IMG/VR virus record: IMGVR_UViG_3300027905_000001
Location: 15,362-79,361 of that record
Source: a virus
DNA length: 64,000 nucleotides
Direction: 5' to 3' (one strand)
Part shown: positions 1 through 64,000 of the stretch, piece after piece
Position numbering within the stretch: position 1 is the stretch's first letter
How the letters are laid out: each line of letters begins with the position of its first letter
Translations under genes and position numbers: made by a program
Notes under the pieces: model-generated
Databases searched by the model: none
What the model saw: the letters and a program-made list of their open reading frames with translations, nothing else
What the model was told of the DNA's origin: nothing

Positions 1-284
1 CGTTGGAGGAATTCGAGCAAGTCATCTTTAGTTTCCTCCCCTTTCGCATCAGGTAACATCTTAAGTAGCTTATCCACTAAATTAGCATAAGCCCTAGTCC
101 CGGAGTAGTACATGGTCACGTCTTTAGCCTTTGCTGTGCCGCCGTTTATTTTGGCACTAAGCTTTTTGATGATAATGTTTATGTCTGCCATTTGAGCTAT
201 GAAGTCGCGGGCTATGTTGCGTTGTTCAGGTTGGATTAGGGATAGGAGATCGTCGAGGGGGTTGAGTTCGATTGTTGGTTCCAT
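1..284 (-). CDS. Hypothetical protein, 3' end beyond window start
   Basis: ATG at 282-284 preceded by GGAGG (spacer 7); frame open to position 1. Confidence 0.4.
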   Translation of the reverse strand, partial: MEPTIELNPLDDLLSLIQPEQRNIARDFIAQMADINIIIKKLSAKINGGTAKAKDVTMYYSGTRAYANLVDKLLKMLPDAKGEETKDDLLEFLQ

Positions 285-370
285 ATTTTAGCCTCCGTAT
301 AAAACCAAAAAAGGCGGCTACCAACACATTCCGTTATGGAGTGCATTGATAACCGCCTTTTGCAGGTAGG

Positions 371-622
371 TTATGTTATTAAATTAAATGTTGATTTGAA
401 TTTGCACCACGCAGGAGCCTTGGTCATTAACCCTAATTCGCTAATAACTCTGGCCTTACCGCTCTCTCCCACTTTGCCTATCATGGCATCACTGAAGCTT
501 TCATACGTGGTTGATGCCCATATAATCGTCCTGCCTCTTTTGCTTTCGAAAAAACACTTAGCGCGCCACGTTTTGCGATCGTCCTCTGAGATTGTGTTAT
601 ACTCACAACCAATACAACTCAA
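371..622 (-). CDS. Hypothetical small protein with N-terminal CxxC
   Basis: Track ORF; TTG start with weak RBS. Confidence 0.3.
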   Translation of the reverse strand: MSCIGCEYNTISEDDRKTWRAKCFFESKRGRTIIWASTTYESFSDAMIGKVGESGKARVISELGLMTKAPAWCKFKSTFNLIT

Positions 623-650
623 ATATCATCATCCTCTCGTTTTCGAGTCG

Positions 651-785
651 TTAAATCTTCTCCTTAACAGTCGTCTCTACCGTCTTAACTTTTCCGTCAT
701 GACAGACAATCTTGACTTCTCCATAGTCGGGGAGTGTGATCGTTTTATCCTTGCCGTCGTGGGATAGTGTGATTTTGTTTTGCAT
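651..785 (-). CDS. Hypothetical small protein (44 aa)
   Basis: ATG overlaps stop of upstream gene (TAATG); GGAGG 6 nt upstream; not in track (<60 aa). Confidence 0.4.
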   Translation of the reverse strand: MQNKITLSHDGKDKTITLPDYGEVKIVCHDGKVKTVETTVKEKI

Positions 786-1648
786 TAGTTACCTCCGTTG
801 GGTGATTTCCACAAGTCTCGTTCACGGCACAAAGGACATCTACTCAAGCCGTTATCTTCTTTGCTCTTGCAATTATAGCAGGTTATTGGTCGCCATCTGC
901 TGTATTTAAAGCACCTCAACCCATCGCAACTTTCGCCGATTGCTTCGGCACAATTCTGACATGACTTTTCTTTTACTTTTATTTCGATTGGCTCCCATTT
1001 ATTGAGATTGGTACATTTGTAATATTGTCGGCAACACCCCTCCTCAACATTTCTGCAAGTGGTACAGCCCTTCGCTTGTTTCTCTTCACTGGGCTCACTG
1101 CTTGCCCCCATTTTAATTAGTGCTTGTCCGAGTTCGAGGGCTTCTTGTGGGGTTAATTTTTGATTAAGCACGTAGTACGTGCCATGCATCTGAACACGAA
1201 CGCTGTCAATGCACCCACGGTCAACCTTCAGTGTCATATCATCTTTAGTTATCTCGACATTTTCTATCTCGCCATCCTCATCATTGGCATTGTAGATGGC
1301 GTTTATTTGTTCCATGCACTCATTAAAGGTAATAGCTCCACTATAAAGAAATGCCAGCCATTTAGACGCTTGTCCTTCTTTATCCACTGGCTTATATGTA
1401 ATTTTAACGTTGGACATTTTGGGTTCCTCCTCTAACTTCTTTATTGCTAACTTAAGTTCTTCGAGTACGATTTCAATTCCGTCAAGTGGGTGATGTTTAT
1501 CGAAAACATGATAACAACCGTCTGGAAGTCTTTTGTATCTATTTGCCTTTTTCCGCTTTTCGCTCAAGACTTTTATTAACTTCTCTATTCCGAAGCAAAT
1601 ACAGGTTAGAGACGTGATCGTTATTATGCAAAATGCCAAGGTTAGCAT
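785..1648 (-). CDS. Membrane-anchored Cys-rich protein
   Basis: Hydrophobic N-terminus, many Cys in C-terminal half; track ORF 785-1657, likely ATG at 1648 (GGAGGG 9 nt upstream, TAATG coupling). Confidence 0.5.
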   Translation of the reverse strand: MLTLAFCIITITSLTCICFGIEKLIKVLSEKRKKANRYKRLPDGCYHVFDKHHPLDGIEIVLEELKLAIKKLEEEPKMSNVKITYKPVDKEGQASKWLAFLYSGAITFNECMEQINAIYNANDEDGEIENVEITKDDMTLKVDRGCIDSVRVQMHGTYYVLNQKLTPQEALELGQALIKMGASSEPSEEKQAKGCTTCRNVEEGCCRQYYKCTNLNKWEPIEIKVKEKSCQNCAEAIGESCDGLRCFKYSRWRPITCYNCKSKEDNGLSRCPLCRERDLWKSPNGGN

Positions 1649-1980
1649 TAGTTGCAACCCTCCGATTCCTGCACTATCTCTACTCGCTTATCACAAATAG
1701 GACAGTGAATAGTCGGTCTGCCAACAAGCTTCCTGCTTATGTAAAGTTCAATCTTGCCACACCTTGGGCAGTCGCCGTATGTCATAATTCTAGGGTTTTT
1801 GACGCTTCCGTGGCCTACAGTTGGGATTAGTTGGCCTTCGTTTTTAGCTTTACACTTCTCCTTAGATCTATTTATGAAAATTATCATTGCCCACGAAAAG
1901 GCAACGCAAGATGCCATAAGAAGTATCCACGCAATCTCAAGAAAGAAGTTTGCTATCTGCTGGTTCATGCCGCACCTCAC
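1648..1980 (-). CDS. Small membrane protein with zinc-ribbon (CPRC...CPIC)
   Basis: Track ORF; TM segment then two CxxC pairs. Confidence 0.5.
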   Translation of the reverse strand: MRCGMNQQIANFFLEIAWILLMASCVAFSWAMIIFINRSKEKCKAKNEGQLIPTVGHGSVKNPRIMTYGDCPRCGKIELYISRKLVGRPTIHCPICDKRVEIVQESEGCN

Positions 1981-2498
1981 TTCGACTTCAATAACCTAAA
2001 CTTCTGTTTCGCATATTCAGGGATGAAATTATCTAAATCCTTTTGAAACAATAGGTAGAGATTGAGTGACAATCTATTCGACGAAAAGAAGTAGATCGGA
2101 TTGAAGTACCATTGAGTGATTACATCATCACCAATCTTTACCTCGATCTTAGCCATAATTCTTTTCTTAACCATCCTATTAAGGAATAAAACAGTATGTC
2201 TTTCGGTATCTCGGATTACGTTTGCCATTTGCGGTATGTCCATTGCCTTTATGCCACCATTGCCACGGTAGCCGATCATATTAGTTGTCGAGTAAACTTT
2301 CTTACTTAACAAAAACAGATTAGCTATATCAGACTTGGTTATTTCGTTTGGCAATTCTACATCCTGAAACGTTTTGACGAAACTGCTTTTATTCCAAAAG
2401 AGATAACCTTTTTCTTCGTCGAACATATCTTTGAAGTATGTCTTCTTTGTGCTCACAACGTTACCATGGTCATCTGTTATTTCGGTCGCCCTTATCAT
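1977..2498 (-). CDS. Hypothetical protein
   Basis: Track ORF, 173 aa, no recognisable motif. Confidence 0.45.
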   Translation of the reverse strand: MIRATEITDDHGNVVSTKKTYFKDMFDEEKGYLFWNKSSFVKTFQDVELPNEITKSDIANLFLLSKKVYSTTNMIGYRGNGGIKAMDIPQMANVIRDTERHTVLFLNRMVKKRIMAKIEVKIGDDVITQWYFNPIYFFSSNRLSLNLYLLFQKDLDNFIPEYAKQKFRLLKSK

Positions 2499-2659
2499 CG
2501 AATCACCTCTAAAATCGTGGGTACATTTAAGGCGTTCTATGTACCTGTAAAATTTGACTACCTAAAATGCTGAAACCCTTGGTATAAGCGACTTTAAGGG
2601 TTCTGGATTAAGTAAATCATGCAAACTCACATATATTATATACGTGTGAATCTGCATGA

Positions 2660-2968
2660 TTAGAGTTGTTTTGCGTCTACCTTCTCCACCCAAACTATAT
2701 CCCCATTAGCATCGAACTTCAGCTCATCATCATGCCTAGCTCTAGTTTGTTCGTGGCACTTCCTGCATAGGAGTTCGAGGTTATTCCAGCTATAGCACTT
2801 CTCAGGGTTGTTAACGGTGTCCCATGCTGTTATAGGGTCCTTGTGGTGGACTTCTTCGCCTTTGGATCCGCATTGCTCACAGAGACCGAACTTAGAGGCA
2901 AAGAAAGCTTTGCGGCATTTGATCCAGGCGCTTCGTCCGTAGAATAGTTTGAGTTGGCCTTGACTCAT
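2660..2968 (-). CDS. HNH endonuclease
   Basis: HNH motif EEVHHKDP...NLELLCRKCHEQ with CxxC zinc ligands. Confidence 0.8.
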   Translation of the reverse strand: MSQGQLKLFYGRSAWIKCRKAFFASKFGLCEQCGSKGEEVHHKDPITAWDTVNNPEKCYSWNNLELLCRKCHEQTRARHDDELKFDANGDIVWVEKVDAKQL

Positions 2969-3558
2969 TGGGTATCGTTTGCGATATCAACCGCATAGGG
3001 GAGTATCATTACCTTTAAGTTGGGGCATTGGGATTGTAGATCGTTGCGCAGCCTTTCTATATCGTCACAACGTAGTAATGCACCAAGTTTCAGGACTAAT
3101 GTATCGCTATTCATGATAGTAGCGGTGCTAATGATATAATTAGTCTGAAAACTCATCTTTTTGTTAATCTCTTCAAGCATCGATTTCACATCTCGCTCAG
3201 AGTATTCCTTTTCTCTACGCCATGTTACGGTTATTGCGTCGTTGCTTTCTTGTACTTGGACATTATAAGTTGGTGTAGATTCCGCAAGGCCAAGTAAGTC
3301 AAATCGGTTTGAGTAGCCCCTGTATATCATACTTCTAGTCATAAAGTCGTTCTCAACGGCTACGACAAGAACATCCCTAAGTACCTCAACTACTCCTTCT
3401 GGATTAGATTGCAAAAGGTCTTGGCTTATAGAGAATGTTCCTCTTCTGTCGAGCAGGACGCTTTCTTTGCGCTTGTTTTGGCAGAAAACGTTTTTACCTA
3501 AGTTACCCATTTTCCTCACTCCTTCTTGTTCGGTTAGGTCATCGTCTCTAGTGTTCAT
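2965..3558 (-). CDS. Hypothetical protein
   Basis: Track ORF; probable ATG at 3510 after GTGAGGAAA. Confidence 0.45.
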   Translation of the reverse strand: MNTRDDDLTEQEGVRKMGNLGKNVFCQNKRKESVLLDRRGTFSISQDLLQSNPEGVVEVLRDVLVVAVENDFMTRSMIYRGYSNRFDLLGLAESTPTYNVQVQESNDAITVTWRREKEYSERDVKSMLEEINKKMSFQTNYIISTATIMNSDTLVLKLGALLRCDDIERLRNDLQSQCPNLKVMILPYAVDIANDTQ

Positions 3559-3869
3559 GCAATTACCACCTTTTACCTATACTTACGAGAACATAAAATT
3601 ACTTACCAAGTTTTTGCCGAATTTCTGGGGTGAAATCAAAAAACACCACTCAGTATCACGAGCCTTTGGTACACGGCAGATGGTTTAACCCCCTGGTATA
3701 GGGGTTGGGGGGTGCCTTTATCCCCTCTTTTATACCAGTTTTCGACATAGTTGGGGCATCAATCCGGCATTTAACAACTTCCAGCGCTTGGTTAGCGCAT
3801 CCGGCTGGCTATTCACCGCCTAAGTTATTCTTAGCCTCACATCTCACCCCTGCCTCAGAAGTCTCCTGC
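3559..3869. other. GC-rich structured intergenic region downstream of terS (pac site, terminator or ncRNA candidate)
   Basis: ~310 bp without ORF; imperfect dyad ctggtatagggg...cccctcttttataccag; GC-rich versus flanks. Confidence 0.3.
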
Positions 3870-4769
3870 CTAGATACTATCCTCAGCAGCCTTGCGCCGG
3901 ATCTCTAAGTCAGCCTCATTAACTGCGGTCCTGCGCTCTGCAAGTTTAAGATTAGCGTCATCAACTTTGCGCCGATGCTGATCCGGAGTGAGGTCAAAGA
4001 AGTCCGCCAGCCGGTCAAGTGCCTTATGCTTGTCGTGGAACTTAATAGAGATACCATCCTTAGTCTGCCGAATCTCCTGCACCATCGAAGTGTCCACCTG
4101 GTCGCTGTTTTTGATCCTAACGAAGTTGACATCCTGCACCTGGTACTGACCGTCCGGGCCGACTACGCGCTGGCCGTCGAGATATACCCAATCCTGAGTG
4201 GTCCCGAACTCAAAGAAGTCTCCAGGATCGGACATTGCTATTTTTTCGTAGACCTCCAGTACATCGCGCTTGGTAAGAAAGATGTCCTGAGCTATATCAC
4301 CTTTCAGCCGCCGGATCTCTGCCGCAACCTTAACGTCTCTTAACATCCGGCTGCCCTGGACATGTGCGCCGGCCTTTGGACACCCTGCTTTTATTGCGGC
4401 CATCGTTGCGTTGTGATCCTTGACAAAGTGTAGCGCGAATAGCTGCTGCTTTTCTGTGAGCGGCGAACTCTCTACTATATAATGCGTCTCGCTCCCGGCT
4501 GCTTCTTCCGGCCGTTTCTTTCCCTGGTCCGTTGCCGCTTTCTTCCGGCCGGACTTCTTGTCCGTTGCAACGCTCTTCTTTTGCGTTGCATTGCGTTGCT
4601 TGCCTTGCGTTGCGTTCTGCGTTGCATCGTTGGCCGCTTCTGCTTTGGCCCAGTTCTCTCTGTTCTTCCGGCTGCGGATCGTGCCCGCGCTGATTCCGTG
4701 TTTTGCTGCAAGGTCCCGAAGCGTAATCTCTGTCGTCTCGTATTCTGCGCGTATTACTAGCCAATCCAT
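3870..4769 (-). CDS. terS: Phage terminase small subunit (Terminase_2-like) with N-terminal HTH
   Basis: HTH ITLRDLAAKHGISAGTIRSRK; LTEKQQLFALHFVKDHNATMAAIKAG...SRMLRDVKVAAEIRRL resembles TerS DNA-binding core. Confidence 0.65.
   Translation of the reverse strand: MDWLVIRAEYETTEITLRDLAAKHGISAGTIRSRKNRENWAKAEAANDATQNATQGKQRNATQKKSVATDKKSGRKKAATDQGKKRPEEAAGSETHYIVESSPLTEKQQLFALHFVKDHNATMAAIKAGCPKAGAHVQGSRMLRDVKVAAEIRRLKGDIAQDIFLTKRDVLEVYEKIAMSDPGDFFEFGTTQDWVYLDGQRVVGPDGQYQVQDVNFVRIKNSDQVDTSMVQEIRQTKDGISIKFHDKHKALDRLADFFDLTPDQHRRKVDDANLKLAERRTAVNEADLEIRRKAAEDSI
4582..4625. repeat. Tandem octamer TGCGTTGC (4 copies) inside terS, encoding an NATQ-rich linker
   Basis: Direct count in sequence. 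Confidence 0.7.
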
Positions 4770-4812
4770 TTACATTTTCACAACCCTCCCTACATGTTTG
4801 CTACTATATATC

Positions 4813-4841
4813 TTGCATATGTCTTGACACCATGATATAAT
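4813..4841 (+). promoter_or_regulatory. Sigma-A-type promoter (TTGCAT-17-TGaTATAAT)
   Basis: -35 at 4813-4818, extended -10 at 4833-4841; the motif TATAATAAGTTAAGATC is repeated at 54668-54684. Confidence 0.55.
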
Positions 4842-4875
4842 AAGTTAAGATCTAATTTTGAAGGAGGTAAACGGC

Positions 4876-5271
4876 ATGACAAAGCTCGAAATTGCTAAAA
4901 ACATTAATGCCATCAAGGATTTAGGCCGCATTATTGCAACGAATTGGGAGATGGACTTTGTTGAAGGAGGAATCTATGACAATAAGGGCAATGTCGAAAG
5001 CTGGACTGACCGTGATAATTCAAAAGTGGCCTTTAAGCCCGAAAGCACCGGCACGATAACTTATGTCCTTCAATGCAATAAAGTCCCCTGTCACGTAGTA
5101 GACTACACTAGCACTGATGAAACTCGCGCCCTTGGCGCTACTGGCTGTGAAGATGAAGCTGAATGCCTGGTATTACCTGAAACAAAAATGATAATTACCT
5201 ACGTTTCCACTGAAGATGATTTCAACGAAATGGGATATTACTTAGTGGAAATGGAGATTGTCAATGAGTAA
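4876..5271 (+). CDS. Hypothetical protein (131 aa)
   Basis: ATG after GGAGG; track ORF 4858-5271. Confidence 0.5.
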   Translation: MTKLEIAKNINAIKDLGRIIATNWEMDFVEGGIYDNKGNVESWTDRDNSKVAFKPESTGTITYVLQCNKVPCHVVDYTSTDETRALGATGCEDEAECLVLPETKMIITYVSTEDDFNEMGYYLVEMEIVNE

Positions 5272-5869
5272 TCGCCATGGACACCCCCTTACTTCTGAAC
5301 AAAAGGGAGCGAGGGAGATTGAATATCGGAAAATGGCATTGGAATTTCATAAAGAAACAGGACGTTCGCCCCGGATGGCAGACTTACCTTTTCCTTATAA
5401 AATCTTTAAGGTTCACGACACGTGGAATGCATTTCTTGAAGATTGCGGGCTAGAGGTTAACCGTTTAACCACGGACGTTGAGAAATATTCTTTAATATTC
5501 GATTACAAGGAATTAGCTAAAAACTTAGAACGGACTCCTTACGCATTAGAATTTTATAAAAAATTTGGTTGCCAATACGCAGTCCGCAAATTATTTGGAT
5601 CATGGAATGCATTTGTTAAAGCTTGTGATCTTAAATTAAATAGATTCACAGGAGCAGAAAAAGAAGAACTTGTGGAACGCGTCTTGAAATTAGCTAAGAA
5701 ATTAGGTAAAACACCTACAACTCGTGAATTTAATGCACACGCAAAGAAAAGTAATCTATGCACGACGATGGTTATATGTCGGTATTTCGGAACATGGACG
5801 GAATGCCTTGAGTTTTGCGGGTTAGAGCCTAACCAAAATAAAAATTTTAAGCGTAGAAAGAAGGATTAG
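5264..5869 (+). CDS. Repeat protein with three W-NAF...CGLE units
   Basis: Repeats TWNAFLEDCGLE / GSWNAFVKACDL / GTWTECLEFCGLE. Confidence 0.5.
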   Translation: MSNRHGHPLTSEQKGAREIEYRKMALEFHKETGRSPRMADLPFPYKIFKVHDTWNAFLEDCGLEVNRLTTDVEKYSLIFDYKELAKNLERTPYALEFYKKFGCQYAVRKLFGSWNAFVKACDLKLNRFTGAEKEELVERVLKLAKKLGKTPTTREFNAHAKKSNLCTTMVICRYFGTWTECLEFCGLEPNQNKNFKRRKKD

Positions 5870-5871
5870 CG

Positions 5872-6036
5872 ATGGCAGAAACAACAACCGACGACCGCGA
5901 ACGCATGACACTACGCATCCCCCAGGACATTTGGCGCATGATCAAAATGGACCTGATTGACAAAAAAGAAAAGTCGGCCAATGAGCTTATCACAAACTTA
6001 ATATATGAGCACTACAAAGTACCCCGGCCGCAATAG
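5872..6036 (+). CDS. Ribbon-helix-helix (CopG/Arc-like) small DNA-binding protein (54 aa)
   Basis: MTLRIPQDIWRMIKMDL... beta-strand plus two-helix pattern; not in track (<60 aa). Confidence 0.45.
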   Translation: MAETTTDDRERMTLRIPQDIWRMIKMDLIDKKEKSANELITNLIYEHYKVPRPQ

Positions 6037-6086
6037 CTGGGGGTTTTCTTTACCTAAAAATACTTAATATTTATTGTCTTAATGCC

Positions 6087-6115
6087 TTGACACCACGACA
6101 TAAAAGATGTATTAT
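6087..6115 (+). promoter_or_regulatory. Sigma-A-type promoter (TTGACA-17-TATTAT)
   Basis: Shares CTTGACACCAYGAYATAA with the 4823 region. Confidence 0.5.
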
Positions 6116-6287
6116 TAACACATGGAAAACAGCACTCCAGCCCAATCCAGTGCAACAAACGCTTCCCCCGGCCAATTGCGGTCCGGGTCCGCCAAGAAGC
6201 CGAGAGAGAAAAGTTGACCGTGTGTCAGGGAAGAAGATTAATCCCGACAGGCTACAAAGGGAGCCGGGGAAAAAGGAGTTTTAAATT

Positions 6288-6497
6288 ATGAAACAAACTT
6301 ATTACAGCGTTGGTTATTACTCAGGAAGATCGAACAGCACTAGCACGGCGTTTTTTGATACTAAAGAGGCGGCTGAAAAATTTGCAGATCATGATTACAG
6401 GGATAACGTGGTAGCGCATCACGTGAGCAAGCCTGAGACGATTGCGAAATACGATGAGCTAGTTGCTATGACGGCGTTTGAGCTTAGAGACCGTTAG
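6288..6497 (+). CDS. Hypothetical protein
   Basis: Track ORF; AGGAG upstream. Confidence 0.5.
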   Translation: MKQTYYSVGYYSGRSNSTSTAFFDTKEAAEKFADHDYRDNVVAHHVSKPETIAKYDELVAMTAFELRDR

Positions 6498-6610
6498 GAT
6501 TTGCAGATGGCACCGGCCAGCACCCGGTGTAATGCACTAGCAGGCGTCCAAAGTCGCCGCAAATGCATCCCGACAGCTCGCAAGGAACGGGGAAAAGGAG
6601 GTCAGGACAG

Positions 6611-7057
6611 ATGCTCTATCACAGATTTACTAACTCATCAAACGTAATGTCCAACTGGGGTCACGCAATGTTTGCGGCCAACAGGGACGCGGTCGAAAAT
6701 TACGGTAGTAAAGAGTTTATCTTTAAATCATCTAGGGACAATAGCAAAACGATCAAGTCGCTCAAATCACTGATTATCAAAACTTGGAAGTACGATCAAA
6801 AAAATGGCTTTACCGGGGACTTTGGCAACGGCTGCACAGATGATTACTACTACAACGTCAAGGATAATGCAGTGGACGCTATTAGTATTTACAACAGCTT
6901 TGACCCGTCTAGCGTTGTGGAGAGCGCCGATGCTTGGGACTCCGAGCTTTATCAATGGTTTTGGGAGCGTATCGCGGAGCCTAACGGCATTATGGCAGTT
7001 ACAACTCAAGATGGGGCAATAGTATTTGATGCAGACTTAATTAAGGAGGTATGTTAA
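6611..7057 (+). CDS. Hypothetical protein
   Basis: ATG 6611 after AAAGGAGG; track ORF 6563-7057. Confidence 0.5.
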   Translation: MLYHRFTNSSNVMSNWGHAMFAANRDAVENYGSKEFIFKSSRDNSKTIKSLKSLIIKTWKYDQKNGFTGDFGNGCTDDYYYNVKDNAVDAISIYNSFDPSSVVESADAWDSELYQWFWERIAEPNGIMAVTTQDGAIVFDADLIKEVC

Positions 7058-7318
7058 ATGTCTAATGAGGATGACGTTATGTTTTTCAAAATAGCAAAGG
7101 TTAAAGCCGCTATCAGCAGGGTCCTAGACGGGTGCGTAAACGAGTTGCCGGATATCCAGTTTGGATGGAGCGGATCAGTTATCGAGGTTTATTTATCCGG
7201 CGGTAATTATCAAGTCCGCAACCTTATCGAGTCCCATTTTGTAAATAGCAGGAGGTATAAAGGCGTTACAATTACAAACAACGACACCAAAAAGCGTATC
7301 AGCTTTATTTTAAATTAA
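7058..7318 (+). CDS. Hypothetical protein
   Basis: Track ORF. Confidence 0.45.
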   Translation: MSNEDDVMFFKIAKVKAAISRVLDGCVNELPDIQFGWSGSVIEVYLSGGNYQVRNLIESHFVNSRRYKGVTITNNDTKKRISFILN

Positions 7319-7339
7319 GAAATTGAAGGAGTGTTAAAA

Positions 7340-7558
7340 ATGAAACGATTAGACATTTTTAAAAGCGAAGGTGGATACAGATTAGCATTGGGAATCTACA
7401 ACGACAGCCCCGTAATTGACAAGTCTCCTTGGTTCGAAACCAAGGAAGAGGCCGAAAAAGCAAGGCGCGAAGTCATAGAAGAAGATGAGCGAGAAGCCAA
7501 AATTGAGCAGTATATCCAAGATGGCAATATCGAGGCCCTCGAAAACATGGATAAGTAA
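7340..7558 (+). CDS. Hypothetical protein
   Basis: ATG after GAAGGAG; acidic C-terminus. Confidence 0.45.
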   Translation: MKRLDIFKSEGGYRLALGIYNDSPVIDKSPWFETKEEAEKARREVIEEDEREAKIEQYIQDGNIEALENMDK

Positions 7559-7652
7559 TTGCAGAGGATTAGGAGCCTAAAAACTCCTAATAATGCGCTA
7601 GGCAAGCGGTTCCAAGCCCGCGCCAATCGCAATTTTGAAAGGTGGAGCAATC

Positions 7653-7889
7653 ATGAAATACACCATAGCTGAATACCACGGCATAGACCGGCACCAAATG
7701 CAAGCCCATACCGAGGAAATCATTACCAAGCTTGAATTTATTCGAACAACATGCACGGATGCCGAATCGCTCGAATACACTGACGCCCAACTCGAATTTT
7801 ACCGCGAAGAACTAGCCAGTAAATCCCTGCTTATGTCATCATGGTGGGAAGTTGAGAACTACATGCGGAAAGGTAGGAAAATAGCATGA
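7653..7889 (+). CDS. Hypothetical protein
   Basis: ATG after AAAGGTGGAG. Confidence 0.45.
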   Translation: MKYTIAEYHGIDRHQMQAHTEEIITKLEFIRTTCTDAESLEYTDAQLEFYREELASKSLLMSSWWEVENYMRKGRKIA

Positions 7890-8077
7890 CCATCTACATC
7901 CATGAGTTTTACAAGGACAAGGAAAAGGCGCTCGCATTGGCTGAACTACCGGACGAACTAGATTATCACCGATTTGTCCACGGCTGTGAGCCTAAAAAGG
8001 TGAACATAGTCCCTTATTGGGCAGATTGCGACAAGTACAAGGCGAATAAGTCCACCATGACACTGTTTATTAGCTAA
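7886..8077 (+). CDS. Hypothetical small protein
   Basis: Track ORF, 4-nt overlap with upstream gene. Confidence 0.4.
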   Translation: MTIYIHEFYKDKEKALALAELPDELDYHRFVHGCEPKKVNIVPYWADCDKYKANKSTMTLFIS

Positions 8078-8157
8078 CATCAAGGCTTTTAGCCTTGGCT
8101 CAGCCGCTTTTTGAGCGGTTCAGCGAGGACTAAAAACGAATGAAAGAGGTAATTTAC

Positions 8158-9078
8158 ATGAGCATGATCAACGAACAACTAGCCCAACGATCAAAGGAAA
8201 ACATGAGTTTTTCCGACTACAAACCCGGCAGCGCAACGGCTGAATTCAACCAGGAAATAGCCAACGTCACCACGTTAGTTGAATCGGCCAAGCTCAGGGT
8301 ATCCGACGAAGGGAAAGCCAAGCTAGATCGTTTCCTAGCCTCTTACACCTCTCGTTATGCCGCATGGACCAATAAGCGCAACGCAAATGGTGCAGGACAT
8401 GTTAGTGTTATGATCGCAGGCCCAGCTAACTACAACATGAGAGCGCACGAAAAGTACATGAGCCGTGAAGGTAATCTCTGGAAAGAATACGAGGAATTCC
8501 GAAACCCTGAGTATAAAATTTCCTCCATCGTCGCAGGTGACAGAGTTATAAAATCCAATGATGTCAACGCTATTGAAAAATTGCAGGAGAAAATAGACGG
8601 ACTTGAAAAAATGCAGGAATTAATGAAAGCTTGTAACGCCATCATCCGTAAAAAGAAGCTGACCGACGAAGAGAAGATTGCTGCAATGGTAGAAGCTGGA
8701 GCCAGCGAAAAAGCCGCAAAAGAAACCTTGACCCCTAATTTTATGGGCAGAATAGGTTTTGCCTCTTATTCGCTCAGTAATAACAACGCAACGATCCGAA
8801 ACGCCAAGCAACGAATATCCCAGCTTGAGAAGATCGCTGCACGCGGCACGCAAGAGACTGTCATAGAATCAGACGCGGAGGAAACAAACGGCATACGCAT
8901 AGTTGACAATGTTGAAGCGCATCGGCTGCAAATATTCTTTAATGGCAAGCCATCGGCAGAAGTTCGAACACAGTTAAAGAAAAATGGATTTAGGTGGACG
9001 CCTAGTATTTCCGCGTGGCAGTCGTATCGAAGTGAGAGCGCAAACCGGGCAGCGCGTGAAATAGTGGCAGCAATGTAA
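8158..9078 (+). CDS. Hypothetical protein, C-terminus resembles DUF3560-like domain
   Basis: C-terminal motif LQIFFNGKPSAEVRTQLKKNGFRWTPSISAWQ; assignment from memory. Confidence 0.4.
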   Translation: MSMINEQLAQRSKENMSFSDYKPGSATAEFNQEIANVTTLVESAKLRVSDEGKAKLDRFLASYTSRYAAWTNKRNANGAGHVSVMIAGPANYNMRAHEKYMSREGNLWKEYEEFRNPEYKISSIVAGDRVIKSNDVNAIEKLQEKIDGLEKMQELMKACNAIIRKKKLTDEEKIAAMVEAGASEKAAKETLTPNFMGRIGFASYSLSNNNATIRNAKQRISQLEKIAARGTQETVIESDAEETNGIRIVDNVEAHRLQIFFNGKPSAEVRTQLKKNGFRWTPSISAWQSYRSESANRAAREIVAAM

Positions 9079-9162
9079 TTATATCGCGGGACCATCTTTG
9101 GCCCTGCTCCAAATGTCCGATTATGGGCACTTGGAGGAGAATCAAAATTTAGAGGTGATCAA

Positions 9163-9351
9163 GTGGCGGAAACGTGGTTCTCTCGACTTAAAACAGAGAT
9201 AGAAGATTCGAGAGACTTGCAAGAAATTCTTGGTGTTAAAGTTATCGAGCATCTTTTGTGGAACAATATCTCTCGCGAACAATACGAAACTCTCTCTAGC
9301 CTGCGCGTAAAAAGAATCCTGGAAAATTGGCACGAAGAATTTTTGGCTTAA
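9163..9351 (+). CDS. Hypothetical small protein
   Basis: Track ORF (GTG start). Confidence 0.35.
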   Translation: MAETWFSRLKTEIEDSRDLQEILGVKVIEHLLWNNISREQYETLSSLRVKRILENWHEEFLA

Positions 9352-9406
9352 ATCCACGCCGGACTATTCCGGTTTTTTCCCAACTAAAATTAAGGAGGAA
9401 TAACTT

Positions 9407-10021
9407 ATGTTTCATGCGTTCACGCTCGAACAAGCGAACCTCAGAGAGGTCCAAGGTTGGAAGGTCGGCCAACATGTCCAAGTCAAAGAATGGCGTGGTA
9501 CTTACGAAATCGAAGGCTACCACCAATACGGAAGGCAAAACGAGTACACCACTGTATACCTTGCCAAGCTCAAGAAAGACGGTACTAAGAGCAAATACAG
9601 CGGCGATACACCTATCGCTAACCTCATGCCATTGGGAGCGGCACAACCAACAACAGACAGCGCAGGACGAACAGCACTGCAGGCGGCACAGGAGCTATTC
9701 GGTAGCGGCTTTGCTAAACACGGATGGTATAACACGGATCGCGAATCACTGGTAAAGGTTGAGACGATCAGTAAGACAGGACGCGTCAAGGTGCAAGATA
9801 TAAGCGTCAAGGCTGGAATTACGGCACGTTCAAAGACTGTAGATGGACATAAAGTTTACAGTCAAGAAGATCGCCTGGTAAACTTTGCGGATCTCGAATA
9901 CGGTCTAAGTGGAGATATAAAAACATTCACGCCGCGCCTTTTTTGGGGTGAATGGGGCTTTTGGCATGATGGGGAAATTATCAAGGCCCCAGATATGAAG
10001 CTTACGTGGTTGCTAGATTAA
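9407..10021 (+). CDS. Hypothetical protein
   Basis: Track ORF with AGGAGG upstream. Confidence 0.5.
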   Translation: MFHAFTLEQANLREVQGWKVGQHVQVKEWRGTYEIEGYHQYGRQNEYTTVYLAKLKKDGTKSKYSGDTPIANLMPLGAAQPTTDSAGRTALQAAQELFGSGFAKHGWYNTDRESLVKVETISKTGRVKVQDISVKAGITARSKTVDGHKVYSQEDRLVNFADLEYGLSGDIKTFTPRLFWGEWGFWHDGEIIKAPDMKLTWLLD

Positions 10022-10031
10022 CATAATTTAA

Positions 10032-10055
10032 AGCCGGACATCATCCGGCTTTTTG
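10032..10055 (+). terminator. Rho-independent terminator
   Basis: Stem agccgga/tccggct, loop catca, then TTTT. Confidence 0.7.
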
Positions 10056-10059
10056 GCGT

Positions 10060-10530
10060 TCCCGTTATTATCTTTCCGGCTCCATAGGCTTATACGCCAC
10101 CCTAGCCCATGCAAGCCCTAGAACGCCGTATAAGCCCCCATAATCTCCGTGTGGTCACTATGCAACCTATCGTTATCCAAGGCCCTTATATACCGTTCTG
10201 TGTCCTATCATATCGCAAGCCCTACAAGACGTTTTAAGCCCTCGAAATATCAAAGGCATAACTATGTCAATCCCTAACTATTCAACGCCATACAGGTGCC
10301 ATTCTGCGCCTGTGATAACGCTCTGCGCCTATGTGCCGATACCCTAACGACGGCGGCAAAACGTCCTCTAATTACCTCAATTTGTCGCCTATTGTCGAAG
10401 TTCGCCTGATTTCACCCTGATTTTATGACCATATTTCGACATTCCCAAAATTCTCTCGACATTCCCAAAATATCGGTTTCTTGTAATTTTTATAAAATCG
10501 CTCCACCGAAAAAATATCCCCAGCTTGTAA
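10060..10530. other. GC-rich non-coding region with short direct repeats (ori / pac / ncRNA candidate)
   Basis: No credible ORF; repeated aagccct, ctgcgcct; exact 16-nt direct repeat tcgacattcccaaaat at 10436 and 10456. Confidence 0.4.
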
Positions 10531-10532
10531 AA

Positions 10533-10896
10533 TTATTCGTCCTCGAATCGACAACCGCGGTTACTCTTCATCATCCGATCTCTTGCCATAAACGCCATAC
10601 TGTTCTCGAACTCTTCCCATTTTCGAGCTGTCTCGTATCGCTTGTATGCACTTAGGTATTCGTCGCAATATGAAGCAGGAACATTGGCGCAGCTAGAACA
10701 ACTAGAACTAGAGCGTCCTATATCGCGATATATTCGGGGTTTGTAGCATCTGCATCGAGGCGGTTCTCTCACTAGTTGCTCCCTCCTTAATCCATAGGCA
10801 ATGGTCAACGTCATACTTCCTGCATAAGGCGCAGTTGGTTCGTTCAAGGCTTTTGTCTATTGCGCTGAATTCTTTGCAGCTTCTGTTCTCTCCCAT
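10533..10896 (-). CDS. Cys-rich hypothetical protein(s); two overlapping frames, possible frameshift
   Basis: Track ORFs 10708-10896 and 10533-10847 overlap in different frames. Confidence 0.3.
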
Positions 10897-10933
10897 AAAT
10901 TAGCCCTCATTTTAGGATAATTTTCGAACAATA

Positions 10934-11068
10934 TTAAAGCATGCTTTTTTAGTTTGAATTAAAGCATGCTTTTTTGGTTTTTGTTTATGTAATTAAGGCA
11001 TGCTTTTTCTATGTCTGAAATTAAGGCGTGCTTTTATGTACCACCATCAAGATTAAGGCATGCTTTTT
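10934..11068. repeat. Five direct copies of ATTAARGCRTGCTTTT (palindromic core AAGCATGCTT)
   Basis: Copies starting 10934, 10959, 10993, 11021, 11053, spaced 25-34 bp, in a ~440-bp intergenic region. Confidence 0.75.
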
Positions 11069-11342
11069 GAGTAAAAAAGTGAACACCCTCAATTAAGAAG
11101 GTGTTCGAGTGAGAATAGAGAAGGAGGACAAAATTAAAAGCCCTTGCGAGCTTGTCAAATATTCAAAATAAAGCCGGTTCCAGATCGTAGAACCGGATTC
11201 TCCTTCTACACACGGTAGATGAGTTAAATAAACGAAGCACCGAACGACCACGATACGTAGGTCAATTCGATGCTTCTCAATGTTATAATCATAAACCTTT
11301 TACAGCTCAAATGTGGTAATAAATCGGTAATATTCTGGTAAT

Positions 11343-11915
11343 CTATACGTATTTACTAAAATAAAGGTATCTTTGAAATAATGGCCCTAATATCTCCCAC
11401 AATACTTCAAGCGCTTCTCTGTTAATCTTCCTTAACATTTCGTTTGTGATATAAACTCTACCAACAGAATGGCGCTCGTTAAACACAATCTCAATGTTCC
11501 TCCATGTCATGACTTCAAAGTATTTAGACCTAATAACGGTTTCCTGTTCCCTCGTTAATGCCTTCAGCGCTTCATCAATCTGCTCCATCTCAAGCGTCTT
11601 AAACCTCATCTTCGACCGATCCTCGTCAATCCAAGCCTCAACTAATTCCCTCGTAACCTCTCTGCGCCCTGCTATATGCTCGGTCGGCGAAGTTGTAGTT
11701 GTTGCGTGCGGCATACCGATAATTCTACTTACGCTGTTCTCGAATAACCATAGCTCTCCCGCGCTCAATGCTTGTTCCCATACCAGGATTCTCTGCATAG
11801 TTGTCACGACTTCTGCTTTATGTTTTTTATAGAGTTTCAAGCGTTCTTCGAGTATGTTTTGGGATTCTTTTATCATTGCTATGGTTATTACCTCCTCTCT
11901 ACCGTTTTGCGCCAT
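11343..11915 (-). CDS. Putative sigma-70 region-4-like transcription regulator
   Basis: C-terminal LTREQETVIRSKYFEVMTWRNIEIVFNE HTH pattern. Confidence 0.35.
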   Translation of the reverse strand: MAQNGREEVITIAMIKESQNILEERLKLYKKHKAEVVTTMQRILVWEQALSAGELWLFENSVSRIIGMPHATTTTSPTEHIAGRREVTRELVEAWIDEDRSKMRFKTLEMEQIDEALKALTREQETVIRSKYFEVMTWRNIEIVFNERHSVGRVYITNEMLRKINREALEVLWEILGPLFQRYLYFSKYV

Positions 11916-12258
11916 AACTTCCAGGCAAGCGGTTATTTAAAGCGTCGGAATTTGGATAAAGTTTATTTCTGTTTTTTTCCCAATCAGTGTGATCAACTTT
12001 TCCTGAGAGTTGGCGAGATAGTTCGCGCGTCTTTAAGATATCCTGCATTTTCCCGTTTTCAAATATTTCTATTTCTTCACTTTCAAACATCTCGAACCCT
12101 TCCTCAAAAACCTCGTTGATGAATTTCAACGTATACCCATTATGGTAATCGTGCTTTATCATATTTCCTAACATGTGAACCTTTTTCTCGATTTCCATCC
12201 ATCTGGCAATTCCGCTTCTTACATCATCTGCCTCAGAGCCAAACATTATCTTTTTCAT
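11899..12258 (-). CDS. Hypothetical protein
   Basis: Track ORF. Confidence 0.45.
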   Translation of the reverse strand: MKKIMFGSEADDVRSGIARWMEIEKKVHMLGNMIKHDYHNGYTLKFINEVFEEGFEMFESEEIEIFENGKMQDILKTRELSRQLSGKVDHTDWEKNRNKLYPNSDALNNRLPGSYGAKR

Positions 12259-12434
12259 TTCCTCAATTTCCCCCTATCCCCTAAATACCATCGTTACAAC
12301 AAAATAAAATATCGGAGCTTGCACAATCAAGAGGATGAATCTTTTTAGCGGTTTTTCATTTCCGAAAATGTTCATTAGTACTATTGCCGTGTTTATTCCG
12401 AGTGCGTAGTAGCCACATATTTGTAAGGGTAGGT

Positions 12435-12830
12435 TCATGATTGTTCCTCCCTATACTTTTCTTTCAACCTAAGATATTCTTCGCGCTCGTGCTTCTCATG
12501 GCGTTCCTTCTGCTTTCTATCAGATTCCTCTCTGGCTAACCTTCTAGCCTCGCGAAGTTTATCATAATCGTCTCCTCCGATAACACCGAGTTTCTTAAGC
12601 TCTTCAACTAGCCATTTTTGTCCATCTTTTTCAAAGAGATATTGTTGAACGGAATGTGATTTATAAATCCTTATTTCACTGCTATCTCCGTCATCATCTT
12701 GCTTAGCAACCATCAATCCACCGTCTGTAGTGGCTATGGTTATCGCTTCTGCGAACTGAGCACAATGAATGAATGCGATTGTTTTACCTATGAGATCTTC
12801 ACCTTTTTCGATAAAATACATTTTATTCAA
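12435..12830 (-). CDS. Hypothetical protein with charged coiled C-terminus
   Basis: Track ORF. Confidence 0.45.
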   Translation of the reverse strand: MNKMYFIEKGEDLIGKTIAFIHCAQFAEAITIATTDGGLMVAKQDDDGDSSEIRIYKSHSVQQYLFEKDGQKWLVEELKKLGVIGGDDYDKLREARRLAREESDRKQKERHEKHEREEYLRLKEKYREEQS

Positions 12831-13434
12831 CTTCCTCCGTTTCCCAATAACTCATTTCGGATTCCATTGCTTCGATAAGTTGTTCGATGGTTTCTATGGG
12901 TTCTTCATAACCAGTGAAGGCTTCGAATTCAGATTCGGTGGCCCTGGCTTCGTTGAAAATCTTGATTAACTTTGATAGTTTTATTAGATTTTCTTTCATT
13001 GCTTCATCCATTACCTCGGTTGGTCCGTCCCACTGCCCCAAACTCTTAATATCAAACACGATCCCCACACAGAAAAGCGCATCATCTTCCATAATCTTAA
13101 ACTCGGCATGATGAATATCCGTCTCATATGCCCAGGCCACTTCTCCTTCATTATGCCAAATAGCTTCTATCTGTTTACATTTCTGTTTCGCTAAAGCTGA
13201 ATGAACGCATTCGCAATCACATTCCTCGAAAATTCCGTGTTCATCGAGGTAAATTGTCTTTCCATCAAAACATCCAACTTCTTCGTTAATAGCTCCCCTA
13301 AATTCTGCGTTGTCATCCGAATATCCGAACACTACGACGAACCCGAGTTCCTTAGCCCTTATTGTATCCACTTTGCTTATCTCATTACCCATTTCATTAC
13401 CGTCCAACATCTCGGCAAACTCCTGTATATTCAT
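12823..13434 (-). CDS. Acidic hypothetical protein
   Basis: Track ORF. Confidence 0.45.
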   Translation of the reverse strand: MNIQEFAEMLDGNEMGNEISKVDTIRAKELGFVVVFGYSDDNAEFRGAINEEVGCFDGKTIYLDEHGIFEECDCECVHSALAKQKCKQIEAIWHNEGEVAWAYETDIHHAEFKIMEDDALFCVGIVFDIKSLGQWDGPTEVMDEAMKENLIKLSKLIKIFNEARATESEFEAFTGYEEPIETIEQLIEAMESEMSYWETEEVE

Positions 13435-13664
13435 TACTTTTCCTCCTTAGCCGAATTCAAGTTCCTAATCCTAAATCCCAAACCCCTCAACTTCTCCCTA
13501 ATCTCATTAATCGAAAAGCTGGACATATTCCTTATCTCTGGCAATCCGAGATACGACATCTTAGTCAAATCCTCAAGGGTATTGATTCCTGCATTTCTCA
13601 GGCAACGCAAAGTTCTTGCGGTTAATCCGAGCTCTTCGATTGTTTTATTGAGCGTGTCGTTCAT
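13434..13664 (-). CDS. RNA polymerase alpha-subunit C-terminal-domain-like (HhH) protein
   Basis: IEELGLTARTLRCLRNAGINTLEDL matches alpha-CTD helix-hairpin-helix signature. Confidence 0.5.
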   Translation of the reverse strand: MNDTLNKTIEELGLTARTLRCLRNAGINTLEDLTKMSYLGLPEIRNMSSFSINEIREKLRGLGFRIRNLNSAKEEK

Positions 13665-13674
13665 ACTTTTACTC

Positions 13675-13881
13675 CTATTCCATCTTTTGTTTCGGCTTCA
13701 ATTTGCCGCGCTTCTTATCCCGAACATACTGGATGAACTCCTTCTTGATATACAGTAAATCCAAAACCTTACCGAACATCCATAAATAAGCTTTTATCCC
13801 CAGCGCAACGATAATCATGGCCATAATGAGTAGTGATATCGTGACTATTATCCAAGCTGTCCAGTAGTTAATTGTTGTCAT
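13675..13881 (-). CDS. Small membrane protein
   Basis: Single TM segment. Confidence 0.4.
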   Translation of the reverse strand: MTTINYWTAWIIVTISLLIMAMIIVALGIKAYLWMFGKVLDLLYIKKEFIQYVRDKKRGKLKPKQKME

Positions 13882-14183
13882 TATCCCAGCTCCCTTGGCT
13901 TAATCAACTCAGCCATAACCCCCAACCATATTGCATCCGCTACATTCGATGTTATCCATGCCGTAATACTAGCTGCAACCAGCGTTGCGAATAAGATCAA
14001 CTTAAAATCATTTATCATCGTTGTCCTCTGCCTTCGCCTGGTTATTCACATCCGGCATTTTAAGATAATACAACCATAATATTCTTAGCATCCTGAGCAT
14101 CGTCTCATTAGTCATCGTTGATTACTCTCATTAGTCCGCAAACAATGCAACGCTTTGACTTTTGGTAATAGCTCCACTCGTGC

Positions 14184-14603
14184 TTACATCTTTTCTGTTG
14201 TTTTGTCATACGCTTTCTCCTTTCGATAGTTCAACTCAAGCGTGGCGTAACCAATTATGTCGCGTATGGTGTCTTCTATCGCCTCGTCCTTTACTTGTGC
14301 AGGATTATTATCCAATTGTTCGATGCGGTTCAGCTTGTCCGATATGCGGATATAGAATCCTACCGGGCCATATTTGTCACGAAGTTGATCATAGGAATTT
14401 CCGTAGTCAGTGTTTTTACGTTCGATCAGATCAGCTATTGGATTAAGGATTTCGGAGAATTTGTTTTCCTTCGGAACTTCGATTGGCATCCAACATTTAA
14501 GCCTTGGGATGCATTGATTACATACTATCTGGGCATTATCATACTTACAGGTTTTGCACGTTTTATTGATCATTTTGTTCCCCCTTAGCATCGAATATCT
14601 CAA
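14184..14603 (-). CDS. Hypothetical protein with N-terminal CxxC pairs
   Basis: Track ORF. Confidence 0.4.
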   Translation of the reverse strand: MRYSMLRGNKMINKTCKTCKYDNAQIVCNQCIPRLKCWMPIEVPKENKFSEILNPIADLIERKNTDYGNSYDQLRDKYGPVGFYIRISDKLNRIEQLDNNPAQVKDEAIEDTIRDIIGYATLELNYRKEKAYDKTTEKM

Positions 14604-14766
14604 GCCTCTTCAGCTCCATCTCGCCATTGACAACTCGACTAAATATGTCGCAAAGGATAGCGTTGAGGTCGTTTCGACTTTTGATAGGCGTTGCTTCTGA
14701 TCGCTTACCGCTGGCCGGAATATCTCCTGCGTAGTATTTGCCGTTGATGGCTAGGATTTTATTCAT
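14563..14766 (-). CDS. Hypothetical small protein
   Basis: ATG overlaps MazG-like stop (ATGA); track ORF 14563-14841. Confidence 0.35.
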   Translation of the reverse strand: MNKILAINGKYYAGDIPASGKRSEATPIKSRNDLNAILCDIFSRVVNGEMELKRLEIFDAKGEQNDQ

Positions 14767-15293
14767 ACTTCCACAAAATATCCTTTCGAAATCAATTTCT
14801 TTTCGTGCAATATCCGTTGATCTTCGACCGATATCCCCCACTTATCCGCAATAGTATAGATCATCGTGACCGCACTCTGCGCAACGTCGAATGCCTCTTC
14901 GATTAATCTTAAAGGATTTCCTTCGCCCGTCTTAAGTCTCGGTTTCTCTCCGCTCATTTGATTATTTTTACCGATTACTTGAAGTAATTCCCCTAGCTCC
15001 TCAATCAACTTGTAGGTGCATGATTCGATAGTTGGTAGGAGTCCATTGAGTCGGTCGAAGGATATAAATTCTATGGCATCATCTTCTCTGCCTTTCGCCT
15101 CAAACCACTCCCCATCCAGACAAGTTTTCCCATCGCAATCAGGGTATTTTTTGCAGTTGTTGCAATCCCACTTTTGTTTCCACCCTGTTAAATCATAGAC
15201 CGTACAGGCCATACTACATGCTAATGTTTCGTGCTTGGCACAATTCTCGCATGTCATTTCTCGTTCTTGTCTCATTTCACCGCATTCTTTCAT
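14763..15293 (-). CDS. MazG-like nucleotide pyrophosphohydrolase with Cys-rich N-terminal extension
   Basis: YKLIEELGELLQVIG...LIEEAFDVAQSAVTMIYTIA resembles MazG EExxE helices. Confidence 0.45.
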   Translation of the reverse strand: MKECGEMRQEREMTCENCAKHETLACSMACTVYDLTGWKQKWDCNNCKKYPDCDGKTCLDGEWFEAKGREDDAIEFISFDRLNGLLPTIESCTYKLIEELGELLQVIGKNNQMSGEKPRLKTGEGNPLRLIEEAFDVAQSAVTMIYTIADKWGISVEDQRILHEKKLISKGYFVEV

Positions 15294-15345
15294 TTTGTAC
15301 CTCCAATTTTTATTTAATTATTGCTATTTAGTTAAACTTTACTTA

Positions 15346-15858
15346 TTAAAAATCTCCATATAATTCAAGATAGTCTAAAACTACACCACCACACTGACAA
15401 ACAACATTAAATCCATCAAACTCGCTAATTGGTATACTCTTCCTTCCTCCTGAGAGTGCATCATTCCAAAACCGCATGAGCTCATCTAGTTCCAGCCTGT
15501 AGATTTTATACTTGGTTGTCATTTCGATGAGTAGGAAGGATGTTCCGCCTTGAGCCTGCCAATTCTTTAGAAATTCAATTTGATGTGGTTCGATGTTGGA
15601 TAAAGGGAATCGTTTTTGATCGTGGCATTGTTTGGCATCAAAGGCGACAGGTGCTCGTCCTTTTACTACTCCAATGTAATCTATTGTTGATTTTTCGCTT
15701 GGATAAGCTGACGTAACTTTTCCTTTTGACCAAATAACTTTCCAAGGAACCCAAACTTTTTGGATAAGAGCATCACCTTTGGCTTGGTATTGCTCGTTGG
15801 CATGTTCGATAAGTTGCTCTAGCCCCTTACCCCTATTAGCGTATAGCGTATTACTCAC
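15346..15858 (-). CDS. recU: Holliday-junction resolvase RecU
   Basis: ANRGKGLEQLIEHAN..., DYIGVVKG...FDAK, FPLSNIEPHQIEFL, GGRKSIP match RecU conserved blocks. Confidence 0.7.
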   Translation of the reverse strand: MSNTLYANRGKGLEQLIEHANEQYQAKGDALIQKVWVPWKVIWSKGKVTSAYPSEKSTIDYIGVVKGRAPVAFDAKQCHDQKRFPLSNIEPHQIEFLKNWQAQGGTSFLLIEMTTKYKIYRLELDELMRFWNDALSGGRKSIPISEFDGFNVVCQCGGVVLDYLELYGDF

Positions 15859-15976
15859 TACTTAATTCCCATCCTCCGATCCGTCTTATCCGCCGTTTTC
15901 ACCATCGCTATTGTCACAATGTAAATAATAATGGCAATTGTGGATATTGCGCCTGTCCAAAACCCTTGCCACCACA

Positions 15977-16417
15977 CTAGGAATCACCTCTTTCCATGTA
16001 CAATAAGACAGCCTTGCAAATGGCTCCTGACGCCGTATCGGCTACCACCCAATCATATTCAATAGTGGCTTTATATACAGTTTCGTCGCCGATACCTGAA
16101 TAATGTTGGAGATTAGTTGGATAGAAACGGTCAAATAGTTTCATGGCATCCTCAATACTTCTTGACCAATCTTTTAAGCCATGGACGATATGTTTCATTT
16201 CATCAATTTCGCTAGCCTCTATTTGCCTGTATCTTTCCTTCATGATTTCCGGATTCCTAAAGGCTCTCCACGGTTCCCTATCGTTGGGTTTTTGGAAAAT
16301 GACATAAAGGTAATCACCTCTTTTTTCTTCCCAAATTGTCCAACTTAAGACTTTTGTTGCTATTAATAGATTTAGTTTCGTGCCGGGTTTTAAGGTTAAA
16401 ATCTCATCTCTACTCAC
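15977..16417 (-). CDS. Hypothetical phage protein
   Basis: Track ORF. Confidence 0.35.
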   Translation of the reverse strand: MSRDEILTLKPGTKLNLLIATKVLSWTIWEEKRGDYLYVIFQKPNDREPWRAFRNPEIMKERYRQIEASEIDEMKHIVHGLKDWSRSIEDAMKLFDRFYPTNLQHYSGIGDETVYKATIEYDWVVADTASGAICKAVLLYMERGDS

Positions 16418-16623
16418 TCAACATTCCCCCTCTTCGCCTTTTTCTTCTTATTCAAAATCTTCTCACATACCCAGCTCATACACTCGCCACATGATCCATT
16501 GCACGCTTCTTTCAGCGTTTCACAAACTAAGCCAGCTCCATCTTCGCGAGGTGCAGATTCGGGGCATTGTAGGCACTTACACGGACTTCTTACGCGCAGC
16601 TTCGATTTAGCTATAGTGATCAA
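16414..16623 (-). CDS. Cys-rich small protein
   Basis: Track ORF. Confidence 0.35.
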   Translation of the reverse strand: MITIAKSKLRVRSPCKCLQCPESAPREDGAGLVCETLKEACNGSCGECMSWVCEKILNKKKKAKRGNVE

Positions 16624-16643
16624 TCCTTTCTGTTTGTCGAATT

Positions 16644-16847
16644 TTAGAAGGGTAGCTTAGGTAATTCCTCTAGTAATGGGTTTCTACCATAAACCCTTAC
16701 CTCGCATTCATCGCAGAAGACAGGGTTTATTGGCATCCCCCTGCATCCGCATTGTTCACCTTTACAGCAAAATTCTGGTTCGTATTCGTCGTAGACTTCT
16801 ATTTCTTTGTGGCATCCATCGCATTCGTAGATTTTCAACCGAATCAC
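16644..16847 (-). CDS. Cys-rich small protein (zinc-ribbon-like)
   Basis: CDGC...CCKGEQCGC...CDEC. Confidence 0.4.
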   Translation of the reverse strand: MIRLKIYECDGCHKEIEVYDEYEPEFCCKGEQCGCRGMPINPVFCDECEVRVYGRNPLLEELPKLPF

Positions 16848-16855
16848 TCCTTTTG

Positions 16856-17374
16856 TTAATTGATATAATTTGACATTAATTTTGCCCCGGCTTCTTGTAC
16901 GACCTTAACCGCTTGTTCAAGTTCTTTATATACTCCTAGCCCTATCTGTTTTCGATTAATCATTAAGTAGGCTCGCCATTTTTTGGATGATTTGCGCCAA
17001 CTAACGCCCCTAAATCCTGAATTAGTTTTGCATTCTGCTTTTCTATTTTGCATGTTTACTGAATGAGTTACATTTCTAAGATTCCCTTTTGTATTATTTA
17101 ATGTGTCATGGTCAACGTGATCTACCACTAAATCATCGGGGCAATTGGTTATTAATCGATGTAGGCGTTTTGGTTTCAATCCTTCGCTAATCGACACATT
17201 ACTTATGGCATAAAACGAACTTGTCCCTTCAGACCAAAGAGCATGCCACTTTGCACCACCTTTTTGGGCTATCTCTAAATCCTCCCTATCAATTAAAGTT
17301 TCCATCACAGATCCATCTTCTCTATCTAAAAATATTGCCACTTTATCCCCTCTAAATTCGAATCTGTTTTTCAT
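16856..17374 (-). CDS. HNH homing endonuclease with AP2 DNA-binding domain
   Basis: HNH block LVVDHVDHDTLNNTKGNLRNVTHSVN; AP2-like FRGVSWRKSSKKWRAYL. Confidence 0.7.
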   Translation of the reverse strand: MKNRFEFRGDKVAIFLDREDGSVMETLIDREDLEIAQKGGAKWHALWSEGTSSFYAISNVSISEGLKPKRLHRLITNCPDDLVVDHVDHDTLNNTKGNLRNVTHSVNMQNRKAECKTNSGFRGVSWRKSSKKWRAYLMINRKQIGLGVYKELEQAVKVVQEAGAKLMSNYIN

Positions 17375-17422
17375 ATTCTCACCTCCTTTTCTTATCTATA
17401 TTATACCATAAGCTTACCTAAG

Positions 17423-17451
17423 TTGCACTAAGGTTAAGCATGGTATATAAT
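17423..17451 (+). promoter_or_regulatory. Sigma-A-type promoter (TTGCAC-17-TATAAT)
   Basis: Consensus-like hexamers with 17-nt spacer. Confidence 0.6.
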
Positions 17452-17469
17452 ATAATTCGAGGTGAGGAA

Positions 17470-17631
17470 ATGGGAGATTTAAAAAACAGGCAAAGATATA
17501 CAACTTCCTTGGATAATGAGCTAGTGGAAAAGCTCAAAAAGTTATCAGAGAAGACGAAAATTGCCCAATCAAAGTTACTGGATGAAGCAATAGAATTAGT
17601 TCTTAAGAAATATGGGAAGCCTGATAAGTAA
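17470..17631 (+). CDS. Ribbon-helix-helix-like small regulator, paralog of 23632-23811
   Basis: RBS GAGGTGAGGAA; shares NRxR...D..L...L.KLS..T.I..SKL.DEA...LKKYG with its paralog; antisense to flanking operon. Confidence 0.5.
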   Translation: MGDLKNRQRYTTSLDNELVEKLKKLSEKTKIAQSKLLDEAIELVLKKYGKPDK

Positions 17632-17670
17632 GGGTTTCCCTTCCTTTCTGGTATTTAATTAGAATGATTA

Positions 17671-18085
17671 TCAAAAAGGAATGTCATCATCTAAGGAAAC
17701 TCCGTGACCAAATGAGCCTTTAGCCTCACTTGAGCTATTCGAGGATTCCGATAAGTTGCTATTCTTCGGGCTAAGGAATTCCACTTCGTCGGCAATCACG
17801 TCGTATGACCTTTTTTTTATTGCCATCCTTATCCGTGTAATCACTAATCTGTAGCGACCCTGTGACAAGGGCCTTATTTCCTTTTGCTAATGCGTTTGCA
17901 CATAGCTCTGCAAGCTGTTTAAAACATTTCACGTTAATAAAATCTGTCTCTTTCTCGCCTGCGGAATTCTTAAACCTTCGCCCGACCGCTAGTGTGAAGT
18001 TGGAAATAGCAACGCCCGAAGTTCCATAGCGTAACTCACAATCCCTCGTTAAATTCCCTGACAAAATAATCTTATTCATGCTCAC
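17671..18085 (-). pseudogene. ssb: Single-stranded DNA-binding protein, reading frame broken in an A8 run
   Basis: N-terminal OB-fold in one frame; SSB tail ...DDDIPF in the next; shift at T8 run 17811-18. Confidence 0.7.
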
Positions 18086-18254
18086 TTACCTCTTTCTGCT
18101 CAATCTCGAACTTAGCCCATAACCACACAATGATATTTAACAGATCATCCTTGGTTGTTCCGTTGTGAGTTACTAGGTCTAACTCGTTTTGCACAACTTT
18201 AATCTTTTGATATTCTTCTAGCTCATCCCAATTTGGATATTTCATTTTTGGCAC
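18072..18254 (-). CDS. Hypothetical small protein
   Basis: Track ORF. Confidence 0.35.
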   Translation of the reverse strand: MPKMKYPNWDELEEYQKIKVVQNELDLVTHNGTTKDDLLNIIVWLWAKFEIEQKEVSEHE

Positions 18255-18266
18255 ATCCTCATCCTT

Positions 18267-18671
18267 TTAGATCAAGTATCCTTTTCCCTTGCAACATTCG
18301 CACACCTTCCATTGAGTACACATACCCAAGTCGATAAACCAACCCTCAAGAACCTCGGTTACCTTTAGCCCCATGCCTTTGTCACCCACCTCTTTTGGCT
18401 GTTTCGAACAAGGACTTATATTGCTATCACACTCACATTCATCGCACTCTTCACAGGCAGTAACCATCGGCATCTTGTCCCACAATATGGATTCCGGCGT
18501 TGCTGTGCATTTTTGCTCACCAAGCATTTGCTTTATCGCTGGATTAAGATTAATTGACCAAAAAAGCATAGCCTTGTTATCCTCATCGTGCCTTAGTGGA
18601 TGCTTGCCTAAGTAAATGTGAGTCGGTCCACCTTCGAATTCGTTGATTATTCTTGGATTCATTTTAAACAC
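18267..18671 (-). CDS. Cys-rich hypothetical protein
   Basis: Track ORF; CEECDECECD and CECCKGKG clusters. Confidence 0.4.
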   Translation of the reverse strand: MFKMNPRIINEFEGGPTHIYLGKHPLRHDEDNKAMLFWSINLNPAIKQMLGEQKCTATPESILWDKMPMVTACEECDECECDSNISPCSKQPKEVGDKGMGLKVTEVLEGWFIDLGMCTQWKVCECCKGKGYLI

Positions 18672-18687
18672 ACATCCTCATTATTTT

Positions 18688-19383
18688 CTATTGTCCTATT
18701 GGTTCGCTTATTTTCTCGAATTCCAGTACATACACCCACGGATTTAAGCCCCATCCGTAGCCTCGTTTTTTGTTTAAATTATCCCAAAGTTCACTAAATG
18801 CATCCCTGGCCGTGAGATCAAATTCGGCAACATCGTCAAATTTTCCATCACCTATTTTGTCGTGAAAATCAATACAACCTTCGCTTCTTGCGTCTTCCTC
18901 AGTTATGATCTGCAACCTCTCGGCTCTAATATTTGTCACCTTCAGGAATAACCTAGCGGCTTTGCGTGGCATATAGATCGATGGCCGCCAGTAGTTAAAA
19001 TGCTCAGGGTTATCATCTGCCCTGTATACTATTGGGCAACCTTCAAAATCGTCGATATCAAGTTTTCCAGTTACTACCCGATAGTCCATATCAAGCTGTG
19101 ACCACGTTTCTCGAACCCAAAGGATATCTCCGACATCACGGGGTATTTTGCAATAATGACTTACCCGCCCATTATCCGACTCCCAGCACACGCACCCCTC
19201 GTTTTTGGAATTTGTCGAACTCGTGATTCTGCCAATAATATGATAATTTTCAGGCGGTTGATATTTAACTACTCGCCTTGTTTGAGTTTTCCTCCCTTCC
19301 AGAATCGCATTAATGGACTCACTAGAAAAAATTATCGGCTTTTCTTTAATCATTTTTTGCTCCTTTCTAGGCCCTCTATCCAT
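18688..19383 (-). CDS. ASCH/PUA-like domain protein (putative)
   Basis: IIFSSESINAILEGRKTQTRR ... GDILWVRETW; assignment from memory. Confidence 0.35.
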   Translation of the reverse strand: MDRGPRKEQKMIKEKPIIFSSESINAILEGRKTQTRRVVKYQPPENYHIIGRITSSTNSKNEGCVCWESDNGRVSHYCKIPRDVGDILWVRETWSQLDMDYRVVTGKLDIDDFEGCPIVYRADDNPEHFNYWRPSIYMPRKAARLFLKVTNIRAERLQIITEEDARSEGCIDFHDKIGDGKFDDVAEFDLTARDAFSELWDNLNKKRGYGWGLNPWVYVLEFEKISEPIGQ

Positions 19384-19469
19384 CTCGCCTTATAGTTTTG
19401 TACCTATTTTAATTTATCCAAGCCCTAGCACCACTCTATGGCCCTCTCATAGGATTATGCTCACTCCCA

Positions 19470-20129
19470 TCATGCGCGGATTACTCGCAATAACATCTCC
19501 TCAAATTCAATCTCCCTCAGCTCTCGAAGCGACCTTATGTTATCTCCCACGACAACCCATGCTTGCTTTATTTTTTCTTCAAGGCCAAAGTTCTCGTCAA
19601 TATTTGCCATGATTCTGTCCATGACTTCTTCCGTTTCCTCGACTTCTCGCGCGGTCCATGTTGGTTCTGGTTCGGCTAGGTCGCCAACATCATGATACAA
19701 ATATGATTCATCCTCAACTTTTTCGTCGAAACATTCTGCTTCATATGTCCCGTAACATTCTGAAACTTCGCTTTGTGATGTTTTAGGTTCGACTTTACCA
19801 ACTTCCGCACAATCATCCACCCCCTCACTCTCCAACGCCTCAGACACATCTTCTCGCTCTTCTACGGCAACCTCAGCCACTTCCTCCGCACTCTCTTTAA
19901 CTTGCTCGATGACCACCTTTCTTATCTTGATCTTCGCGTTAGCCTCCAACCCTTTTTTAAGCAAATAAGCTACACTTGTGCTAACGTCATACTTTCGCGC
20001 TACGTCGATGGTTAGCCCAATCGCGTTAAACTGTTCTATTGTTGTTATTTCTGCTCGCAATTTGTTTGCATTTTCAGATATTTTTGACATGTTCAGCCTC
20101 CTCATTCTTGTTATAGTTGCGTTTTCCAT
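19470..20129 (-). CDS. Acidic hypothetical protein with N-terminal HTH-like segment
   Basis: Track ORF. Confidence 0.4.
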   Translation of the reverse strand: MENATITRMRRLNMSKISENANKLRAEITTIEQFNAIGLTIDVARKYDVSTSVAYLLKKGLEANAKIKIRKVVIEQVKESAEEVAEVAVEEREDVSEALESEGVDDCAEVGKVEPKTSQSEVSECYGTYEAECFDEKVEDESYLYHDVGDLAEPEPTWTAREVEETEEVMDRIMANIDENFGLEEKIKQAWVVVGDNIRSLRELREIEFEEMLLRVIRA

Positions 20130-20340
20130 TGTCTGAGTATCCTAATTCGTCCCAATCGAAGATACCCACGTTCGAGCCCATGTCATGTTTGGCTCTAAAA
20201 TTGCAGATCCTTTTGGTGTTGCATCGTAATTCCTCCGCTATTTGCCTGTCTGTAAGTCCGTTTAGCCATAGTTGCTCGATAGCTTCAGCTTCCATAGGGC
20301 TTATTGATTGTGCCATTTTCATTTTGTACCTCCCTAACAA
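20074..20340 (-). CDS. Small HTH protein (sigma-70 region-4 / LuxR-like)
   Basis: LTDRQIAEELRCNTKRI. Confidence 0.4.
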   Translation of the reverse strand: MLGRYKMKMAQSISPMEAEAIEQLWLNGLTDRQIAEELRCNTKRICNFRAKHDMGSNVGIFDWDELGYSDNGKRNYNKNEEAEHVKNI

Positions 20341-20668
20341 GTTTTACTCCATAAAAATCCATCAACTTCGCACATGTAGGGCAAGGTATAGGATCAACCT
20401 CATCAGCGCATACTAGATACAACTCTGCACCTTCAAGGCTTTCCCTCGCATTAATGAGTGCCATTTGCTCTGCATGCACACTAGAACATTCGGCGTAATC
20501 TCCTACGTTATGCTCTATATCCAATCTGGAGCACGTAACGCATGTTGTAGGGCTTGTATTCCATCCCTTTGATATAATCTGACCATGCAGGACGATTACG
20601 CATGCGTAGCGACGCTTGAGGCAGTTCGAGCAGGGTAATAGTTTTCGTGCTTCGTCGAAGTAGTTCAA
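20285..20668 (-). CDS. Cytidine/dCMP deaminase-fold zinc enzyme
   Basis: VHAEQ (H-A-E) and PCPTC (PCxxC) about 28 residues apart; start overlaps radical-SAM stop by 4 nt. Confidence 0.6.
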   Translation of the reverse strand: MNYFDEARKLLPCSNCLKRRYACVIVLHGQIISKGWNTSPTTCVTCSRLDIEHNVGDYAECSSVHAEQMALINARESLEGAELYLVCADEVDPIPCPTCAKLMDFYGVKLVREVQNENGTINKPYGS

Positions 20669-21390
20669 ATGTTACCCTCCATAGCTTTTCTCAAATCATC
20701 CTTGATGTAATAATTGCACCCGTGCATCTTAAGTACCATTTCGACATTCTCGCCAGTCTGTTTCCAGTCAATCTGATTCGCTCTTGAATCGTAATTCCAG
20801 CGACCAACTTTCCAAAGGTCAACGTGTTTATGGAGAATATGGATAAAGTCAAGTGCATCGGCAGGAATGATGATAGGCTCAAGACTTACCCATGTTTTTA
20901 TTCCAAGCGTTCTTGCCGTTATGATGGCAGCTATTCGATCATCTACGGGTGCTGCGCCTTTTTCCCACCGTTCAGAGCATTTGCGGACAGTCAAGGTTGT
21001 CCCGAACGAATCACCCTTTTCGTACAAGCTAAAATCTCTACTCGCCCTCATGCCGCCTTTTGTTAGAACGGTGAAGTTTGCTCCTGCGTTTTTGATGGCT
21101 TCGATAATTTCTTTGGTTGGAGTTGTGTCAATATCGCAATAAGGATCTGTTGAAAAGCATAGAAGGATATTCTTGCCTTTGAACTTACCGCTTGATAATT
21201 GCTTTTTGGTCGCTTCAACTATTCCTTCGCGCGGTTTAACGTCAGCGAAATCTTCGTTTGGTTTCCATCTGTCGTGCATCTTTTTGGCAAAGCAATAAGT
21301 ACATAAATGTGAACATCCCTCGTAGATATTAAGAGCTAAGGGTGCATATTCAAGAGCTTTTCCGCTCGGCTTATAAATCGGATTGATCAT
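20665..21390 (-). CDS. Radical SAM enzyme (SplB/COG1533-like N-terminus)
   Basis: CxxxCxxC within LNIYEGCSHLCTYCFAKK. Confidence 0.65.
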   Translation of the reverse strand: MINPIYKPSGKALEYAPLALNIYEGCSHLCTYCFAKKMHDRWKPNEDFADVKPREGIVEATKKQLSSGKFKGKNILLCFSTDPYCDIDTTPTKEIIEAIKNAGANFTVLTKGGMRASRDFSLYEKGDSFGTTLTVRKCSERWEKGAAPVDDRIAAIITARTLGIKTWVSLEPIIIPADALDFIHILHKHVDLWKVGRWNYDSRANQIDWKQTGENVEMVLKMHGCNYYIKDDLRKAMEGNI

Positions 21391-21405
21391 ATTCTTCCTC
21401 CTCTA

Positions 21406-21588
21406 TTAGTCCCTATAGGCTTTTATACACTTCCCGATATCCATTTGCGTACCTGCACTTTTTGCAAGAACTGAACCCACTAACACGGAATCAAGGAATT
21501 CCCTAGCCTTCTTAGCTTCGTCGGGCGTTAGGTAATCTCTATATGTTTTTCGTGGCTTTTTGAATTGTCGGGCTGTTTTACCGAGCAT
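21406..21588 (-). CDS. Hypothetical small protein
   Basis: Track ORF. Confidence 0.3.
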   Translation of the reverse strand: MLGKTARQFKKPRKTYRDYLTPDEAKKAREFLDSVLVGSVLAKSAGTQMDIGKCIKAYRD

Positions 21589-21600
21589 GGCTTGCCCCTC

Positions 21601-22455
21601 CTAATCTTTTTTTGTCCTGTGGTCAAAATCTTTGGCAAATAATAAATGATCTACCGTCATGCCTAAAATCCTAGATACTGTAGCCTCGCCGTAATCTCCT
21701 AATCTTTCTTCAAGTGGTTTGGGGTAGTAGTTCGTCGTAAACCCCGTCAATAGATTGGCGCGATACCTTAGATCAATCAGCCGGTAATACATCGCTTGCA
21801 CCCATTCTGTGGGTTTTTCCTTGCCGACATCGTCCAAGATCAGAGCTTGAGCCTTGGCTAAAGTTTCAATCTTTGCCTCCATGCCACTTTCGTTTTTCCT
21901 GAACTGAGCATCCCTTAACTCTGCAAGTAAGTCGGCAGACGATACAAACACAACCTGCACCCCTTTATCAAGCATGTCCTTGGCGATAATGCTGGCTAAC
22001 ATCGTTTTCCCTACTCCTGGATTTCCGAGCAATAAAAACCCTTTGGCGTCCGATTCACTTTTGATTAATTCAGGCCATAGCTTTAAGTAATTAATTACAC
22101 CCTTGTGCATGTTTCGGTTTCCGTCGTTGACTTTATAATTAGCAAGGCTGTATCTGAGCTGTTGAGATGTTAGCCCGGATGATTTTAGTTTTCTGGCCGC
22201 GTTCTTCTTAATCTTACAAACACACTCCTTGTAAAGCGTTAGTCCGTATAAGTCTTTTTCATCAGTGGCAACTATCTCCCGATCTTCACAATCAGAGCAG
22301 TTATATTTCTTTTCGACAGGTTTTAAACTGTATCCAGATGTTCCAGTGTTGAAAAGGTTAAGTCTGTTCCTAACTTCTTCCTCTGAGGATTTCGGAGAGT
22401 ATGGGGTCCGTTTCCCAAGGTTTAGAATCTCCTTGATCGATTGAATTGCTTCCAG
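21601..22455 (-). CDS. DnaC/IstB-like AAA+ helicase loader; canonical start missing
   Basis: Walker A GNPGVGKT, Walker B LILDD; first ATG at 22110, but frame stays open upstream to 22477 with no ATG/GTG/TTG; AGGGAGG precedes CTG at 22455. Confidence 0.6.
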   Translation of the reverse strand: MEAIQSIKEILNLGKRTPYSPKSSEEEVRNRLNLFNTGTSGYSLKPVEKKYNCSDCEDREIVATDEKDLYGLTLYKECVCKIKKNAARKLKSSGLTSQQLRYSLANYKVNDGNRNMHKGVINYLKLWPELIKSESDAKGFLLLGNPGVGKTMLASIIAKDMLDKGVQVVFVSSADLLAELRDAQFRKNESGMEAKIETLAKAQALILDDVGKEKPTEWVQAMYYRLIDLRYRANLLTGFTTNYYPKPLEERLGDYGEATVSRILGMTVDHLLFAKDFDHRTKKD

Positions 22456-23290
22456 TTTTGTTACCTCCCTTGGCTTTTAAGTTCTTGCCCCATTTAACAC
22501 AATTTCCCAGCCACGTATTAATCTGTGATCTTGGTTTACTTTTTACATCAAGCGGCTTATCTAGTTTGTCGAAAGACCAGTCCTTAATCGCTCCCAAGAT
22601 ATCTATGGTTGGGTATCGTTCTTGAAGCTCTCGGTACATTTTCAATTCCTTCGCCCTGTCAATCGGATAATCCTTAACTTTTTCAAGTGTGCGAATTAGG
22701 TCTATTTCATCAGGCAGAAGAATGAGATCATTTTCTTTTCTTTCTTTTACTTCCTTTCCTTTACTATTCTCTTCTTTAGGGATTTCTGTAGGAAATAATC
22801 CATCTTCAAGAGGATTAATGTCTACATTAACTACAGATGGTAGGTTGTTACCGTCAACATAAACCATATTTACAGTAAAATTATCAGTTTGCTTAGGTGG
22901 AGAAATAAGTAGATATTCAGATATGAGCGTTATCTCTTTGCGTCTTTCTACAGATTTGAAGTATCTTTTTTGGATTCCTCCGCTAGTAAGTATTTCGTAT
23001 TTTAGATACAAGGATGAATTGAAAAATTCCCACTTAATGCAATCAGAAACTATCTCGGTGATAATATTAATGTCTACATTAACCTTACTGGAGAGTAGTA
23101 ATTGTTCGCGCTCTGTCCATTTATAGAAATATCCTTCCTTATATATTTTCATAAGAAGTTTGATTAAAACCGCAAATCCAGTGATCTTATGCTTTGCTTC
23201 AATAAGCAAAACTTTGTCGTCTTGGTCCATGTCAATATCGAGGGGAAAATAATCCAATCCCTCTTTTTGCGGTCTTGCCAAGTCATTCAC
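22370..23290 (-). CDS. Replication initiation / replisome-organiser protein (DnaD-like)
   Basis: N-terminal DYFPLDIDMDQDDKVLLIEAKHKITGFAVLIKLL typical of phage replisome organisers. Confidence 0.55.
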   Translation of the reverse strand: MNDLARPQKEGLDYFPLDIDMDQDDKVLLIEAKHKITGFAVLIKLLMKIYKEGYFYKWTEREQLLLSSKVNVDINIITEIVSDCIKWEFFNSSLYLKYEILTSGGIQKRYFKSVERRKEITLISEYLLISPPKQTDNFTVNMVYVDGNNLPSVVNVDINPLEDGLFPTEIPKEENSKGKEVKERKENDLILLPDEIDLIRTLEKVKDYPIDRAKELKMYRELQERYPTIDILGAIKDWSFDKLDKPLDVKSKPRSQINTWLGNCVKWGKNLKAKGGNKTGSNSIDQGDSKPWETDPILSEILRGRS

Positions 23291-23501
23291 CTTCCACTAA
23301 AGAAAAAATATCATCATATGGAATATCAAGCTCCTCAGCTATCTTCTTGGCTGTAGCAGGACTAGGGTTGAATCTGCCCTTTTCGATTGCATAAATACTT
23401 TCCTTGGACACTCCAACCTTCTTGGCTAAATCTGCAATTGACACGCCTTTTCTTATCCTTAACTCCGCTAATTTAGCTCGGTCGGTTTTAATTTTTAACA
23501 C
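23283..23501 (-). CDS. HTH XRE-family transcriptional regulator
   Basis: ELRIRKGVSIADLAKKVGVSKESIYAIEKG. Confidence 0.65.
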   Translation of the reverse strand: MLKIKTDRAKLAELRIRKGVSIADLAKKVGVSKESIYAIEKGRFNPSPATAKKIAEELDIPYDDIFSLVEGE

Positions 23502-23581
23502 TTACTTACCTCCGTTTCCTTAATCATCCTACTTATACATTATAACATATACTTGTACAAGTAACAATCAATAGGTATAAA

Positions 23582-23610
23582 TTGAAATAACTTTGTGTAG
23601 ACTGTATAAT
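23582..23610 (+). promoter_or_regulatory. Sigma-A-type promoter (TTGAAA-17-TGTATAAT)
   Basis: Extended -10 TGn at 23602-23604. Confidence 0.6.
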
Positions 23611-23631
23611 ACAAAGTTGGGAGGAGATATT

Positions 23632-23811
23632 ATGACTGGCGAATTAAGAAATAGAGAACGTTTTGGCGCTGCTTATGATAAAGATTTACTGGCCGGATTA
23701 CGCAAATTATCAAAAGATACACGAATTCCAGCCAGTAAGTTGATTGATGAGGCGTTAGAGGATTTATTGAAAAAATATGGAGTTGAGGTGAAGAGAGAAA
23801 GCCAGGAGTGA
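23632..23811 (+). CDS. Ribbon-helix-helix-like small regulator, paralog of 17470-17631
   Basis: RBS GGGAGGAG; antisense orientation. Confidence 0.5.
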   Translation: MTGELRNRERFGAAYDKDLLAGLRKLSKDTRIPASKLIDEALEDLLKKYGVEVKRESQE

Positions 23812-23829
23812 TTCCCTGGCTATTTTTTT
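23800..23829. terminator. Hairpin terminator between convergent genes
   Basis: agccagg/cctggct stem followed by TTTTTTT. Confidence 0.55.
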
Positions 23830-23852
23830 ACTCCCAATACATCTGACTTTTC

Positions 23853-25079
23853 TTACTCGACCCCTATTCTAGCCCTTGCAATACCCGCATAAGCTTTTTC
23901 TTTGTCAATTCCGATAAAATGGCAACCTACACCCTTTGCGGCCAATGCGGTTGTGCCTGATCCAATAAAGGGGTCTAGCACCGTACCGCCTTGAGGTGTG
24001 ACAAGTTTAATTAAGTACTTCATGAGATCAAGGGGCTTTACGGTAGGGTGATTATTACCTTCGCCCCGTTCCCTCTTGGAGGCCTTAGCACAATAAAAGA
24101 ATCTACTTGCCCCTCCCGAATCGCCATAACTAATCATTTCCGTTCCCTCTGGACGACTTTCTCTTGCGTAAGCATTAGCCTGATAACCTTTACTTGATAC
24201 TCCCTTTTTAGCTCCAGTTCCACTTTTCAGTATGCCTGTTTGCTCATCCAGAACTGCAGCTGCTACTTCATCAAAAATTATGTTTGCGGGAAATCTTCCC
24301 AATGGATTACTTTGGCTTTCTGTTAAGTTGGTTCCCTTTCCGTTTCCATATACTGTATTTGGTGTACGTGGTGGTCTACCTCTATCGTCATTGGTCCCTA
24401 TTCGGCTATCGTTGATATTGATCCCACCTGTTCCCCATTTAAGAACATTAGCCGCCACTGTCTTTTCGCTTAATGGTTTTCTGGCAACTACAATAGGTTC
24501 ATGCGCAGGTTTTAGAGCCGTACCCCAACCGTCCCATTGCTTTGCTTCATCAGTTTGAGCATCTAGATCGAATGTTCCACCCAACTCATACGATGCTGGC
24601 CTATCTCCCTGCTCTAAATGGATGTTATTGAAACCCATCCCTTGCTGCTGAAAATTAGTCTTTTCCAGCTTGCAGTAATCCTTTGTATTAGCTGACCCGT
24701 AAAGCAGTTTACCTTCAATACCCTTGGCAATGTTGTAAGACTTAGGGAATCCACTGCCATAAATCCACATGATCTGATCCCTGATCTCGAATCCAGCGTC
24801 TTCAATAGCACAAGCCATTCGGTGGTATGTTCTGCTCCCACCGAAGGATAGTAGATATCCCCCAGGCTTTAGTACACGTAAAAATTCTTTCCACATTGCA
24901 ACGTTGTAGGCAATTCCGGTATTGTCCCAAGACTTCCCCATGAATCCCAATTCATAAGGCGCATCCGTTACGCCAGAATCTATACTATTTGCGGGTATTC
25001 CCTTCATAACTTCCAGGCAGTCACCTAAAATAATTGAATCAAGCAAACTTTTACCCCTCCCTTTACTCAGCCTGTCCAC
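23853..25079 (-). CDS. DNA methyltransferase (N6-adenine / N4-cytosine beta-class)
   Basis: N-terminal TDAPY (DPPY-like) and C-terminal VLDPFIGSGTT (FxGxG), in beta-class order. Confidence 0.65.
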   Translation of the reverse strand: MDRLSKGRGKSLLDSIILGDCLEVMKGIPANSIDSGVTDAPYELGFMGKSWDNTGIAYNVAMWKEFLRVLKPGGYLLSFGGSRTYHRMACAIEDAGFEIRDQIMWIYGSGFPKSYNIAKGIEGKLLYGSANTKDYCKLEKTNFQQQGMGFNNIHLEQGDRPASYELGGTFDLDAQTDEAKQWDGWGTALKPAHEPIVVARKPLSEKTVAANVLKWGTGGININDSRIGTNDDRGRPPRTPNTVYGNGKGTNLTESQSNPLGRFPANIIFDEVAAAVLDEQTGILKSGTGAKKGVSSKGYQANAYARESRPEGTEMISYGDSGGASRFFYCAKASKRERGEGNNHPTVKPLDLMKYLIKLVTPQGGTVLDPFIGSGTTALAAKGVGCHFIGIDKEKAYAGIARARIGVE

Positions 25080-25162
25080 CCAGCATCAATAACCCATCCA
25101 ACTTATAGATAAAATAATCCTTCTGCTCCTTTTTGTTTTTATTCAAATGCCCAGCTTTGGCA

Positions 25163-25531
25163 TTATTCTATGAACCATTTACCGTACTTTAATTTTTGTC
25201 TAGTTACCGTCCATGTTCGCTCATTATCCTGCAAGCACTGATTGTCGGTATCCCTACCACGATAAGTACTTTTATCATTACCGCTCAATGTAACTATGAC
25301 AGTTTTACCTTCGATCCATGCCGAAAGAGCTTCTTGCCAAGTGACTTCTTGAGGCACCGGCTCCCAATCCTCATCAAATAGCAGCTGTGTAGGCTCGTCG
25401 GTTGATCCTTGTCTCTGGAGCCTCTTGAATGAATTAAAGAAATATATTTCCCCGTTCTTCATCCTTTTATAAGGAGTTATTGCTTCTGGATTATTTAAGG
25501 CAAGTGTATATAATTCTCCAGTTTTAAGCAT
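25163..25531 (-). CDS. Hypothetical protein
   Basis: Track ORF. Confidence 0.4.
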   Translation of the reverse strand: MLKTGELYTLALNNPEAITPYKRMKNGEIYFFNSFKRLQRQGSTDEPTQLLFDEDWEPVPQEVTWQEALSAWIEGKTVIVTLSGNDKSTYRGRDTDNQCLQDNERTWTVTRQKLKYGKWFIE

Positions 25532-25563
25532 TTAATCACACTCATTTCTCTCTATTATTATCT

Positions 25564-26210
25564 CTAAATGTAATCATTCACGTTTTTCCTAAACAATCCA
25601 CCCATACTCTTCTGCCATACTGACTTATTATTTTTGCCAATTTCCTGCTTGGTCATGACAGGTTTTGTCGCTGCTTCGAGTTCTGGCATGCCGGATTTTA
25701 TTCTGGCGTTGAAGCATTTCCTTGAGATGTTATTGGATTGTGCGAGTTGGATGTAGCTCGTGGTCATAAGGCGCATCTCTTGGAAAATCTAGTATCAATT
25801 GGAGTAGTGGCTGCTATTTCGGCGCTCCATCCCCTGCCCATTCTGGTAACAAAAGTACCCTTTGATATTCCGTTTCTCACAGCTATGTCCTCATATTCCT
25901 TGGGATATTTGCGCTTCTTTTCAGCCATGATCTTAATGATCGTATCTCGCTCAATAGAAGGTATCTCTGACGCTTCTTTAGGTGACATGCCCCCTCTCGT
26001 TACGCGAGAATAAAACAATGACCTGCTTATGCCGTTTCGTTCTGCTATGATTAGCCATTCACCCCATTTGTGGTAGTTGACAGGGGTTGTTATAGCTCGC
26101 TCAATACTCCACGCTAGGTCACGCACTCTTGCTGTGACTACTCTTTCGTTGATGCCATTTTGTGCCGCCATAGCATACTTGTCAGGATTGATATAGAAGG
26201 AGTAAGACAT
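25564..26210 (-). pseudogene. Protein with four HTH-like repeats (NGIS...GWS...TTP), split by a -1 frameshift
   Basis: Fourth repeat LAQSNNISRKCFNARIKSG continues in the second frame; shift maps to a T4 run near 25785. Confidence 0.45.
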
Positions 26211-26261
26211 ATTTACCTGCTTTGATTAATGGGGCGGCCTTTCAACCGCCCCTATATTTAA

Positions 26262-26501
26262 TTACTCAATCACTATGACCTTGCCTGATTCTAGCCACGT
26301 TTTTACACCTTCACATTCCGAACCTCCATTTATAGATTCATAGAGGTATCCTTCGCAAAAACCATCGCCATCGTCACAGTTTTTGCAACCAAAGCAGTAT
26401 TCTTCGGTTACTTCCCAGCACTCAGGATGGAGATGTACGCTAGATACTGTTCTGCCATCTGTTGATACCCACTCGACAGACTTGCTTCCTTTTTCAATCA
26501 T
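26262..26501 (-). CDS. Cys-rich small protein
   Basis: Track ORF. Confidence 0.35.
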   Translation of the reverse strand: MIEKGSKSVEWVSTDGRTVSSVHLHPECWEVTEEYCFGCKNCDDGDGFCEGYLYESINGGSECEGVKTWLESGKVIVIE

Positions 26502-26625
26502 CTCATTGCACGCGAAACATCGTCGGGTCTTTCTGGTCCTTAAAATAGGTGAGCTCCTTATAAATGTGGCTATTTTACTCCCTCCTCGAATGAGGCAAGT
26601 GTGAGTTGCCGTTGTGTTTGGTTAC

Positions 26626-27219
26626 TTAAAAAGGATAAAGTTCTAGTGGAATATTTCTTCCAGCCTCCGCGATTACAACAATTTTTCCTGTCAACTCTTC
26701 GATTTCTCTAACCATTCTTTCTGCGTTGGAATTGCTGTCTGATAAATGAAGTAGCACTATCTTCTTCACTTGCGACAAATCATTAGCTCGCAAAAACTCT
26801 TTGACATGCTCAAGTGAAAAATGGCTTTCGAGTAGTCGGTTTTTCATGCTTTGGGGGATGTAGCCAGCTTCAATGTTTGCGTCAAGGGTATCTTTGCAGT
26901 AGTTTGATTCTACAAGGATATAATTTAGTGAATTAAAACGATTGCGAATATAGTAGGTATCCGTACAAAAAATAAGTTTTTCGCTGGTTGGTTTGTATTG
27001 AATTAGGTAGCCGAAAGGCTGATCGCAATCATGTTGAGTGTCGAACGGTAAAACGATGAAATCTCCAACTTGAAACTGTACGCCAGCGTCAACCATTTGT
27101 GTTCTGTGGCTCTGAGATATGCCTATTTGCTTGGCTGTTCCGGAAGAGGTATAAATATCTACACCCGCCTTAATAACGTCCTTTGCGCTTCGTGAATGGT
27201 CAAAGATGTTCGTGGGTTA
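26626..27219 (-). pseudogene. MBL-fold (YycJ-like) metallo-hydrolase missing its N-terminus
   Basis: Frame open 37 codons upstream of first ATG (27096) with no RBS; starts ...NIFDHSRS where HxHxDH is expected; downstream blocks ESHFSLEH, LLHLSDSNSN. Confidence 0.5.
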
Positions 27220-27318
27220 TTAGGCACCCACGGATACGAGATAGATTAAAATCTAGGGATTGTTGTATTTTTTTAAAAGAAACTCCACATTCAATTAAAA
27301 GAGAACCGGTGTCGCTTT

Positions 27319-27939
27319 CTAAAACATAGCCATTTGCCCTTGATGACGAACTGATAACCTTGAGGTGCATTGTACTTTCCCCTTTCTCTCTTTAAATCTC
27401 CAAATGAATCCTCCAGCTTGTTTCCTAGTTAATCCTGGTTTGTATTCTGTCTCGCTTGCAACTTGAAGAATGTTCCTTCCGCATACTCCAGTTAACCTAA
27501 AGGCCTCTTGAGCGTTGGGATATTCGGCTAGTAGCTCGCCATTTAGGTTGTATTGTTGAATGGCATTAGGTCTTATGAATTTGTTGTATTTATTCATTCC
27601 TTTTAGCATGTTTGGATGAATAGATATTGCATGGATAACATTTTCGCTCCCAGATACCCACTCTAGGTTTTCAACCTTGTTGTTTTGCTTATTGCCATCC
27701 TTGTGATTTATCTGAGGCTTATTATTGACGTTGGCTATAAAAGCTTCAGCAACAAGTTTGTGAATTCTCGCATACCTTACACGTCCTTTATGAGTAAGGA
27801 CTACGGAAAGATAATCCTTTTTACTGTTTTTATTAGACAAGATAAACCCTTCCCTTAATTTCTTGAAGCTTTTCAACCTACCCTTGGTTGATATTTGATA
27901 TACACCCTCAAATCCCTCAATATCTTTCCATAGTTCCAA
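27319..27939 (-). CDS. HNH homing endonuclease (NUMOD4-like N-terminus)
   Basis: WKDIEGFEGVYQIS; HNH block INHKDGNKQNNKVENLEW; TTG start after GGGAGGTG. Confidence 0.7.
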   Translation of the reverse strand: MELWKDIEGFEGVYQISTKGRLKSFKKLREGFILSNKNSKKDYLSVVLTHKGRVRYARIHKLVAEAFIANVNNKPQINHKDGNKQNNKVENLEWVSGSENVIHAISIHPNMLKGMNKYNKFIRPNAIQQYNLNGELLAEYPNAQEAFRLTGVCGRNILQVASETEYKPGLTRKQAGGFIWRFKERKGKVQCTSRLSVRHQGQMAMF

Positions 27940-27996
27940 TTTTCACACCTCCCTAATTTACTTACTCCCTGAATTTATAACCTTTAAGTTCATAGC

Positions 27997-29019
27997 CTAA
28001 AACCCTGGGCCAGTGGTTTGATTATTCGCTTCCTCGGCCTTTTTATCCATCTCAACTATTTCAGCATCAGTAATCCCTTCTGGTTCCGTAACTGCTTCTC
28101 GGTCGCTTGAAACTTCCTCGCCTTGGATATCCACAACATCTCCCTTATTAGCGTTTTCGGCAATGACCTGCTCGACCTCGGCTTCTTTAAATTCGTGTTC
28201 GAGCTGATTTAGTCGCATGTAATCATCATCAATCTTTTGACTGTCAATGGTAATGTCTTTGTAGGCGGCAATAAAAACAGTTTTGAAGCACATTTTATCG
28301 AACCATCCCTCGACTTGCTCTTTACCGGCCGGCTTACCATTTTTCCAGATTGTCTTTTCTCCGCCCCAAAACTCGGCAGAAGCTTTATCCGGTTTCCTCT
28401 TCTCGATATCCTTACGCGGCATAACAACAAGTTTGTTTTTCTCAGGATGATCAAAATAGATATGATAATAGAAACCTCCTACAATATCACCACGCTCAAA
28501 GTCGTTGGTGATCTCAAACTCATAATGTTCAACTTTATTGGCGTGGGATTTTTTATGCGATTTGAATTTATCCGTCGAATAAACAAGTTCGACCACAACG
28601 TCATCTGGCACATCTAAGCCATATTTAACTGCCTTGAGCTGCCTACCTCTGTATCCCGGCATGAAGGTAATGCCATATTTATTGAGTGCCCCTTGCTTGA
28701 AGGGGATTAGGCTAACGTGGTTCTCTTGTGTCGGGTCCCAGCCAATCCTAGCTGCCGCCACAACGCTCTGAGCAAGTTCCTCCATATTGATATTCCCCCA
28801 GGTGTAGGATAGTTGTTCCTGGTAATCTCCGGTCTTCTTGAGGCGCTTTTCCTCTGCCTTCTTGAGCATGGAATCGGCAACAATAAAGTAGTTTTGCGCT
28901 AAACGCTTCTGAAAGTTAGTTAGTGCAATATCGCCAACGCTACCTTTAAATTCAGCTAATACCTTGTTCATAAATCGTTCCGACATTGGTTGCTCTTTTA
29001 CCGCTACTTCATTTGCCAT
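27997..29019 (-). CDS. recT: RecT-family single-strand annealing recombinase
   Basis: NKYGITFMPGYRG block; acidic C-terminus; adjacent to SbcC-like ATPase. Confidence 0.7.
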   Translation of the reverse strand: MANEVAVKEQPMSERFMNKVLAEFKGSVGDIALTNFQKRLAQNYFIVADSMLKKAEEKRLKKTGDYQEQLSYTWGNINMEELAQSVVAAARIGWDPTQENHVSLIPFKQGALNKYGITFMPGYRGRQLKAVKYGLDVPDDVVVELVYSTDKFKSHKKSHANKVEHYEFEITNDFERGDIVGGFYYHIYFDHPEKNKLVVMPRKDIEKRKPDKASAEFWGGEKTIWKNGKPAGKEQVEGWFDKMCFKTVFIAAYKDITIDSQKIDDDYMRLNQLEHEFKEAEVEQVIAENANKGDVVDIQGEEVSSDREAVTEPEGITDAEIVEMDKKAEEANNQTTGPGF

Positions 29020-31019
29020 TATTCTTGTACCTCCACTCTCAAAATAGGATCTTCCACACTGACGATCAACTTAATAACCTGCGAATTTACCCCCACAAAA
29101 CTGCTCAAGCTTTCCGCGTTATCGACAAAAATAGGGCAACTAACTCCATAAAACTCTGACAGCAAATTGATAATTTCTAATCCGGTATTAATTTTTCCAC
29201 CGTTATTAGCACCATCGAATTCAACGAGCACTCCGTTCGTATCTACCAGTGTCCGACAAACTTCTTTCTCCGTCCCATCGTTCAGGGTGTCAAACAACTT
29301 GAACTTGACTGTTTCGAACTTGCTATTAATCCTATCTTCCAGCATTTTCACTTTCGCACTTGTGAACTGTTTAATCAGGAAATCGTGTCGTTCGTATTCG
29401 CTGAGTTCTTGTGCAAGTTTGCTTTCCTCTGCCTTTAGCTCATTAATGCGAATATGGGCCTTTTCGACTACTTCCTTCTGATTCAAGGTTTTGTTCAGGG
29501 CTTCAATTGTGTCTGCAATTTCTTGCTTTCTGGCTAGGATTTCGGTTGTTGTATCTTCGACGGGCTTGTCCAGTTCGACGTTAATCCTGTCTAGAGTGGC
29601 TTTAAATACAGAATAAGTGCTGTCTGCATCATAATTAACGACTGTCGGTTGTTGCTGCTCTGTTATTGCGGTTTCTAATTCGGAAAGGCGAATATTGATT
29701 CTTTTCAAAGATTCTTCCAACGTGCTGAGACTCGCAGAATCTATTTCCTTTTCCTCGTTAAGAACTTCGGCCCTAGCCGCCTTATCTTTGCCCTTGGCGC
29801 GAATAGATGCCAATGCCTGAACTTTGTCCTTGTCGAAATTCTCTTTCAGCTTATCTATCTTTTCTTGAGTTTTTCCTTCGGGCAAAGGTTGTTCGCAAGT
29901 TGGACAATTAAAGCCTTCTGGAGCTACAAATTGCCTCGAATTTTCTTCGCTCCACTCTTTGCGAAGTTCGATAATTTTTCCAGCAATTGCATCAAGTTCC
30001 GCAATTCTTACAAGGGAATTAGAGCCTAACCTCGATACTTCCTTGGAAATGGAATACTTTTCACCTTCAAGATTTGCTTTTTCGTCAACCAACTTTTTGG
30101 ATTCAGCCCCAGCTTTTACTTCAAGTTCTAACTTCCGCCCATTAATCTGATTCTGTAATGCATACGCCTGTTGCTGTTTCTGACGATACAAACTAGCCCC
30201 TTGAGCGTTTGTAGCTAGCTCTAATTCAATGCCCTGTAAAGTGGCTTTCTGCTCCTGTAGCGAGGTTTCTATAGCTGTGTAGTCAACCTCATCTACGGAT
30301 ATCGACCGTTGCTGTTCACTGATTCTGGCAGGTATCCCATCAAGATCCTTTTTGGTGTTTTTGATCTTCTCGGCTATGACTAATTTGTGATTTTCGATTG
30401 TTCTGCCCGAATTGATTACGGTTAAAAGGTCCAACATGCTTTTATCGGATGCTGTTACGCATGAATCAATAACGCCTGAGTCTGATAAATTACCTGATAT
30501 TTCGAACAGAATCTTGCGCCGTTCTTGCCAAGTCCAGCCCTTGCCATCCGTATTGAAAAAGAGGGGATTCGTTAGGAGTTTGAAGATATTTTCTTTTATG
30601 AGAAGGTTAATTTCTAGGACATAATCCTTGGCTTTCACAGGGACGTCGTTTACCCAGTAGGACGTTTCATTTCCGTCAAAGATGGTTTCTTGCGAACCTC
30701 TTTTTTTAACCCATTTTTCTGAGAGTTGGCGCTTTAGTTTTAGAGACTTGCCGTTTACAAGAAAGATTCCCTCGACGCTTGATTCAAGATGATGGATTTC
30801 GTTGCCGTCTTTGTCTTGTGGTTTTATTTGGTAGTCTGATCTTCCGTCCGAATCCTTTCCAAATAAAAGCCACTGACTAGAGTTATAAATCGTGGATTTA
30901 TAAGTTGCATTTCTTCCGTAAACATCAGCATTTTTTCCGTTTAACTCAAGGGTAAAATCCTCTACGCCTTTGAAATTAATTAGGTGCAGTGATTGTAATT
31001 GAATAATAGTTTGATTCAT
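29019..31019 (-). CDS. SbcC/Rad50-like recombination ATPase
   Basis: N-terminal P-loop-like GRNATYKST; CPTC zinc-hook-like motif in coiled-coil; C-terminal IFVDNAESL. Confidence 0.65.
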   Translation of the reverse strand: MNQTIIQLQSLHLINFKGVEDFTLELNGKNADVYGRNATYKSTIYNSSQWLLFGKDSDGRSDYQIKPQDKDGNEIHHLESSVEGIFLVNGKSLKLKRQLSEKWVKKRGSQETIFDGNETSYWVNDVPVKAKDYVLEINLLIKENIFKLLTNPLFFNTDGKGWTWQERRKILFEISGNLSDSGVIDSCVTASDKSMLDLLTVINSGRTIENHKLVIAEKIKNTKKDLDGIPARISEQQRSISVDEVDYTAIETSLQEQKATLQGIELELATNAQGASLYRQKQQQAYALQNQINGRKLELEVKAGAESKKLVDEKANLEGEKYSISKEVSRLGSNSLVRIAELDAIAGKIIELRKEWSEENSRQFVAPEGFNCPTCEQPLPEGKTQEKIDKLKENFDKDKVQALASIRAKGKDKAARAEVLNEEKEIDSASLSTLEESLKRINIRLSELETAITEQQQPTVVNYDADSTYSVFKATLDRINVELDKPVEDTTTEILARKQEIADTIEALNKTLNQKEVVEKAHIRINELKAEESKLAQELSEYERHDFLIKQFTSAKVKMLEDRINSKFETVKFKLFDTLNDGTEKEVCRTLVDTNGVLVEFDGANNGGKINTGLEIINLLSEFYGVSCPIFVDNAESLSSFVGVNSQVIKLIVSVEDPILRVEVQE

Positions 31020-31415
31020 CTATTTCCCATCCTTTTCAGTTTTATTTTTCCACCACAACGGAAGATTTCTCCTAAACAAGGGCTTATCTCCATCCCAACC
31101 GTCGATATTATAAATCGGTATCATCTCCATTAACGCGACATTATGCTCCCTATTGCACCCTTCCGACTGCTCCCAAGCCCCGCATAAAAATATTGCATCG
31201 CAGCTACTTACAAGCTCCTCGCAAAAGGTCAGAGCTAATGCTCGTTGTTCTGGTACTTTGTCGCTGAGATAGGAAAAAGAGTGAACTGGCGAGATTGGGA
31301 TAACGCCGAACTTTGTTAATGCTTGGCAGATGTGCGTGATGGCTTGGAGGTTTTGCTTTTTGCCGTTGAAGGGGTGGCAGATATACACTTTTTTCATAAT
31401 TGTCCTCCTTCGCAT
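31020..31415 (-). CDS. Nucleoside 2-deoxyribosyltransferase-like fold protein (putative)
   Basis: KKVYICHPF ... AIFLCGAWEQSEGCNREH; weak similarity from memory. Confidence 0.3.
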   Translation of the reverse strand: MRRRTIMKKVYICHPFNGKKQNLQAITHICQALTKFGVIPISPVHSFSYLSDKVPEQRALALTFCEELVSSCDAIFLCGAWEQSEGCNREHNVALMEMIPIYNIDGWDGDKPLFRRNLPLWWKNKTEKDGK

Positions 31416-31822
31416 TCACACGGTCCGACCTGTTCTAAATCTCCCTCGCATGGTCTATAATAGGGTTGAGATATTTTTTCTTCGTCCGGGGTTCCCTCTG
31501 CAAAGGGAGCCTCTTCTTTTTGCATAACTAAGCTAATAAGCGTTTCTCCTTCGTAATCGATAAAGTACAACTCACATTCAGCACCATTCATGGGGTCAAC
31601 ATAAGTAGTAGATGGTCCATGATAACAAAGCTCGGGAAAAACAAAGTCTAACTCGCTGTTAATGATGGCATCTACTTTGTCCCAACTCACATTCGGCATA
31701 GAAACTACTCTGATCACTGATGTTCCGTCGTTAAGGAATTCAAGGCCAGATCTATGGATTAAGCTTGGATATTCGGCTAACCCTTGGACCGCTTGAAGTT
31801 GTTCGATTGTAAGTCTTTTCAT
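31394..31822 (-). CDS. Hypothetical protein
   Basis: Track ORF. Confidence 0.4.
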   Translation of the reverse strand: MKRLTIEQLQAVQGLAEYPSLIHRSGLEFLNDGTSVIRVVSMPNVSWDKVDAIINSELDFVFPELCYHGPSTTYVDPMNGAECELYFIDYEGETLISLVMQKEEAPFAEGTPDEEKISQPYYRPCEGDLEQVGPCECEGGQL

Positions 31823-32042
31823 TTACTCACTCCCCTTCATTCTTCATCATCCAGAAAACTCTCAAAAATCAACGTGTCTTCATACGTGTTGTCCGCCTTA
31901 CCGTATAACCACCAATCCATCATTACGTTATACTACCTCTTTTCTTTAAAGATGCTTTATCCTAGCAATTTAAAGAAAGAGATATAACACATAATATGCT
32001 CTAGGTGGTTCGAGCTTTAGTTAACTAAAGCGTTTAAGTGAA

Positions 32043-32990
32043 TCATGTTAGTTTTTTACCAATTTCCAAGATAACTTTGGTAGTGCAAGCGTCACCAGCT
32101 CCTCGATACATTTGTGTGTCGCTAATTCCTGCAAGCATGACCTTATCTATGATTAAGTCAGATATGCTCTGAAGCCTCCAAAACTCACGAGGAGTTAGCC
32201 TTCTTAATCTTCCTTCAATAAGTATCTTGGGTTGCCTATTCCCGCCTTCACAGGGGGTTATGCAAGGACTTAAGCCATCAATTCCATATACTCTGCGAAT
32301 ATTGTCTTGACCATGTATATCCAGCATCCCGATGACATTAATCATTGTCATACCGCTGTGATTTCCCCCGCTATGTCCCCCTGCCGTTAATGTTCTAGCA
32401 ACTGTGGTTTTTGTTGACTTGCCGATTGTAGAATATTCGTTAACTTCGTATTCGAGAGGAAATACTTTTCCAGTACCTCGTCCTCTAAGATGTCCGACAG
32501 TGAACACCCTCTCCCGATTTTGTGGGACTCCGAAGTTTTTGCTGTTGAGCAGTTCCCACTCCACGTCATACCCCAGTGCGTCCATTTGATAGAGTATTTC
32601 GAGGTAGTCAAATCCTTTATTGCTGGATAGCATTCCCTTAACGTTTTCATAGAGAATATACTTGGGTCGATATTCTTCTGGAGTCTCCCTGACGAGTCTA
32701 AATACTTCTGAAACAAGAGAACTTCTGTCTCCCTCAAGCCCTGCTCGCTTTCCTGCAATACTAAAGTCTTGGCAAGGTGCTCCGAAGCACCACATGTCTG
32801 CCCTTGGAATGTCTGTAGCATTAGTTGCTCTAATGTCTGCACCTTCTGGCTCCTTCCCAAAAATTATTTTGTATATTTGTCGTTTGTGCTTGTCCCATTC
32901 AACCGAGTAAACACATTTATGTCCAGCTTGCTCCATGCCCATTCGGATTGTGCCGATTCCACAGAAGAGATCGATGAAGGTTAAATTCAT
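32043..32990 (-). CDS. DNA (cytosine-5)-methyltransferase
   Basis: Motif I DLFCGIG, motif IV PCQDFS, ENV, QNRERVF. Confidence 0.85.
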   Translation of the reverse strand: MNLTFIDLFCGIGTIRMGMEQAGHKCVYSVEWDKHKRQIYKIIFGKEPEGADIRATNATDIPRADMWCFGAPCQDFSIAGKRAGLEGDRSSLVSEVFRLVRETPEEYRPKYILYENVKGMLSSNKGFDYLEILYQMDALGYDVEWELLNSKNFGVPQNRERVFTVGHLRGRGTGKVFPLEYEVNEYSTIGKSTKTTVARTLTAGGHSGGNHSGMTMINVIGMLDIHGQDNIRRVYGIDGLSPCITPCEGGNRQPKILIEGRLRRLTPREFWRLQSISDLIIDKVMLAGISDTQMYRGAGDACTTKVILEIGKKLT

Positions 32991-33406
32991 ACGATTAACC
33001 CCTCTTTTATCAACATATCTTCTAAACTACGTCCAGTTGGCGTATACTGTTGGTGTATCGTTTCCTTTATGTCTTGGCTGTCCGTTGGCGCGGATAGCCT
33101 TTCTTCGCGTCCGGGTGCCCTCTTCAAGAAAAAGGTAATACTCGCTCCACTTGGATCATCAATGCCATACGCCTCATTAAATGTTCCATCTTCATCAAGA
33201 AGCACACTTGGCTTTCTGTAAACCGCGTCAGGGAATATCTTGTCTATTTCTACATCACACTCGTTGTAGTCGGCATTTGGTTGAGAGATGAAGTTAACCG
33301 TCCGCGAAATTCCTATGCCGCTGATGCTTGAATAAATGAACAGTGATGGTACACGTTCACTGAGATTGACAATGGATAAAACTTGGTTATTGGTTAAGCC
33401 TCGCAT
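32987..33406 (-). CDS. Hypothetical protein
   Basis: Track ORF. Confidence 0.4.
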   Translation of the reverse strand: MRGLTNNQVLSIVNLSERVPSLFIYSSISGIGISRTVNFISQPNADYNECDVEIDKIFPDAVYRKPSVLLDEDGTFNEAYGIDDPSGASITFFLKRAPGREERLSAPTDSQDIKETIHQQYTPTGRSLEDMLIKEGLIV

Positions 33407-33566
33407 TTCCCTAACCCCCTCATATTCAGCGTTCTGACCTTTTCTGTGACACGATGCACTATCACCAAGCGGTCGGGGCAGTCAATTGAGATCAGCCACG
33501 CTTCGGGGTTAATGCCAAGCGCTTTGAGCTTTATCTTTTGTGAGCGAGTTGGACATTTTGCATTTT

Positions 33567-33824
33567 TCATCGTTCAATCCCCCACTGACAGCTATCCACA
33601 TAAAGCGGTACAACCTGCCTCTGCGCCATCATGCGCGTATCTACATAATCAACAACCTTATCCATCTCTGTATCCCTCATGCCCTGCATGATCAGTTGCC
33701 AGTCGTGATGATGCTCCTGCTTTTTAACCTTAGCTCGCTGACTGAGTTTTTCGCGCTTGTACGCTTCGATTTCGCGTCTGATGATGCTGCGCTTAAGGAT
33801 CCAGCGCAGTAGTTTTTCTAGCAT
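33567..33824 (-). CDS. Hypothetical small protein
   Basis: Track ORF. Confidence 0.3.
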   Translation of the reverse strand: MLEKLLRWILKRSIIRREIEAYKREKLSQRAKVKKQEHHHDWQLIMQGMRDTEMDKVVDYVDTRMMAQRQVVPLYVDSCQWGIER

Positions 33825-34018
33825 TTTGATGCTCTCCTTTTTCGTTTATTTCTCACCTTTGCCCCTTTAGTAGCAAATGGGATAACAAGTTGAGAAAACC
33901 ATACGCCGCCTTCATCCATCTCCCAAATTGTCCCGCATGGGCATGTAGTTTTTATCTGTCCATCGGGGAAATTCATCACTTTGCCGCAAGTGCAGATTTG
34001 GTCCTTTTGTTTGGTCAT
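33818..34018 (-). CDS. Zinc-ribbon small protein
   Basis: CTCG...CPCG. Confidence 0.4.
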   Translation of the reverse strand: MTKQKDQICTCGKVMNFPDGQIKTTCPCGTIWEMDEGGVWFSQLVIPFATKGAKVRNKRKRRASKC

Positions 34019-34031
34019 AAAGGATGCCTCC

Positions 34032-34322
34032 TTAAATCCTTATACTTTCACCAAGCTCCTTTTCAATGCGCTCAACTTCAGACATCAGTTCTCTAAACCC
34101 CGACGCTCTGCTTTCGCGAATCTGACGATGGAGCAAGAACTTATAGGCTTGATTGATCGTGCTCACTGAACCCTCAAATACTAACCTTTCATCCCCGGCC
34201 TTAGCTCCCTCGCGTGTCTCTGTACCCTTTTGATCGTTTTTGTGTGTGCTTTTGCTATACACCGTCCATTGGTAAGGGTCTGAGATGACGCAATACTTTT
34301 CGTTGACATCGATTCTTGCCAT
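34032..34322 (-). CDS. Hypothetical protein
   Basis: Track ORF. Confidence 0.4.
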   Translation of the reverse strand: MARIDVNEKYCVISDPYQWTVYSKSTHKNDQKGTETREGAKAGDERLVFEGSVSTINQAYKFLLHRQIRESRASGFRELMSEVERIEKELGESIRI

Positions 34323-34576
34323 TAGTAACTCCTTCCACCCAACAGATTCTTCATTTGCGATAAAAACCTCATTCTTGGATTTGTGCTACGAGCCATAGCA
34401 GAGTTCATAACATCTTGGGATTCGCGCTTTTGCTTGCGGGTTTCTTTCTTGGACCCCCACACAAAATGACGAACGCAATGATAGGTTTTCTCCATGTAAT
34501 CCCAATAGGATAGCCCTTGCTTTCTTGCAGCTTGACTGGCTTGGTTTGCCGTGTTATTGCTTTTCATTTTGTTCAA
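34322..34576 (-). CDS. Hypothetical small protein
   Basis: Track ORF. Confidence 0.35.
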   Translation of the reverse strand: MNKMKSNNTANQASQAARKQGLSYWDYMEKTYHCVRHFVWGSKKETRKQKRESQDVMNSAMARSTNPRMRFLSQMKNLLGGRSY

Positions 34577-34811
34577 CCTCTTTCTCGTCTTCGATGGCCT
34601 CGCTTAAATCAATCTGCCCCTTGGCTAATTCGATCAACTTGGCATTTTCAGCCTTGAGTTGGTCGAGTTCGTTTACTGGTTCATCTTTCCATCCAACTAA
34701 CGTTTCGCCAGTTCCGGCACATTCATAACAAACCGCGTTATATCCAGTTCCATAACCGAAAAATCCTCCACCATTACATTTTGAGCAAGGCGTTGTTATC
34801 GGTTTTTTCAT
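34554..34811 (-). CDS. Small protein with DnaJ-type zinc finger (two CxxCxGxG)
   Basis: CSKCNGGG and CYECAGTG. Confidence 0.45.
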   Translation of the reverse strand: MKKPITTPCSKCNGGGFFGYGTGYNAVCYECAGTGETLVGWKDEPVNELDQLKAENAKLIELAKGQIDLSEAIEDEKEVEQNEKQ

Positions 34812-34825
34812 GAACTATCTCCTTT

Positions 34826-35014
34826 CTACGCTACCTGATATCTCCTGATTAATCCGAGCGTAATCTCCGCCACTTGGACCGCATACGCCATGCTTGTCAT
34901 CTTTCCAAGGTTGACATTATTAGCTCGTATGTCATTAGTGGTTAACGCCATGACTTCGCGAAATTCTGCGTTAGTCATTGAGCCTAATTTGGCTTCTAGG
35001 GTTTTTCTGAGCAT
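34826..35014 (-). CDS. Hypothetical small protein
   Basis: Track ORF. Confidence 0.3.
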   Translation of the reverse strand: MLRKTLEAKLGSMTNAEFREVMALTTNDIRANNVNLGKMTSMAYAVQVAEITLGLIRRYQVA

Positions 35015-35235
35015 GTTTTCGCCTCGCTTTCCTCGTTCTTGCGGTTAGCGAATTGGCAATTACCTACGCCAACCATCCCACCACATTCCTTTTCGCAATA
35101 ATACTCAGTAGTCGGAGCTAAGACATGGCATTTGGGTAGATTGCCGCATACCGCACATTGGCACTCCTTGCATGCTGGACCGCGTTCAATCCTCATTAAT
35201 CTACTCCTTTCTACACAATCCTCAGCGGACACCAT
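34996..35235 (-). CDS. Cys-rich small protein
   Basis: CKECQCAVCG...CEKECGG. Confidence 0.35.
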   Translation of the reverse strand: MVSAEDCVERSRLMRIERGPACKECQCAVCGNLPKCHVLAPTTEYYCEKECGGMVGVGNCQFANRKNEESEAKTCSEKP

Positions 35236-35493
35236 TCCGGGCTTGTCCTGGTATTAATCGACGGTATGCGGGTTGCACACTTCTTCGTGGACTGTGGCGC
35301 TTTAGGGTGATTGCAAAGGCTCTTTCTGCCTGAGCGTATGAGCCATGGGCAGGTCTTGCATCTTGGTAGGATCATGGGGTTATCTCCTTTCGTCATCTAG
35401 TGATCCCATAAAAAACGAACGCCACCGCGAGGATAACAACTATTAGGCTTATCACTTTTGTTCTCACCTCCCTTCGTGCCAACGTTTTCACAA

Positions 35494-36333
35494 TCACTCA
35501 TTGGCTTTCACAAACCGTTCGCGCATATCGTCGATAAGTTTCAGATCGTTTTCGGTTAGTTGGGCATCATCAGGGACCTTCTCTGTCAACGCCTCCATAA
35601 CGCTCTCATTCCACCTAATCTGATAGCCGCTATGCCCATTCTTCACATAAGGGAATTCTTCGCCATAAGGTTTTCCAGCTTCCGTAATACGCCAATCCTT
35701 ATTGCCTTTGGCATCTACTTGTTGTTCCAGTAATCCTTTAGCGAGTAATGCCTTATTCGCATTGACCGCACTAATTCCAAGACGTTTACCAACTTCGGTA
35801 GGATTTAAGTATCCGGTTTCGTGTTCGGCAGCAGGGAGACATTTCGCAATATCCTGTAAATTTAGGCCGCTGTTTGTTTCTACTGCGCGAATACATGCGG
35901 CCTGGGCTATGCCGATACTTATACCTAGCTTTTCTTTGAGATATTCCGCTGTGTCAAATGCGTCTTTGATTGCTGGCCGGACGCGGGAAGATGTTCTCTT
36001 TTGCTTTGGCGCGGTTAACGTCTTCTCCATTTCCTCAAACTTGGTCACGTAAGTTGCTGTGAAGAGTACGCCCTTTTCGCCTGTCATTTTGTTGGCTACC
36101 ATGTCGCAGCCTTTGCGGGTTAGGAGGTAGCAGGGGCGGCTTTCGCCTTTGGCATCAATGTAAGTACTCGGGATGAAGAAATCTAACGAACGGAATTCTC
36201 CGTTGGTTAAGTGGGTTTCATACGTAGCGATCTTAGCGAGTAGGTCAGAATGCCTAACGTCTGTCATTTCGGCGGCATCCCGGCTGTCAATTACATAAAC
36301 CCCGTCTTGGTTGATAACTTGCAATTTGTTCAT
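35494..36333 (-). CDS. Phage antirepressor (Rha N-terminal domain plus Ant/KilAC-like C-terminus)
   Basis: VINQDGVYVIDSRDAAEMTDVRHSDLLAKI. Confidence 0.65.
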   Translation of the reverse strand: MNKLQVINQDGVYVIDSRDAAEMTDVRHSDLLAKIATYETHLTNGEFRSLDFFIPSTYIDAKGESRPCYLLTRKGCDMVANKMTGEKGVLFTATYVTKFEEMEKTLTAPKQKRTSSRVRPAIKDAFDTAEYLKEKLGISIGIAQAACIRAVETNSGLNLQDIAKCLPAAEHETGYLNPTEVGKRLGISAVNANKALLAKGLLEQQVDAKGNKDWRITEAGKPYGEEFPYVKNGHSGYQIRWNESVMEALTEKVPDDAQLTENDLKLIDDMRERFVKANE

Positions 36334-36336
36334 ATT

Positions 36337-37002
36337 TCACCCCCTCGCTAACCGCTTTTTGGCGATATTTGACTTTTTAATCAATAAGTCTCTAATTTGG
36401 TAGTAATCGAATCCAAGTTCATAAAGTACAGCAATCTTATGTGTTTGATTCTCAACAAGTTCCATTTCGCCAGAAGTCATAAAGTCGAGTGCGACAGCCT
36501 TTTTATCCGCTCCACGTTCCTTACGGATACTTGCGGCAATTTTACCAAGAGCCGCTTTGTAGGATAGGTCGATAAAAAGTTTGTAATCCCACTCGCTACG
36601 ATTTGGATTTTCCTTAATCCTATCTAGCAAAGGTTTGCGAGTTGGTTTGAGTGTCATTTTACCGATTTGGCGTTTTTGAAGTTCGGTTCGCATTTCGTAG
36701 AATTGGCGAACGAGTTCGGTTTTGAAATCAATTACAGTTTCGGTATTTCTCAGGAAGGTAACTAAGAGTGTTGCTTGCTCCTCGTTCAGGTGATAAACCT
36801 TTCTAATTTGCGTACCACCTTTTGTTTCAAAGGGTGTCATTTCAAATGATACCCTTCCGAACTTTTCGAGCCGTTGCTGATGCTTTTCAATCAATAGATA
36901 AACTGAACGGTTTGCAATTTTTGCATACTCAGCGATTACATCACTCGTTGTAAATGGTATAGCCTTGATAGAGTTCGGTTCAAGAAAAACTAAGTCACCC
37001 AT
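36337..37002 (-). CDS. Phage regulatory protein Rha family
   Basis: NSIKAIPFTTSDVIAEYAKIANRSVYLLIEKH. Confidence 0.65.
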   Translation of the reverse strand: MGDLVFLEPNSIKAIPFTTSDVIAEYAKIANRSVYLLIEKHQQRLEKFGRVSFEMTPFETKGGTQIRKVYHLNEEQATLLVTFLRNTETVIDFKTELVRQFYEMRTELQKRQIGKMTLKPTRKPLLDRIKENPNRSEWDYKLFIDLSYKAALGKIAASIRKERGADKKAVALDFMTSGEMELVENQTHKIAVLYELGFDYYQIRDLLIKKSNIAKKRLARG

Positions 37003-37192
37003 TAAAATCCTCTCCTTGATTTAGTTGGCCGCTTTTTGATTCGACTCTTGAGCTTGAACCAAATTGATAATCGCGATAACTCCTTCACGAATCTTCTTAG
37101 AGCTATAAATTGGAGGAAGATACGTGACTTTATTTTTTGATGCCAAATAATTTCTCTCCTTTTCGTTTTATGTGTATAATACTTTCGCAAAT

Positions 37193-37208
37193 AGTAAATA
37201 ATATTAAC
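37193..37208. promoter_or_regulatory. Operator-like motif GTAAnTnATATTAACG, copy 1
   Basis: Copies at 37193, 37293, 37583 around the cro/cI pair. Confidence 0.5.
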
Positions 37209-37292
37209 GTCGAGATCAAATAAAAAGGAATTGCTTAGAAAAAGCGTGGACAAGTATTGCGTAAATGTAAATACAATTTATAATGTAACGTG

Positions 37293-37308
37293 TAAGTAAT
37301 ATTAACGC
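37293..37308. promoter_or_regulatory. Operator-like motif, copy 2 (overlaps cro-like stop codon)
   Basis: gtaagtaatattaacg. Confidence 0.5.
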
Positions 37309-37544
37309 AATGCGTCCAACACCGCCTCGGATTGGGCTTCCATTTCTACGTCTGGGAACAACTCGTTAACTGGAGTATCAAACAAGAAAGATAGCTTCAG
37401 CATTAACTTGCCACTAGGCGTTGCGTTGCCGTTCTCAATATACCTTATCATGGTCCCAGTAACTCCGACGGCAGCGCCTACTTTATCCTGTGTGCCATAG
37501 GCTCTTCTTAGTTGTTTGAATCTTTCTCGTTTATGTCTTGTCAT
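37302..37544 (-). CDS. Cro-like HTH XRE-family regulator (first gene of leftward early operon)
   Basis: AYGTQDKVGAAVGVTGTMIRYIENG; divergent from CI-like gene. Confidence 0.6.
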   Translation of the reverse strand: MTRHKRERFKQLRRAYGTQDKVGAAVGVTGTMIRYIENGNATPSGKLMLKLSFLFDTPVNELFPDVEMEAQSEAVLDALR

Positions 37545-37582
37545 TCTGTATCACCACCTTTGTCCTTGATAGAATATTATCA

Positions 37583-37598
37583 CGTAAATCATATTAAC
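37583..37598. promoter_or_regulatory. Operator-like motif, copy 3, in divergent promoter region
   Basis: gtaaatcatattaacg; -10-like TATACT at 37612-37617. Confidence 0.5.
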
Positions 37599-37645
37599 GC
37601 AATATGTAAATTATACTTTCTTTTATGGAAATGAGGAAAATATTT

Positions 37646-37984
37646 ATGATTATCGGTATGGGCAGTAGAATTAGAGTTCTTCGACTTGAACGAGGGTTAA
37701 CACAGGACCAAATGGCATATAAACTGGACATGAATCGTGCGAATTTCTCACATTACGAAAGAGACACATCTTCCCCACCGTGCGAAGTTCTGGTCAAAAT
37801 AGCTGATATTTTAAATACAACTACAGATTTCCTTCTTGGACGCACAGATACTAATCCACCCGATGCTGCAACAATCAAACAACTACAAGGAATTAATGAA
37901 TTACCGCAAGACAAGAGAAGATTTGTAATAAATATAATAAATTCGATTATTTCAGAAATAATCGAAGAGGCTAAGGAGGAATAG
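37646..37984 (+). CDS. CI-like HTH XRE-family repressor, coupled to integrase
   Basis: RBS GAGGAAAA; VLRLERGLTQDQMAYKLDMNRANFSHYERD; stop 3 nt before integrase ATG. Confidence 0.6.
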   Translation: MIIGMGSRIRVLRLERGLTQDQMAYKLDMNRANFSHYERDTSSPPCEVLVKIADILNTTTDFLLGRTDTNPPDAATIKQLQGINELPQDKRRFVINIINSIISEIIEEAKEE

Positions 37985-37986
37985 GT

Positions 37987-39465
37987 ATGCATGGAATACT
38001 ATACCTGCGCAAAAGCAGAGAAGATGAGCAATATGAAAAAAATACTGGCGAAGATGTTCTGCAAACCCATCGCGAACGTTTGGTTATGCTCTGTAAGTCG
38101 CGGGAAATTACCTTCGACGAACGCGCAGAGGTACGAAGCGGTGATACGATCGCAGGTCGGCCTAAATTTCAGAATATACTAGATACGGATCTCCCCTCTG
38201 GTCAATACTCTTGTATCATTGTTACTGAAATTTCTCGACTTGGCAGAGGGGACATGGAGGATGCAGGAAGAATATACAAAACCATAATCCACAACGAGAT
38301 TAAGATTGTCACGCCGAATAAAATATATGATCCGTTAAACCCTTCCGATCTTCGCCAGCTAAGGTTCGAGCTATTCATGTCTCGGGAGGAATACGAAAGC
38401 ATTAAGGAAAGACTATGGAATAATAGAAATTACCGGGCAACACAAGGTTATGCCGGCAATTATATTGTCACGCTCGGTTTTCGCCAGTCCAGGGGGATAG
38501 TCGAGATAATCCCCGAAGAGGAAAAATTAGTGCTTGAAATATTTACGATGCGCTCTGAAAATTACTCCTATCAAGAAATAGCGGATTACTTTAATTCCAG
38601 AAATTTAAAGACAAAACGCGGAACAAAGTATCATGAATCTACAATATATAAGATATTAAAAAATCCCAGGTATATAGGAGTGGCTAAGTGGCAAGGCAAG
38701 GAATATATAGCTAAGCACCCTGCGATAGTCTCATTGGACCTATGGAACTCTGCGCAGGATATCAACGCTGAAAGACATCACAAGAGACGAGGGTCAAAAA
38801 ACGATAACCCTTATCTAGTAGAGCTATACTGTCGAGAATGCGGGCAAAGGATGTACGGGGAACGCTCTACCCCGCAAAGGGTAATAGATGGTGTTCGAAA
38901 GCTATATAAAAGCAGAGACATCTATATTTGTAGGGGCAGAAAAAGCATCCCTAAATGTTGGCACCACATAGGAGCCAGCGTTGTTCACTCGACCATCCTT
39001 GATGAGCTTGGGAAGATAATATCAGATCCGCAGATTTTTCTTGAGTTAGTCAACGAGAGAGAATCAAGACTTGGCGTCGATACTAATGGTTTATCAGATC
39101 AAGTGGATGAATTAAATAAGCAAGTCAAGGATAAAAACATCCTTTTGGTAAAAATAGAGAACGATTATGAAAAAGGCGACCTATCCGCTTTGCTATATAC
39201 TAAACACGTTGAAAAAATATCCAAAGAAATAGCATCTATTGAAGGTAGGATAAAAAAAATTAAGGCCGATTTATTAAAATCAGCCATTAAGATTAGTCCT
39301 CCTATGGAATTACAATCAATTTTGAAAACATTCCTAAATAACTGGAACGCCTATCCTAATAGTGACAAGAAGCTCATCATTAGATCATTTCTTCCCAGGG
39401 TTGAGGTGAACAAGCAGGGTGAATTCTTTATCGCTATTACTTTGCCTGATTCTATCGAAATTTAG
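37987..39465 (+). CDS. Large serine recombinase (phage integrase, serine type)
   Basis: N-terminal resolvase-type catalytic domain (YLRKSREDE), recombinase domain, Cys-rich zinc ribbon, C-terminal coiled coil; 492 aa. Confidence 0.8.
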   Translation: MHGILYLRKSREDEQYEKNTGEDVLQTHRERLVMLCKSREITFDERAEVRSGDTIAGRPKFQNILDTDLPSGQYSCIIVTEISRLGRGDMEDAGRIYKTIIHNEIKIVTPNKIYDPLNPSDLRQLRFELFMSREEYESIKERLWNNRNYRATQGYAGNYIVTLGFRQSRGIVEIIPEEEKLVLEIFTMRSENYSYQEIADYFNSRNLKTKRGTKYHESTIYKILKNPRYIGVAKWQGKEYIAKHPAIVSLDLWNSAQDINAERHHKRRGSKNDNPYLVELYCRECGQRMYGERSTPQRVIDGVRKLYKSRDIYICRGRKSIPKCWHHIGASVVHSTILDELGKIISDPQIFLELVNERESRLGVDTNGLSDQVDELNKQVKDKNILLVKIENDYEKGDLSALLYTKHVEKISKEIASIEGRIKKIKADLLKSAIKISPPMELQSILKTFLNNWNAYPNSDKKLIIRSFLPRVEVNKQGEFFIAITLPDSIEI

Positions 39466-39515
39466 CAAACGGGAAACCTTCCGACAATTTCAAAATAGGG
39501 AAGGTTTCCCGTTTG
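39466..39515 (+). terminator. 17-bp perfect inverted repeat after integrase stop (terminator or att-site candidate)
   Basis: caaacgggaaaccttcc / ggaaggtttcccgtttg around a 16-nt loop. Confidence 0.5.
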
Positions 39516-39520
39516 CGGTT

Positions 39521-39784
39521 TTATATCTTTCCTTCATATAATAAGGATTTCAAGAGTTCTATTCCGTCATTGAATCCCTGCTTATATGTATTTTCCAGAA
39601 GAGCATCCACTCTTGATGTTGATAATTCTTCATAGCGATCAAAAATATTTCTTTCCTTACCCAGTAATCTTATTATGTCAACGCTCAAGGAAATGGATTC
39701 TTTTATCCACTCACTGTAATCAGTTGTTTCTTTTGTTTTTTGATAAGCAACGCCAAAGATTCTTTCCGGCATCAGCTTGTCCAT
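39521..39784 (-). CDS. Hypothetical protein
   Basis: Track ORF. Confidence 0.3.
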   Translation of the reverse strand: MDKLMPERIFGVAYQKTKETTDYSEWIKESISLSVDIIRLLGKERNIFDRYEELSTSRVDALLENTYKQGFNDGIELLKSLLYEGKI

Positions 39785-40194
39785 GATAATATCAAGTATT
39801 TTTTCAGTCGGAATATTTTTTTCAATATCTATATCCTCATCTCCTGCCTGAATTTATGTTTTACCAGTCTCTATATACTAGAACGTGTGTTCTTAATTTT
39901 CAAGGGGTAATTTGTCGCAAAAGAAATAAATCGTTTCTCTTCCCCTTTCTCTCGCTACCCGTAGGAACAAAGTCCTACAATCAGTCCTAGATATAATTCA
40001 GAATATTTATTTAAGTTATTGACAGTATACGCTATAACGTTTGTCGAAATCGCGTGAAATAAAGGAGGCCAAATGTGAATATTTTGTGATTATAAATTAT
40101 ACTTAAGTCTACATATTATAATACCTGCTACATTTTTGTGTTAGCAGGATTAATCCTATCCTCTGTGGAAGTATTTTCCTATGGTGGTGAGGCG

Positions 40195-40416
40195 ATGGAT
40201 TTAGAAGATAAGTTAAAGGATAACAAAATACAATACATACTAGACAAGCGTGATATGTCGCAAAAAGACCTTGCCGCAACGCTCGGGTGGTGGCCGAGTG
40301 ACATAAGCGACATCGTTAACGGTAAGGTTAAGCGCCTTACGCTCATTCGCGCTTCGATGATATCCGTTGCTCTCGGGTATTCGGTTGAGTATATTTGGCC
40401 TACTTTATTCAAGTAG
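40195..40416 (+). CDS. HTH XRE-like regulator
   Basis: ATG after GGTGGTGAGG; MSQKDLAATLGWWPSDISDIVNGK. Confidence 0.5.
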   Translation: MDLEDKLKDNKIQYILDKRDMSQKDLAATLGWWPSDISDIVNGKVKRLTLIRASMISVALGYSVEYIWPTLFK

Positions 40417-40431
40417 GCCAAATATTTTTTT
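40396..40431 (+). terminator. Rho-independent terminator overlapping gene 3' end
   Basis: 9-bp stem tggcctact/agtaggcca then T-run. Confidence 0.65.
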
Positions 40432-40553
40432 ATATTTTTTTAGTCATAAAATTAGACTTTCGTCTATATACTTTATCACACCCAGTAAGCCACCGTCACA
40501 CCACGTCTTACACTATACTACGCCAGTCAGACAAAATTTTGAGAGGTGAGAAT

Positions 40554-40760
40554 GTGAAGAAAAGAAGAACTTTTTGGGACGGAGATGATCTTTGCTCAAA
40601 GCTAGACGCAATACCAGAAAATGAACTAAGTACCATAATCCGCATGGCACTACGAGCATGGTTTAAGATCGACAGCAAGCCCGAACTAACCGTTACCGAC
40701 GCAAGGCAGATAGCGCAGGAGCTGGTAAGGCAACGCAAAGTTGAAAGGAGCGAACGCTAA
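40554..40760 (+). CDS. Ribbon-helix-helix-like small protein
   Basis: GTG start after GAGAGGTGAG; RRTFWDGDDL...STIIRMALRAWF. Confidence 0.4.
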   Translation: MKKRRTFWDGDDLCSKLDAIPENELSTIIRMALRAWFKIDSKPELTVTDARQIAQELVRQRKVERSER

Positions 40761-40921
40761 TGTTCTGGAAGAAATCCATTAAAGCCTCCAAACTCTCAGG
40801 GCTTATCAAGGAAATAGCTAAGGCGGCATCATTAGTACCTTATGGGGATGGCGCGCTGGACTTAGGTTGGGAGGAACTAACCGTCAGTGATCTACTCGAA
40901 TGGATGGAGGAAAGTTTATAG
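40760..40921 (+). CDS. Hypothetical small protein (53 aa)
   Basis: TAATG coupling to upstream gene; not in track. Confidence 0.35.
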   Translation: MFWKKSIKASKLSGLIKEIAKAASLVPYGDGALDLGWEELTVSDLLEWMEESL

Positions 40922-40938
40922 GAAGTGAGGTTGAAATA

Positions 40939-41166
40939 ATGGACATAACTAAAATCCAAAAAATCGTTCGCAAGGCTATCAAGGACTACGCCATTACCGC
41001 AAAGTACGATGAGGAAATTCTAGTATCATTTCTCAGCGTGGATATTTTCCGGGAGATCAACGAGGATTCCCCGGCACCTCTCTCGGATCCCAAGGCTCCC
41101 CCTCGCCGCAATACTAACCAGAATGCATTAGGTCTGGTAAATCACGAAGCAGGTGAAACGCCATGA
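40939..41166 (+). CDS. Hypothetical small protein
   Basis: ATG after GTGAGG. Confidence 0.4.
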   Translation: MDITKIQKIVRKAIKDYAITAKYDEEILVSFLSVDIFREINEDSPAPLSDPKAPPRRNTNQNALGLVNHEAGETP

Positions 41167-42491
41167 GTGAAAAATCATCGTCCGTAAAGCCCGACCTGAT
41201 CGGCTTGACATCCTCTACTCTGGTCAAACTTGGACGCTTTGCCCTACGTCATATCGGCAGTCCCAACAACTCCTATGCGAACAAGATAATGCTGAACTGG
41301 AAACGCAATGACATATGCACCGAAACCAAAGAGCGAGGCAAGGATTACACAGAGAAGAAATACCCTACGCTAGTGGAAAAGACAATGAAGGGTCATAATC
41401 GAGTACTTAGATACAAGATACCCACCGGTCTAAATCCGCAGAAAGTCATGAAATCCCTCTACGACATCGAGTTCGATCTCAAGTCAGAAGTCCTATTCAA
41501 GCGACTTGAGAACGATCCCAAAGCGCACTTCTCACTCACTATCTTATCCGGCAAACTGTTAGACATTATCAACTACTCCAACGAGGCCAGTATTACTCCA
41601 GATGGCAAGGAGTTAAGCAAAGGTCTATGGATACCTCTAGGGTGGTCAAGAAGGGGCTTGGAACAACTTAATTTAGCCTCTAGCAACAGCCCTCATCTTA
41701 TGATCGGAGGGGCTACAGGAGGCGGCAAGAGCATCCTTGGCAGGCTTATCCTTGCTACCCTCCATATCCGCTATAACCGTGATGAATGCCGACTATGGCT
41801 CTGTGACCTTAAACATGGCAACGGCACAGCAAGGCTAGGGAAAAACCCTCTCCTTGTAGATAGGACTATTTCTGATCCGGGCGAAGCAGAACAAATGATG
41901 GACGATCTCTCTGTGATTATTGGCGAGCGATATAATTTATTTAAGGAGTATGAGTGCGACGATTTACAGGCGTTTAACGAGGAATATCCAAGATTGAGAT
42001 TGCCGCGCATTGTGGTTTATGTGGATGAATTAACCAAACTTGAGGGCAAGGAGTTCTCCAGGGCTCGTGAAAAGATGACTAAAGTCACGGGGGAATCCAG
42101 GGGTGCAGGAGTGCATGTTATTATCTCTTGTCACAGGCCCACAGCTAACCTTGTGTCCGGCACGATGAAGAACAATATCTCTGCCGTTGTCGCGTTTAAT
42201 TGCAACGCTGTATCGGCTCGTGTGTTGCTTGGAGAAGATCCGGAGGATTACAAGGCAGCCAGCATGATTGATCCAGATATCGAAGGTCGAGCATTGTTTA
42301 AATTTAAAGATGAGGTATTGCTGCAGGTCCCCTACATCGACAACCATGCAATCAAGTCCCTTATGGCCAACTATCAAAAAGCGATAATTAAAGGTAAGGT
42401 CGAGCCAGTGATACAGGCTGTTATTTCCACTAGGGTGGTTGAGCACTCAGTCGGGCACTCACTCGGTCATACTATTGAGCACCCCCAGTGA
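41163..42491 (+). CDS. FtsK/SpoIIIE-family DNA translocase-like ATPase
   Basis: Walker A GGATGGGKS, Walker B VVYVDE. Confidence 0.75.
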   Translation: MSEKSSSVKPDLIGLTSSTLVKLGRFALRHIGSPNNSYANKIMLNWKRNDICTETKERGKDYTEKKYPTLVEKTMKGHNRVLRYKIPTGLNPQKVMKSLYDIEFDLKSEVLFKRLENDPKAHFSLTILSGKLLDIINYSNEASITPDGKELSKGLWIPLGWSRRGLEQLNLASSNSPHLMIGGATGGGKSILGRLILATLHIRYNRDECRLWLCDLKHGNGTARLGKNPLLVDRTISDPGEAEQMMDDLSVIIGERYNLFKEYECDDLQAFNEEYPRLRLPRIVVYVDELTKLEGKEFSRAREKMTKVTGESRGAGVHVIISCHRPTANLVSGTMKNNISAVVAFNCNAVSARVLLGEDPEDYKAASMIDPDIEGRALFKFKDEVLLQVPYIDNHAIKSLMANYQKAIIKGKVEPVIQAVISTRVVEHSVGHSLGHTIEHPQ

Positions 42492-42614
42492 TTGTACTCA
42501 ACGATTCAATGCGCTTTATAGGCTCCTTTGGTCATGCCGTGCGGTCCGTAAAGTGCTTTATTATCCTTACTTTTTTATTTTGTATTTATTTTATATTTTT
42601 GCGAGGTGAAAATT

Positions 42615-43244
42615 GTGAACTTAGTGGCATATGGCAAGCAACGAGACGAACGAATTATGGGGCTAGTAGGGCTTGGGACAGCCTTTACGCGAAGCCAAAT
42701 AGAGCGAGTTATATTTAAGGGAAGTAAGCGTAAGGCTCAGACTAGACTGCAGGTGCTATCCGATTCAGGGCGACTAAAAAAGATTATCCGCAGTCCCCAC
42801 GAACCAGCCATCTATTGCCTCAAAAAACCCCGAAATATCGATCATTATTTACTTATCAATGAAATCTATTGTGCCGTAATGTCTCAGAAAAAGTCTTGGC
42901 ATATCGTCAAGTGGCAATGGTCATATCCAATTATGGAAGGTAAGATTTGGGCAGACGCAATGGTTGATATTTACGACCAACTCAATAAGCGTAGGCATGT
43001 TATATTTGTTGAGGTTGAGCGTTACGCAGACCGTAAGTTCGAGAAGGATAAAAAGTATTCAGCCATTACCAGCGCGAACTGGACGAAAGAAGAGTGGGCG
43101 ATTAAGGAGCCTACAAGGATATTGTTCCCGGCAATCCTAGTTGTCACCGAATGCAAATTAGAGGTCAAAAGCGAGTTGGATTTCTTTGTTGCCACGATGG
43201 ACCAAGTCAAAAAAGACATTTACTCTATTATCTTAAGGAGGTAA
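42615..43244 (+). CDS. Replication-relaxation family protein (putative)
   Basis: GTG after GAGGTGA; N-terminal winged-helix-like segment; assignment from memory. Confidence 0.4.
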   Translation: MNLVAYGKQRDERIMGLVGLGTAFTRSQIERVIFKGSKRKAQTRLQVLSDSGRLKKIIRSPHEPAIYCLKKPRNIDHYLLINEIYCAVMSQKKSWHIVKWQWSYPIMEGKIWADAMVDIYDQLNKRRHVIFVEVERYADRKFEKDKKYSAITSANWTKEEWAIKEPTRILFPAILVVTECKLEVKSELDFFVATMDQVKKDIYSIILRR

Positions 43245-43248
43245 CACC

Positions 43249-43467
43249 ATGGGTAAACTAGGAAAAGTGACCACAAAGGCCACCTATGGAATCCTGAATC
43301 TGGCGATGAAACCTATTTACGATCAGATGAAAAAAGAGAGAAAAGAAGAAGTTAAAAGATGGAACAAATCGCTAGATATAGCTTCTCAGGATGCAATGGC
43401 CGAGGCTAGATATTTTGAAGTAAGGCAGCCGTTTGATTCGATTATCCACAAGCACCCATTGTGGTAG
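43249..43467 (+). CDS. Hypothetical small protein
   Basis: Track ORF. Confidence 0.4.
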   Translation: MGKLGKVTTKATYGILNLAMKPIYDQMKKERKEEVKRWNKSLDIASQDAMAEARYFEVRQPFDSIIHKHPLW

Positions 43468-43490
43468 TAATGACAATAGTAATGACTTTT

Positions 43491-43570
43491 AGCCCCTTCG
43501 TAAACCGAGGGGCTATTTTAATGCCCTGACATAACGAAACCCCAGCATTTGCCGGGGGTTAGTTTTTATT
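43491..43570 (+). terminator. Two tandem hairpin terminators
   Basis: agccccttcg...cgaggggct + ATTTTAAT; aaccccagc...gccgggggtt + AGTTTTTATT. Confidence 0.55.
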
Positions 43571-43645
43571 CTCTATTATTTATGGCTATTCGGATTATAT
43601 GGTGGAAAATGAGTTTGGAATTTCCAGTTTTATAATAAATAATTA

Positions 43646-43700
43646 CTACTATTATAGCGTTATCGCTTGACAAATTATAGCGATAACGCTATAATAGTAG
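43646..43700. promoter_or_regulatory. Perfect 22-bp inverted repeat enclosing a consensus promoter (TTGACA-17-TATAAT)
   Basis: ctactattatagcgttatcgct (43646-43667) is the exact reverse complement of 43679-43700; -35 at 43667-43672, -10 at 43690-43695. Confidence 0.75.
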
Positions 43701-43763
43701 TAACAGCTAAAGATTACATGAACCCGACAGCCCATAAGGGGCGGGGCGAGAGGAGAATATAAA

Positions 43764-44624
43764 ATGGCAAATGAAGTCGTCAAGGAATACTACAAATGGG
43801 ATGAAACAGGTGAAGCTTTTGGCATAAGTATAAGCTACGATGCCGGAGATGACTGTGGTCCAGTTGCTGGGCTTAAACTAAGTGGTGGACAACCAAAAGA
43901 AGTCAACGGTCAAAATGTCGTTTGGTTCGAAAAAACAACCAAAGGTCAGCCCGTCGCCATAAAGTATAACAGCCGTCCCGATTTAGCAGCCCTTGTGAAC
44001 GAGTATAAAAAGTTTCAGGCTGAGCAACAAACAAGGCATAATACCCGGGCTGCTGCACATCAAGCCGAGCGGGAAGCCATAGACAACCCTCTACTTGAGG
44101 ACATGGAAGCAGAAGCTGTTGAATTGCGGAAAAAGATTCCGACCGGGCATATCGAGGTTGATGTCGAGGATAATGGCAATCTTGACGGCTATCCTAATTT
44201 AAAATACTCAGTAAACGGCGTTGAATTGCCTTGGGATAAGGTCAACCATATTGGCACTGCGAGTGCGATTCGCCCAGGCGCATTAGGTTCTTTTGCTCAA
44301 ATTTATGTCGTATCTATCGCCAAGGATCAAATCGAACAAATCAAAAAAGAGCAGGAAGAGAAATCGGCAATCAACCAAGCTAAAAAAGAGGCTTACCAAA
44401 GAGAATTAACTGGGACTATAATCCCTCCGGCGGCCTTAGAGGCTTACAACTATTACCACGGTGACGCAGAACTAGCATGGGAAAAAGAAGATGAATCCTC
44501 TTGGGCTCTTATTGAACGATGGACCACTTATATCGAGGCACAACATGGGATTGCCCCTCGTAAATTACAGCACATGGTTTCGGAATCCGCGCGCGAAGAG
44601 AATTATGGGATCAATGAGGGTTAG
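43764..44624 (+). CDS. Hypothetical protein (286 aa) under the palindromic operator
   Basis: RBS GAGAGGAG; track ORF. Confidence 0.5.
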   Translation: MANEVVKEYYKWDETGEAFGISISYDAGDDCGPVAGLKLSGGQPKEVNGQNVVWFEKTTKGQPVAIKYNSRPDLAALVNEYKKFQAEQQTRHNTRAAAHQAEREAIDNPLLEDMEAEAVELRKKIPTGHIEVDVEDNGNLDGYPNLKYSVNGVELPWDKVNHIGTASAIRPGALGSFAQIYVVSIAKDQIEQIKKEQEEKSAINQAKKEAYQRELTGTIIPPAALEAYNYYHGDAELAWEKEDESSWALIERWTTYIEAQHGIAPRKLQHMVSESAREENYGINEG

Positions 44625-44645
44625 TGGAGAGAGTGTTTGAAAAAA

Positions 44646-44680
44646 GAAAGAGCCGTAATCAATCGGCTCTTTCTGGATAA
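44646..44680 (+). terminator. Rho-independent terminator
   Basis: gaaagagccg / cggctctttc stem then T-rich. Confidence 0.6.
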
Positions 44681-44784
44681 CTTTTTATTTCAATCCACGC
44701 CTTACGGCGACAATCCTTGATGGGATTTATTACCCATAATATAATCCAAATAGCAGTATATGTCAAGACTAAGGAGGGCATTTC

Positions 44785-45492
44785 GTGAAAAAGAAACATC
44801 GGTCTATTTCGCAGATACTTGATAGATCGAAATCTGCCGAATCAAGAAGAGCTATCACTATAAATTGGTCAAAGTCATGGGAAAATGAGACCATGGAACT
44901 CATACGTAACCTTGAACAGGCTGTAAGGGCCATGGATTACGATCAGCTATGCATTAATACCAGGCAGCTTAAGGCGGTTACTCAAAAACGTTTTGGAGCC
45001 CTGCCAAATATATTTATGCACCTCACTAAGGCTGGTGCCGCAGAGAAAAACCCGGAAAAAGAACCCGAACCATTAGCCAATGCAGCTGTACAAGATATAC
45101 ACAAAAAGCAGGATGTCCCAAAAGAACCAGATGAGCCGAGCCATGCGGAGGAGCAGCATGTGCCCGGAATCTGCATAGACTGTGGTGTCAGTTTTAATGC
45201 TAAAACCAGCCGCCAAAAGCGGTGCCCCGAGTGCCAAGTTGAACACAACAAGGCGTTACGGTTAGCCGCGGCCAAGGCAACTCAAGATGTCAAAAGAGAT
45301 AGGCCTCTTTTGGATATCATGGAGGGATACATTACGGTAAAAGAATGGGCGAGCAAGCACGGTAAGAGTCCGTCCAGCGCTCAGAATATATTGTCCAATT
45401 CCCCTACTCTTGTACCAGCTGCCAGAAAGGTGCGCAATCCTCGCGGCGGCGTGGATATCTGGGTCGTACCAAAAGAGACAATATGGCCTTAA
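44785..45492 (+). CDS. Hypothetical protein with C-terminal zinc ribbon
   Basis: GTG start after AAGGAGGG; CIDCG...CPEC. Confidence 0.45.
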   Translation: MKKKHRSISQILDRSKSAESRRAITINWSKSWENETMELIRNLEQAVRAMDYDQLCINTRQLKAVTQKRFGALPNIFMHLTKAGAAEKNPEKEPEPLANAAVQDIHKKQDVPKEPDEPSHAEEQHVPGICIDCGVSFNAKTSRQKRCPECQVEHNKALRLAAAKATQDVKRDRPLLDIMEGYITVKEWASKHGKSPSSAQNILSNSPTLVPAARKVRNPRGGVDIWVVPKETIWP

Positions 45493-45513
45493 TAAAATAA
45501 AGGAATGATAGCG

Positions 45514-45693
45514 ATGGAACTTAAAGACGTACTAACAGGTCCCGAAGCTGCGCAACTTTGGAGCATTGGAGAGTCAACAGTCCGCAATGCAGCTGCGGCG
45601 GGTAAATTCAACGAAGACGAAGCTCGAAGGGCAGGGAAAAACTGGCTAATCACCAGAGAAGGCATGAAAAGAGTATTTGGTGATCCTAACTAA
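45514..45693 (+). CDS. Small HTH DNA-binding protein (excisionase-like)
   Basis: LTGPEAAQLWSIGESTVRNAAAAGKF...WLITREGMKRVFG. Confidence 0.45.
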   Translation: MELKDVLTGPEAAQLWSIGESTVRNAAAAGKFNEDEARRAGKNWLITREGMKRVFGDPN

Positions 45694-45800
45694 ATGGTCC
45701 ATACCATTTAGTTACAATTATGGAAACAGGGTTTTGATCATTCCACCATAAAATCCGCAGAGCCTATATTTCTTGGCTTTTAGGATATCTTCTGTATTTT

Positions 45801-46055
45801 TCACGCCTTATTCCTCCCATACTTCTTTTCGTACATTGGCTTAAGAATTGCATAAAAGTCGCAATCCTCCAATTTATTCCCATACTTATCCCTGAATTCA
45901 GCTTGCAGTTTTTGTCTAGGAATGTGGCAACTCCCTTTGTAAGGGCATTCGCAAGGCCCCTTGACCATCGTGTCGCCATAGCATTCTTTTTCTTTACAAT
46001 CGTGATGTCCTTGGCAGATAGGATATTCCATGTAATGGCCCGAGCATTCTTTCAT
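45801..46055 (-). CDS. Cys-rich small protein
   Basis: Track ORF. Confidence 0.4.
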   Translation of the reverse strand: MKECSGHYMEYPICQGHHDCKEKECYGDTMVKGPCECPYKGSCHIPRQKLQAEFRDKYGNKLEDCDFYAILKPMYEKKYGRNKA

Positions 46056-46420
46056 TATTTCATCTCTCTCCTAAAAATCTCATTAATCCTACCGACCATC
46101 TCCACCGGCAACGCAACCCGACACATCTCATAATTACTATAATCCGAAGGAGATATACCAAGTGACTTAGCCATCTTTGAGATAGTTATCTGTAACTCTT
46201 TTCTCTTAGCCCTAATCGATATCATTTGTACTTCATTCCTACTATTTGCCTTGACCACTTCTCTTATTTCTTCTTCTCGGTATTCCCTGATCGATTCCTT
46301 GGTCTGCTTTGTTAAGCAACTGAGGTTACGGCAATCGTATGTCCCGCCATGAGTTCCGTTCGGACCATCCCATAAGGCGAAAACGTATTTAGTCGGGTCG
46401 TTGCAGGTTTGACAGTTCAT
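46055..46420 (-). CDS. Zinc-finger plus HTH-like protein
   Basis: N-terminal CQTC...C..C; C-terminal ISKMAKSLGISPSDYSNYE. Confidence 0.4.
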   Translation of the reverse strand: MNCQTCNDPTKYVFALWDGPNGTHGGTYDCRNLSCLTKQTKESIREYREEEIREVVKANSRNEVQMISIRAKRKELQITISKMAKSLGISPSDYSNYEMCRVALPVEMVGRINEIFRREMK

Positions 46421-46606
46421 CTACTCATCCTCCTTCGTGCATCTTTTACCATTCCAGAACGCGCAATCAGCATAGCAACTCCAATTGTCTACACTAAATC
46501 CCATATAGCAATTCAATCGCTTCTGTTTATCTTGGGAAGATTCCAATATTGGTTCTCTATCTTCCACCGACCCATTTATCGCATGCCAATTTTCCTTCAT
46601 GTTCAT
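46421..46606 (-). CDS. Cys-rich small protein
   Basis: Track ORF. Confidence 0.35.
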   Translation of the reverse strand: MNMKENWHAINGSVEDREPILESSQDKQKRLNCYMGFSVDNWSCYADCAFWNGKRCTKEDE

Positions 46607-46805
46607 TTATTTAACCTCCCTACATGTTCGCAAGTATTGCACATCCACCCTTGAAAGTAAGAATTCCAATACGATAAGCAACCACATTTTGGACAGAGTT
46701 TCATTTATTTCCCCTCTTTCTTCTTCTTTTTGAGTTCTCTAATGCAATCCTGCCTCAAATATCAGATTGGCCATTATTCCGTTGCGAAGTGGTTGGGGGT
46801 ATTCT

Positions 46806-47060
46806 CTAAAATACACACTCGCACGGAAGTTCATCAAAAAAGCTCAATTGCTTACCATGCGTCTTGGCTAACTTCCAAAACTGAGCCGATGCAATATGCT
46901 CTGTCGCGGGAACATCATTACGCTTCATTTCTTCAAACATTGGTTCCATTTCATCGAGATACATATCCGACTTTATGGAGTGACCTATTTCATTTTCTGC
47001 CTCTTTTGCCTTTAACCATATGTCGGGTCGCGTCATATAAACGATGTACCAATGTTGCAT
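46806..47060 (-). CDS. Hypothetical protein
   Basis: Track ORF. Confidence 0.35.
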   Translation of the reverse strand: MQHWYIVYMTRPDIWLKAKEAENEIGHSIKSDMYLDEMEPMFEEMKRNDVPATEHIASAQFWKLAKTHGKQLSFFDELPCECVF

Positions 47061-47085
47061 CCCCGCCTTTAAACACCCAATGCAA

Positions 47086-47630
47086 TTAGCGTGTTTGAAT
47101 GTGCCGTAGGTCCCAGGGGGGAGTTATTCCTATTTCTTTTGTGCTTTTTATTGTGTGATCCCAAAGAATAAGAGGGTAGTCCGTCTTGTATCCCCTTATG
47201 CCTAATATTGACGAACGTCTTTGCGCTCTGCCTTTTTCCTTCTCCGACTTGTCGAATCCGTAGTATATGGTAACTTCTTCGCAAATTCCGTCTTTGACAG
47301 GGAAATTTTCCTTGAGGTATTTATCGAAGGGAACCGTTTTTATTCTGTTTGTGCAAAGTATTTGTCCTGCTCCAAACTTGAACCCTCCTACTTCTCGGCA
47401 TACATCGAATTGGTCTTTTACTTCCCATCCGTCCATATTTGCGTAGGTAATCGGAACGCCTATATAATTTGCTACATCACCCTTGAACCGTTTTATATCC
47501 GCATCCTCTACCCTTTTATTAATATCGTGATTAAGGAGGATTAAATCTTTAGTTCCGTATTTCCTAGCTACTTCTATTGCTGTTTTTGCCGAACTATGTC
47601 CTCCAGAGTAACAAATCAAGCGTTTTATAA
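47086..47630 (-). CDS. PP-loop ATP-pyrophosphatase-like protein (PAPS-reductase/QueC-like superfamily, putative)
   Basis: SGGHSS P-loop-like motif in LICYSGGHSSAKTA; start uncertain (track 47697 overlaps upstream HTH ORF). Confidence 0.35.
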
Positions 47631-47635
47631 TTATT

Positions 47636-47815
47636 TTACCTCCCCTTCTCGATCCATTCAAGGACCGAATTTCTCTCAATTCTCCAATCTCTGGCAATCT
47701 TAAACGCCCTTAGTCCTCCACTTTTAATTGCCCTCTTGACCGTTTGTTCGCTCACTTTTAAAAATGTTGCAAGTTCTTTAGGGGTTGTGATTTCTGGTAA
47801 ATTATCAAGTACCAA
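47636..47815 (-). CDS. Excisionase-family HTH DNA-binding protein (59 aa)
   Basis: TTG after GGAGG; TPKELATFLKVSEQTVKRAIKSGGLRAFKIARDWRIERNSVLEWI; not in track. Confidence 0.45.
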   Translation of the reverse strand: MVLDNLPEITTPKELATFLKVSEQTVKRAIKSGGLRAFKIARDWRIERNSVLEWIEKGR

Positions 47816-48051
47816 CTATATCTAACCTCCATTCTATTATATCTAAGTATATCACAAAATAGCATAGTTGTACATGTTAGCAAGGTAAAAAATGGTCAAT
47901 ATTTCTAGATACTTAGCCATTGTTGATAGTGACTTGCTTCGTCGTTCTTGCTTCGTTTATGGTTCGCGTATAGTTGTGATTTAGTAGCTCAACTTCGTCG
48001 TTCCCTTATAATCCGGTAAGAGGGAACGGAAACGTTTAGATAGTTACCCCC

Positions 48052-48597
48052 TTACGCCACGCCTTGTACTCTTAACACTTTCATAATCTCATCCTCAAGG
48101 TTTTCTAGTTTTCCAAATTTGTAATTTATCCTATAGAGCCTTATGTTATTGTCCCTACAATACCTGTTCTTTAGGACATCATGAGCTACCGTATTCCCTC
48201 CCCACTCATCACCCTCTTTATGCTGCGCCCCGTCAATTTCGATTAAAAAGGGCCTTAATTCTCCTTGGATATAGAAATCGAACCTCAATAATTTACCGTT
48301 TAAGCCCTTTAACCCTTTAAATGTTTTTTCTTTCTGGAATATAGCATTATACCTTGTTAATATTTCTATAGCCTTTTCTTCGCCGAATGATTTTCCCGTC
48401 ATGCAATTTCGACAAATAGGGTTTTTGATTAATAGCTTTCTTTTAACAAGCATGGTGTTGTTGCATTTAGGACATAGGCATTCGATCTTGCCATATTTCT
48501 TACCTAGATTTATAAGTCCACTAACTTTTAACTTCTCTTGATTTCGTTCAAAGTTAATTTGATTAGTTATGGCTTTCTGTGCCTTAGATTTACTCAA
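48052..48597 (-). CDS. DUF559/Vsr-like PD-(D/E)xK endonuclease with N-terminal zinc ribbon
   Basis: CLCPKC...CRNC; LRFDFYIQGELRPFLIEIDGAQH; probable TTG 48597 after AAGGAG (track ORF extends to 48765). Confidence 0.5.
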   Translation of the reverse strand: MSKSKAQKAITNQINFERNQEKLKVSGLINLGKKYGKIECLCPKCNNTMLVKRKLLIKNPICRNCMTGKSFGEEKAIEILTRYNAIFQKEKTFKGLKGLNGKLLRFDFYIQGELRPFLIEIDGAQHKEGDEWGGNTVAHDVLKNRYCRDNNIRLYRINYKFGKLENLEDEIMKVLRVQGVA

Positions 48598-49074
48598 CCA
48601 CAAACACTCCTTATATACGTTCTTAAAGAAGATCCGGTAGAGGGGCCGGAGGAAGGACAAAGTTATGCCCCTCATTCGAAGAAAATGGACTGTTTTAGTC
48701 CAAAATCCAAGAATGAGAGAAGCATATTTTAATTTATCCGTGTGTCGGTTCCTCGGATATCTCAAACCTAGTTGATATGTTGCTCTCGCAAATATACGCT
48801 ACTCTACTAACGCGCCCATAGAGTGGAATGTGCGTACACCCCGTCAACACGTCACATGCTGACCGCTATTTTAACCTCCTGTATGCCGTTTAAGGGCCGC
48901 CATCGCCCAACGCAAGGTCATAGACAAAACTAGGAATTATCTCGCTTGCGCCACCAGTTTGGTTATAAGCAGCCGGTAACTGCATATAGTTTATAGTGTG
49001 TTTATACTTCCACTAGACAAACACAAAGCGACAAACCCTTGACGGCCTGTCGCTGAAAATTCCTTAATTTACAC

Positions 49075-49103
49075 TTGTCCTAAGTTGCCTTAGAATGTAT
49101 AAT
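49075..49103 (+). promoter_or_regulatory. Sigma-A-type promoter (TTGTCC-17-TGTATAAT)
   Basis: Extended -10; no downstream ORF. Confidence 0.45.
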
Positions 49104-49183
49104 AGTATTAAGTGTTTTTCCTGCTGATTCAGGTAAACGCCAGAAGTCCTCAACTTGTCCAAGAGTTGGGGGCTTTGTTTATG
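49104..49183 (+). ncRNA. Candidate small RNA (promoter to terminator, ~80 nt, no ORF with RBS)
   Basis: Promoter at 49075-49103; terminator hairpin cctcaact/agttgggg (49148-49171) plus U-tract. Confidence 0.3.
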
Positions 49184-49251
49184 TAATTACCTATAGTATA
49201 TCAGGTAATTTATGGCTTGTACAGAGTTTCTTTCATATAAGAGTAAATAAA

Positions 49252-49292
49252 AAAGCCGCCCTCTCCAATTAAGGAAAGAACGGGCTTTTATT
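49252..49292 (-). terminator. Terminator-like hairpin after holin gene
   Basis: aaaagccc...gggcggctttttt then T-run on minus strand. Confidence 0.4.
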
Positions 49293-49299
49293 ATGTCAA

Positions 49300-49812
49300 T
49301 TATGCAGTTTGTTCTTCCTTCTCTTCGACAACAGGAGTAACCACAACAGGCTTAACAACAGGAGCCCATTGTATCTTACTCAACTCCTGCTGTACAACAC
49401 TAACAATACCGAGTGCATCAGGAGCAATCTTCTGTACTGCAGCCGTAATCATGGCGTTAATTTTTTCCTCAGTATAAGGTGTAGCGGTCCCAACTAACTG
49501 TGCAAGTTCATCTTTAGCTTTTTTGTACGCACTCTCGATAAGTGTTTCCCATTGCGAATCTGTAAGGCTAATTCCTGCTTTTTTAGCAAGTTCCTTGACC
49601 GATGCAAGTGCAGCAACATATTTTCCTGAGCCCAGTGTTACACCGTGCTTTTCTGCGTATTGAGCGGCGAAGTTGACCGCTTCTGTTGCGAGTTCTCCTG
49701 CTGTGGCGAGTTGTTTGGATGAGATGTGTAGCTTGCCGATGATGGCGACGATTACGGCTACGGCGAGACTTGCGGCGATGTTTACACCTTGAGTTATTGT
49801 TGTCATATCCAT
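49300..49812 (-). CDS. Holin, LL-H-like family
   Basis: N-terminal TM (NIAASLAVAVIVAIIG), then amphipathic region resembling LL-H-type holins; ATG 49812 after AAGGGGGA. Confidence 0.55.
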   Translation of the reverse strand: MDMTTITQGVNIAASLAVAVIVAIIGKLHISSKQLATAGELATEAVNFAAQYAEKHGVTLGSGKYVAALASVKELAKKAGISLTDSQWETLIESAYKKAKDELAQLVGTATPYTEEKINAMITAAVQKIAPDALGIVSVVQQELSKIQWAPVVKPVVVTPVVEEKEEQTA

Positions 49813-49897
49813 ATTAAAGATATCCCCCTTTTGTTTTAATAAGAGTTGGTGTGATGGGTTGTTATTAAAGCGACTAGGTATTATGCACAAAGGCTAT

Positions 49898-50107
49898 TTA
49901 TTCGCGCCGAGCTATGCTCGCATTTCCCCACATAACTGCTTCTTCAATAGCGGTTATGGCTAAGGATTGTTCTCTTGAGGGTGGGCATAACGTTAAAATT
50001 ATCTCAGCAAATGCTTTGCCCATGCCCCTAATTTCCTCGAACCTTTGTGCTTGCCCATCTTTCGGGTCATGATAAGTAAAACGGTTTTCCAATTCATTCT
50101 CATCCAT
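49898..50107 (-). CDS. Conserved small phage protein, unknown function
   Basis: RFTYHDP...SREQSLAITAIEEAVMWGNASIA; family not identified. Confidence 0.45.
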   Translation of the reverse strand: MDENELENRFTYHDPKDGQAQRFEEIRGMGKAFAEIILTLCPPSREQSLAITAIEEAVMWGNASIARRE

Positions 50108-50209
50108 GATAATTCCTCCTTAAATTTAATTTCGGCAAATATAAAAGCAGGCCATTACGACCTGCTTTGTTTTTATAAATCCCAATATGCCGGGATTGGG
50201 AAAGGTTGC

Positions 50210-50680
50210 TTATTCGATTATGGTCCAGTCTTCGACGAGCATATCGGTTTGTGACGCTAACCAGCCCATAAGAATTTTATTATCTGCCGTTTTCATGATG
50301 ATGTATGGCAAAACGTCCGCGCTCCCGCCATTTTCCTCAGCGAATTTCCGACTGTGTTTATTCCAGAATCCTTCAGCTTTCAAGCTGTTGGCTTCGGGGT
50401 GAGAAATTGCAATCCACATTGCTTTACCGTTCCAACCCTGACGAGCAACCTTAAAACCCTTTTTCATGGCTTCAATCGCCAATCCAAACGTCATACCATC
50501 AGTTTGGCGGTAGGCCGCCTCGAACACATCTTTAGGCGACCAACTTACATAATCATCCTCGCAAATAACCTTGTAGCCGTCTTGGCATTCTCCAGAATAA
50601 ACCAGGGGTCTTACTTGCTCGTTATACTCCGCAACAGTCATTGGTTCGGCATGAATAATTTTTACTCCAATATATTGCAT
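50210..50680 (-). CDS. DUF2829-like protein (Tad2-like candidate)
   Basis: MTFGLAIEAMKKGFKVARQGWNGKAMWI ... WLASQTDMLVEDWTII; internal ATG would give ~94 aa. Confidence 0.45.
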   Translation of the reverse strand: MQYIGVKIIHAEPMTVAEYNEQVRPLVYSGECQDGYKVICEDDYVSWSPKDVFEAAYRQTDGMTFGLAIEAMKKGFKVARQGWNGKAMWIAISHPEANSLKAEGFWNKHSRKFAEENGGSADVLPYIIMKTADNKILMGWLASQTDMLVEDWTIIE

Positions 50681-50867
50681 TTGCTTTTCCTTCTTTCAGT
50701 TTTTCATTTCGACAAATGCATACCTAATTATAGCCCCATCGACCATTTCACTAATCTAAAAATCCCATAGCAGGTTGCCCCGCCCCCAATCATCCCAAGA
50801 GCAATAACAACCTTGATGAGAGTATCAATTATTTTGGCATCTTTATCGGTTATCCCCCACATACTCA

Positions 50868-51671
50868 TTACCCCACCACTCCCAACACAGCTTTCATCGT
50901 TGCCCACCGATCAGCACCAGCCAGCAACGCAACCCCACTGGGTGCACTAGAACCCCCAACCTGATACTTAGTTGTCGCCATAGCTAACAATGCAGGAGTC
51001 GCAAAACTAGCCTGTACAATCGGGCAATTAAGCTTCAATGCCAAGTCTGCCGCAATCGGTAAATCTGCGTCTCCATAATAAAGCACTAAGTAATTCATAC
51101 TTCCTCCAATCTCCGGCCAACAGCCAGAACCGTAATTAATTTCGTTTAGGTCAACACTGATACCCGCTATTTGAGTATCGTTTTGATACTGATAAATGTC
51201 ATTGCCCTCGTGTATCTCACCGCCTGACCACGCATATGTCTGCCAATAGCGGTCAACGTCAAGGGCTTGCATGACCGCGTAAGAGCCGTAAACTCCTAAG
51301 AGGTATTTGCTCCCTAATCCATCGCCCACGCCCTGGAAATAGTCCACTATGGCTCCCATATCAGTAGATTGTGCGTCGAAGTCAACCGTGAAATATATCG
51401 CTATGCCGTTTGGTGCTCTGAGGTTGACGGCAGCTGTTATGGCTTGTGCTGCGTCTGATATGCCTTGATTGTAGGTGAAATAGGATGCGGTTGTGGGATT
51501 TGTTTCAAAGATGAGGAATACGGATAAGCTTGCATTGTGGATGGCTGTGAGTTCGGTTGGAGTTAATGCGTAATCGCCAGTGAGGTAGCGGCCTACGGCC
51601 ACTACTCCATCAGCTTTTAGGACTGTTACTATTGCCGCGGTTAAAGTTGCTGCACAATCTATCGCTTCCAT
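50868..51671 (-). CDS. Endolysin candidate: glycoside-hydrolase-like (DUF1906-type) domain plus cell-wall-binding-like C-terminus
   Basis: GVVAVGRYL, YFTVDFDAQ blocks; C-terminal LLAGADRWATMKAV resembles CWB2 repeats. Confidence 0.5.
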   Translation of the reverse strand: MEAIDCAATLTAAIVTVLKADGVVAVGRYLTGDYALTPTELTAIHNASLSVFLIFETNPTTASYFTYNQGISDAAQAITAAVNLRAPNGIAIYFTVDFDAQSTDMGAIVDYFQGVGDGLGSKYLLGVYGSYAVMQALDVDRYWQTYAWSGGEIHEGNDIYQYQNDTQIAGISVDLNEINYGSGCWPEIGGSMNYLVLYYGDADLPIAADLALKLNCPIVQASFATPALLAMATTKYQVGGSSAPSGVALLAGADRWATMKAVLGVVG

Positions 51672-52648
51672 TACTTTTGCCCCGTCTCGACCTTATAACC
51701 TTCGTTTTCAAGATTAGTTACCACAAAATCAGCTTGATCCTTCGTGATCCCGTTCACTTCGACGTAAAATGTAACCCCAGTTGCTTCCTCGGGCCCTTCC
51801 TCCACTCCCATTGTCGCCAATCCAGCCGCAACGCTGTCTGCTTGTGCTTTTGTTAAGCCTGTTACACGGACAAAGTAATCCACTAGTGCGGGTGCAGGAG
51901 TTACACTTGTCAGCGCTGCGAGATCAGCCTGCAGTTGTGTGAGATTAAAACCTTCGAGCGACAGGCCCTGACCGTTCAGCATTTCCGTCGAAAGTTGAGC
52001 CCAAGCCTCATCGCAATAAGTCTCGAAAAACTCCTTGGACATTTTTTGTACTGCACCCCACGTTATAACGCTTATCCAAGTTCCATCCCAGCCGTCAAAC
52101 TCTACGTCATGACCGCCTTCGATCGTCGCACCCGGAACGACTGTCCATGGTTGTCCAGCGCTAAACTGGTCCTGCGCTGTGGATGGCACTTGTATGCCCA
52201 GTTTTACATCTGACAGCAAGAAAGCCGCTTCGAGAATTTCATTGAAATTAGTTTGGTCTAAGGCGAGATAAGCGCCGATCTTATGGCGTATGCCGTTCGC
52301 GTCGATCATACCCGTTGTCCGCATGTATTCGAGCGCTGTCCTAATATCGGTGCCCTGGTCAGAGTTTGGATCATTCGGGTTATATCCCGTGATGGCCGAA
52401 TAGTCAGCAATTGCGTTGGCATCGGTAAATTGTGCTTGCTTACTTCCTTCTGCTGTCCAAAGCTCTACGGCATGGTCGCTACCTGCGATAACACAATCTC
52501 CAAGGGTGTCATTCGCCAACATGCCGTAATTACTTACGAGTGCTTGATGTCCGAATGTTGCAGGGATAGGTGGTAAGGCAGTACCTCTGTAATTTTTATA
52601 GAGCAGGTCTTTGTGACTTGGTTTAAATGGTTTTTTACCTAGTTTCAT
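51671..52648 (-). CDS. Lysis-cassette protein with possible Cys/His peptidase motif and two C-terminal repeats
   Basis: GDCVIAGSDHAVE; repeats VTGLTKAQADSVAAGL / VNGITKDQADFVVTNL. Confidence 0.35.
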   Translation of the reverse strand: MKLGKKPFKPSHKDLLYKNYRGTALPPIPATFGHQALVSNYGMLANDTLGDCVIAGSDHAVELWTAEGSKQAQFTDANAIADYSAITGYNPNDPNSDQGTDIRTALEYMRTTGMIDANGIRHKIGAYLALDQTNFNEILEAAFLLSDVKLGIQVPSTAQDQFSAGQPWTVVPGATIEGGHDVEFDGWDGTWISVITWGAVQKMSKEFFETYCDEAWAQLSTEMLNGQGLSLEGFNLTQLQADLAALTSVTPAPALVDYFVRVTGLTKAQADSVAAGLATMGVEEGPEEATGVTFYVEVNGITKDQADFVVTNLENEGYKVETGQK

Positions 52649-53031
52649 TTTGATACACCATCCTTTAAACTTTTAAGCATCTCCGTTTGCAGGTCTAATG
52701 TATGGGCAATATGCGTCAACGCTTTATGGTCCACATCTGCCTTAGCATCCTGACGGGCCTGAGCTTTGTTCTGGCTTCTCTGTAATGCTGGAAGCGCCCA
52801 CCACTGTATCCAGTTTGACGAGATTACAGCGAGCAGTACCTTCGTCCAGTCGGGCAGGGGCAGGACCATCAACGGCAGGATAAATGCTAAGTTAAACATT
52901 ATCCGACTAGCCAAGATGTGATCTGTAAGCCAGTCGATTAGATGGTCATTCAAGCGAGCGATCTTCTTTTCGCATTGCTTGGCTTCATTGATTAATTCAT
53001 TGGGGTGTGTCACCGCATGGTGCTGATTCAA
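52645..53031 (-). CDS. Membrane protein (holin-like candidate)
   Basis: Hydrophobic core IMFNLAFILPLMVLPLPDWTKVLLAVI. Confidence 0.35.
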   Translation of the reverse strand: MNQHHAVTHPNELINEAKQCEKKIARLNDHLIDWLTDHILASRIMFNLAFILPLMVLPLPDWTKVLLAVISSNWIQWWALPALQRSQNKAQARQDAKADVDHKALTHIAHTLDLQTEMLKSLKDGVSK

Positions 53032-53527
53032 TATCTTTTAACACCTTCTCTGCTGTTTCTCCACATTCTGGTACTGGATTTTCGTTATCCTTTGCCAATT
53101 TCTGCATAATCCAAGACGGAAACGTCATGTCATGGATGCCTGTTCCACTACCACCATCCTCATGATCTACGCCAGTGTGATGGCTCTGGCAGAGACAAAC
53201 GAGGCACCTAACATCATCCACGGTGGTTAGTGGTTGATTCTTCAGGAGCCTCCCGTAGCCATAAATGTCCCACTCTTCGACGAATGTTTTCAGCTTGTCA
53301 AAATTTATAATGCTGGAAAACATCCATTCTGCCTGATGATGAGACTGAAGATCCTCGGTTGTGCCGCAAATATAGCAAAAGTAATGCCCATCCTCTTTCA
53401 GACGGGCTTTTGACTTGCGAAATTCTGCGCTCTCAGTGCGTTCGATTGTGTTGGGGTCAATGATAACCTCGTGTAGCGTTCGTTTCATTTCGTGTGCAAT
53501 CATTGCCCATTCCCCTTCTCGTTGCAC
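52997..53527 (-). CDS. Zinc-binding HNH-like protein (putative)
   Basis: CYICG...SHH and CLVCLCQSHHTGVDHEDGG. Confidence 0.3.
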   Translation of the reverse strand: MQREGEWAMIAHEMKRTLHEVIIDPNTIERTESAEFRKSKARLKEDGHYFCYICGTTEDLQSHHQAEWMFSSIINFDKLKTFVEEWDIYGYGRLLKNQPLTTVDDVRCLVCLCQSHHTGVDHEDGGSGTGIHDMTFPSWIMQKLAKDNENPVPECGETAEKVLKDIESAPCGDTPQ

Positions 53528-53823
53528 AACTGATTCAGCCGCAAATGAGCCGACTTGGTAGATTCATCGATTCGCGCAATTGCTACGGCATGATCAGAGA
53601 GTTGGGTGGAATGACCTTCCAGCTTGCGGTTTGTGTCCCGCTGTTCGAGGAGTATGTCGTCTGTGCGTTGCTTGATGTAAGTAATATCAGCCTGTTGCTC
53701 CCCGGTCTTAGCCCCTGCTGAGTATGTGTCTTTTTTTGCGCCCCGAGAATATCCCCAATAGGCAGATATGATGCCACAAATCGACCCTGCGGCTACAATG
53801 TACGAGACGGTTGTTTGATCCAC
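53500..53823 (-). CDS. Membrane-anchored coiled-coil protein
   Basis: N-terminal TM then charged region. Confidence 0.35.
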   Translation of the reverse strand: MDQTTVSYIVAAGSICGIISAYWGYSRGAKKDTYSAGAKTGEQQADITYIKQRTDDILLEQRDTNRKLEGHSTQLSDHAVAIARIDESTKSAHLRLNQLCNEKGNGQ

Positions 53824-53861
53824 TTGATCATCCCCTTTTCACCTCTTTTACTTGCTACCTG

Positions 53862-54341
53862 TTAGAATGATCCGATATAAGTTAAGAGTTTTGACCCCGA
53901 GACATCCTTTGGCGTTGGGTACTTGATCCCCGGGCAGAGATCAATGTCAGTATCGCTGTAGATACCGGCCCATAAGTTCGAGCAAATCCTCAAGTTCGGC
54001 GGTTCGCGATACGGCACAATCACGCCAAACGTGTATCTCATAAACTCGATAAAATCTAACCACCAGTCATATCTCTCGCCGACGCTGTATGTGGCTAATT
54101 CGAGTATTCTCCATCGTTGCTCGCGGGTTAGGTTGTTGTAACGAAACACGTCCGCACAGCCCTTGTACTTGCTCACGCGGGCATAACCCGTACGCCTAAG
54201 ACCTTCGGCTTCTATAAGCTCGCCGTGTCCTACATAGCCCGCCACGTGGCTATAACAGGAGTTTTCGACGCGTTCTATTGCTTCGCTGATTATACCCTTG
54301 CCGCGAACAAGGACGAGATCGCCTATGTGTAAATCTAACAT
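53862..54341 (-). CDS. Permuted papain-fold (NlpC/P60 superfamily, YiiX/C92-like) putative cell-wall peptidase
   Basis: GDLVLV...SCYSHVAGYVG and C-terminal RICSNLWAGIY; ATG 54341 after GGGAGGGAAG. Confidence 0.5.
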   Translation of the reverse strand: MLDLHIGDLVLVRGKGIISEAIERVENSCYSHVAGYVGHGELIEAEGLRRTGYARVSKYKGCADVFRYNNLTREQRWRILELATYSVGERYDWWLDFIEFMRYTFGVIVPYREPPNLRICSNLWAGIYSDTDIDLCPGIKYPTPKDVSGSKLLTYIGSF

Positions 54342-54360
54342 CTTCTTCCCTCCCTTCAGA

Positions 54361-54388
54361 CAATAAAAATAACCCCGTGTTGGGGTTA
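54361..54388 (-). terminator. Rho-independent terminator (minus strand)
   Basis: taacccc/ggggtta stem with U-run. Confidence 0.6.
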
Positions 54389-54412
54389 AGGTGTAAACGA
54401 CCAACGCCAGGG

Positions 54413-54580
54413 TTAATTCCCGGCGTTCTTTTCTTTTTCAATCAAAATATTAACAATCACGCTCACTGTGCGCCTTTGCTTCTCAGCTTTTTCCTGTAAC
54501 CAAGCCAATATTTCTGGTTCAAAGTAAATTGCCTCACGAATTTTCTTATCTGACTTAATTGGCCTCCCTCTCTCAGCCAT
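54413..54580 (-). CDS. Ribbon-helix-helix (CopG-like) small regulator (55 aa)
   Basis: ATG after AAGGAGTG; KKIREAIYFEPEILAWLQEKAEKQRRTVSVIVNILIE; not in track. Confidence 0.45.
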   Translation of the reverse strand: MAERGRPIKSDKKIREAIYFEPEILAWLQEKAEKQRRTVSVIVNILIEKEKNAGN

Positions 54581-54644
54581 ATCGATCACTCCTTAAAGTA
54601 ATTATACAGCATTAAAAATATTTTGCAATACCTTAAATTATCTA

Positions 54645-54673
54645 TTGTAAAGCATTTTGAGGCATGTTATAAT
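54645..54673 (+). promoter_or_regulatory. Sigma-A-type promoter (TTGTAA-17-TGTTATAAT)
   Basis: Downstream motif TATAATAAGTTAAGATC identical to 4836-4852. Confidence 0.55.
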
Positions 54674-54706
54674 AAGTTAAGATCAAAAACAGAGGAGGAA
54701 GCAAAG

Positions 54707-54910
54707 ATGGTAAAGAGCGACAAGGAATTCCATGACCTAATGATTCAGTTTGAGAAAAATGCAAAAGACATAACCTACGGACACATTGTAGAAAGGGACA
54801 ACTCAGGAATAAAGGGCGTTTGGTATACCGATGGGTACATAAACACTTTATTTGACGCATATATGCACGGATACGAATACGCAAAATGCTTGGTTAACCA
54901 ACTCGACTAA
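54707..54910 (+). CDS. Hypothetical small protein (moron module)
   Basis: ATG after GAGGAGGAAG. Confidence 0.45.
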   Translation: MVKSDKEFHDLMIQFEKNAKDITYGHIVERDNSGIKGVWYTDGYINTLFDAYMHGYEYAKCLVNQLD

Positions 54911-54951
54911 AAAGGCCAGCTGGACAAATACCGGCGCAAGGAGTAAACCTC

Positions 54952-55107
54952 ATGAAACAACTAACCTGCACCTGTAGTCATACACCAAAGCAACCCAAGT
55001 GTAATCAAAACTGCACCTGCAATAAATGTGGCAAAGAGTACTACTACTCTAAGCCGCTCGATAAATGGATGTTTGCCCACAGAACGCACAGTGCGAAGGA
55101 GGAATAA
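54952..55107 (+). CDS. Cys-rich small protein (51 aa)
   Basis: CTCSH...CNQNCTCNKCG; not in track. Confidence 0.35.
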   Translation: MKQLTCTCSHTPKQPKCNQNCTCNKCGKEYYYSKPLDKWMFAHRTHSAKEE

Positions 55108-55109
55108 TT

Positions 55110-55298
55110 ATGGATTACGAAAAATTATGGAGCGAACTCAGGGAGCGTTTATTTACTGACGCAGAGAAGGATATCAGCAATGACTTAAAGGTCCATATCT
55201 GTATACACGTTACCGAGATGATGGGCGAAATGGAGCAAGATAAAAAGCACGAATCGTACCGTAGCGAGTTGAACGCACAGGAAAGCACCCGTCCTTAG
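55110..55298 (+). CDS. Hypothetical small protein
   Basis: ATG after GAAGGAGG. Confidence 0.4.
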   Translation: MDYEKLWSELRERLFTDAEKDISNDLKVHICIHVTEMMGEMEQDKKHESYRSELNAQESTRP

Positions 55299-55418
55299 CC
55301 TGGCAGCCGAACGAGTGCTTAAGATAACACCGGAGTGTCGCGGTTATTATACCATGGCGCTCTGGTTTTTGCGTTGTTAATACAGGACTTTACTTATATC
55401 GTGTCTTTAGCGAACCAC

Positions 55419-55871
55419 TTATTGAACCATAACAGCTACCGTAGCAACAAAATTACCGTCAACGGTTGCAATCATCACATCGACCGTACCTATCGCTACA
55501 GCAGATATTAACCCTGAACTCGACACAGTTGCAATAGCTGTATTTGTACTGATATAAATTAACCCTTGATTGGTTGCATTGGTAGGCGTAACAACAGGTG
55601 TAAGTTGTTGTGTCGTGCCATCTGCGATTGTAAATGTTGGAGGGGAAACGCTTACGCCCGTTACTGGCACTGTCGCTACTTCTGCATAATTACCGCTTTG
55701 GTAATCTACGCCTATTTTAAAAACGTCTAAAGCAGTAGGCAGGGTTACGAACACTCCCGAACATTGTAGGTGTATAGTTCCTGTTGGGTCAACGATAGAC
55801 GGTGTAAATGAGATTGAAGTTGTACCATTTTCGTTTGTTACTTTTTGAGTTACGTGTAAATTTACAATCAT
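55419..55871 (-). CDS. Tail-associated protein with bacterial Ig-like (Big_2) domain
   Basis: VTGVSVSPPTFTIADGTTQQLTPVVTPTNATNQ...TVSSSGLISAVAIGTV. Confidence 0.55.
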   Translation of the reverse strand: MIVNLHVTQKVTNENGTTSISFTPSIVDPTGTIHLQCSGVFVTLPTALDVFKIGVDYQSGNYAEVATVPVTGVSVSPPTFTIADGTTQQLTPVVTPTNATNQGLIYISTNTAIATVSSSGLISAVAIGTVDVMIATVDGNFVATVAVMVQ

Positions 55872-55890
55872 TTTTAGTTGCCTCCTAAAT

Positions 55891-56649
55891 TTATTTTGAA
55901 GCGTTATAGTTTTTAAGCACTTCTGATGCGCTTAATGCCCTGTTATACAGACGGTTCATATAAATATTTCCGTACCAAAAATTAGCAGGCCTATCGGCTG
56001 CGTAACCCAAACAATAATTATTAGTTGGAGTAAGAAATGTCCCTGTAGCTAATGCAGACGATATCAATATGCCATTACTATAAATACTCAATGTATTGCC
56101 ATCATAAGTTACAACGATATGTGTCTTGACCCCTGTAATTAAGTTAGCGCCGGATATATTAGTCGCTACACCGTTAGTAAACACTCTTACGGTAGGTACT
56201 AACCCTGATTGTGCCATATAAAGTACAAAACCATTATTGTAATCATAACCTCCGATTGTATCAAAAGCTGCCCCTGATGTTCTCTTCGTGGATAACATAA
56301 TTTCAAATGTAAAAGTTTGAGGCATAGCCGTATTAACAAGAGATGGTATCGGGATGTTGTCGTCTACTCCGTCAAACGCTACACCATTGCCCCCATCTGA
56401 ACCACTTGTCGATGTGTAACCGAAGTTAGCAGGGATGCCGTTGTGGTTATTACCACTGTTATCCACCCATGTAGTAGTTGGTGGGGAGTTTGAAAACGAA
56501 TGACCATCCAACCACAACACCAAACCGTTTGTGACAATAGGTGGTTTTTGGTTTTCTCCAATCAGTCCAAAAAACATATCATCACCCGCCTTACATCGCG
56601 CCAAAGGCGATATTAGCAGTCGTAACAACACCTGTACCGCCAGCATCAA
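55891..56649 (-). CDS. Tail-associated protein with LamG/ConA-like lectin domain
   Basis: VAFDGVDDNIPIP...FTFEIM...HIVVTYDGNTLSIYSNG; likely start ATG 56577. Confidence 0.5.
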   Translation of the reverse strand: MMLAVQVLLRLLISPLARCKAGDDMFFGLIGENQKPPIVTNGLVLWLDGHSFSNSPPTTTWVDNSGNNHNGIPANFGYTSTSGSDGGNGVAFDGVDDNIPIPSLVNTAMPQTFTFEIMLSTKRTSGAAFDTIGGYDYNNGFVLYMAQSGLVPTVRVFTNGVATNISGANLITGVKTHIVVTYDGNTLSIYSNGILISSALATGTFLTPTNNYCLGYAADRPANFWYGNIYMNRLYNRALSASEVLKNYNASK

Positions 56650-57145
56650 TGACGAGAGTTAAGCTATCACCAATAGCGGTCATTTTTACAGGTATTGCAG
56701 ATTCCCACCCACACCTAGTGCCACTACTTGCACCACTGCCGATAACTTCTTTCCAGTTTATAGCCGATCCATCTTTGATTAATGCTTTTATGTCATTTCC
56801 TGCGCTACCTCCTGAGATTACTACCTCAATAGCTGTTACGTAGATGCTTTTACCTGTTACGCTTGCGATTGTAAGAGTTTGCGGAGAGTTTGATGAGCTA
56901 TCTTGAGTTACGCAAGAGACGTTCGTTAAACTCCCAGTAATGGTCATTTGCTGAGGAACAGGCGGTTGCCATGCTGTTCCATCGAAATTCCATGTGCCGC
57001 CTACGCCGTCTAGTACCTTACAGGTTGATCCTGCTTGCAACGGATGCCCATTCGCATCGACAAGAGGCTTAGTGTCTGCCGTATAGCATTCGTAATCACG
57101 CGGATAGAGCACGCCTCCACTACGAACTACTTCAATCACTGCCAT
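56591..57145 (-). CDS. Tail fibre-associated protein
   Basis: Track ORF, context. Confidence 0.4.
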   Translation of the reverse strand: MAVIEVVRSGGVLYPRDYECYTADTKPLVDANGHPLQAGSTCKVLDGVGGTWNFDGTAWQPPVPQQMTITGSLTNVSCVTQDSSSNSPQTLTIASVTGKSIYVTAIEVVISGGSAGNDIKALIKDGSAINWKEVIGSGASSGTRCGWESAIPVKMTAIGDSLTLVIDAGGTGVVTTANIAFGAM

Positions 57146-57191
57146 ATAATCATCTCCTTTTTATCTAGCGTTCGGCACCATCCAAGGTGTT

Positions 57192-58127
57192 CTACCACGT
57201 CACTATAATTGCACCGTTGCCGCCAGCTACCCCATTTGTTCCTACATTGTTATTTTGACCACTCCCACCTTGCCCACCTTCCCCATAAGTATATGCTCCA
57301 TTAGCGGCATTGCCACCTAGGCCGCCTGGTGGAGTGGATACCTGATTGCCTGTTTGTCCTTGCGTAATGAGTGGGGCACCCAAACCTAGTCCGCCCACAC
57401 CTGCCGTGGATGCCGCGCCTGCCCCTGGAAGTGATTGATTTCCCCCATACGCAGTGAAGGTCAAGAAAGTTGTGCTCCCTCCAACTCCCCCAGCTGCCCC
57501 GATCCCTGTCGAGCTACCATTTCCTGCCGTTCCTCCCGCTCCAATGACACCAGTTATTACCTGTAGTGGCGTTACATGTAGCCATCCAGCCACGTAGCCC
57601 CCAGCGCCTGCTCCAGCTGCGCCCTGTGCGTATATTCCGCCTGTTGCTCCTGCCCCGCCACCTCCGCCACCGATGAGTTCAACATAAATGCAAACAATCC
57701 CGAGAGGCACGATAAATATTCCAGTAGAAGTAATTATTTGATACCCTGTATTCCCTGGCTTCGCCCATGTTCCGGGTGTTCCTGCCGTGACGCATATCCA
57801 AATAAATCCGGATTGATCGATCGCCCAGTCCCCAACTAAGAATGTTCCCGTTGTCGGCGCTCCGCTTGTAGTAGCTCCAACATATCGGCTTGTTGCCGTT
57901 GCGCCTGCTATCCCAACTGTGGAAATAGGACCGGTTATATTCCCTTCGTCAAGTGCCGCTATCCCTGATTCGATATTGTTCATATGCGCCGCTGTAAATT
58001 GCGTCCCTGCCTGTGTCGGGCTGTCATTCAGAGATAGAATTACATTGCCAGGTACACTTCCAGTTGCCGTAAATTGTCCAGGATTTGCTGATATTCTATC
58101 GAGCCAATTGGTAGGGTTATAACTCAT
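57192..58127 (-). CDS. Glycine-rich tail fibre protein
   Basis: Long GGxGxxG tracts. Confidence 0.55.
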   Translation of the reverse strand: MSYNPTNWLDRISANPGQFTATGSVPGNVILSLNDSPTQAGTQFTAAHMNNIESGIAALDEGNITGPISTVGIAGATATSRYVGATTSGAPTTGTFLVGDWAIDQSGFIWICVTAGTPGTWAKPGNTGYQIITSTGIFIVPLGIVCIYVELIGGGGGGAGATGGIYAQGAAGAGAGGYVAGWLHVTPLQVITGVIGAGGTAGNGSSTGIGAAGGVGGSTTFLTFTAYGGNQSLPGAGAASTAGVGGLGLGAPLITQGQTGNQVSTPPGGLGGNAANGAYTYGEGGQGGSGQNNNVGTNGVAGGNGAIIVTW

Positions 58128-58139
58128 ATCTTCTCCTTT

Positions 58140-58622
58140 CTAGTTGTGCCAACCCAAACCGCATATAGCTAAGTTCTGACCGCAGAATAGGGATTCCACC
58201 ATTGCGCCGGTCACTAAGTTATAAAGGGCCAACTCGTTTCCTTCAATTCGATTTGTGTCTACGTAAGAAAAGGGTTGATTAAACGTCCAAGTTGTTTTAG
58301 GTGTAATCCATCCAGGAGGAGCAATTCCATAGCAGTTAAAAAGCGCCAAGATATTACCCTCGATTCGGTTTAGGGAATCGTAGAAGTCGAGAGTGCTTCC
58401 GTCTGTGCGATTGGTTATCGTTGTTAGATTTAAAGTGTAGCCTCGTTTTTGCAGGAGTGCCGCGATAGAGACAATATTACTTTCTATATAATTCCAGTCG
58501 GAGTAGTTGAAATAATCTTGAGCCGTCCAAGGAGTGCCGGGAACGTGTCCTCCTCCTCCTACTGATAGTACTGCATCTAATTGAGTTGTGTTTAATTGAG
58601 ATGTGTTTAGCACTTGTCCCAC
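58140..58622 (-). CDS. Tail fibre-associated protein
   Basis: Track ORF, context. Confidence 0.4.
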   Translation of the reverse strand: MGQVLNTSQLNTTQLDAVLSVGGGGHVPGTPWTAQDYFNYSDWNYIESNIVSIAALLQKRGYTLNLTTITNRTDGSTLDFYDSLNRIEGNILALFNCYGIAPPGWITPKTTWTFNQPFSYVDTNRIEGNELALYNLVTGAMVESLFCGQNLAICGLGWHN

Positions 58623-58634
58623 CTCGCACGAACG

Positions 58635-59969
58635 CTAATAAGTAGTAACCCCGTTGTTACCGCAATTACCTATTACCTCATAGTTGGTAACAGAACCACT
58701 GGCCATTGCGACTGGAGTAGCGCCTGTATATCCATTAAAACTGTTGCCTATAATAGTTACTCCAACTACATTTGTAAGATTAACCGCGTATCGGACATCG
58801 TTACTCGAATTGTCCTTATACATTTGATTGCCCGAAATAACTATTTCAGTGGAAGTATCCGTGAGCGATGCCGCCGCAATGTAAATCAAGTCATAAACCG
58901 CTCCAGACGTTCCACAATTCCTGATTATGTTATTTACAAATGATATTTTATGATTAGTGGCACCTGCCCAAGCGCCGATAGGTAAGTATATTGAATGTTG
59001 CTGTGCATTTTCAAAAATATTATTGGCAAATAGTAGGCAAGTAGCCCCATTTTGGATTAACAAATTATTGACTGGATTGCCATCGAAATGATTTCCAATA
59101 AACCTGCACGACCCGCCTTGGATACTAAGATTTGCGCCTGAAGATCCTATATTATTGTAGCAAAACCAAGAATCAGTAGTTCTGTATCCCCACAAAACCC
59201 CTTCGAGCGTACTAGCCTCGAAATTACAATATTGGATTCTGTTTAAATAACCGAGGTTGTTTGACGCGGTAGCATCCCAATTTAGCAACAGACTATGAAC
59301 CGTACCTTGAGTAGTAACGTTGTTAACAGTAGATTGAGACATTGTTAGGTATAGAGCAACGCCGCCATTAACAAAGGTATTGACACCGTTATTCATGTTA
59401 ATTACAAAGTTAAGCATTGCCGCATTAATCATCATAGCCGTATTCTGAAATGCGTTTATGTCTCCTACGGCTAAAAATACAGTTGCCGTTCCTGAACCCT
59501 CAAGGACTATATTTGACATCATATTAATGGGAGCGTGCAAGTTAATTGTTCCATCTAGAAAAAATAACTTACCGCCATTAGTAAGCGAACTAATAATGCC
59601 ATTAATCACAGCGGTGTCAGTTGTACCATCTAAAATGTAGTTAGCCCTACTCTTCTGCAAAGAATTAGAAGGAGCGATAAGTATCGCCCCTCCGTTCTGT
59701 AATTCTAAAATATGGCCTGATGTTAATAATAATTGAACCTTCGTTCCACTGGCAAACGTTTGCGCCGCGGTGCCCTGTTGCGCACGATTAATCCCCGTTG
59801 CTGTTACCTCGACTATCTCACAGGCGCTAGGGCTGTTAAGCGGGTCTACCCCAATGGTTAGATAGTAGGGATACGCTAAGGAAGGGCTTGTTGTCAGCGT
59901 CAAGGTCGTCTGTGATGAAGTCATAGCGGAGGATAGAGTTGTTGAAAAGTTGTTGGCTACTGAATGCAC
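58635..59969 (-). CDS. Tailspike-like protein with right-handed beta-helix (pectate-lyase fold) pattern
   Basis: Periodic N/G/I-rich repeats (NNIIRNCGTSG, IGNSFNGYTG). Confidence 0.6.
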   Translation of the reverse strand: MHSVANNFSTTLSSAMTSSQTTLTLTTSPSLAYPYYLTIGVDPLNSPSACEIVEVTATGINRAQQGTAAQTFASGTKVQLLLTSGHILELQNGGAILIAPSNSLQKSRANYILDGTTDTAVINGIISSLTNGGKLFFLDGTINLHAPINMMSNIVLEGSGTATVFLAVGDINAFQNTAMMINAAMLNFVINMNNGVNTFVNGGVALYLTMSQSTVNNVTTQGTVHSLLLNWDATASNNLGYLNRIQYCNFEASTLEGVLWGYRTTDSWFCYNNIGSSGANLSIQGGSCRFIGNHFDGNPVNNLLIQNGATCLLFANNIFENAQQHSIYLPIGAWAGATNHKISFVNNIIRNCGTSGAVYDLIYIAAASLTDTSTEIVISGNQMYKDNSSNDVRYAVNLTNVVGVTIIGNSFNGYTGATPVAMASGSVTNYEVIGNCGNNGVTTY

Positions 59970-59987
59970 TTCGTCACCTCATCCTGA

Positions 59988-60440
59988 TTAAGTTAGCGTT
60001 ACGGTAAGTTGACCAGCGTTGAAGGTTAGAGTTTCGCCTGTTGTTATGGTTGTTGAAGACAGGGTAGAGTTCACTTGGCCAAAAGCAATCAACGTACCCG
60101 TACTAAATATTCCCCAATACGTAACAGGAGCATTCCAGTTCGAAGTGGCAACAGGGAAACTGATAGCGTTTTTGTTTGATACACTAGCGGGACTTACCGG
60201 ATTACCGCCAGTCCAATTTGGGTTCCAATTTGCTTGAGTGCCTGGGCAAGATACTCTGGCATAACCGCCCGTAGTTGGTTCGTTGAAATTCCAAGCTTCG
60301 TAAGTCGGTACTGGTGTTGTGGTTGATAGTGCTATACATAGAGTGGGTGGTGTTAAGGTAAACTCTTCAGCGTATATAACATTATCACTATTAAAAAATG
60401 ACCCCAAAAACATAACATCCAAGGTGGCTGCAAAGCCCAT
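59988..60440 (-). CDS. Tail fibre-like protein
   Basis: ATG after AAGAAGGGGTG. Confidence 0.45.
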   Translation of the reverse strand: MGFAATLDVMFLGSFFNSDNVIYAEEFTLTPPTLCIALSTTTPVPTYEAWNFNEPTTGGYARVSCPGTQANWNPNWTGGNPVSPASVSNKNAISFPVATSNWNAPVTYWGIFSTGTLIAFGQVNSTLSSTTITTGETLTFNAGQLTVTLT

Positions 60441-60659
60441 TTAATTTCACCCCTTCTTAATTAAATCGTTGATCCTGAATTCGTTAGGCTACTCACGGAA
60501 TTAATTGACCCCGATCCGTAGACGGTTGAATATACCACAGGCGCGGTAACCGTAACTAAACAAGCACCTGCGTAACCACCATCAAAAGTATGAACGCCAA
60601 CTGATACGACCCCGGCACTAACCGCTGCAAAATGGCATTTATATACATCCTTTCTTGGA
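60441..60659 (-). other. Non-initiated coding relic: extra Big_2 C-terminus plus YGSGSINSVSSLTNSGS repeat in +1 frame
   Basis: Translates to ...HTFDGGYAGACLVTVTAPVVYSTVYGSGSINSVSSLTNSGSTI, matching internal repeats of the 1041-aa protein. Confidence 0.5.
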
Positions 60660-63600
60660 CTAAATTACTGTAACGGTAGTTCCCGCGGAGGGACTTCCTC
60701 CATAGGCTAGTACGTATACAAAACAATAAGCTCCGCTAGTTCCAACAGCGGTTATCAATCCCGTACTCGACACCGTTGCTATGGATGTATTCGAGCTTAA
60801 ATAGGTTACATTTTGATTAGTGGCATAGGTAGGGGCTATGGCATAGGTCATTTGACTTGTACTTCCATAGGAGAGGCTAATATTTGAAGATGAGGTAAGG
60901 GTTATCCCTGTTACTTGAGCACCTACATTTGCCGAACTAGAAGCAGTATATCCTCCGTCTGAGGTTCTAACCGTTATTGAAGGAATACCTGTCTTACCTC
61001 CTACTGCTGTCACGAATCCTGTGCTTGATACTGTTGCCACAGTAGTATCTGTACTCGACCACGTCACGCTTTGATTTGTAGCGTTCGACGGGGATACTGT
61101 AGCTGTATACTGCCCTGTGTTCGGACTACCGTTACACACTAGATTGATATTGGAAGGACTTATGGTTACTCCCGTTACTGAAATAGTAGCCGCACTGACC
61201 GTAACATAGCAATTGCTATTAAATCCACCATCATATGATCTTACATATACATTTACGGAGCCGGGGCTTACAGCCGTTATTAATCCTGAGCTGGATACAG
61301 AAGCTATGGCTGAATTATCAGTAGTGTAATAAACCGAAGGATTGGTTGCGTTAGAGGGTGTTAAGGTGTAATAAAGCTGCTGTGTTCCCCCGACAGTTAG
61401 ATTCGCAGATCCCGGGGTTACGCTTACCCATGTTACTGGAATGTTTATACTAGAGCCTGAATTTGATAGAGAACCAAAGGAAGATATTGAACCCGAACCG
61501 TAAACAGGTACTACAGCCGCGCTCACAGTAACATAACAATTACAATTAAATCCGCCATCATTAGCCCTCGCATACACATTTACCGAACCAGTTCCAACAG
61601 CGGTTATCAATCCCGTACTCGATACCGTTGCTATAGCTGAATTATCGGTTGTATAGTATATAGTTGGGTTAGTTGCATTAGATGGAGTAACCGTAGTTGT
61701 TAGTTGCTGAGTGCCCCCTACTGTAAGATTTGAAGTAGCTGGAGTTACCGTAACACCTGTAACATGGATATTGGTCGATATGCTAGAACCGCTGTTAGTT
61801 AAACTACCCACGGAACTAATGGAGCCAGAACCATATACCGTACTACTGGCGCCGTTATCAACTAAACTACTCACGGCGCTAATTGATCCTGATCCATATA
61901 CCACGTTACCCGCTCCGTTATCAACCAAACTGCTAGTTGAGCTTATTGAACCTGATCCATTAATAGTCCTAGCTCCCCATCCCTTACCGTTTAGCGTCCC
62001 TGACAGAGTTCCGTTAAACCTAAATTCCTGCCGAATAATCTTCGCTTGCTTCTGAGCTGTTGCATATTGCGAATCCCAAAACATTACGTCTCCGCACTCA
62101 AGGGATGGGTCCATCCAGCTTTCAACTTCGTACAGATAAACATTACTACATTCGGCGGCATACCAATTTAGTATATTTGTCGCCATGGTTGCATCTGTGA
62201 CAAGAGGGTTATCGAGATCAACTTCATTACTGGGTTGGCTTCCCGAATTATTGACAATTTGCTGAATGGATGTACCCGTGATCGTAAGTCCTGAAATGGA
62301 TATACCGACTGAACCGGACCCGGTTATAGTTAACTGGGCTGCATTGGCGTAATACGTGGCGCCTACAAGCGTTCCGCCCGTTATCGTACAGTTGCCAGGC
62401 TCCGCACATGACGCAGGAGTAGCAGGAGTGGTATAAGTTACCCATGTTGTGATAGTGCTGTTAACTGTCACGTTGCCCGTATAAACATTACTTACTGCAC
62501 TATCCACAGTGTTCGAGTAGATATTCAGCGTAAAGTAATTGTAAGGGTCCTGAATTGCAATCTTGGGATAGGTTTCTTGCATAGACAACGTTAGTTCTTC
62601 TGTGTAAGGCATCGTATTTAATGGCATCTGACTTGCCGATTGTCTAATATGCAGGACATTGTACCTATCCACATAAACAACCGCCATGCCCGCCTGAGCA
62701 ATATACATTAAGGCGTCATGGTGAGACATAGCCGATAGCACTCCGCTCGTACTGATACCTTGTAGTGCCGTGTCGATCTGATAGGCTATTTTCATGCCCG
62801 CCTGAGACTGAAAATCCGTAATTACTGCCACGGCTAATGCATAAAGCGTTATGGGGCTGCCTGTGTATCCAAAGGCATAATAGGTTGTTCCATCGGCAAT
62901 GTCGAGCAGGTCCCTTGCGTAGAGGGTCGATGATAGATAGTTGGCATCGTTTAACCAGTTATATAGATAGAAAGTACCCAATGGCACTGTCTCTGTTGCT
63001 CCATTGGCGTATATGAGGTTAAGCGATGGTTTAAGAGGCTGTTTCTTCTGCAAATTACCAAGATAGAGATTGAAATTATTTAAGTTGTTGGCAATGCTCG
63101 CATGAGCCTCTTTAGGCGGAGCGCTGTTGCCTAATGGGTCAAGTTCTTCTAACACATCAAGATCAAAGAGGTTGTTGCCTGTCCAGAGAAATTGTTCTCC
63201 GAATAATACCTCGGATAAATGTACACGGCGCAAGGGAGCGTTCGTGCTGTTAAAAGTAATAACTACTTGAACGATGTTATTAAGTTGTTGCGAGAAGAAG
63301 TAGTTCGCCGATGTTGGATTGACGTTATAGGTGACTTGATTAGAGCTACTATCGGTAGTCACAATCTGAATTGAATTGCAATAATCCCCAGTGAGTGGGG
63401 AAAACACGAAGGTTAGCCCAAGGCTTGTAAACGGCGCTGATTGCGTCAAGGTAAGCACTGGAGGTGTGGCGAAGTTACCGTTTGCATCCGAGAGGACCGC
63501 GCTCCACCATCCGACCGAATCCGATGTATCAACATCTGTCGGCTTTGGGGGCGTAAAAAAACTACCGTCCAAAAGGAGGTAGTTGTTCTCTTCACTCATA

Positions 63601-63785
63601 TATTTACGGATTTGAGATAGGCCATCTGTGACTTCTGCAACGCCTCCTACGCCCGCTATTGATGTGGCTGTTGGTGTGCAGTTATTTTGTGCTGCCACAT
63701 CCACCATGTCGAATTCAACGAGCGCCGACATTGTGCGTGGGAAAGCAGAAATAGAGTTGTTGAAGTTTTGAGATACGTTTAGCAC
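60660..63785 (-). CDS. Large tail protein (receptor-binding / host-specificity candidate) with four Big_2 domains
   Basis: 1041 aa; four Big_2-like units (TVGGTQQL...TPSNATNP...DNSAIATVSS.GLITAV); tandem YGSGSISS repeats. Confidence 0.65.
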   Translation of the reverse strand: MLNVSQNFNNSISAFPRTMSALVEFDMVDVAAQNNCTPTATSIAGVGGVAEVTDGLSQIRKYMSEENNYLLLDGSFFTPPKPTDVDTSDSVGWWSAVLSDANGNFATPPVLTLTQSAPFTSLGLTFVFSPLTGDYCNSIQIVTTDSSSNQVTYNVNPTSANYFFSQQLNNIVQVVITFNSTNAPLRRVHLSEVLFGEQFLWTGNNLFDLDVLEELDPLGNSAPPKEAHASIANNLNNFNLYLGNLQKKQPLKPSLNLIYANGATETVPLGTFYLYNWLNDANYLSSTLYARDLLDIADGTTYYAFGYTGSPITLYALAVAVITDFQSQAGMKIAYQIDTALQGISTSGVLSAMSHHDALMYIAQAGMAVVYVDRYNVLHIRQSASQMPLNTMPYTEELTLSMQETYPKIAIQDPYNYFTLNIYSNTVDSAVSNVYTGNVTVNSTITTWVTYTTPATPASCAEPGNCTITGGTLVGATYYANAAQLTITGSGSVGISISGLTITGTSIQQIVNNSGSQPSNEVDLDNPLVTDATMATNILNWYAAECSNVYLYEVESWMDPSLECGDVMFWDSQYATAQKQAKIIRQEFRFNGTLSGTLNGKGWGARTINGSGSISSTSSLVDNGAGNVVYGSGSISAVSSLVDNGASSTVYGSGSISSVGSLTNSGSSISTNIHVTGVTVTPATSNLTVGGTQQLTTTVTPSNATNPTIYYTTDNSAIATVSSTGLITAVGTGSVNVYARANDGGFNCNCYVTVSAAVVPVYGSGSISSFGSLSNSGSSINIPVTWVSVTPGSANLTVGGTQQLYYTLTPSNATNPSVYYTTDNSAIASVSSSGLITAVSPGSVNVYVRSYDGGFNSNCYVTVSAATISVTGVTISPSNINLVCNGSPNTGQYTATVSPSNATNQSVTWSSTDTTVATVSSTGFVTAVGGKTGIPSITVRTSDGGYTASSSANVGAQVTGITLTSSSNISLSYGSTSQMTYAIAPTYATNQNVTYLSSNTSIATVSSTGLITAVGTSGAYCFVYVLAYGGSPSAGTTVTVI

Positions 63786-63814
63786 CTATTCACCTTCTCT
63801 CACCACCTCCTATT

Positions 63815-64000
63815 TTATATCTCAATCAGATCACATTTTATCTGCTGGAAAGTGACTACTTGATAAGCGTCGATTTTAACGTCCTCATAAGTTATATCTC
63901 CAGCATAGAATTGTCCTGTGTAACTTCCTCCACTTACACCTGGGTCAAGGATCGTTGCGGTGAATTGGGGAGTGCTGGATTTTACGAGCGCGATCATGGA
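63815..64000 (-). CDS. Structural-module ORF, possibly 5'-truncated by window edge
   Basis: Track ORF 63815-63997; frame open to window end. Confidence 0.3.
   Translation of the reverse strand, partial: SMIALVKSSTPQFTATILDPGVSGGSYTGQFYAGDITYEDVKIDAYQVVTFQQIKCDLIEI

Follow-up and report, generated by a model that had tools for sequence, protein, structure and literature searches.

What does a small-terminase gene do when no large terminase stands beside it, and what is a bare start codon followed at once by a stop codon (a start-stop) doing against its own start? Both questions are raised by terS, located at 3870-4769 on the minus strand of a 64-kb stretch of viral DNA (the window). Whether packaging starts depends on how much small terminase (TerS) there is relative to the large terminase (TerL) and to DNA. 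How phages set this amount has, to our knowledge, rarely been addressed. Here we consider moderately probable a joint explanation, in which terS would be functional and translated by reinitiation after the start-stop, TerL would lie to the left of the window, and the spacer downstream of terS would be a mosaic junction.

The call of a TerS-like gene at these coordinates, made in an earlier note on this DNA, was borne out by profile searches. The product matched PF03592 (Terminase_2) with 118.1 bits against a cut-off of 26.1 (E = 6e-34) and phrog_2606 over its full length (E = 4e-75). An alignment of 20 sequences showed that all 12 of its 12 invariant columns are kept and that the N-terminus aligns with the family at M1-D-W, consistent with the start codon. 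The protein is composed of an N-terminal HTH (approximately residues 1-45), a basic low-complexity linker and the Terminase_2 domain (residues 104-263). The annotated TerS proteins of phages PVJ1 and phiCT19406A showed 38-41% identity to it, and close-relative scans with TerS across viral and genome collections gave no matches. With a GC content of 53.4%, against 42.9% for the whole window, terS forms a GC island. By these profile and alignment measures, the gene encodes a true TerS of the long Terminase_2 form and belongs to a prophage on a contig of Candidatus Desulfosporosinus infrequens. We propose that this small terminase is functional and that its phage is a temperate one of Bacillota, either integrated in Ca. 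Desulfosporosinus infrequens or assembled together with it.

Table 1 Features of the terS neighbourhood, from the left edge of the window to the divergent promoter region
Feature	Position	Strand	Basis or remark
98-aa gene start (SBF1_50020, phrog_1066)	1-284	-	runs off the left edge; first gene past the terminator
Strong intrinsic terminator, 23-bp stem and U-run	300-361	-	-35.3 kcal/mol, z -7.5, 0/200 shuffles as stable
XtrA-like small protein, 44 aa	651-785	-	PF17356 E 9e-7, 29.0 bits (cut-off 29.7, just under); phrog_1551 E 1.7e-10
ORF173 (phrog_31110)	1977-2498	-	family directly upstream of TerL in related viral contigs
Long hairpin right after the HNH stop	2615-2661	-	-23.9 kcal/mol, z -6.7, 0/200 shuffles as stable
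HNH endonuclease gene, 102 aa	2660-2968	-	PF01844 E 1.7e-7; phrog_144 E 2.6e-15; overlaps the ORF197 stop
ORF197, 197 aa	2965-3558	-	58% identical homolog downstream of terS in L007
Conserved 77-nt block 5' of ORF197, 35% GC (TTTCACCCCAGAAATTCGGCAAAAACTTGG...AAAGGTGGTAATT)	3559-3635	-	87% identity to L007
terS-proximal part of the spacer, 50% GC	3636-3869	-	hairpin 3693-3738; patchy conservation with L007
terS, long-form small terminase	3870-4769	-	PF03592 E 6.2e-34; phrog_2606 E 4.1e-75
Start-stop minimal ORF ATG-TAA	4770-4775	-	sequence; directly abuts the terS ATG
Shine-Dalgarno GGGAGGG	4784-4790	-	sequence; 8 nt 5' of the start-stop ATG, 14 nt 5' of the terS ATG
Divergent promoter region, terS (-) and plus-strand block from ATG 4876	4796-4875	.	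promoter-like hexamers, both strands

The ATG-TAA mini-ORF had been reported directly 5' of the terS ATG, and this is exactly what the minus strand reads: GGGAGGG (4790-4784), TTGTGAAA (4783-4776), ATG (4775-4773), TAA (4772-4770) and the terS ATG (4769-4767). The combination of a Shine-Dalgarno (SD) sequence, a start-stop and an ORF of at least 50 aa occurs once in the 64-kb window, at terS. The 5' region of the gene is unusually unstructured (z +1.8). Further upstream, promoter-like hexamers, which are consensus matches only, were found on the minus strand (4830->4803, GTGTCA-16-TATAGT) and on the plus strand (4824-4851).

The earlier note had seen the start-stop at this locus and missed its conservation across the TerS family. 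An ATG and stop codon abutting the terS start were present in 33 of 69 distinct homolog loci (48%) and in seven of 662 control genes (1.1%), an enrichment for which Fisher's exact test (p = 4e-31) ignores shared ancestry, a problem mitigated and not removed by counting clusters at 70% identity (30 of 43 with a start-stop). The stop codons of these homologs were TAA (16), TAG (13) and TGA (2), and the offsets relative to terS were of four kinds, from -8 to -5. Since stop codons and offsets vary, it is the property of a start followed by a stop that is conserved, not one fixed sequence. The SD lies 7-10 nt from the start-stop ATG in 29 of 31 homolog loci and 13-17 nt from the terS ATG; in homologs lacking the start-stop (n = 9), the SD lies 7-8 nt from the terS ATG. 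The start-stop is present in each of the closest clade's five distinct loci and in the cultured phages PVJ1, phiCT19406A and BCJA1c. Between the close relatives L015 and L016, the sole difference is a switch between the start-stop and a plain SD. The conserved start-stop and the SD aimed at it suggest a previously undescribed way of dosing the packaging protein TerS. In many homolog leaders, the main SD is followed, ahead of the start-stop, by a second SD-like motif, GGTGA; this motif could serve terS directly, which would make the start-stop a competitor and not a conduit.

In the mechanism that we propose, the strong SD, the sole one in the leader and positioned 8 nt before the start-stop AUG-UAA rather than before the terS AUG, would load ribosomes on the start-stop, where they would terminate immediately. 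A fraction of them would reinitiate at the terS AUG abutting the stop, and the efficiency of this step would set TerS output, probably lowering it. The start-stop would have been inherited over most of the long-form Terminase_2 family, alternating in evolution with a plain SD-7/8-nt-ATG arrangement. It is known that bacterial termination-reinitiation requires very short stop-start distances (PMC6728339, PMC10666635) and that start-stops in E. coli bind ribosomes and attenuate expression (bioRxiv 10.1101/520783). From the geometry alone, we infer that ribosome loading on the start-stop and subsequent reinitiation tune TerS output. The stronger statement, that the bare AUG-stop is the obligatory ribosome entry in a large TerS family of Bacillota phages and that TerS is made solely via reinitiation, is tentative, and we would place it just short of an even chance.

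Pure occlusion is a rather unlikely account of the same leader. A ribosome parked on the SD and AUG-UAA would block the overlapping terS start, terS would be translated only through independent ribosome binding at the weak proximal GGTGA/GTGA, and TerS would rise once the start-stop was removed. The start codons stand 5-8 nt from each other, which leaves no room for two ribosomes simultaneously, and in many leaders GGTGA directly precedes the start-stop. In Sinorhizobium, main RBSs are repressed by upstream RBSs that lie close to them (PMC13285730), and the start-stop of yecJ lowers expression by ~16% (bioRxiv 10.1101/520783). However, the proximal motif in the window and its closest relatives is merely GTGA, so that terS would be nearly without an initiation signal unless reinitiation occurs, and coupled reinitiation typically operates over stop-start distances of -1 to +2 nt (PMC10666635). 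It is improbable that the start-stop is simple damage limitation, in which the ATG would arise within an extended SD region (GGAGGTGATG-like) with no regulatory role and the immediate stop would be selected solely against out-of-frame translation into terS, an option discussed for E. coli start-stops by Meydan et al. (bioRxiv 10.1101/520783). The ATG does belong to GGTGATG in some leaders, but in many it is kept outside this motif (GAAAATGTAA, GACAATGTAA, GTCATGTAA, GCTATGTAA). The spacing of the main SD consistently fits the start-stop ATG and not that of terS, and the control genes of the same phages, with the same type of SD, have a start-stop in just the 1.1% given above.

The search for TerL in the 64-kb window was negative, in agreement with the earlier claim that no ORF of large-terminase size lies downstream of terS in it. 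Six ORFs reach 380 aa or more, and each falls in a different family from TerL. Queried by tblastn with the TerL or TerL-like proteins of six related phages, together with head and portal proteins, the window yielded nothing of terminase or portal type; the sole sub-threshold match was between an HNH-like ORF and the window HNH gene. A split or intron-interrupted TerL in the ORFs of 785-3558 was rejected, as these gave no Pfam or tblastn terminase signal. Exact-protein look-ups with terS, ORF173, the 98-aa edge gene and the plus-strand ORF at 336-767 led to a single 2.1-kb Logan contig, which lies inside the window. In 70 of 77 informative IMG/VR homolog loci, an ORF of 355-495 aa overlaps the terS stop, a context that is typical and not strict, given the 460 nt (PM1), 1.8 kb (L096) and 2.4 kb (L106) found between the two genes elsewhere; in the window, no such ORF occurs within 3.87 kb. 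The terS gene is the first past the divergent promoter, the same slot as terS in the syntenic loci L096-L099 and L106-L108, where TerL is located 1.8-2.4 kb past terS after small genes, including an ORF173 homolog in L096-L099. The gene at the left edge is numbered SBF1_50020, which implies at least about 19 further annotated objects to its left. This numbering and the syntenic slot with TerL further on make a TerL beyond the edge likely. As predicted from synteny and locus-tag numbering, TerL is probably just outside the left edge of the window; this placement, already raised in the earlier note, is the best-supported reading, although TerL itself was not seen.

On this prediction, TerL would not be adjacent because terS and terL are held apart in this phage lineage by a variable block, consisting here of ORF197, the HNH gene, ORF173, small Cys-rich proteins and the XtrA-like protein. 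The terS gene would open a leftward transcription unit extending from the divergent promoter (~4800-4830) to the strong terminator, and TerL would belong to a separate unit, among the ~19 genes beyond the left edge. A strong terminator between terS and everything leftward is unusual for a packaging operon.

A defective or rearranged prophage, in which TerL was lost and terS persists as a remnant by chance or in another DNA-binding role, is improbable as well. When the relatives' 624-aa TerL family served as query, no D. infrequens protein was among the best 120 hits; therefore a TerL, should there be one, is of a different family, unless the prophage is defective. The module is broken up by additional genes and by two strong hairpins, and ORF197, compared with L007, looks like a fusion made by deletion. 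However, terS is intact with all family-invariant residues and has kept the conserved translational leader, and its neighbouring ORFs are intact.

The spacer downstream of terS (3559-3869, 311 nt) had been described as GC-rich, structured and non-coding. It is non-coding, but its GC content (46.6% against 42.9% for the window) gives the first term little weight, and its folding equals that of shuffled sequences (z +0.09 on the minus strand and -0.07 on the plus strand), so that its degree of structure is ordinary. A single local hairpin, 3693-3738, departs from this, and on the plus strand only (z -2.6); it is stable only as plus-strand RNA, where UUUU follows, and is not conserved in L007. 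The really strong hairpins, at 2615-2661 and 300-361, are outside the spacer. Rfam searches of the spacer found nothing at gathering thresholds, a permissive scan of 3400-4000 gave unrelated families (best E 1.9), and no repeat family was found inside the spacer. The 77-nt block next to ORF197 is 87% identical to L007 over 76 nt, against 56-58% for the flanking proteins, in a comparison with this one other sequence. We infer that the block contains the promoter, leader and SD of ORF197. A conserved 30-mer of the spacer is present in a single copy in the window and was rejected as a repeated late-promoter motif for that reason; metagenome and viral scans with it gave the contig of L007 alone. 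The spacer would be a mosaic junction with no specially structured element, its terS-proximal 234 nt sharing the composition of a GC-rich terS cassette and its distal 77 nt serving ORF197 as a conserved promoter or leader.

It is highly improbable that the spacer is the pac site, as the earlier note had suggested, or another structured cis packaging element. The spacer is non-coding, adjoins terS, is partly conserved with L007 and contains one hairpin, but ordinary folding, the lack of repeats and the absence of the hairpin from L007 argue against such a role. The best-conserved block abuts the SD of the next gene, as a promoter or leader would, and two loci of the same terS clade (L004 and L010) have no spacer, the next gene being 12-15 nt away. 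In SPP1, the characterised Terminase_2 phage, pac overlaps the promoter of terS and the 5' part of its coding sequence.

Past the spacer, an HNH gene and genes without known function are present as had been noted, but the first of them is ORF197 and not the HNH gene. ORF197 is the conserved downstream neighbour of terS in this clade, and its core (residues 34-116) defines a family of proteins of ~85-110 aa with 130 cluster representatives. Neither ORF197 nor its core family matched Pfam, PHROG, PADLOC or PDB entries, a close-relative scan of viral contigs with ORF197 gave no match, and its single-sequence AlphaFold model was unusable (pLDDT 42). PADLOC found generic HNH similarity only in the block from terS to the window edge. 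HNH genes also occur in the terminase neighbourhood of L004 and L010, where they are fused to a P-loop domain, and of L106, between TerL and portal. HNH endonucleases of the HK97 gp74 type are reportedly associated with phage packaging modules (Kala et al. 2014); the window HNH could equally be a homing endonuclease marking a mosaic junction. ORF173 was rejected as a cryptic TerS (hhalign probability of 0.1% against Terminase_2) and showed only weak winged-helix matches in a PDB profile search (E 0.05). Its family is a recurrent unannotated neighbour of TerL.

The element itself carries a repressor, a serine integrase and early and replication genes. Approximately 33 kb of early genes, among them those for SbcC-like and RecT-like proteins, three methyltransferases and two Rha-family proteins, separate the integrase (37987-39465) from terS, and no structural or TerL genes lie downstream of terS within the window. 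A satellite would be an island of ~10-20 kb that has an integrase, a repressor and a replication module but lacks a phage-scale early region. The earlier alternative of an orphan TerS in a packaging-hijacking satellite or helper-redirecting cassette without a cognate TerL is very unlikely indeed: TerL is absent within 3.9 kb, the five distinct readable loci of the closest clade (51-59% identity) likewise lack an adjacent TerL, terS is a GC island in a terminator-isolated unit, and different terS families occupy the slot in related phages, but the surrounding element is phage-sized, the slot is that of the sole terS in the syntenic complete 65-kb L106-L108, which have TerL downstream, and no satellite hallmark (small island, primase-rep module, capsid-size redirection genes) was seen. 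This terS lineage is routinely parted from terL by a variable block, and a TerL missing beside such a terS ought therefore not to be taken for a satellite signature.

If the reinitiation reading is true, this leader, shared family-wide, would act as a small and portable element that attenuates or couples translation, and as a dedicated dosing device for a packaging protein that has been toggled during evolution. No earlier start-stop would have been shown to be conserved throughout a gene family of bacteria or phages while lying in a 5' leader directly against the main start. Bacterial start-stops, so far a few curiosities of E. coli, would then include a conserved regulatory element. The leader is directly testable in the cultured phages BCJA1c, PVJ1 and phiCT19406A.

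Compared with the TerS of the SPP1 G1P and PBSX XtmA type (PF03592), the window TerS has the same DNA-recognition and oligomerisation domain and the same map position at the early-late boundary. It differs by its additional N-terminal HTH and basic linker (the long form, phrog_2606), by a gene that is neither overlapped nor followed by terL, and by the start-stop, since SPP1 gene 1 has a plain SD-8-nt-ATG. In HK97-like phages HNH precedes terS, whereas here terS precedes HNH; in both, HNH is embedded in the terminase neighbourhood, and a functional link is putative. The terS of satellites (SaPI/PICI) also lacks an adjacent terL, but the window context is a full-size temperate phage rather than an island of 10-15 kb, and in related phages the orthologous slot holds a helper-type terS. 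The E. coli start-stops (yecJ, hslR; Meydan et al. 2019, bioRxiv 10.1101/520783) are located out of frame inside genes, have a small effect and are not reported as conserved in a family, whereas the start-stop described here is conserved across a phage gene family, occupies the 5' leader directly against the main start codon and monopolises the SD. As in known termination-reinitiation pairs (PMC6728339, PMC10666635), stop-to-start distances are -1 to +2 nt and the downstream start has no well-placed SD of its own. Unlike in classical translational coupling, the upstream "gene" has shrunk to a bare start codon; there is thus no co-product, and coupling would solely set the rate of initiation.

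The terS gene reported in the earlier note is real: it encodes a 299-aa protein of which residues 104-263 match Pfam Terminase_2 (PF03592; E = 6.2e-34) and whose full length is covered by a match to PHROG 2606, 'terminase small subunit' (E = 4.1e-75). Additional parts of the protein are an N-terminal helix-turn-helix and a basic low-complexity linker. Candidatus Desulfosporosinus infrequens has an identical protein, encoded on a 123,551-bp contig and on record as 'putative PBSX phage terminase small subunit'; among cultured phages, the closest annotated TerS proteins are from PVJ1 of Psychrobacillus (41%) and phiCT19406A of Clostridium (38%). The gene forms a GC island (53.4% against 41.7% in the left and 43.5% in the right flank). 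Three terS types are found in this slot of related phages, which suggests cassette exchange. Clustered short repeats (TTCTTCCGGCCG three times and several copies of GCGTTGC) lie at 4500-4690, where the basic ATQ/K-rich linker is encoded, and an 11-nt inverted pair (4563-4573 / 4619-4629) lies within the same linker-coding region. They could be coding repeats or candidate TerS-binding (pac-like) repeats.

The whole window is phage-like. A repressor and an integrase face a long minus-strand early region, and terS is the first minus-strand gene past a divergent promoter region, with promoter-like hexamers in both directions in 4803-4851. On its 3' side follow the spacer, ORF197, the HNH gene (correctly noticed before), a hairpin, ORF173, four further genes, a terminator and the start of a gene at the window edge. 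The segment that separates the serine integrase from the lysis genes encodes one FtsK/SpoIIIE-like and one Replic_Relax-domain protein; it may be part of a small integrative mobilisable element or mark the place where two tandem elements meet, so that the tail module (50-64 kb) may come from a different phage than terS. Two Twister-P5 ribozyme matches on the plus strand (6502-6558, 39.7 bits; 7560-7621, 44.1 bits), both exceeding the Rfam gathering score, sit in intergenic gaps and bracket three small plus-strand genes (6563-7558), so that a segment of about 1 kb could be cut from a polycistronic RNA. No twister match was found in the relatives L097, L106, L010, L092 and L102 (L-numbers denote contigs or loci, mostly from IMG/VR, with relatives of window genes).

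Features of the window around terS and the integrase
Feature	Position	Strand	Remarks
98-aa gene		-	start only, runs past window edge; after the terminator
Intrinsic terminator, very strong	300-361	-	-35.3 kcal/mol, z -7.5; 23-bp stem and U-run; between 83-aa ORF and 98-aa gene
83-aa ORF		-	between XtrA-like gene and terminator
XtrA-like 44-aa protein		-	after Cys-rich ORF
Cys-rich 290-aa ORF		-	after membrane/zinc-ribbon gene
Membrane/zinc-ribbon protein		-	next after ORF173
ORF173	1977-2498	-	phrog_31110
Long hairpin	2615-2661	-	z -6.7; 21-bp stem, directly past HNH stop, before ORF173
HNH endonuclease	2660-2968	-	
ORF197	2965-3558	-	no family
Spacer, 311 nt	3559-3869	-	directly 3' of terS
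terS	3870-4769	-	
Block of small genes	4876-10021	+	
Early region		-	two Rha-family genes, SbcC-like, RecT-like, three methyltransferases
XRE repressor	37625-37984	+	
Serine integrase	37987-39465	+	
FtsK/Replic_Relax segment	40395-45492	+	other side of integrase from terS
Tail and lysis module	49300-63785	-	other side of integrase

As had been claimed, the window holds no TerL. The six ORFs that reach 380 aa or more are all members of other families (a methyltransferase, an SbcC-like protein, an integrase, an FtsK-like protein and two tail proteins). When TerL and TerL-like proteins from six related phages were used as tblastn queries together with portal and head proteins, no terminase or portal match was obtained in the window; the sole sub-threshold match was that of an HNH-like ORF to the window's own HNH gene. 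A terS without an overlapping large ORF is unusual for the family: an ORF of 355-495 aa overlaps the terS stop by 1-56 nt in 70 of the 77 informative homolog-encoding IMG/VR loci, and such an ORF is likewise present in PVJ1 and phiCT19406A. The clade of the window's terS (51-59% identity) departs from this overlap as a group. In its member L007, a spacer of 340 nt separates terS from an ORF197 homolog; in L004-L006 and L010, terS is followed by an HNH and P-loop protein and then a CxxxCxxC (radical-SAM-like) protein. In L004 (1007-2843) and L010 (6831-7517) the first of these is a 228-aa fusion of HNH and P-loop (GPPMAGK), and the second, at least 373 aa long, has no Pfam match, an odd cargo for a packaging module.

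Phages syntenic with the window place TerL farther on. L096-L099 carry, on the opposite strand, homologs (about 80% identical) of window genes 6563-7057 and 7058-7318; next come a short Terminase_2 terS, an 870-nt spacer, a homolog of ORF173 (76%), a 68-aa ORF and a Terminase_3 TerL. The 65-kb phage L106-L108 has homologs of window 5872-6036 and 8140-9078, then a GP3_package-type terS, five small genes and TerL 2.4 kb 3' of terS; past TerL come an HNH gene, a large ORF in the portal position, without a Pfam match, and a capsid gene. These layouts indicate that the lineage holds terS in a fixed slot, swaps its type and has a variable block before terL. Two TerL-like ORFs stand in tandem in L096 (3352-7055; a 453-aa Terminase_3 and a 624-aa protein), and L100 (1430-3205) has a 591-aa TerL-like ORF with a weak intein-splicing-domain match. 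The unannotated ORF173 is 76-79% conserved across 11 IMG/VR contigs (L094, L096, L100, L103, L104 and L105 are listed for it) and lies directly 5' of TerL in L094, L100, L103 and L104, the classic small-terminase position. Profile comparison revealed no similarity of ORF173 to Terminase_2, and its winged-helix matches were only weak; it is a candidate packaging-associated DNA-binding protein.

TerL is thus predicted, as the most likely reading, to lie past the left edge of the window. SBF1_50020 is the locus tag of the edge gene, whose protein is numbered eight accessions lower than TerS, in agreement with the eight genes counted; tag and numbering together imply about 19 more annotated objects to the left. 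However, the best 120 matches to the relatives' 624-aa TerL included no D. infrequens member. The alternative raised in the earlier note, an orphan TerS of a packaging-hijacking satellite, is unlikely because terS is accompanied by about 33 kb of early genes and occupies the slot of the only terS in complete relatives.

The spacer had been described as structured and GC-rich and proposed as the pac site; neither description held. Its folding does not exceed that of dinucleotide shuffles on either strand (z +0.09, -0.07), no Rfam match or internal repeats were found in it, and its GC content is 46.6% (50% in the terS-proximal 234 nt, 35% in the last 77 nt). Similarity to L007 is patchy, with indels of 29, 10 and 11 nt, which mark the spacer as non-coding. 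Its last 76-77 nt before the ORF197 start are 87% identical to L007, including a 30-mer without mismatch (flanking proteins, 56-58%), and end in the SD of ORF197; we read this block as the putative promoter and leader of ORF197. The Logan contig L003 (100% identical) covers precisely 5755-3634 and ends at the boundary of the block, which is consistent with a mosaic junction. In the clade members L004 and L010 the spacer is absent altogether. A pac function is unsupported; the pac site of SPP1, the characterised member of the Terminase_2 family, overlaps both the promoter and the 5' coding region of terS. A hairpin at 3693-3738, stable only as plus-strand RNA (G-U pairs; -25.3 kcal/mol, z -2.6; z -0.75 on the terS strand) and followed by UUUU, looks like a terminator on the strand opposite terS. 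No plus-strand gene is evident upstream of it, nor does L007 conserve this hairpin.

The hairpins that truly stand out in this region are those at 300-361 and 2615-2661, neither of which was picked up by a simple terminator scan. The former closes the transcription unit starting at terS, and the latter is a further strong hairpin after the HNH gene. Whereas terS and terL overlap in most relatives, this terminator and the separation of the two genes would uncouple TerS from TerL translationally and, barring antitermination, transcriptionally in the window phage.

The unexpected value of the locus lies in the start-stop before terS, which was read directly on the minus strand as GGGAGGG-TTGTGAAA-ATG-TAA-ATG(terS), confirming the earlier note, and which is present also in cultured phages. 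Nowhere else in the window does an SD-preceded start-stop abut an ORF of 50 aa or more, and the terS initiation region is unusually structure-free (z +1.8). A second ATG-TAG (4790-4795, minus strand), 20 nt 5' of the first start-stop, overlaps the SD by its first G; it is not preceded by an SD itself and could be a coincidence. Every member of the terS clade has a start-stop, in the form ATGTAAATG (L004, L005, L008), ATGTAGTG with an overlapping GTG start (L007) or ATGTAGttATG (L010), and so do PVJ1 (ATGTGAcATG), phiCT19406A (ATGTAGatATG) and BCJA1c (ATGTAGATG). Counting an ATG and stop that ended at most 2 nt from the terS start or overlapped it by 1 nt, we found start-stops in 33 of 69 distinct leaders (from 80 IMG/VR loci plus others), mini-ORFs of 2-5 codons at the same place in another 18, and neither in 18, several of which probably have mis-set starts. 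In these loci, the frequency among the other SD-preceded ORFs that are 100 aa or longer was 1.1% (7/662; Fisher p = 4e-31, phylogeny ignored). When TerS was clustered at 70% identity, 30 of the 43 clusters had a start-stop and six had no upstream mini-ORF. The stop codon varies (TAA 16, TAG 13, TGA 2), as does the offset of the ATG from the terS start (-8 to -5), so what is conserved is a start followed by a stop rather than a nucleotide motif. In 29 of 31 cases the distance from the end of the main SD to the ATG of the start-stop is 7-10 nt (mode 8), whereas that to the terS start is 13-17 nt; nine homologs that lack a start-stop have 7-8 nt between the SD and the terS start. In L015 and L016, the flanks are near-identical and the start-stop switch is the sole difference. 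Two short-form terS genes of syntenic phages (L095 3349, L096 987) have a 4-codon mini-ORF (ATGGAAGGTGATTAA) upstream, which takes in the SD and stops 2 nt short of the terS ATG; it may be a related device.

The SD would recruit ribosomes onto the start-stop AUG, where a stop codon is met at once; a fraction of them would then resume at the terS start, 0-2 nt off or overlapping the stop, and the efficiency of reinitiation would set net TerS synthesis. Bacterial termination-reinitiation operates at such distances (PMC6728339, PMC10666635). Alternatively, a ribosome parked on the start-stop may simply block the terS start, for which a comparison case (PMC13285730) and the attenuation by the yecJ start-stop (bioRxiv 10.1101/520783) offer parallels; reinitiation and occlusion predict opposite effects upon loss of the start-stop ATG. 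A neutral 'damage-limitation' origin is less likely, since the position of the SD systematically matches the start-stop, whose ATG is retained in many different sequence contexts.

No paper joining a start-stop with a terminase was found in the literature searched and, as far as we can tell, the family-wide conservation is previously undescribed. Judged from sequence, the start-stop is a translational leader that is conserved in the long-form Terminase_2 family and a variant on known start-stop and reinitiation mechanisms, unlike the plain arrangement of SPP1 gene 1 (short form), PM1 and BMBtp3.

Follow-up and report, generated by a model that had tools for sequence, protein, structure and literature searches.

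A probable promoter-leader cassette at the head of two accessory gene modules in a Desulfosporosinus-associated phage

Two distant modules of small plus-strand genes in a phage genome carry the same 17-mer, TATAATAAGTTAAGATC, in exact copies at 4836-4852 and 54668-54684 of the 64-kb stretch of DNA that was analysed (the window). An earlier note had reported both copies, and had taken them as a sign that the modules are co-regulated; here we ask what the shared sequence is, and whether its sharing implies common control. No third copy was found in the window with up to three mismatches allowed. Taken within the window alone, the repeat lacks significance: 16% of second-order Markov simulations of 64 kb yielded an exact direct repeat of at least 17 nt (mean 0.18). 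The identity widens to 23 of 25 bases (CATGnTATAATAAGTTAAGATCnAA) and, with one 1-nt gap, to about 27 of 32 from TTGA.

Anatomy of the two shared sites

Each 17-mer forms the -10 region of a promoter-like site on the plus strand, followed by plus-strand genes antisense to their minus-strand neighbours, as had been claimed. The first copy, S1 (4813-4878), comprises a -35 (TTGCAT, 4813-4818), a 17-nt spacer, an extended -10 (TG at 4833-4834, TATAAT at 4836-4841), the ribosome-binding site (RBS) GAAGGAGG at 4860-4867 and an ATG at 4876. Its counterpart S2 (54645-54709) has the same parts: TTGTAA at 54645-54650, a 17-nt spacer, TG at 54665-54666, the -10 at 54668-54673, the RBS GAGGAGG at 54692-54698 and an ATG at 54707. 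The RBS is strong in each, and the start codon lies 39-40 nt past the -10. Both sites have the appearance of true sigma-A-type promoters of the form TTGnnn-17-TGnTATAAT, an anatomy from which we infer promoter activity. The spacer and the upstream region, the usual places for a specific regulator to bind, differ between S1 and S2, so that the shared sequence does not by itself imply co-regulation.

Module 1 has a second shared element, CTTGACACCAYGAYATAA, which is present, as previously reported, in two promoter regions (at 4823 and 6086). At S1 it forms part of the box CTTGACACCATGATATAA (4823-4840, plus strand), which lies inside the spacer and matches 6086-6103 at 16 of 18 positions; the other copy is carried by promoter S3 (6086-6115, plus strand; TTGACA 6087-6092, 17-nt spacer, TATTAT 6110-6115). 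The CTTGACACCATGATATAA box is a candidate module-1-specific operator. A reading of the CTTGACACC-containing box (TTGACA, 4824-4829) as the -35 of the 4836 promoter had to be abandoned, since it sits in the spacer only 6 nt from TATAAT and the true -35 is TTGCAT at 4813-4818; together with TAAGAT at 4846-4851 (spacing 16) it could form an overlapping second promoter. A sequence related to the spacer box, CACCGTGATAT, is present twice in locus L006, and S1 also contains a local direct repeat, ATATATCTTG/ATATGTCTTG (p=0.04). Divergent from S1 lies the small terminase subunit gene SBF1_50028 (3870-4769, minus strand; Pfam Terminase_2, 6e-34), whose likely promoter, GTGTCA-16-TATAGT on the minus strand at 4830-4803, overlaps the S1 box on the opposite strand.

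Gene content of the modules

The layout of the modules fits the morons proposed: each is a small plus-strand unit antisense to late-gene operons, with its own promoter and closed by an intrinsic terminator. The products had been described as unknown, a description that can be refined for the lead gene of module 1a, SBF1_50029 (4876-5271, plus strand; 131 aa), although the improvement is limited to this one gene. Its product has a minimal R-S-E-type mono-ADP-ribosyltransferase (ART) fold. The solved domains of R-S-E ARTs (Tre1, HopU1, C3, Vis, SpvB) span 180-230 aa, more than this entire product, for which no Pfam or PDB ART gave a match at the sequence level and which lacks both a signal peptide and a recognisable immunity partner. 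Alt, ModA and ModB of T4 are phage examples of mono-ADP-ribosyltransferases. The second gene (5264-5869, plus strand; 201 aa) encodes three HNH_repeat DNA-binding repeats (Pfam PF18780, 5.5e-28), which are homing-endonuclease-associated, but no nuclease domain; in L021 and L024 its homologues come after gene 1, that in L021 being fused to a NikA-like ribbon-helix-helix (RHH) protein. The third (5872-6036, plus strand; 54 aa) occupies by synteny the NikA-like RHH slot of relatives, and its product, without a Pfam or PDB sequence match, is an RHH candidate from position. An intrinsic terminator (6022-6052, plus strand) ends module 1a. Behind the 6087 promoter, the module 1b operon (6288-10021, plus strand) contains about 10 small orphan genes along with a 312-aa (phrog_19458) and a 204-aa protein, and ends at a bidirectional terminator (10030-10052). 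Two of its intercistronic gaps hold Twister-P5 ribozymes on the plus strand (Rfam RF02684), at 6502-6558 (39.7 bits; gathering score 37.6) and 7560-7621 (44.1 bits), with compensatory stem changes between the two copies.

Module 2 opens with SBF1_50124 (54707-54910, plus strand; 67 aa; helix, beta-hairpin, helix), for which only three homologues turned up among 5.8 billion proteins. A conserved internal linker, GGCCAGCnGGnnCAAATACCGGCGnAAGGAG (54911-54951, plus strand), containing a small GC stem-loop and an RBS, separates it from genes for a 51-aa Cys-rich protein (54952-55107, plus strand) and a 62-aa protein (55110-55298, plus strand) with a lineage-conserved C-terminal ...ESTRP. The same linker precedes internal cargo genes at seven further places in six other loci (L008, L010, L013, L015, L016 and, twice, L024). 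The module ends in a conserved 3' block (55277-55372, plus strand) whose terminator hairpin (55329-55366; fold z=-2.9) is followed by UUUUUG. This block is kept in five loci, with compensatory hairpin changes in the alignment; in the relatives' version there is no U-run, and the RBS of a tyrosine recombinase gene follows. Between the linker and the 3' block, the ORFs differ from phage to phage. Divergent from module 2 is SBF1_50123 (54413-54580, minus strand; 55 aa), a weak RHH-like match (RHH_5 E=0.0027, below the Pfam cutoff) with a promoter of its own (54628 to 54601, minus strand; TTGCAA-16-TATAAT); a divergent RHH gene occupies the equivalent position in L008/L011 and L014.

Expression in lysogeny, which had also been proposed, found no positive support. 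Both lead genes are listed with "no detected expression" in metatranscriptomes of the host MAG (PMC6372793, Table S1a), and the phage repressor gene is likewise undetected, so that these data cannot decide the matter. Read with that in mind, the undetected lead genes make very strong constitutive activity in situ less likely.

Recurrence of the unit in related phages

The unit, taken from the -10 to the start codon, occurs in at least 14 copies among related peat and groundwater phage contigs, and in at least 12 phage loci besides the two of the window, where it heads at least 11 unrelated ORFs. Copies in five loci were located without the 17-mer as bait: that in L008 (16/17) precedes a homologue of the 67-aa gene with 85% identity, that in L024 (position 8138) also matches at 16/17, leader-anchored scans yielded L031 (15/17) and L034 (13/17), and the L005 copy is diverged (14/17). 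Pattern scans added L001/L018, L009, L010, L013, L014, L015 and L016+L017, the last being two copies within one 42-kb contig. Most copies came from a pattern containing the 17-mer, making its apparent invariance partly an ascertainment effect. The copies also lack phylogenetic independence, stemming as they do from a small number of related metagenomes. Matches in L003, L004 and L033, which have no -35, RBS or start codon, were rejected as chance.

In all phage copies the -35 spacing is exactly 17, with TTGnnn in all except L031 (TGTACA); TATAAT-to-ATG offsets range over 35-40 nt across the copies measured. Pairwise likeness between copies extends 17-50 nt rightward and 0-7 nt leftward, upstream of the -10; the exceptions are L011-L014, which have an RHH family and TACTAAyGCTA repeats in common, and L015-L017, with an identical promoter and different cargo. 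More distant homologues of either lead gene have unrelated promoters or none, indicating that the unit tracks phage lineage, not gene. Significant locus-specific upstream repeats were found at L011, L034, L016 and S1, but not at S2 or about half of the copies, so that local operator control is not general.

Explanations for the shared unit

We think it rather probable that the 17-mer belongs to a portable sigma-A promoter/leader cassette marking cargo slots that can be swapped by recombination. It would span the -10 hexamer, the discriminator and the region of the transcription start in a homologous unit of about 40 nt (-10, short purine-rich leader, strong Shine-Dalgarno sequence, start codon), used by a lineage of uncultured, temperate siphovirus-like phages associated with Desulfosporosinus in peat and groundwater samples, and presumably read by host sigma-A RNA polymerase with a TTGnnn -35 exactly 17 nt upstream. 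The slots would be short terminator-closed units lying antisense among late genes, ahead of terS and between tail-fibre and lysis genes, with ORFs that vary between phages. This unit, the internal stem-loop/RBS linker and the 3' hairpin block would supply the short homologies at which phage recombination swaps cargo, and selection for efficient initiation may maintain the likeness among units; this phage encodes a RecT-like annealing protein (27997-29019). Any regulation, including a putative local repression, is probably local: specific control, where present, would reside in locus-specific spacer and upstream sequences and in small DNA-binding proteins encoded next door, and at S1 and the 6087 promoter the control sequence would be the CTTGACACCAYGAYATAA box. 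Counting against cassette-swapping, 40 nt is a small target for homologous recombination, and no recombinant junction was observed directly among the compared loci. It also counts against the cassette reading that AAsTTAAGATC is conserved beyond the needs of RNA polymerase, with no specific account.

Promoter cassettes that mediate modular shuffling are documented in T4-type myoviruses as promoter-early stem-loops (PeSLs; Arbiol et al. 2010, PMC2839356; Comeau et al. 2014, PMC4122927). Like PeSLs, the unit described here is a short, conserved intergenic sigma-70-type promoter with a Shine-Dalgarno sequence and start codon that recurs before unrelated accessory ORFs and marks gene-content differences among related phages. 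The PeSL terminator is built into the motif, whereas here the stem-loops lie in the internal linker and 3' block and not in the 5' unit; PeSLs cluster by the dozen in hyperplastic regions of lytic T4-like phages of Gram-negative hosts, whereas the present unit occurs once or twice per genome in temperate siphovirus-like phages of a Firmicute. In contrast to PeSLs, the segment from the -10 to the ATG is conserved and the -35 and spacer vary. The concept of morons, which occur in lambdoid and other temperate phages, reportedly goes back to Hendrix and colleagues. Morons are independent promoter-gene-terminator units inserted in a late operon (PMC6469090). The modules resemble them in having a sigma-A-type promoter and intrinsic terminator of their own, an antisense position among late genes, phage-variable cargo and, in the lead gene of module 1, the fold of ADP-ribosyltransferases, a classic cargo type. 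Unlike the cassette-headed modules, classical morons are not defined by a common promoter sequence; their functional hallmark is expression from the prophage, whereas the lead genes of both modules went undetected in the host MAG's metatranscriptomes, and module 1b is a 3.7-kb multi-gene operon rather than a single added gene.

It is possible, but unlikely, that AAsTTAAGATC is instead a common operator (candidate site AAGTTAAGATC) bound by one trans-acting phage or host protein, in which case all cassette-headed units would be repressed or activated jointly and might form, for instance, an early or a lysogeny regulon. The 11 nt next to the -10 are indeed better kept than the rest of the leader, exceed what sigma-A needs and are identical in S1 and S2, and the stoperators of Cluster A mycobacteriophages, likewise short, asymmetric, distantly repeated in a temperate phage genome and oriented with transcription, offer a precedent (PMC9283540, PMC6550527). 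Stoperators, however, match the immunity repressor's early-promoter operator and number 20-30 per genome, whereas the 64 kb examined hold two copies of the motif, neither in the immunity region, whose own repeated operator GTAAnTnATATTAACGCAAT (37292, 37584) is unrelated and absent from S1, S2 and both modules. No dyad or direct-repeat symmetry is conserved across copies, and the diverged copies L005, L031 and L034 drift like ordinary homologous DNA. The small DNA-binding-type proteins adjoining the two modules have no detectable mutual similarity, and an unsystematic look spotted no candidate protein in all cassette-bearing loci. Of the earlier reading, the promoter and moron layout stood and the 4824 box as a -35 fell; co-regulation lacks support from the shared sequence, which is a core promoter and leader found lineage-wide.

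An RNA-level element, with the 5' leader AGAUCAAA...GAGGGGG enhancing translation initiation or being targeted by an RNA-binding protein, an RNase or a small RNA, seems quite unlikely. The likeness does reach the start codon at a fixed distance from the -10, and the stem-loop/RBS linker is a second conserved start-proximal element, heading promoterless internal genes. Start-associated sequences (SAS) and their extended form (ESAS) in Cluster K mycobacteriophages (Pope et al. 2011, PMC3203893) are comparable: SAS are lineage-restricted, asymmetric, contain a Shine-Dalgarno sequence and lie a short fixed distance from the starts of varied gene families, and ESAS add an upstream repeat element that recalls the linker's stem-loop. 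Yet SAS are 13 bp long, number 10-19 per genome and are not promoters, whereas here the -10/discriminator is best kept, and the 64-kb window has only two copies. This best-kept TATAATAAsTT sits upstream of the expected start site and should hence be untranscribed; the transcribed leader varies most between GATC and the RBS, where at least five versions occur, and the leader as a whole, at about 25-30 nt, is too short to hold a folded element.

We give very little credence to a third scheme, in which the unit and the 3' hairpin block are attI/attC-like sites of a XerC-like tyrosine recombinase in an integron-like array. The order of unit, variable cargo, hairpin block and tyrosine recombinase in L010, L011, L015, L016 and L024 would fit it, as would the recombinases adjoining the unit in L013 and L017, but neither module of the window has one. 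No attC-like inverted repeats were found flanking single cargo genes, the junctions hold an ordinary promoter and RBS, and a terminator or attenuator function accounts for the hairpin block. Finally, chance resemblance of two strong AT-rich promoters, at which TATAAT is expected in any case and for which the simulated repeat frequency might speak, is effectively refuted by the equivalent placing of the copies (-35 at 17 nt, ATG at +39/+40), the extension past the 17-mer and the recurrence in other phages, partly reached via protein homology and not the motif.

If the portable-cassette reading is correct, control is locus-specific and the two modules have a common expression chassis but no dedicated common switch. 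Its reuse before many unrelated accessory genes would make the unit the mark of a swappable expression slot in this phage lineage rather than a special switch of two modules.

The repeated 17-mer and its predicted promoters

Exact copies of the 17-mer TATAATAAGTTAAGATC were confirmed at 4836-4852 and 54668-54684, and no third copy was found within the window with up to three mismatches allowed. Similarity between the two sites extends to 23 of 25 bases (CATGnTATAATAAGTTAAGATCnAA) and, with a single 1-nt gap, to about 27 of 32 bases, reaching back to TTGA. By itself the repeat is unremarkable: 16% of simulations of 64 kb under a second-order Markov model contain an exact repeat of this length.

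Both sites, S1 (4813-4878, ahead of module 1) and S2 (54645-54709, ahead of module 2), have the anatomy of a sigma-A/sigma-70-type promoter in their -10 and -35 elements. The -10 is TATAAT (at 4836 and 54668) and is extended by a preceding TGn; the -35 hexamers, TTGCAT at S1 and TTGTAA at S2, match TTGACA at three and four of six positions, respectively, with a spacing of 17 nt in both. A strong RBS and an ATG follow each 17-mer, the ATG lying 40 nt (S1) or 39 nt (S2) from the first T. We refer to this unit of about 40 nt, from the -10 through leader and RBS to the ATG, as the cassette.

The earlier note also described a sequence shared by the promoters at 4823 and 6087, and CTTGACACCAYGAYATAA is indeed common to 4823 and 6086. 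The TTGACA at 4824-4829 cannot serve as the -35 of the TATAAT at 4836, since the gap is only 6 nt. The true -35 is TTGCAT (4813-4818), at 17 nt, and therefore the box in common with 6086 falls inside the S1 spacer. A promoter scan also paired TTGACA 4824-4829 with TAAGAT at 4846-4851, as a possible overlapping promoter.

Recurrence of the cassette and layout of the cargo slots

Motif scans of public collections placed the cassette in further phage loci (L001/L012/L018, L009/L019, L010, L013, L014, L015, and L016 with L017, the last two being two copies on one 42-kb contig). Greater weight was given to copies recovered without the motif as bait: (i) L008, chosen because it encodes a homologue, 85% identical, of the 67-aa protein that leads module 2, carries ATGgTATAATAAcTTAAGATCAAATTTGAGGGGG at the equivalent position; (ii) in L024, chosen for its homologue of gene 1 of module 1, TATAATAAGTcAAGATC heads another gene set; (iii) scans whose sole anchor was the leader plus RBS brought up L031 (15 of 17 positions of the 17-mer) and L034 (13 of 17); and (iv) L005 holds a diverged cassette (14 of 17). 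The -35 lies exactly 17 nt upstream in every phage copy and reads TTGnnn throughout except in L031 (TGTACA), and in the copies measured the ATG stands 35-40 nt past the -10. At least 11 unrelated ORFs are headed by the cassette. Three further matches (L003, L004 and L033), with no -35, RBS or start, are due to chance.

When copies were compared pairwise, similarity ran 17-50 nt rightward, to the ATG or slightly beyond, and ended leftward 0-7 nt from the -10, with two exceptions: L011 and L014, which also have an RHH family and TACTAAyGCTA repeats in common, and L015 and L017, with identical promoters and different cargo. Distant homologues of gene 1 (L006, L007, L021, L024) and of the 67-aa gene (L027, L028) have an unrelated promoter or none, which argues that the cassette is tied to the phage lineage and not to the gene. 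The leader of S1 is like that of L001 and the leader of S2 like that of L014; because these subtypes differ, S1 and S2 are not recent duplicates of each other.

Megablast with both window ends found no DNA relatives among cultured phages, a TerS-anchored search of viral contigs found none there, and blastn of the S2 cassette gave just weak, chance-level matches within coding genes. The motif scan of a genome collection yielded three matches, about the chance expectation: two inside archaeal coding sequence and one promoter-like site in a Eubacteriales MAG. This last site (L002, 5526-5545) has the exact 17-mer, a TTGACT -35 at 17 nt, an RBS and then a signal-peptide gene, and may reflect either coincidence or a remote relationship to the cassette.

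A common order was seen in five relatives (L010, L011, which is on the same contig as L008, L015, L016 and L024): a lysis cassette on one strand, the divergent promoter cassette, variable small genes, a conserved hairpin block and a XerC-like tyrosine recombinase. The ORFs of the slot differ among these loci and L014. In L010, L011, L015 and L016 a protein of about 73 aa ending in ...YEQESTRP lies between the variable genes and the hairpin block. Module 2 (54707-55298) occupies the equivalent slot without the recombinase, and its third ORF ends in ...QESTRP. A linker, GGCCAGCCGGGGCCAATACCGGCGnAAGGAGG, comprising a small GC stem-loop and an RBS, sits immediately ahead of internal cargo genes in the window (54911-54951), in L008 (about 6000-6045), twice in L024 (8720-8770 and 8950-9000), and in L010, L013, L015 and L016. 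The 3' block of about 95 nt (55277-55372) aligns with four relatives and shows compensatory changes in its hairpin (fold z=-2.9); UUUUUG directly follows the hairpin in the window only, making it an intrinsic terminator there (55329-55366 plus U-run, plus strand). Module 2 is thus built of three junctions conserved across the lineage, between which the ORFs are interchangeable. In the window the XerC-like recombinase is missing and the hairpin has gained its U-run; the L016/L017 contig encodes an ordinary integrase in addition to the XerC-like one.

Module 1, also on the plus strand, consists of two units: module 1a (4876-6036), closed by a terminator at 6022-6042, and module 1b, from the promoter TTGACA-17-TATTAT at 6087-6115 to a bidirectional terminator at 10030-10052. 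The GC-rich leader of about 170 nt that follows the 6087 promoter has no Rfam match, and its folding is not unusual (z=-0.7).

Genomic setting and regulation of the two modules

The product of gene 1 (4876-5271) shows 100% identity to one from Candidatus Desulfosporosinus infrequens, and gene lengths and order agree with scaffold SBF1_5 of Desulfosporosinus sp. MAG SbF1 (PMC6372793 Table S1a), where TerS is SBF1_50028, the module 1 genes run from SBF1_50029 onward, the module 2 genes are SBF1_50123 to 50126, and a tail protein of about 1041 aa, SBF1_50134, is the final gene. TerL, portal, protease and HK97 capsid genes follow TerS (4769-3870, minus strand) to the left of the window, which raised the possibility that the modules belong to two different prophages. 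The scaffold contains no host genes, starts with tape-measure and tail genes and ends in tail genes; from this we infer one circularly permuted phage genome carrying both modules, and reject the two-prophage reading.

Annotation describes a temperate, siphovirus-like genome, mostly on the minus strand, with an XRE-type repressor (37625-37984), a serine integrase (37987-39465), and a long early/replication operon (37544 down to about 10.5 kb, minus strand) encoding anti-repressors, methyltransferases, SbcC-like and RecT-like proteins, several HNH endonucleases and a replication initiator. The module 1 island occupies 4876-10021 on the plus strand; on the right side, tail genes (63785 to 55419) are followed by module 2 and, beyond it, by a lysis-type cassette (54580 to 49300).

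Several other features of this genome were recorded. HNH/homing-type endonuclease genes are unusually numerous, at least five (2660-2968, 16856-17374, 27319-27939, 48052-48765 and 52997-53527) on top of the HNH_repeat protein of module 1, which lacks a nuclease domain. In the plus-strand block 39500-45700, an FtsK/SpoIIIE-like protein (41163-42491) and its neighbours resemble the small integrase / HTH / FtsK / Replic_Relax element that adjoins gene 1 in L024, and the block could be an integrative element that lies within the phage or is fused with it. Ahead of a 286-aa gene (43764-44624), the perfect consensus promoter TTGACA-17-TATAAT (43667-43695) is overlapped by an inverted repeat (43643-43703) whose 25-nt arms match perfectly across an 11-nt spacer. 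At 10933-11074, downstream of a phrog_36 regulator gene (11343-11915) and close to where the early operon ends, the 23-nt repeat ATTAAAGCATGCTTTTTTAGTTT is present four times, with 78-100% identity and at intervals of 25-60 nt. Finally, ATAsTwGCrAACATGTAGGGAGG occurs at 4785-4807 and 46615-46637, in the minus-strand leaders of TerS and of a 61-aa gene (46421-46606); the similarity continues upstream, and the sequence may represent a late promoter or leader common to both genes.

In the regions where specific regulators usually act, S1 differs from S2. The protein of 5872-6036, co-transcribed with S1, has no detectable similarity to that of 54413-54580, divergent from S2. The latter gave a weak RHH_5 match and nothing stronger; assignment of the former (54 aa) to the RHH family found no support among Pfam or PDB sequences. 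At its position relatives encode a NikA-like RHH protein. A repeat, GTAAnTnATATTAACGCAAT, at 37292-37311 and 37584-37603 flanks a Cro-like gene (37302-37544, minus strand) and adjoins the repressor gene. These repeats are probably the immunity operators; they were not found near S1 and module 1 or near S2 and module 2. Nor does the 17-mer occur in the immunity region, which speaks against an operator shared in the manner of stoperators: unlike those, the cassette motif is not at the immunity-region early promoters, whose repeats differ from it.

By eye, each copy of the cassette had seemed to carry operator-like repeats of its own. A shuffle-controlled test upheld this for no more than 4-6 of 14 copies. 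In the sequence preceding the cassette, repeats or dyads peculiar to the locus were significant at L011 and L034 (p up to 0.003), L016 (p=0.01) and S1 (p=0.04), marginal at L014 and L031, and not significant at S2. The box shared by S1 and the 6087 promoter is a reasonable candidate for an operator specific to module 1, since the related CACCGTGATAT occurs twice at another gene 1 locus, L006.

Published metatranscriptomes (PMC6372793 Table S1a, per-gene expression values only) list "no detected expression" for the two lead genes SBF1_50029 and 50124, for the divergent RHH-like gene SBF1_50123 and for SBF1_50126, and marginal values in one treatment for SBF1_50030 and 50031. Because the repressor gene, SBF1_50095, was likewise undetected, these data do not discriminate on prophage expression.

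The earlier note had proposed two co-regulated morons, a reading that is only partly right. The layout does fit that of morons: both modules have their own predicted promoter and terminator, and in relatives the slot beside the lysis genes contains other ORFs. Co-regulation through the shared sequence is, on present evidence, unlikely; that sequence is instead probably an expression chassis common to the phage lineage, located where cargo genes can be swapped.

Gene products and comparison with known systems

The 131-aa product of gene 1 has a predicted ADP-ribosyltransferase (ART) fold. Residues R18, S42/T44 and E94/E96 are invariant or nearly so in 16 homologues, and by strand assignment the R, S-x-T and E-x-E residues fall on the proper strands (12-22, 41-45 and 96-99). 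No match was found in Pfam, among PHROG functions, in PADLOC or among PDB sequences, placing the protein in none of the described ART families. All 17 homologues found are metagenomic, and gene 1 may stand for a family of very small phage ARTs that has so far gone unannotated. Regularly encoded 3' of gene 1 are an HNH_repeat protein and a small RHH-type one (fused in L021). The 67-aa lead protein of module 2 has three homologues among 5.8 billion proteins, and its model is a generic helical hairpin. No module protein matched a known defence system in PADLOC.

Two predicted Twister-P5 ribozymes, at 6502-6558 and 7560-7621 (both plus strand; 39.7 and 44.1 bits, respectively, against the Rfam gathering threshold of 37.6), lie exactly within intercistronic gaps in the operon of the 6087 promoter. 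Seven of 15 stem pairs differ between them by compensatory changes, and their cores are conserved. An association of twister ribozymes with phage genes was already known (PMC4604425).

The closest described concept to the cassette is the promoter-early stem-loop (PeSL) of T4-like phages, a conserved promoter/stem-loop/SD unit that flanks accessory ORFs and mediates modular shuffling (PMC2839356, PMC4122927). Like a PeSL, the cassette is a conserved promoter/SD/start unit ahead of unrelated ORFs at the boundaries of indels and replacements. The two differ in that (i) the stem-loop is integral to the PeSL, whereas S1 and S2 have no significant dyad and stem-loops occur only in the linker and 3' block; (ii) PeSLs form many clustered copies in the hyperplastic regions of T4-like phages, compared with two cassette copies in the 64-kb window (one or two per genome); (iii) the hosts of the cassette are temperate Firmicute phages; and (iv) the cassette is conserved from -10 to ATG, with a variable -35 and spacer. 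It also has features in common with the start-associated sequences of Cluster K mycobacteriophages (PMC3203893). An integron-like cargo array was rejected: no attC-like repeats were found in the window, L010, L015 or L024, and a tyrosine recombinase adjoins such slots in relatives only, beside neither module of the window.

If the chassis reading holds, mobile regulatory cassettes, so far documented in lytic T4-like phages, would extend to temperate phages of anaerobic Firmicutes, with three standardised junctions (promoter/leader, stem-loop/RBS linker and 3' hairpin) around interchangeable accessory genes. The cassette reveals no new regulatory circuit. In practice its sequence is an inexpensive marker with which to locate accessory-gene slots in contigs of uncultured phages, and it offers a predicted ready-made promoter/RBS pair for genetics in Desulfosporosinus-type hosts; gene 1 in turn points to the predicted new family of very small phage ARTs. 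A much bolder reading, which we regard as highly improbable, is that the cassette, the linker, the 3' hairpin block and the relatives' XerC-like recombinase make up a system dedicated to cargo exchange among temperate Firmicute phages, analogous to an integron or PeSL mini-circle, whose standardised junctions would serve the capture, expression and transfer of small accessory genes such as a minimal ADP-ribosyltransferase, with the conserved bases just downstream of the -10 (AAsTTAAGATC) doubling as a protein recognition site.

Follow-up and report, generated by a model that had tools for sequence, protein, structure and literature searches.

The 477 bp at positions 10056-10532 of the 64,000-nucleotide stretch of viral DNA analysed here (the window) form a real, statistically unusual and orphan non-coding element of one phage lineage. 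The compositional oddity of the region is a depletion of G on its plus strand, and the 19-20 bp phasing shared by its repeat pairs is a new finding. The explanation we favour, tentatively and on the basis of the sequence features set out below, is that the region could be lineage-specific, helically phased protein-binding or insulator DNA placed at a convergent junction; it may include boxes for the host regulator Spo0A. It is unlikely to be the phage's main replication origin or its packaging site.

The window is phage or prophage DNA. A Logan contig from run SRR6195974 (a peat metagenome) is 100% identical to it over 17.6 kb, and a hypothetical protein of Candidatus Desulfosporosinus infrequens is an exact match to a protein encoded near the region. 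Exact-protein look-ups returned the same phage only, from two runs of one project. The phage is temperate-like, integrase-carrying and mosaic, and is unrelated to phi29. TerL lies just outside the window on its left side, and no tRNA or tmRNA genes were found in the window. The genes and signals on which the following account draws are:

2660-2968, minus strand: HNH gene
3870-4769, minus strand: terS, coding for a Terminase_2 protein, 5.3 kb from the 477-bp region with the opposite-strand module between
4858-10021, plus strand: rightward accessory operon, converging on the 477-bp region from the left
5872-6036: ribbon-helix-helix (RHH) protein gene, within the span of the accessory operon
10030-10052: bidirectional hairpin terminator with 9-bp perfect arms, ending the rightward operon
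10056-10532: the 477-bp non-coding region, G-depleted and with helically phased repeats
10533-10847 (or 10533-10772), minus strand: Cys-rich ORF B, 79-104 aa depending on the choice of start codon
10708-10896, minus strand: Cys-rich ORF A, 62 aa, orthologue of the post-activator gene in all relatives
10933-11066: five AAAGCATGCYTTAAT repeats, between the terminator-like hairpins and the Cys-rich ORFs
11081-11256: terminator-like hairpins downstream of the late activator
11343-11915, minus strand: ArpU/sigma-like late activator, upstream of Cys-rich ORFs A and B
leftward early block: SbcC-like, RecT-like, methyltransferase, replisome organizer and loader genes
21601-22110: IstB/DnaC-like loader of the leftward early block
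22370-23290: replisome organizer (Lin1244_N) of the leftward early block
37987-39465: serine integrase, the only recombinase found
51-63 kb: tail genes

The region therefore sits between the hairpin terminator at 10030-10052 and the stop codon of the leftward ORF B, which abuts it at 10533. ORFs A and B are small, Cys-rich, overlapping and paralogous, and ORF B is unique to this phage. The initial annotation had placed the region between the terminator of a plus-strand module and a minus-strand early block; the terminator on the left was borne out, whereas the neighbour on the right proved to be the Cys-rich ORF pair beyond the late activator and not a generic early gene.

That these ~470 bp lack a credible ORF, as was first noted, was confirmed. 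The longest ORF within 10056-10532 does not exceed 43 aa, codon (three-base) periodicity is 0.12-0.7 compared with a window median of 2.03 (10th percentile 0.78), and the concatenated six-frame translation of the region found no match at E ≤ 10 among 5.8 billion proteins. A pseudogene was also considered, and was negative in both the six-frame protein search and the codon periodicity test. The reading of the region as a mobile element was rejected, since a search for terminal inverted repeats gave nothing convincing and the window holds no further copy of the region.

The region had further been described as visibly richer in GC than the DNA around it, which does not hold. Its GC content of 0.451 lies at the 73rd percentile of the window (mean 0.4285), with 0.44-0.54 in the left flank and 0.46-0.475 in the gene adjoining the right side. 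The asymmetry between the strands is more pronounced: the plus strand contains 142 C (30%) and 73 G (15%), a GC skew of -0.32 that falls at approximately the 3rd percentile. In its base composition the region resembles the minus-strand genes of this phage.

The repeats reported earlier (AAGCCCT, CTGCGCCT and an exact 16-nt direct repeat) are all present. Together with the physical features predicted for the region, the repeated elements are as follows:

10087-10136: imperfect palindrome with 19-nt arms that are 79% complementary, overlapping the first AAGCCC pair
10111-10145, plus strand: composite 35-bp repeat, copy 1, with GCAAGCCCTA and then AAGCCCC 19 bp on (half-sites at 10113 and 10132)
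10215-10249, plus strand: composite 35-bp repeat, copy 2, with GCAAGCCCTA and then AAGCCCT 19 bp on (half-sites at 10217 and 10236)
10303-10333, plus strand: TCTGCGCCTGTG and TCTGCGCCTATG, offset by 19 bp from start to start, with an unconserved spacer
10350-10430: predicted intrinsic-curvature peak (wedge model), the window's highest, with its maximum at ~10371
10405 and 10416: CCTGATTT twice, 11 bp apart, inside the predicted curvature peak
10436-10471, plus strand: 16-mer pair TCGACATTCCCAAAAT, starts 20 bp apart, reading ATTTTGGGAATGTCGA on the minus strand
10467 and 10511: AAAATATC...CTTGTAA twice, copies 75% identical, in the AT-richer right end
10467-10532: AT-richer right end, GC ~0.32, helix stability moderately low

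Four pairs of repeats (10113/10132, 10217/10236, 10303/10322 and 10436/10456) are all spaced by 19-20 bp, or approximately two helical turns. In each pair conservation is limited to the core, and the mismatches between copies are confined to the spacer. The 16-mer occurs exactly twice, at 10436 and 10456, and is unique in the window even when 3 mismatches are allowed; the two copies are identical at 16/16 core positions and at 0/4 spacer positions. Copies of TCTGCGCCTRTG are located at 10303 and 10322, while TCGCCT copies related to the TCTGCGCCTGTG/TCTGCGCCTATG pair are found at 10385 and 10402. AAGCCCT is present at 10113, 10217 and 10236, with the variants AAGCCCC at 10132 and AAGGCCC at 10179, and the four copies of AAGCCC compare with 0.12 expected (P ~8e-6). 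The two copies of the composite repeat are 104 bp apart, which is seen as an autocorrelation peak at lag 104 (z 4.2). Overall, the repeated-k-mer content of the region lies at the ~98th percentile of the window, and direct repeats, not inverted ones, dominate. As no motif except AAGCCC is found in more than two copies, each site pair rests on two copies.

Autocorrelation of the sequence peaks at lags of 10-11 (z ~4) and of 19-21, values that fall between the 99.8th and the 99.97th percentile among 477-bp windows of the 64-kb window, and the top 12 windows for autocorrelation all overlap the region (12/12). The period is 9.6-10.0 bp, with C/G-rich patches alternating with A/T-rich ones, and was reached by none of 200 shuffles. 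Across ~300 kb of other fetched loci the periodicity score did not exceed 0.053, compared with 0.09 for the region. Both C and A/T contribute to the periodicity, as does G, which points to a property of the duplex. The curvature calculated with the wedge model, and with it the peak, is approximate. Between 10430 and 10520 (GC ~0.32) the helix stability is -71.5 to -72.8 kcal per 60 bp, where the least stable 5% of the window starts at -70.3; the least stable sites of the window, at -61 to -65 kcal per 60 bp, all lie outside the region.

Three features, namely the locked phase of the repeats, the alternation of S and W bases and the predicted bend, together point to a function at the level of the duplex. 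According to the explanation we favour, the 477 bp would serve as a spacer where the rightward operon meets the leftward activator and the Cys genes A and B, and would present candidate protein sites arrayed along one face of the helix. Cooperative binding of these sites by at least one DNA-binding protein would bend or wrap the region. Candidate binders are the adjacent Cys4 proteins, the RHH protein encoded at 5872-6036 and host Spo0A, the last suggested by TGTCGAA boxes in and beside the 16-mer repeat. The resulting complex might insulate the converging transcription units, act as a roadblock or control a weak leftward promoter-like site at 10448-10420. The inference of a cis element made in the initial annotation is therefore plausible as far as a DNA-level element is concerned, given the phased repeats and the periodicity, but the three specific guesses that accompanied it (a packaging site, a replication origin or a structured ncRNA) are unsupported.

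The G depletion allows for a reading at the RNA level, in which the region would be a Rho-loading (rut-like) back-up terminator, stopping plus-strand read-through before it enters the Cys genes and the activator in antisense. Regularly spaced C in a tract with more C than G is the textbook description of a rut site. The region corresponds to this description in being C-rich and G-poor (30% and 15% over 477 nt) with regularly spaced C, the read-through RNA would be weakly structured, and the tract starts directly past the intrinsic terminator of the operon. A similar composition is found in three relatives (L001, L027 and L029), where the tracts that follow the 204-aa gene and the next RHH gene are G-poor on the same strand, with a skew of -0.40 to -0.55. 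These equivalent tracts are even poorer in G (7-11%) and show a 9-10 nt periodicity with periodic C, and they have no sequence similarity to the region. The Rho reading is supported by this positionally conserved G-poor composition. The G depletion and periodicity of the three tracts also count in favour of the phased protein-binding DNA described above. However, the tract is preceded by a strong intrinsic terminator, so that little read-through is expected, and at 477 nt it is far longer than a rut site. Rut function also has no need of an exact 16-mer pair or of repeats with conserved cores, and the occurrence of the periodicity in A/T and G as well as in C suggests a duplex property. A Rho-loading tract is a possible but doubtful account of the region.

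Among the candidate binders of phased DNA at this junction, the host regulator Spo0A has some numerical support. Boxes matching its consensus are restricted to the right-hand third of the region, with two exact boxes and one 6/7 match within 70 bp, and a promoter-like site lies among them:

10393-10399, plus strand: exact Spo0A-box consensus TGTCGAA
10420-10448, minus strand: promoter-like site TTGGGA-17-TAAAAT, a 9/12 match with its -35 inside 16-mer copy 1
10435-10441, minus strand: exact Spo0A box, in 16-mer copy 1
10455-10461, minus strand: 6/7 Spo0A box, in 16-mer copy 2

One of the boxes falls in the spacer of the promoter-like site, and clustering of 0A boxes (TGNCGAA) near a promoter is expected of a Spo0A-regulated site. 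The window as a whole contains 17 exact boxes compared with 7.45 expected, a number reached by none of 100 shuffles, and 7 of these 17 fall within non-coding DNA, which makes up 13% of the window (P = 0.004). Statistical support at the region itself is modest, with P ~0.007, an estimate that takes no account of the region having been chosen post hoc. The cluster was itself noticed post hoc, and with 17 boxes in all the chance of a box pair at a distance of 70 bp or less anywhere in the window is estimated at ~0.26. In phi29 and Nf, Spo0A boxes let Spo0A repress promoters and replication (PMC2731898), and clostridial Spo0A has been found to bind 0A-box target DNA (PMC3485338). The present case is similar to phi29 and Nf in that TGTCGAA boxes are clustered in the non-coding control DNA of a spore-former's phage. 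In contrast, the phage studied here is temperate-like and unrelated to phi29, and its boxes are putative binding sites. A more specific proposal is that the right-hand third acts as a Spo0A-sensing switch, in which tandem boxes in the 16-mers and an inverted box 42 bp away would sit on curved, phased DNA. The sporulation master regulator would then toggle the leftward promoter, or a roadblock, at the junction between late regulator and accessory module, and the window-wide excess of boxes would reflect the same regulon. We consider a switch of this kind improbable.

Transcription across the region was considered from both sides. The hairpin at 10030-10052 is a strong terminator on the plus strand, with a T-run that extends to ~10057, and a weaker one on the minus strand, where the T-tail is poor. 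No minus-strand terminator was found between the ORF B stop at 10533 and 10052, which suggests that transcripts of B probably continue through the region as a 3' tail. The region could on this basis be a minus-strand ncRNA or a functional long 3' UTR, made from the A/B promoter or from the site at 10448-10420 and ending at 10052-10030. The minus strand shares its G-richness with the sense strand of the genes nearby, and it is the strand that bears the 9/12 promoter-like site. The folding z of minus-strand 10020-10290 is -4.3, although this includes the terminator hairpin. When the terminator is left out (10056-10415), z is -2.1 on the minus strand and -1.95 on the plus strand; for the whole region the values are -2.9 and -3.0, with both strands again alike. 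The RNA ensemble is ill-defined, with an MFE structure frequency of ~0 and a centroid that differs from the MFE structure. A scan of 10056-10532 with Rfam covariance models found no family at E ≤ 10, while matches outside the region were found at E 6.9 on the terminator hairpin and at E 0.25 at 11073-11176; a similar scan of seven related loci gave nothing useful. The promoter-like match is consensus-level without enrichment, as the region contains 4 such sites compared with 4.6 expected in shuffled sequence. The dominance of direct over inverted repeats and the poor U-tail on the minus strand likewise argue against an RNA function, and the structured ncRNA proposed at the outset, with no covariance-model match and with weak, strand-symmetric folding, gains no support. 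We assign a minus-strand RNA function a low probability. The AGGGCUU and UAGGG repeats were also considered as RNA-level protein-binding motifs, and this idea was dropped.

Relatives of the phage were fetched using the 204-aa protein, the late activator and the DUF3560 protein; searches with ORF B and TerS gave none. This yielded 22 related loci (from IMG/VR, JGI metagenomes and GTDB MAGs; Bacillota, one Desulfosporosinus included), which have either a late activator that is 74-82% identical to that of this phage or a 204-aa protein that is 74-77% identical. Where the loci reach past the activator, its gene is followed by a leader with terminator and by one small Cys-rich gene. Most of these loci continue with a single bidirectional terminator, on the other side of which the opposite-strand accessory module converges; in four (L012, L024, L020 and L031) the Cys gene is instead followed by same-strand genes. 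The accessory module of the relatives holds RHH proteins, the DUF3560 protein and the 204-aa protein, and terS is found beyond it in those loci that extend far enough (L022, L023 and L033). In L021, L026 and L033, which are the closest syntenic loci, the module ends at the junction with a tyrosine recombinase gene. These three have one terminator only, whether or not a 90-aa gene accompanies the recombinase.

DNA or translated similarity to 10022-10707 was found in none of the 22 syntenic loci. Megablast and blastn searches of the region against phage records, and blastn against plasmids, returned nothing, and an exact-pattern scan for the 16-mer or the 16-mer pair gave 9 single chance matches in IMG/VR and none in GTDB genomes. 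The region is thus without a homologue in phage and plasmid records, IMG/VR, JGI metagenomes, GTDB genomes and the 22 syntenic relatives. Sequence conservation in relatives had been named earlier as a test of the element, and its outcome was negative. Words shared with the promoter region of L027 and L029 (ATTCCC...CTTGTAA...ATCGCT) were considered and proved not significant in local alignment. As a single bidirectional terminator suffices for the relatives, the phage family as a whole does not require the region, which may be dispensable or may have arisen simply through recombination.

The lack of similarity in all 22 loci indicates that ORF B, the 477 bp and the terminator are a lineage-specific replacement at the junction. 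This replacement may have left a functionless scar, if the three took the place of the tyrosine-recombinase end by illegitimate recombination and the repeats arose from local slippage. The presence of a tyrosine recombinase exactly at the junction in L033, L021 and L026 is in line with such an event, as are the orphan status of both the region and gene B and a base composition like that of the phage's minus-strand genes. However, neither residual codon periodicity nor protein similarity in any frame was found. All mismatches between repeat copies are in spacers, with four pairs in one phase, and the helical periodicity is the most extreme in the ~360 kb examined, which slippage alone does not predict. 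A scar without function appears rather unlikely to us.

Phased direct repeats on bent DNA are also known from replication origins, and the region could be an accessory iteron-type origin serving the adjacent rightward module. In common with iteron origins (lambda ori; P1, F and R6K), it has short repeats in the same orientation, here at 19-20 bp where those origins have 19-22 bp, along with a predicted curved segment and an AT-richer end beside the repeats. A neighbouring gene, moreover, matches phrog_19458, annotated 'primase'. The known iteron origins have at least 4 copies of one iteron beside an initiator gene, together with a clear unwinding element. By contrast, the only element of the region with at least 3 good copies is the 6-7-bp AAGCCC (4-5 copies), shorter than the ~17-22 bp of an iteron, the other motifs being different from one another and present twice (16-mer x2, 12-mer x2). 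No initiator gene adjoins the region, no DnaA box was found in it at up to 1 mismatch, and its AT-rich end is moderately unstable, at ~-72 kcal per 60 bp compared with -61 to -65 at the window minima, with no strong unwinding element apparent. Relatives with the same module lack the region.

The 'primase' label is unreliable and not supported. Pfam and NCBIfam show no primase domain in the protein that matches phrog_19458, and its homologues carry DUF3560. Its AF2 model (pLDDT 84) consists of long helices and a small alpha/beta, DUF3560-like domain, and a fold search with this model found no PDB neighbour. The organizer and loader genes are located at 21.6-23.3 kb, 11-13 kb away, and have internal repeats of their own: the organizer gene holds an exact 18-nt repeat and a (TTTTC)n tract, and some of the window's least stable DNA is found near it, at 23111 and 23521-23541. 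Phages of this type usually place their origin inside the replisome-organizer gene. The replication origin suggested initially is therefore not upheld, given the absence of a many-copy iteron, the lack of an apparent strong unwinding element and the distance of the replication genes, and an accessory origin is very improbable.

Phased repeats on bent DNA are likewise typical of sites bound by small terminases, such as SPP1 pacL and the R sites of lambda cosB, and for the same reason the region was considered as a pac or cos packaging site that TerS would recognise and wrap. The region resembles SPP1 pacL/pacR and lambda cosB R1-R3 in its short repeated boxes, phased on DNA that is here predicted to be bent. 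Its position between late activator and terS is also one at which cos or pac is located in many Bacillota siphoviruses. The TerS proteins of this phage and of L033 are unrelated, and the absence of the region from L033 consequently does not count against a packaging site; no close TerS relatives were found. On the other hand, the SPP1 and lambda sites are in or beside terS, while terS is here 5.3 kb off, on the minus strand and across an opposite-strand module. The terS gene furthermore carries its own (TTGCG)n and other tandem repeats at 4495-4627, and Terminase_2 presumably also includes SPP1 G1P, the pac site of which is in or at its terS gene. These observations weaken the packaging site put forward earlier, and we regard a pac or cos function of the region as highly improbable. 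Judged by these repeats, the better candidates for origin and pac lie inside the replisome-organizer gene and inside terS, respectively.

Two further DNA-level functions were examined. With respect to attP, no tyrosine integrase was seen among the Pfam-marked gene calls at 1-17.6 kb or the larger ORFs elsewhere. With respect to a partition centromere (parC/parS), no Par ATPase was present among the genes called at 1-17.6 kb. An Alp/ParM gene was found only in two unrelated loci (L035 and L036), and the repeats of the region are heterogeneous and do not form an identical array.

The analysis leads to a corrected description of this part of the phage: the region is C-rich and G-poor, not GC-rich, the 'primase' label next to it is unreliable, and the candidates for origin and pac are elsewhere. 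As an orphan element of a single phage lineage, its general significance is limited. If the phased repeats assemble a protein complex, the region would illustrate the way in which two converging modules are insulated or regulated in a mosaic phage. With Spo0A as the binder, it would further reveal how host state is sensed by a phage whose host is an environmentally important spore-forming sulfate reducer. Should the Spo0A switch itself prove true, phage development would be coupled to sporulation of the host in an unrelated Clostridia phage of a peat sulfate reducer, much as it is in phi29 and Nf.

The small Cys-rich proteins of this phage and its relatives form a family that shares the pattern C-x14-C-x2-C-x7/8-C and carries an RMMxxNR-like motif at the C-terminus. 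Among the relatives, those read beyond the ArpU/sigma-like late activator gene (L012-L025, L031-L033) have a gene for such a protein directly after it. For protein B, no homologue other than itself was found among 5.8 billion proteins. In the window, the genes and the elements upstream of them are arranged as follows:

10533-10896, minus strand: Cys-rich genes A and B, two overlapping out-of-frame paralogues
10933-11066, minus strand: direct-repeat array, five copies of AAAGCATGCYTTAAT at a spacing of 25-34 bp
11081-11256: three or four terminator-like hairpins, ahead of the array

The array lies directly upstream of gene A in AT-rich DNA (GC 0.25-0.30), and its last AAAGCATGCYTTAAT copy overlaps a promoter-like -35 element. 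By k-mer score it surpasses, as a repeat array, the non-coding 477-bp orphan region (10056-10532). The corresponding interval in the relatives measures only ~150 bp and contains no repeats of the AAAGCATGCYTTAAT type. In three loci (L013, L014 and L016), the stretch that separates the activator gene from the small Cys gene contains a conserved leader of 40 nt, ATATGCAGGGTGATCCGTTACCCRYCTAAAGTACGGAAG, with a terminator hairpin after it:

L013 ~2230-2275: leader
L014 ~1245-1290: leader
L016 ~4600-4640: leader

This combination suggests an attenuator or riboswitch-like element; a search of Rfam returned no match for the leader element.

In the closest syntenic relatives (L021, L033 and L026), the convergent accessory module ends in a tyrosine recombinase gene (~296 aa), which occupies exactly the position held in the window by ORF B and the 477-bp orphan:

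L021 4926-5816, minus strand: tyrosine recombinase
L033 5960-6853, minus strand: tyrosine recombinase
L026 near 4340: tyrosine recombinase

In three further loci, the 204-aa gene is followed by an RHH gene and then by a non-coding tract. The sense strand of these tracts is extremely poor in G (7-11%) with a 9-10-nt periodicity, and each tract ends in a consensus-like promoter. No sequence similarity was found between these tracts and the 477-bp orphan.

L001 6835-6975: G-poor tract, promoter TTGACA-17-TATACT
L027 3240-3470: G-poor tract, promoter TTGACT-17-TACAAT
L029 800-955: G-poor tract, promoter TTGACT-17-TACAAT

In the window, the protein encoded at 8140-9078 (plus strand) matches phrog_19458, a family annotated as 'primase'; it has no primase domain, and DUF3560 is present in its homologues. 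Its AlphaFold model (pLDDT 84) consists of long helices and a small C-terminal alpha/beta domain, with no neighbour in the PDB (best E 0.5). In L035 and L036, a protein of this type adjoins an Alp/ParM-like actin gene.

Exact Spo0A boxes (TGTCGAA) occur 17 times in the whole window against 7.45 expected, a count reached in 0 of 100 shuffles. Seven of the 17 (3741, 10393, 10435, 16635, 22312, 40042 and 50708) fall in non-coding DNA, which makes up 13% of the window (P=0.004).

Other repeats lie inside genes:

4495-4627: tandem repeats, (TTGCG)n and two copies of CCGGCCGCTTCTT, inside terS (3870-4769, minus strand)
22731-22777: (TTTTC)n tract, inside the Lin1244_N replisome-organizer gene
22814 and 23066: exact 18-nt direct repeat ATTAATGTCTACATTAAC, inside the same gene
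61800-61960: tandem repeat of a 63-bp unit (2.6 copies, 76% matches), in the gene of a 1041-aa Ig-domain tail protein

The terS repeats, located in the 5' third of this small-terminase gene, are a candidate pac site. Locus L034 (168-6612) is the same phage and reaches left beyond the window start; there, terS and terL are set apart by nine small genes, among them an HNH endonuclease gene and a PBSX_XtrA-like ORF, an arrangement that is unusual in a packaging module. The replisome-organizer region (22731-23083) is the candidate phage origin. Helix stability is very low at 23111 and 23521-23541, and the organizer gene is followed by an IstB/DnaC-like loader gene (21601-22110).

One block of genes is grouped on the opposite strand from the phage genes:

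37625-45492, plus strand: HTH repressor-like gene, large serine recombinase, FtsK/SpoIIIE-like ATPase and Replic_Relax protein

The grouping resembles either a nested integrative mobilizable element or a lysogeny module of unusual type.
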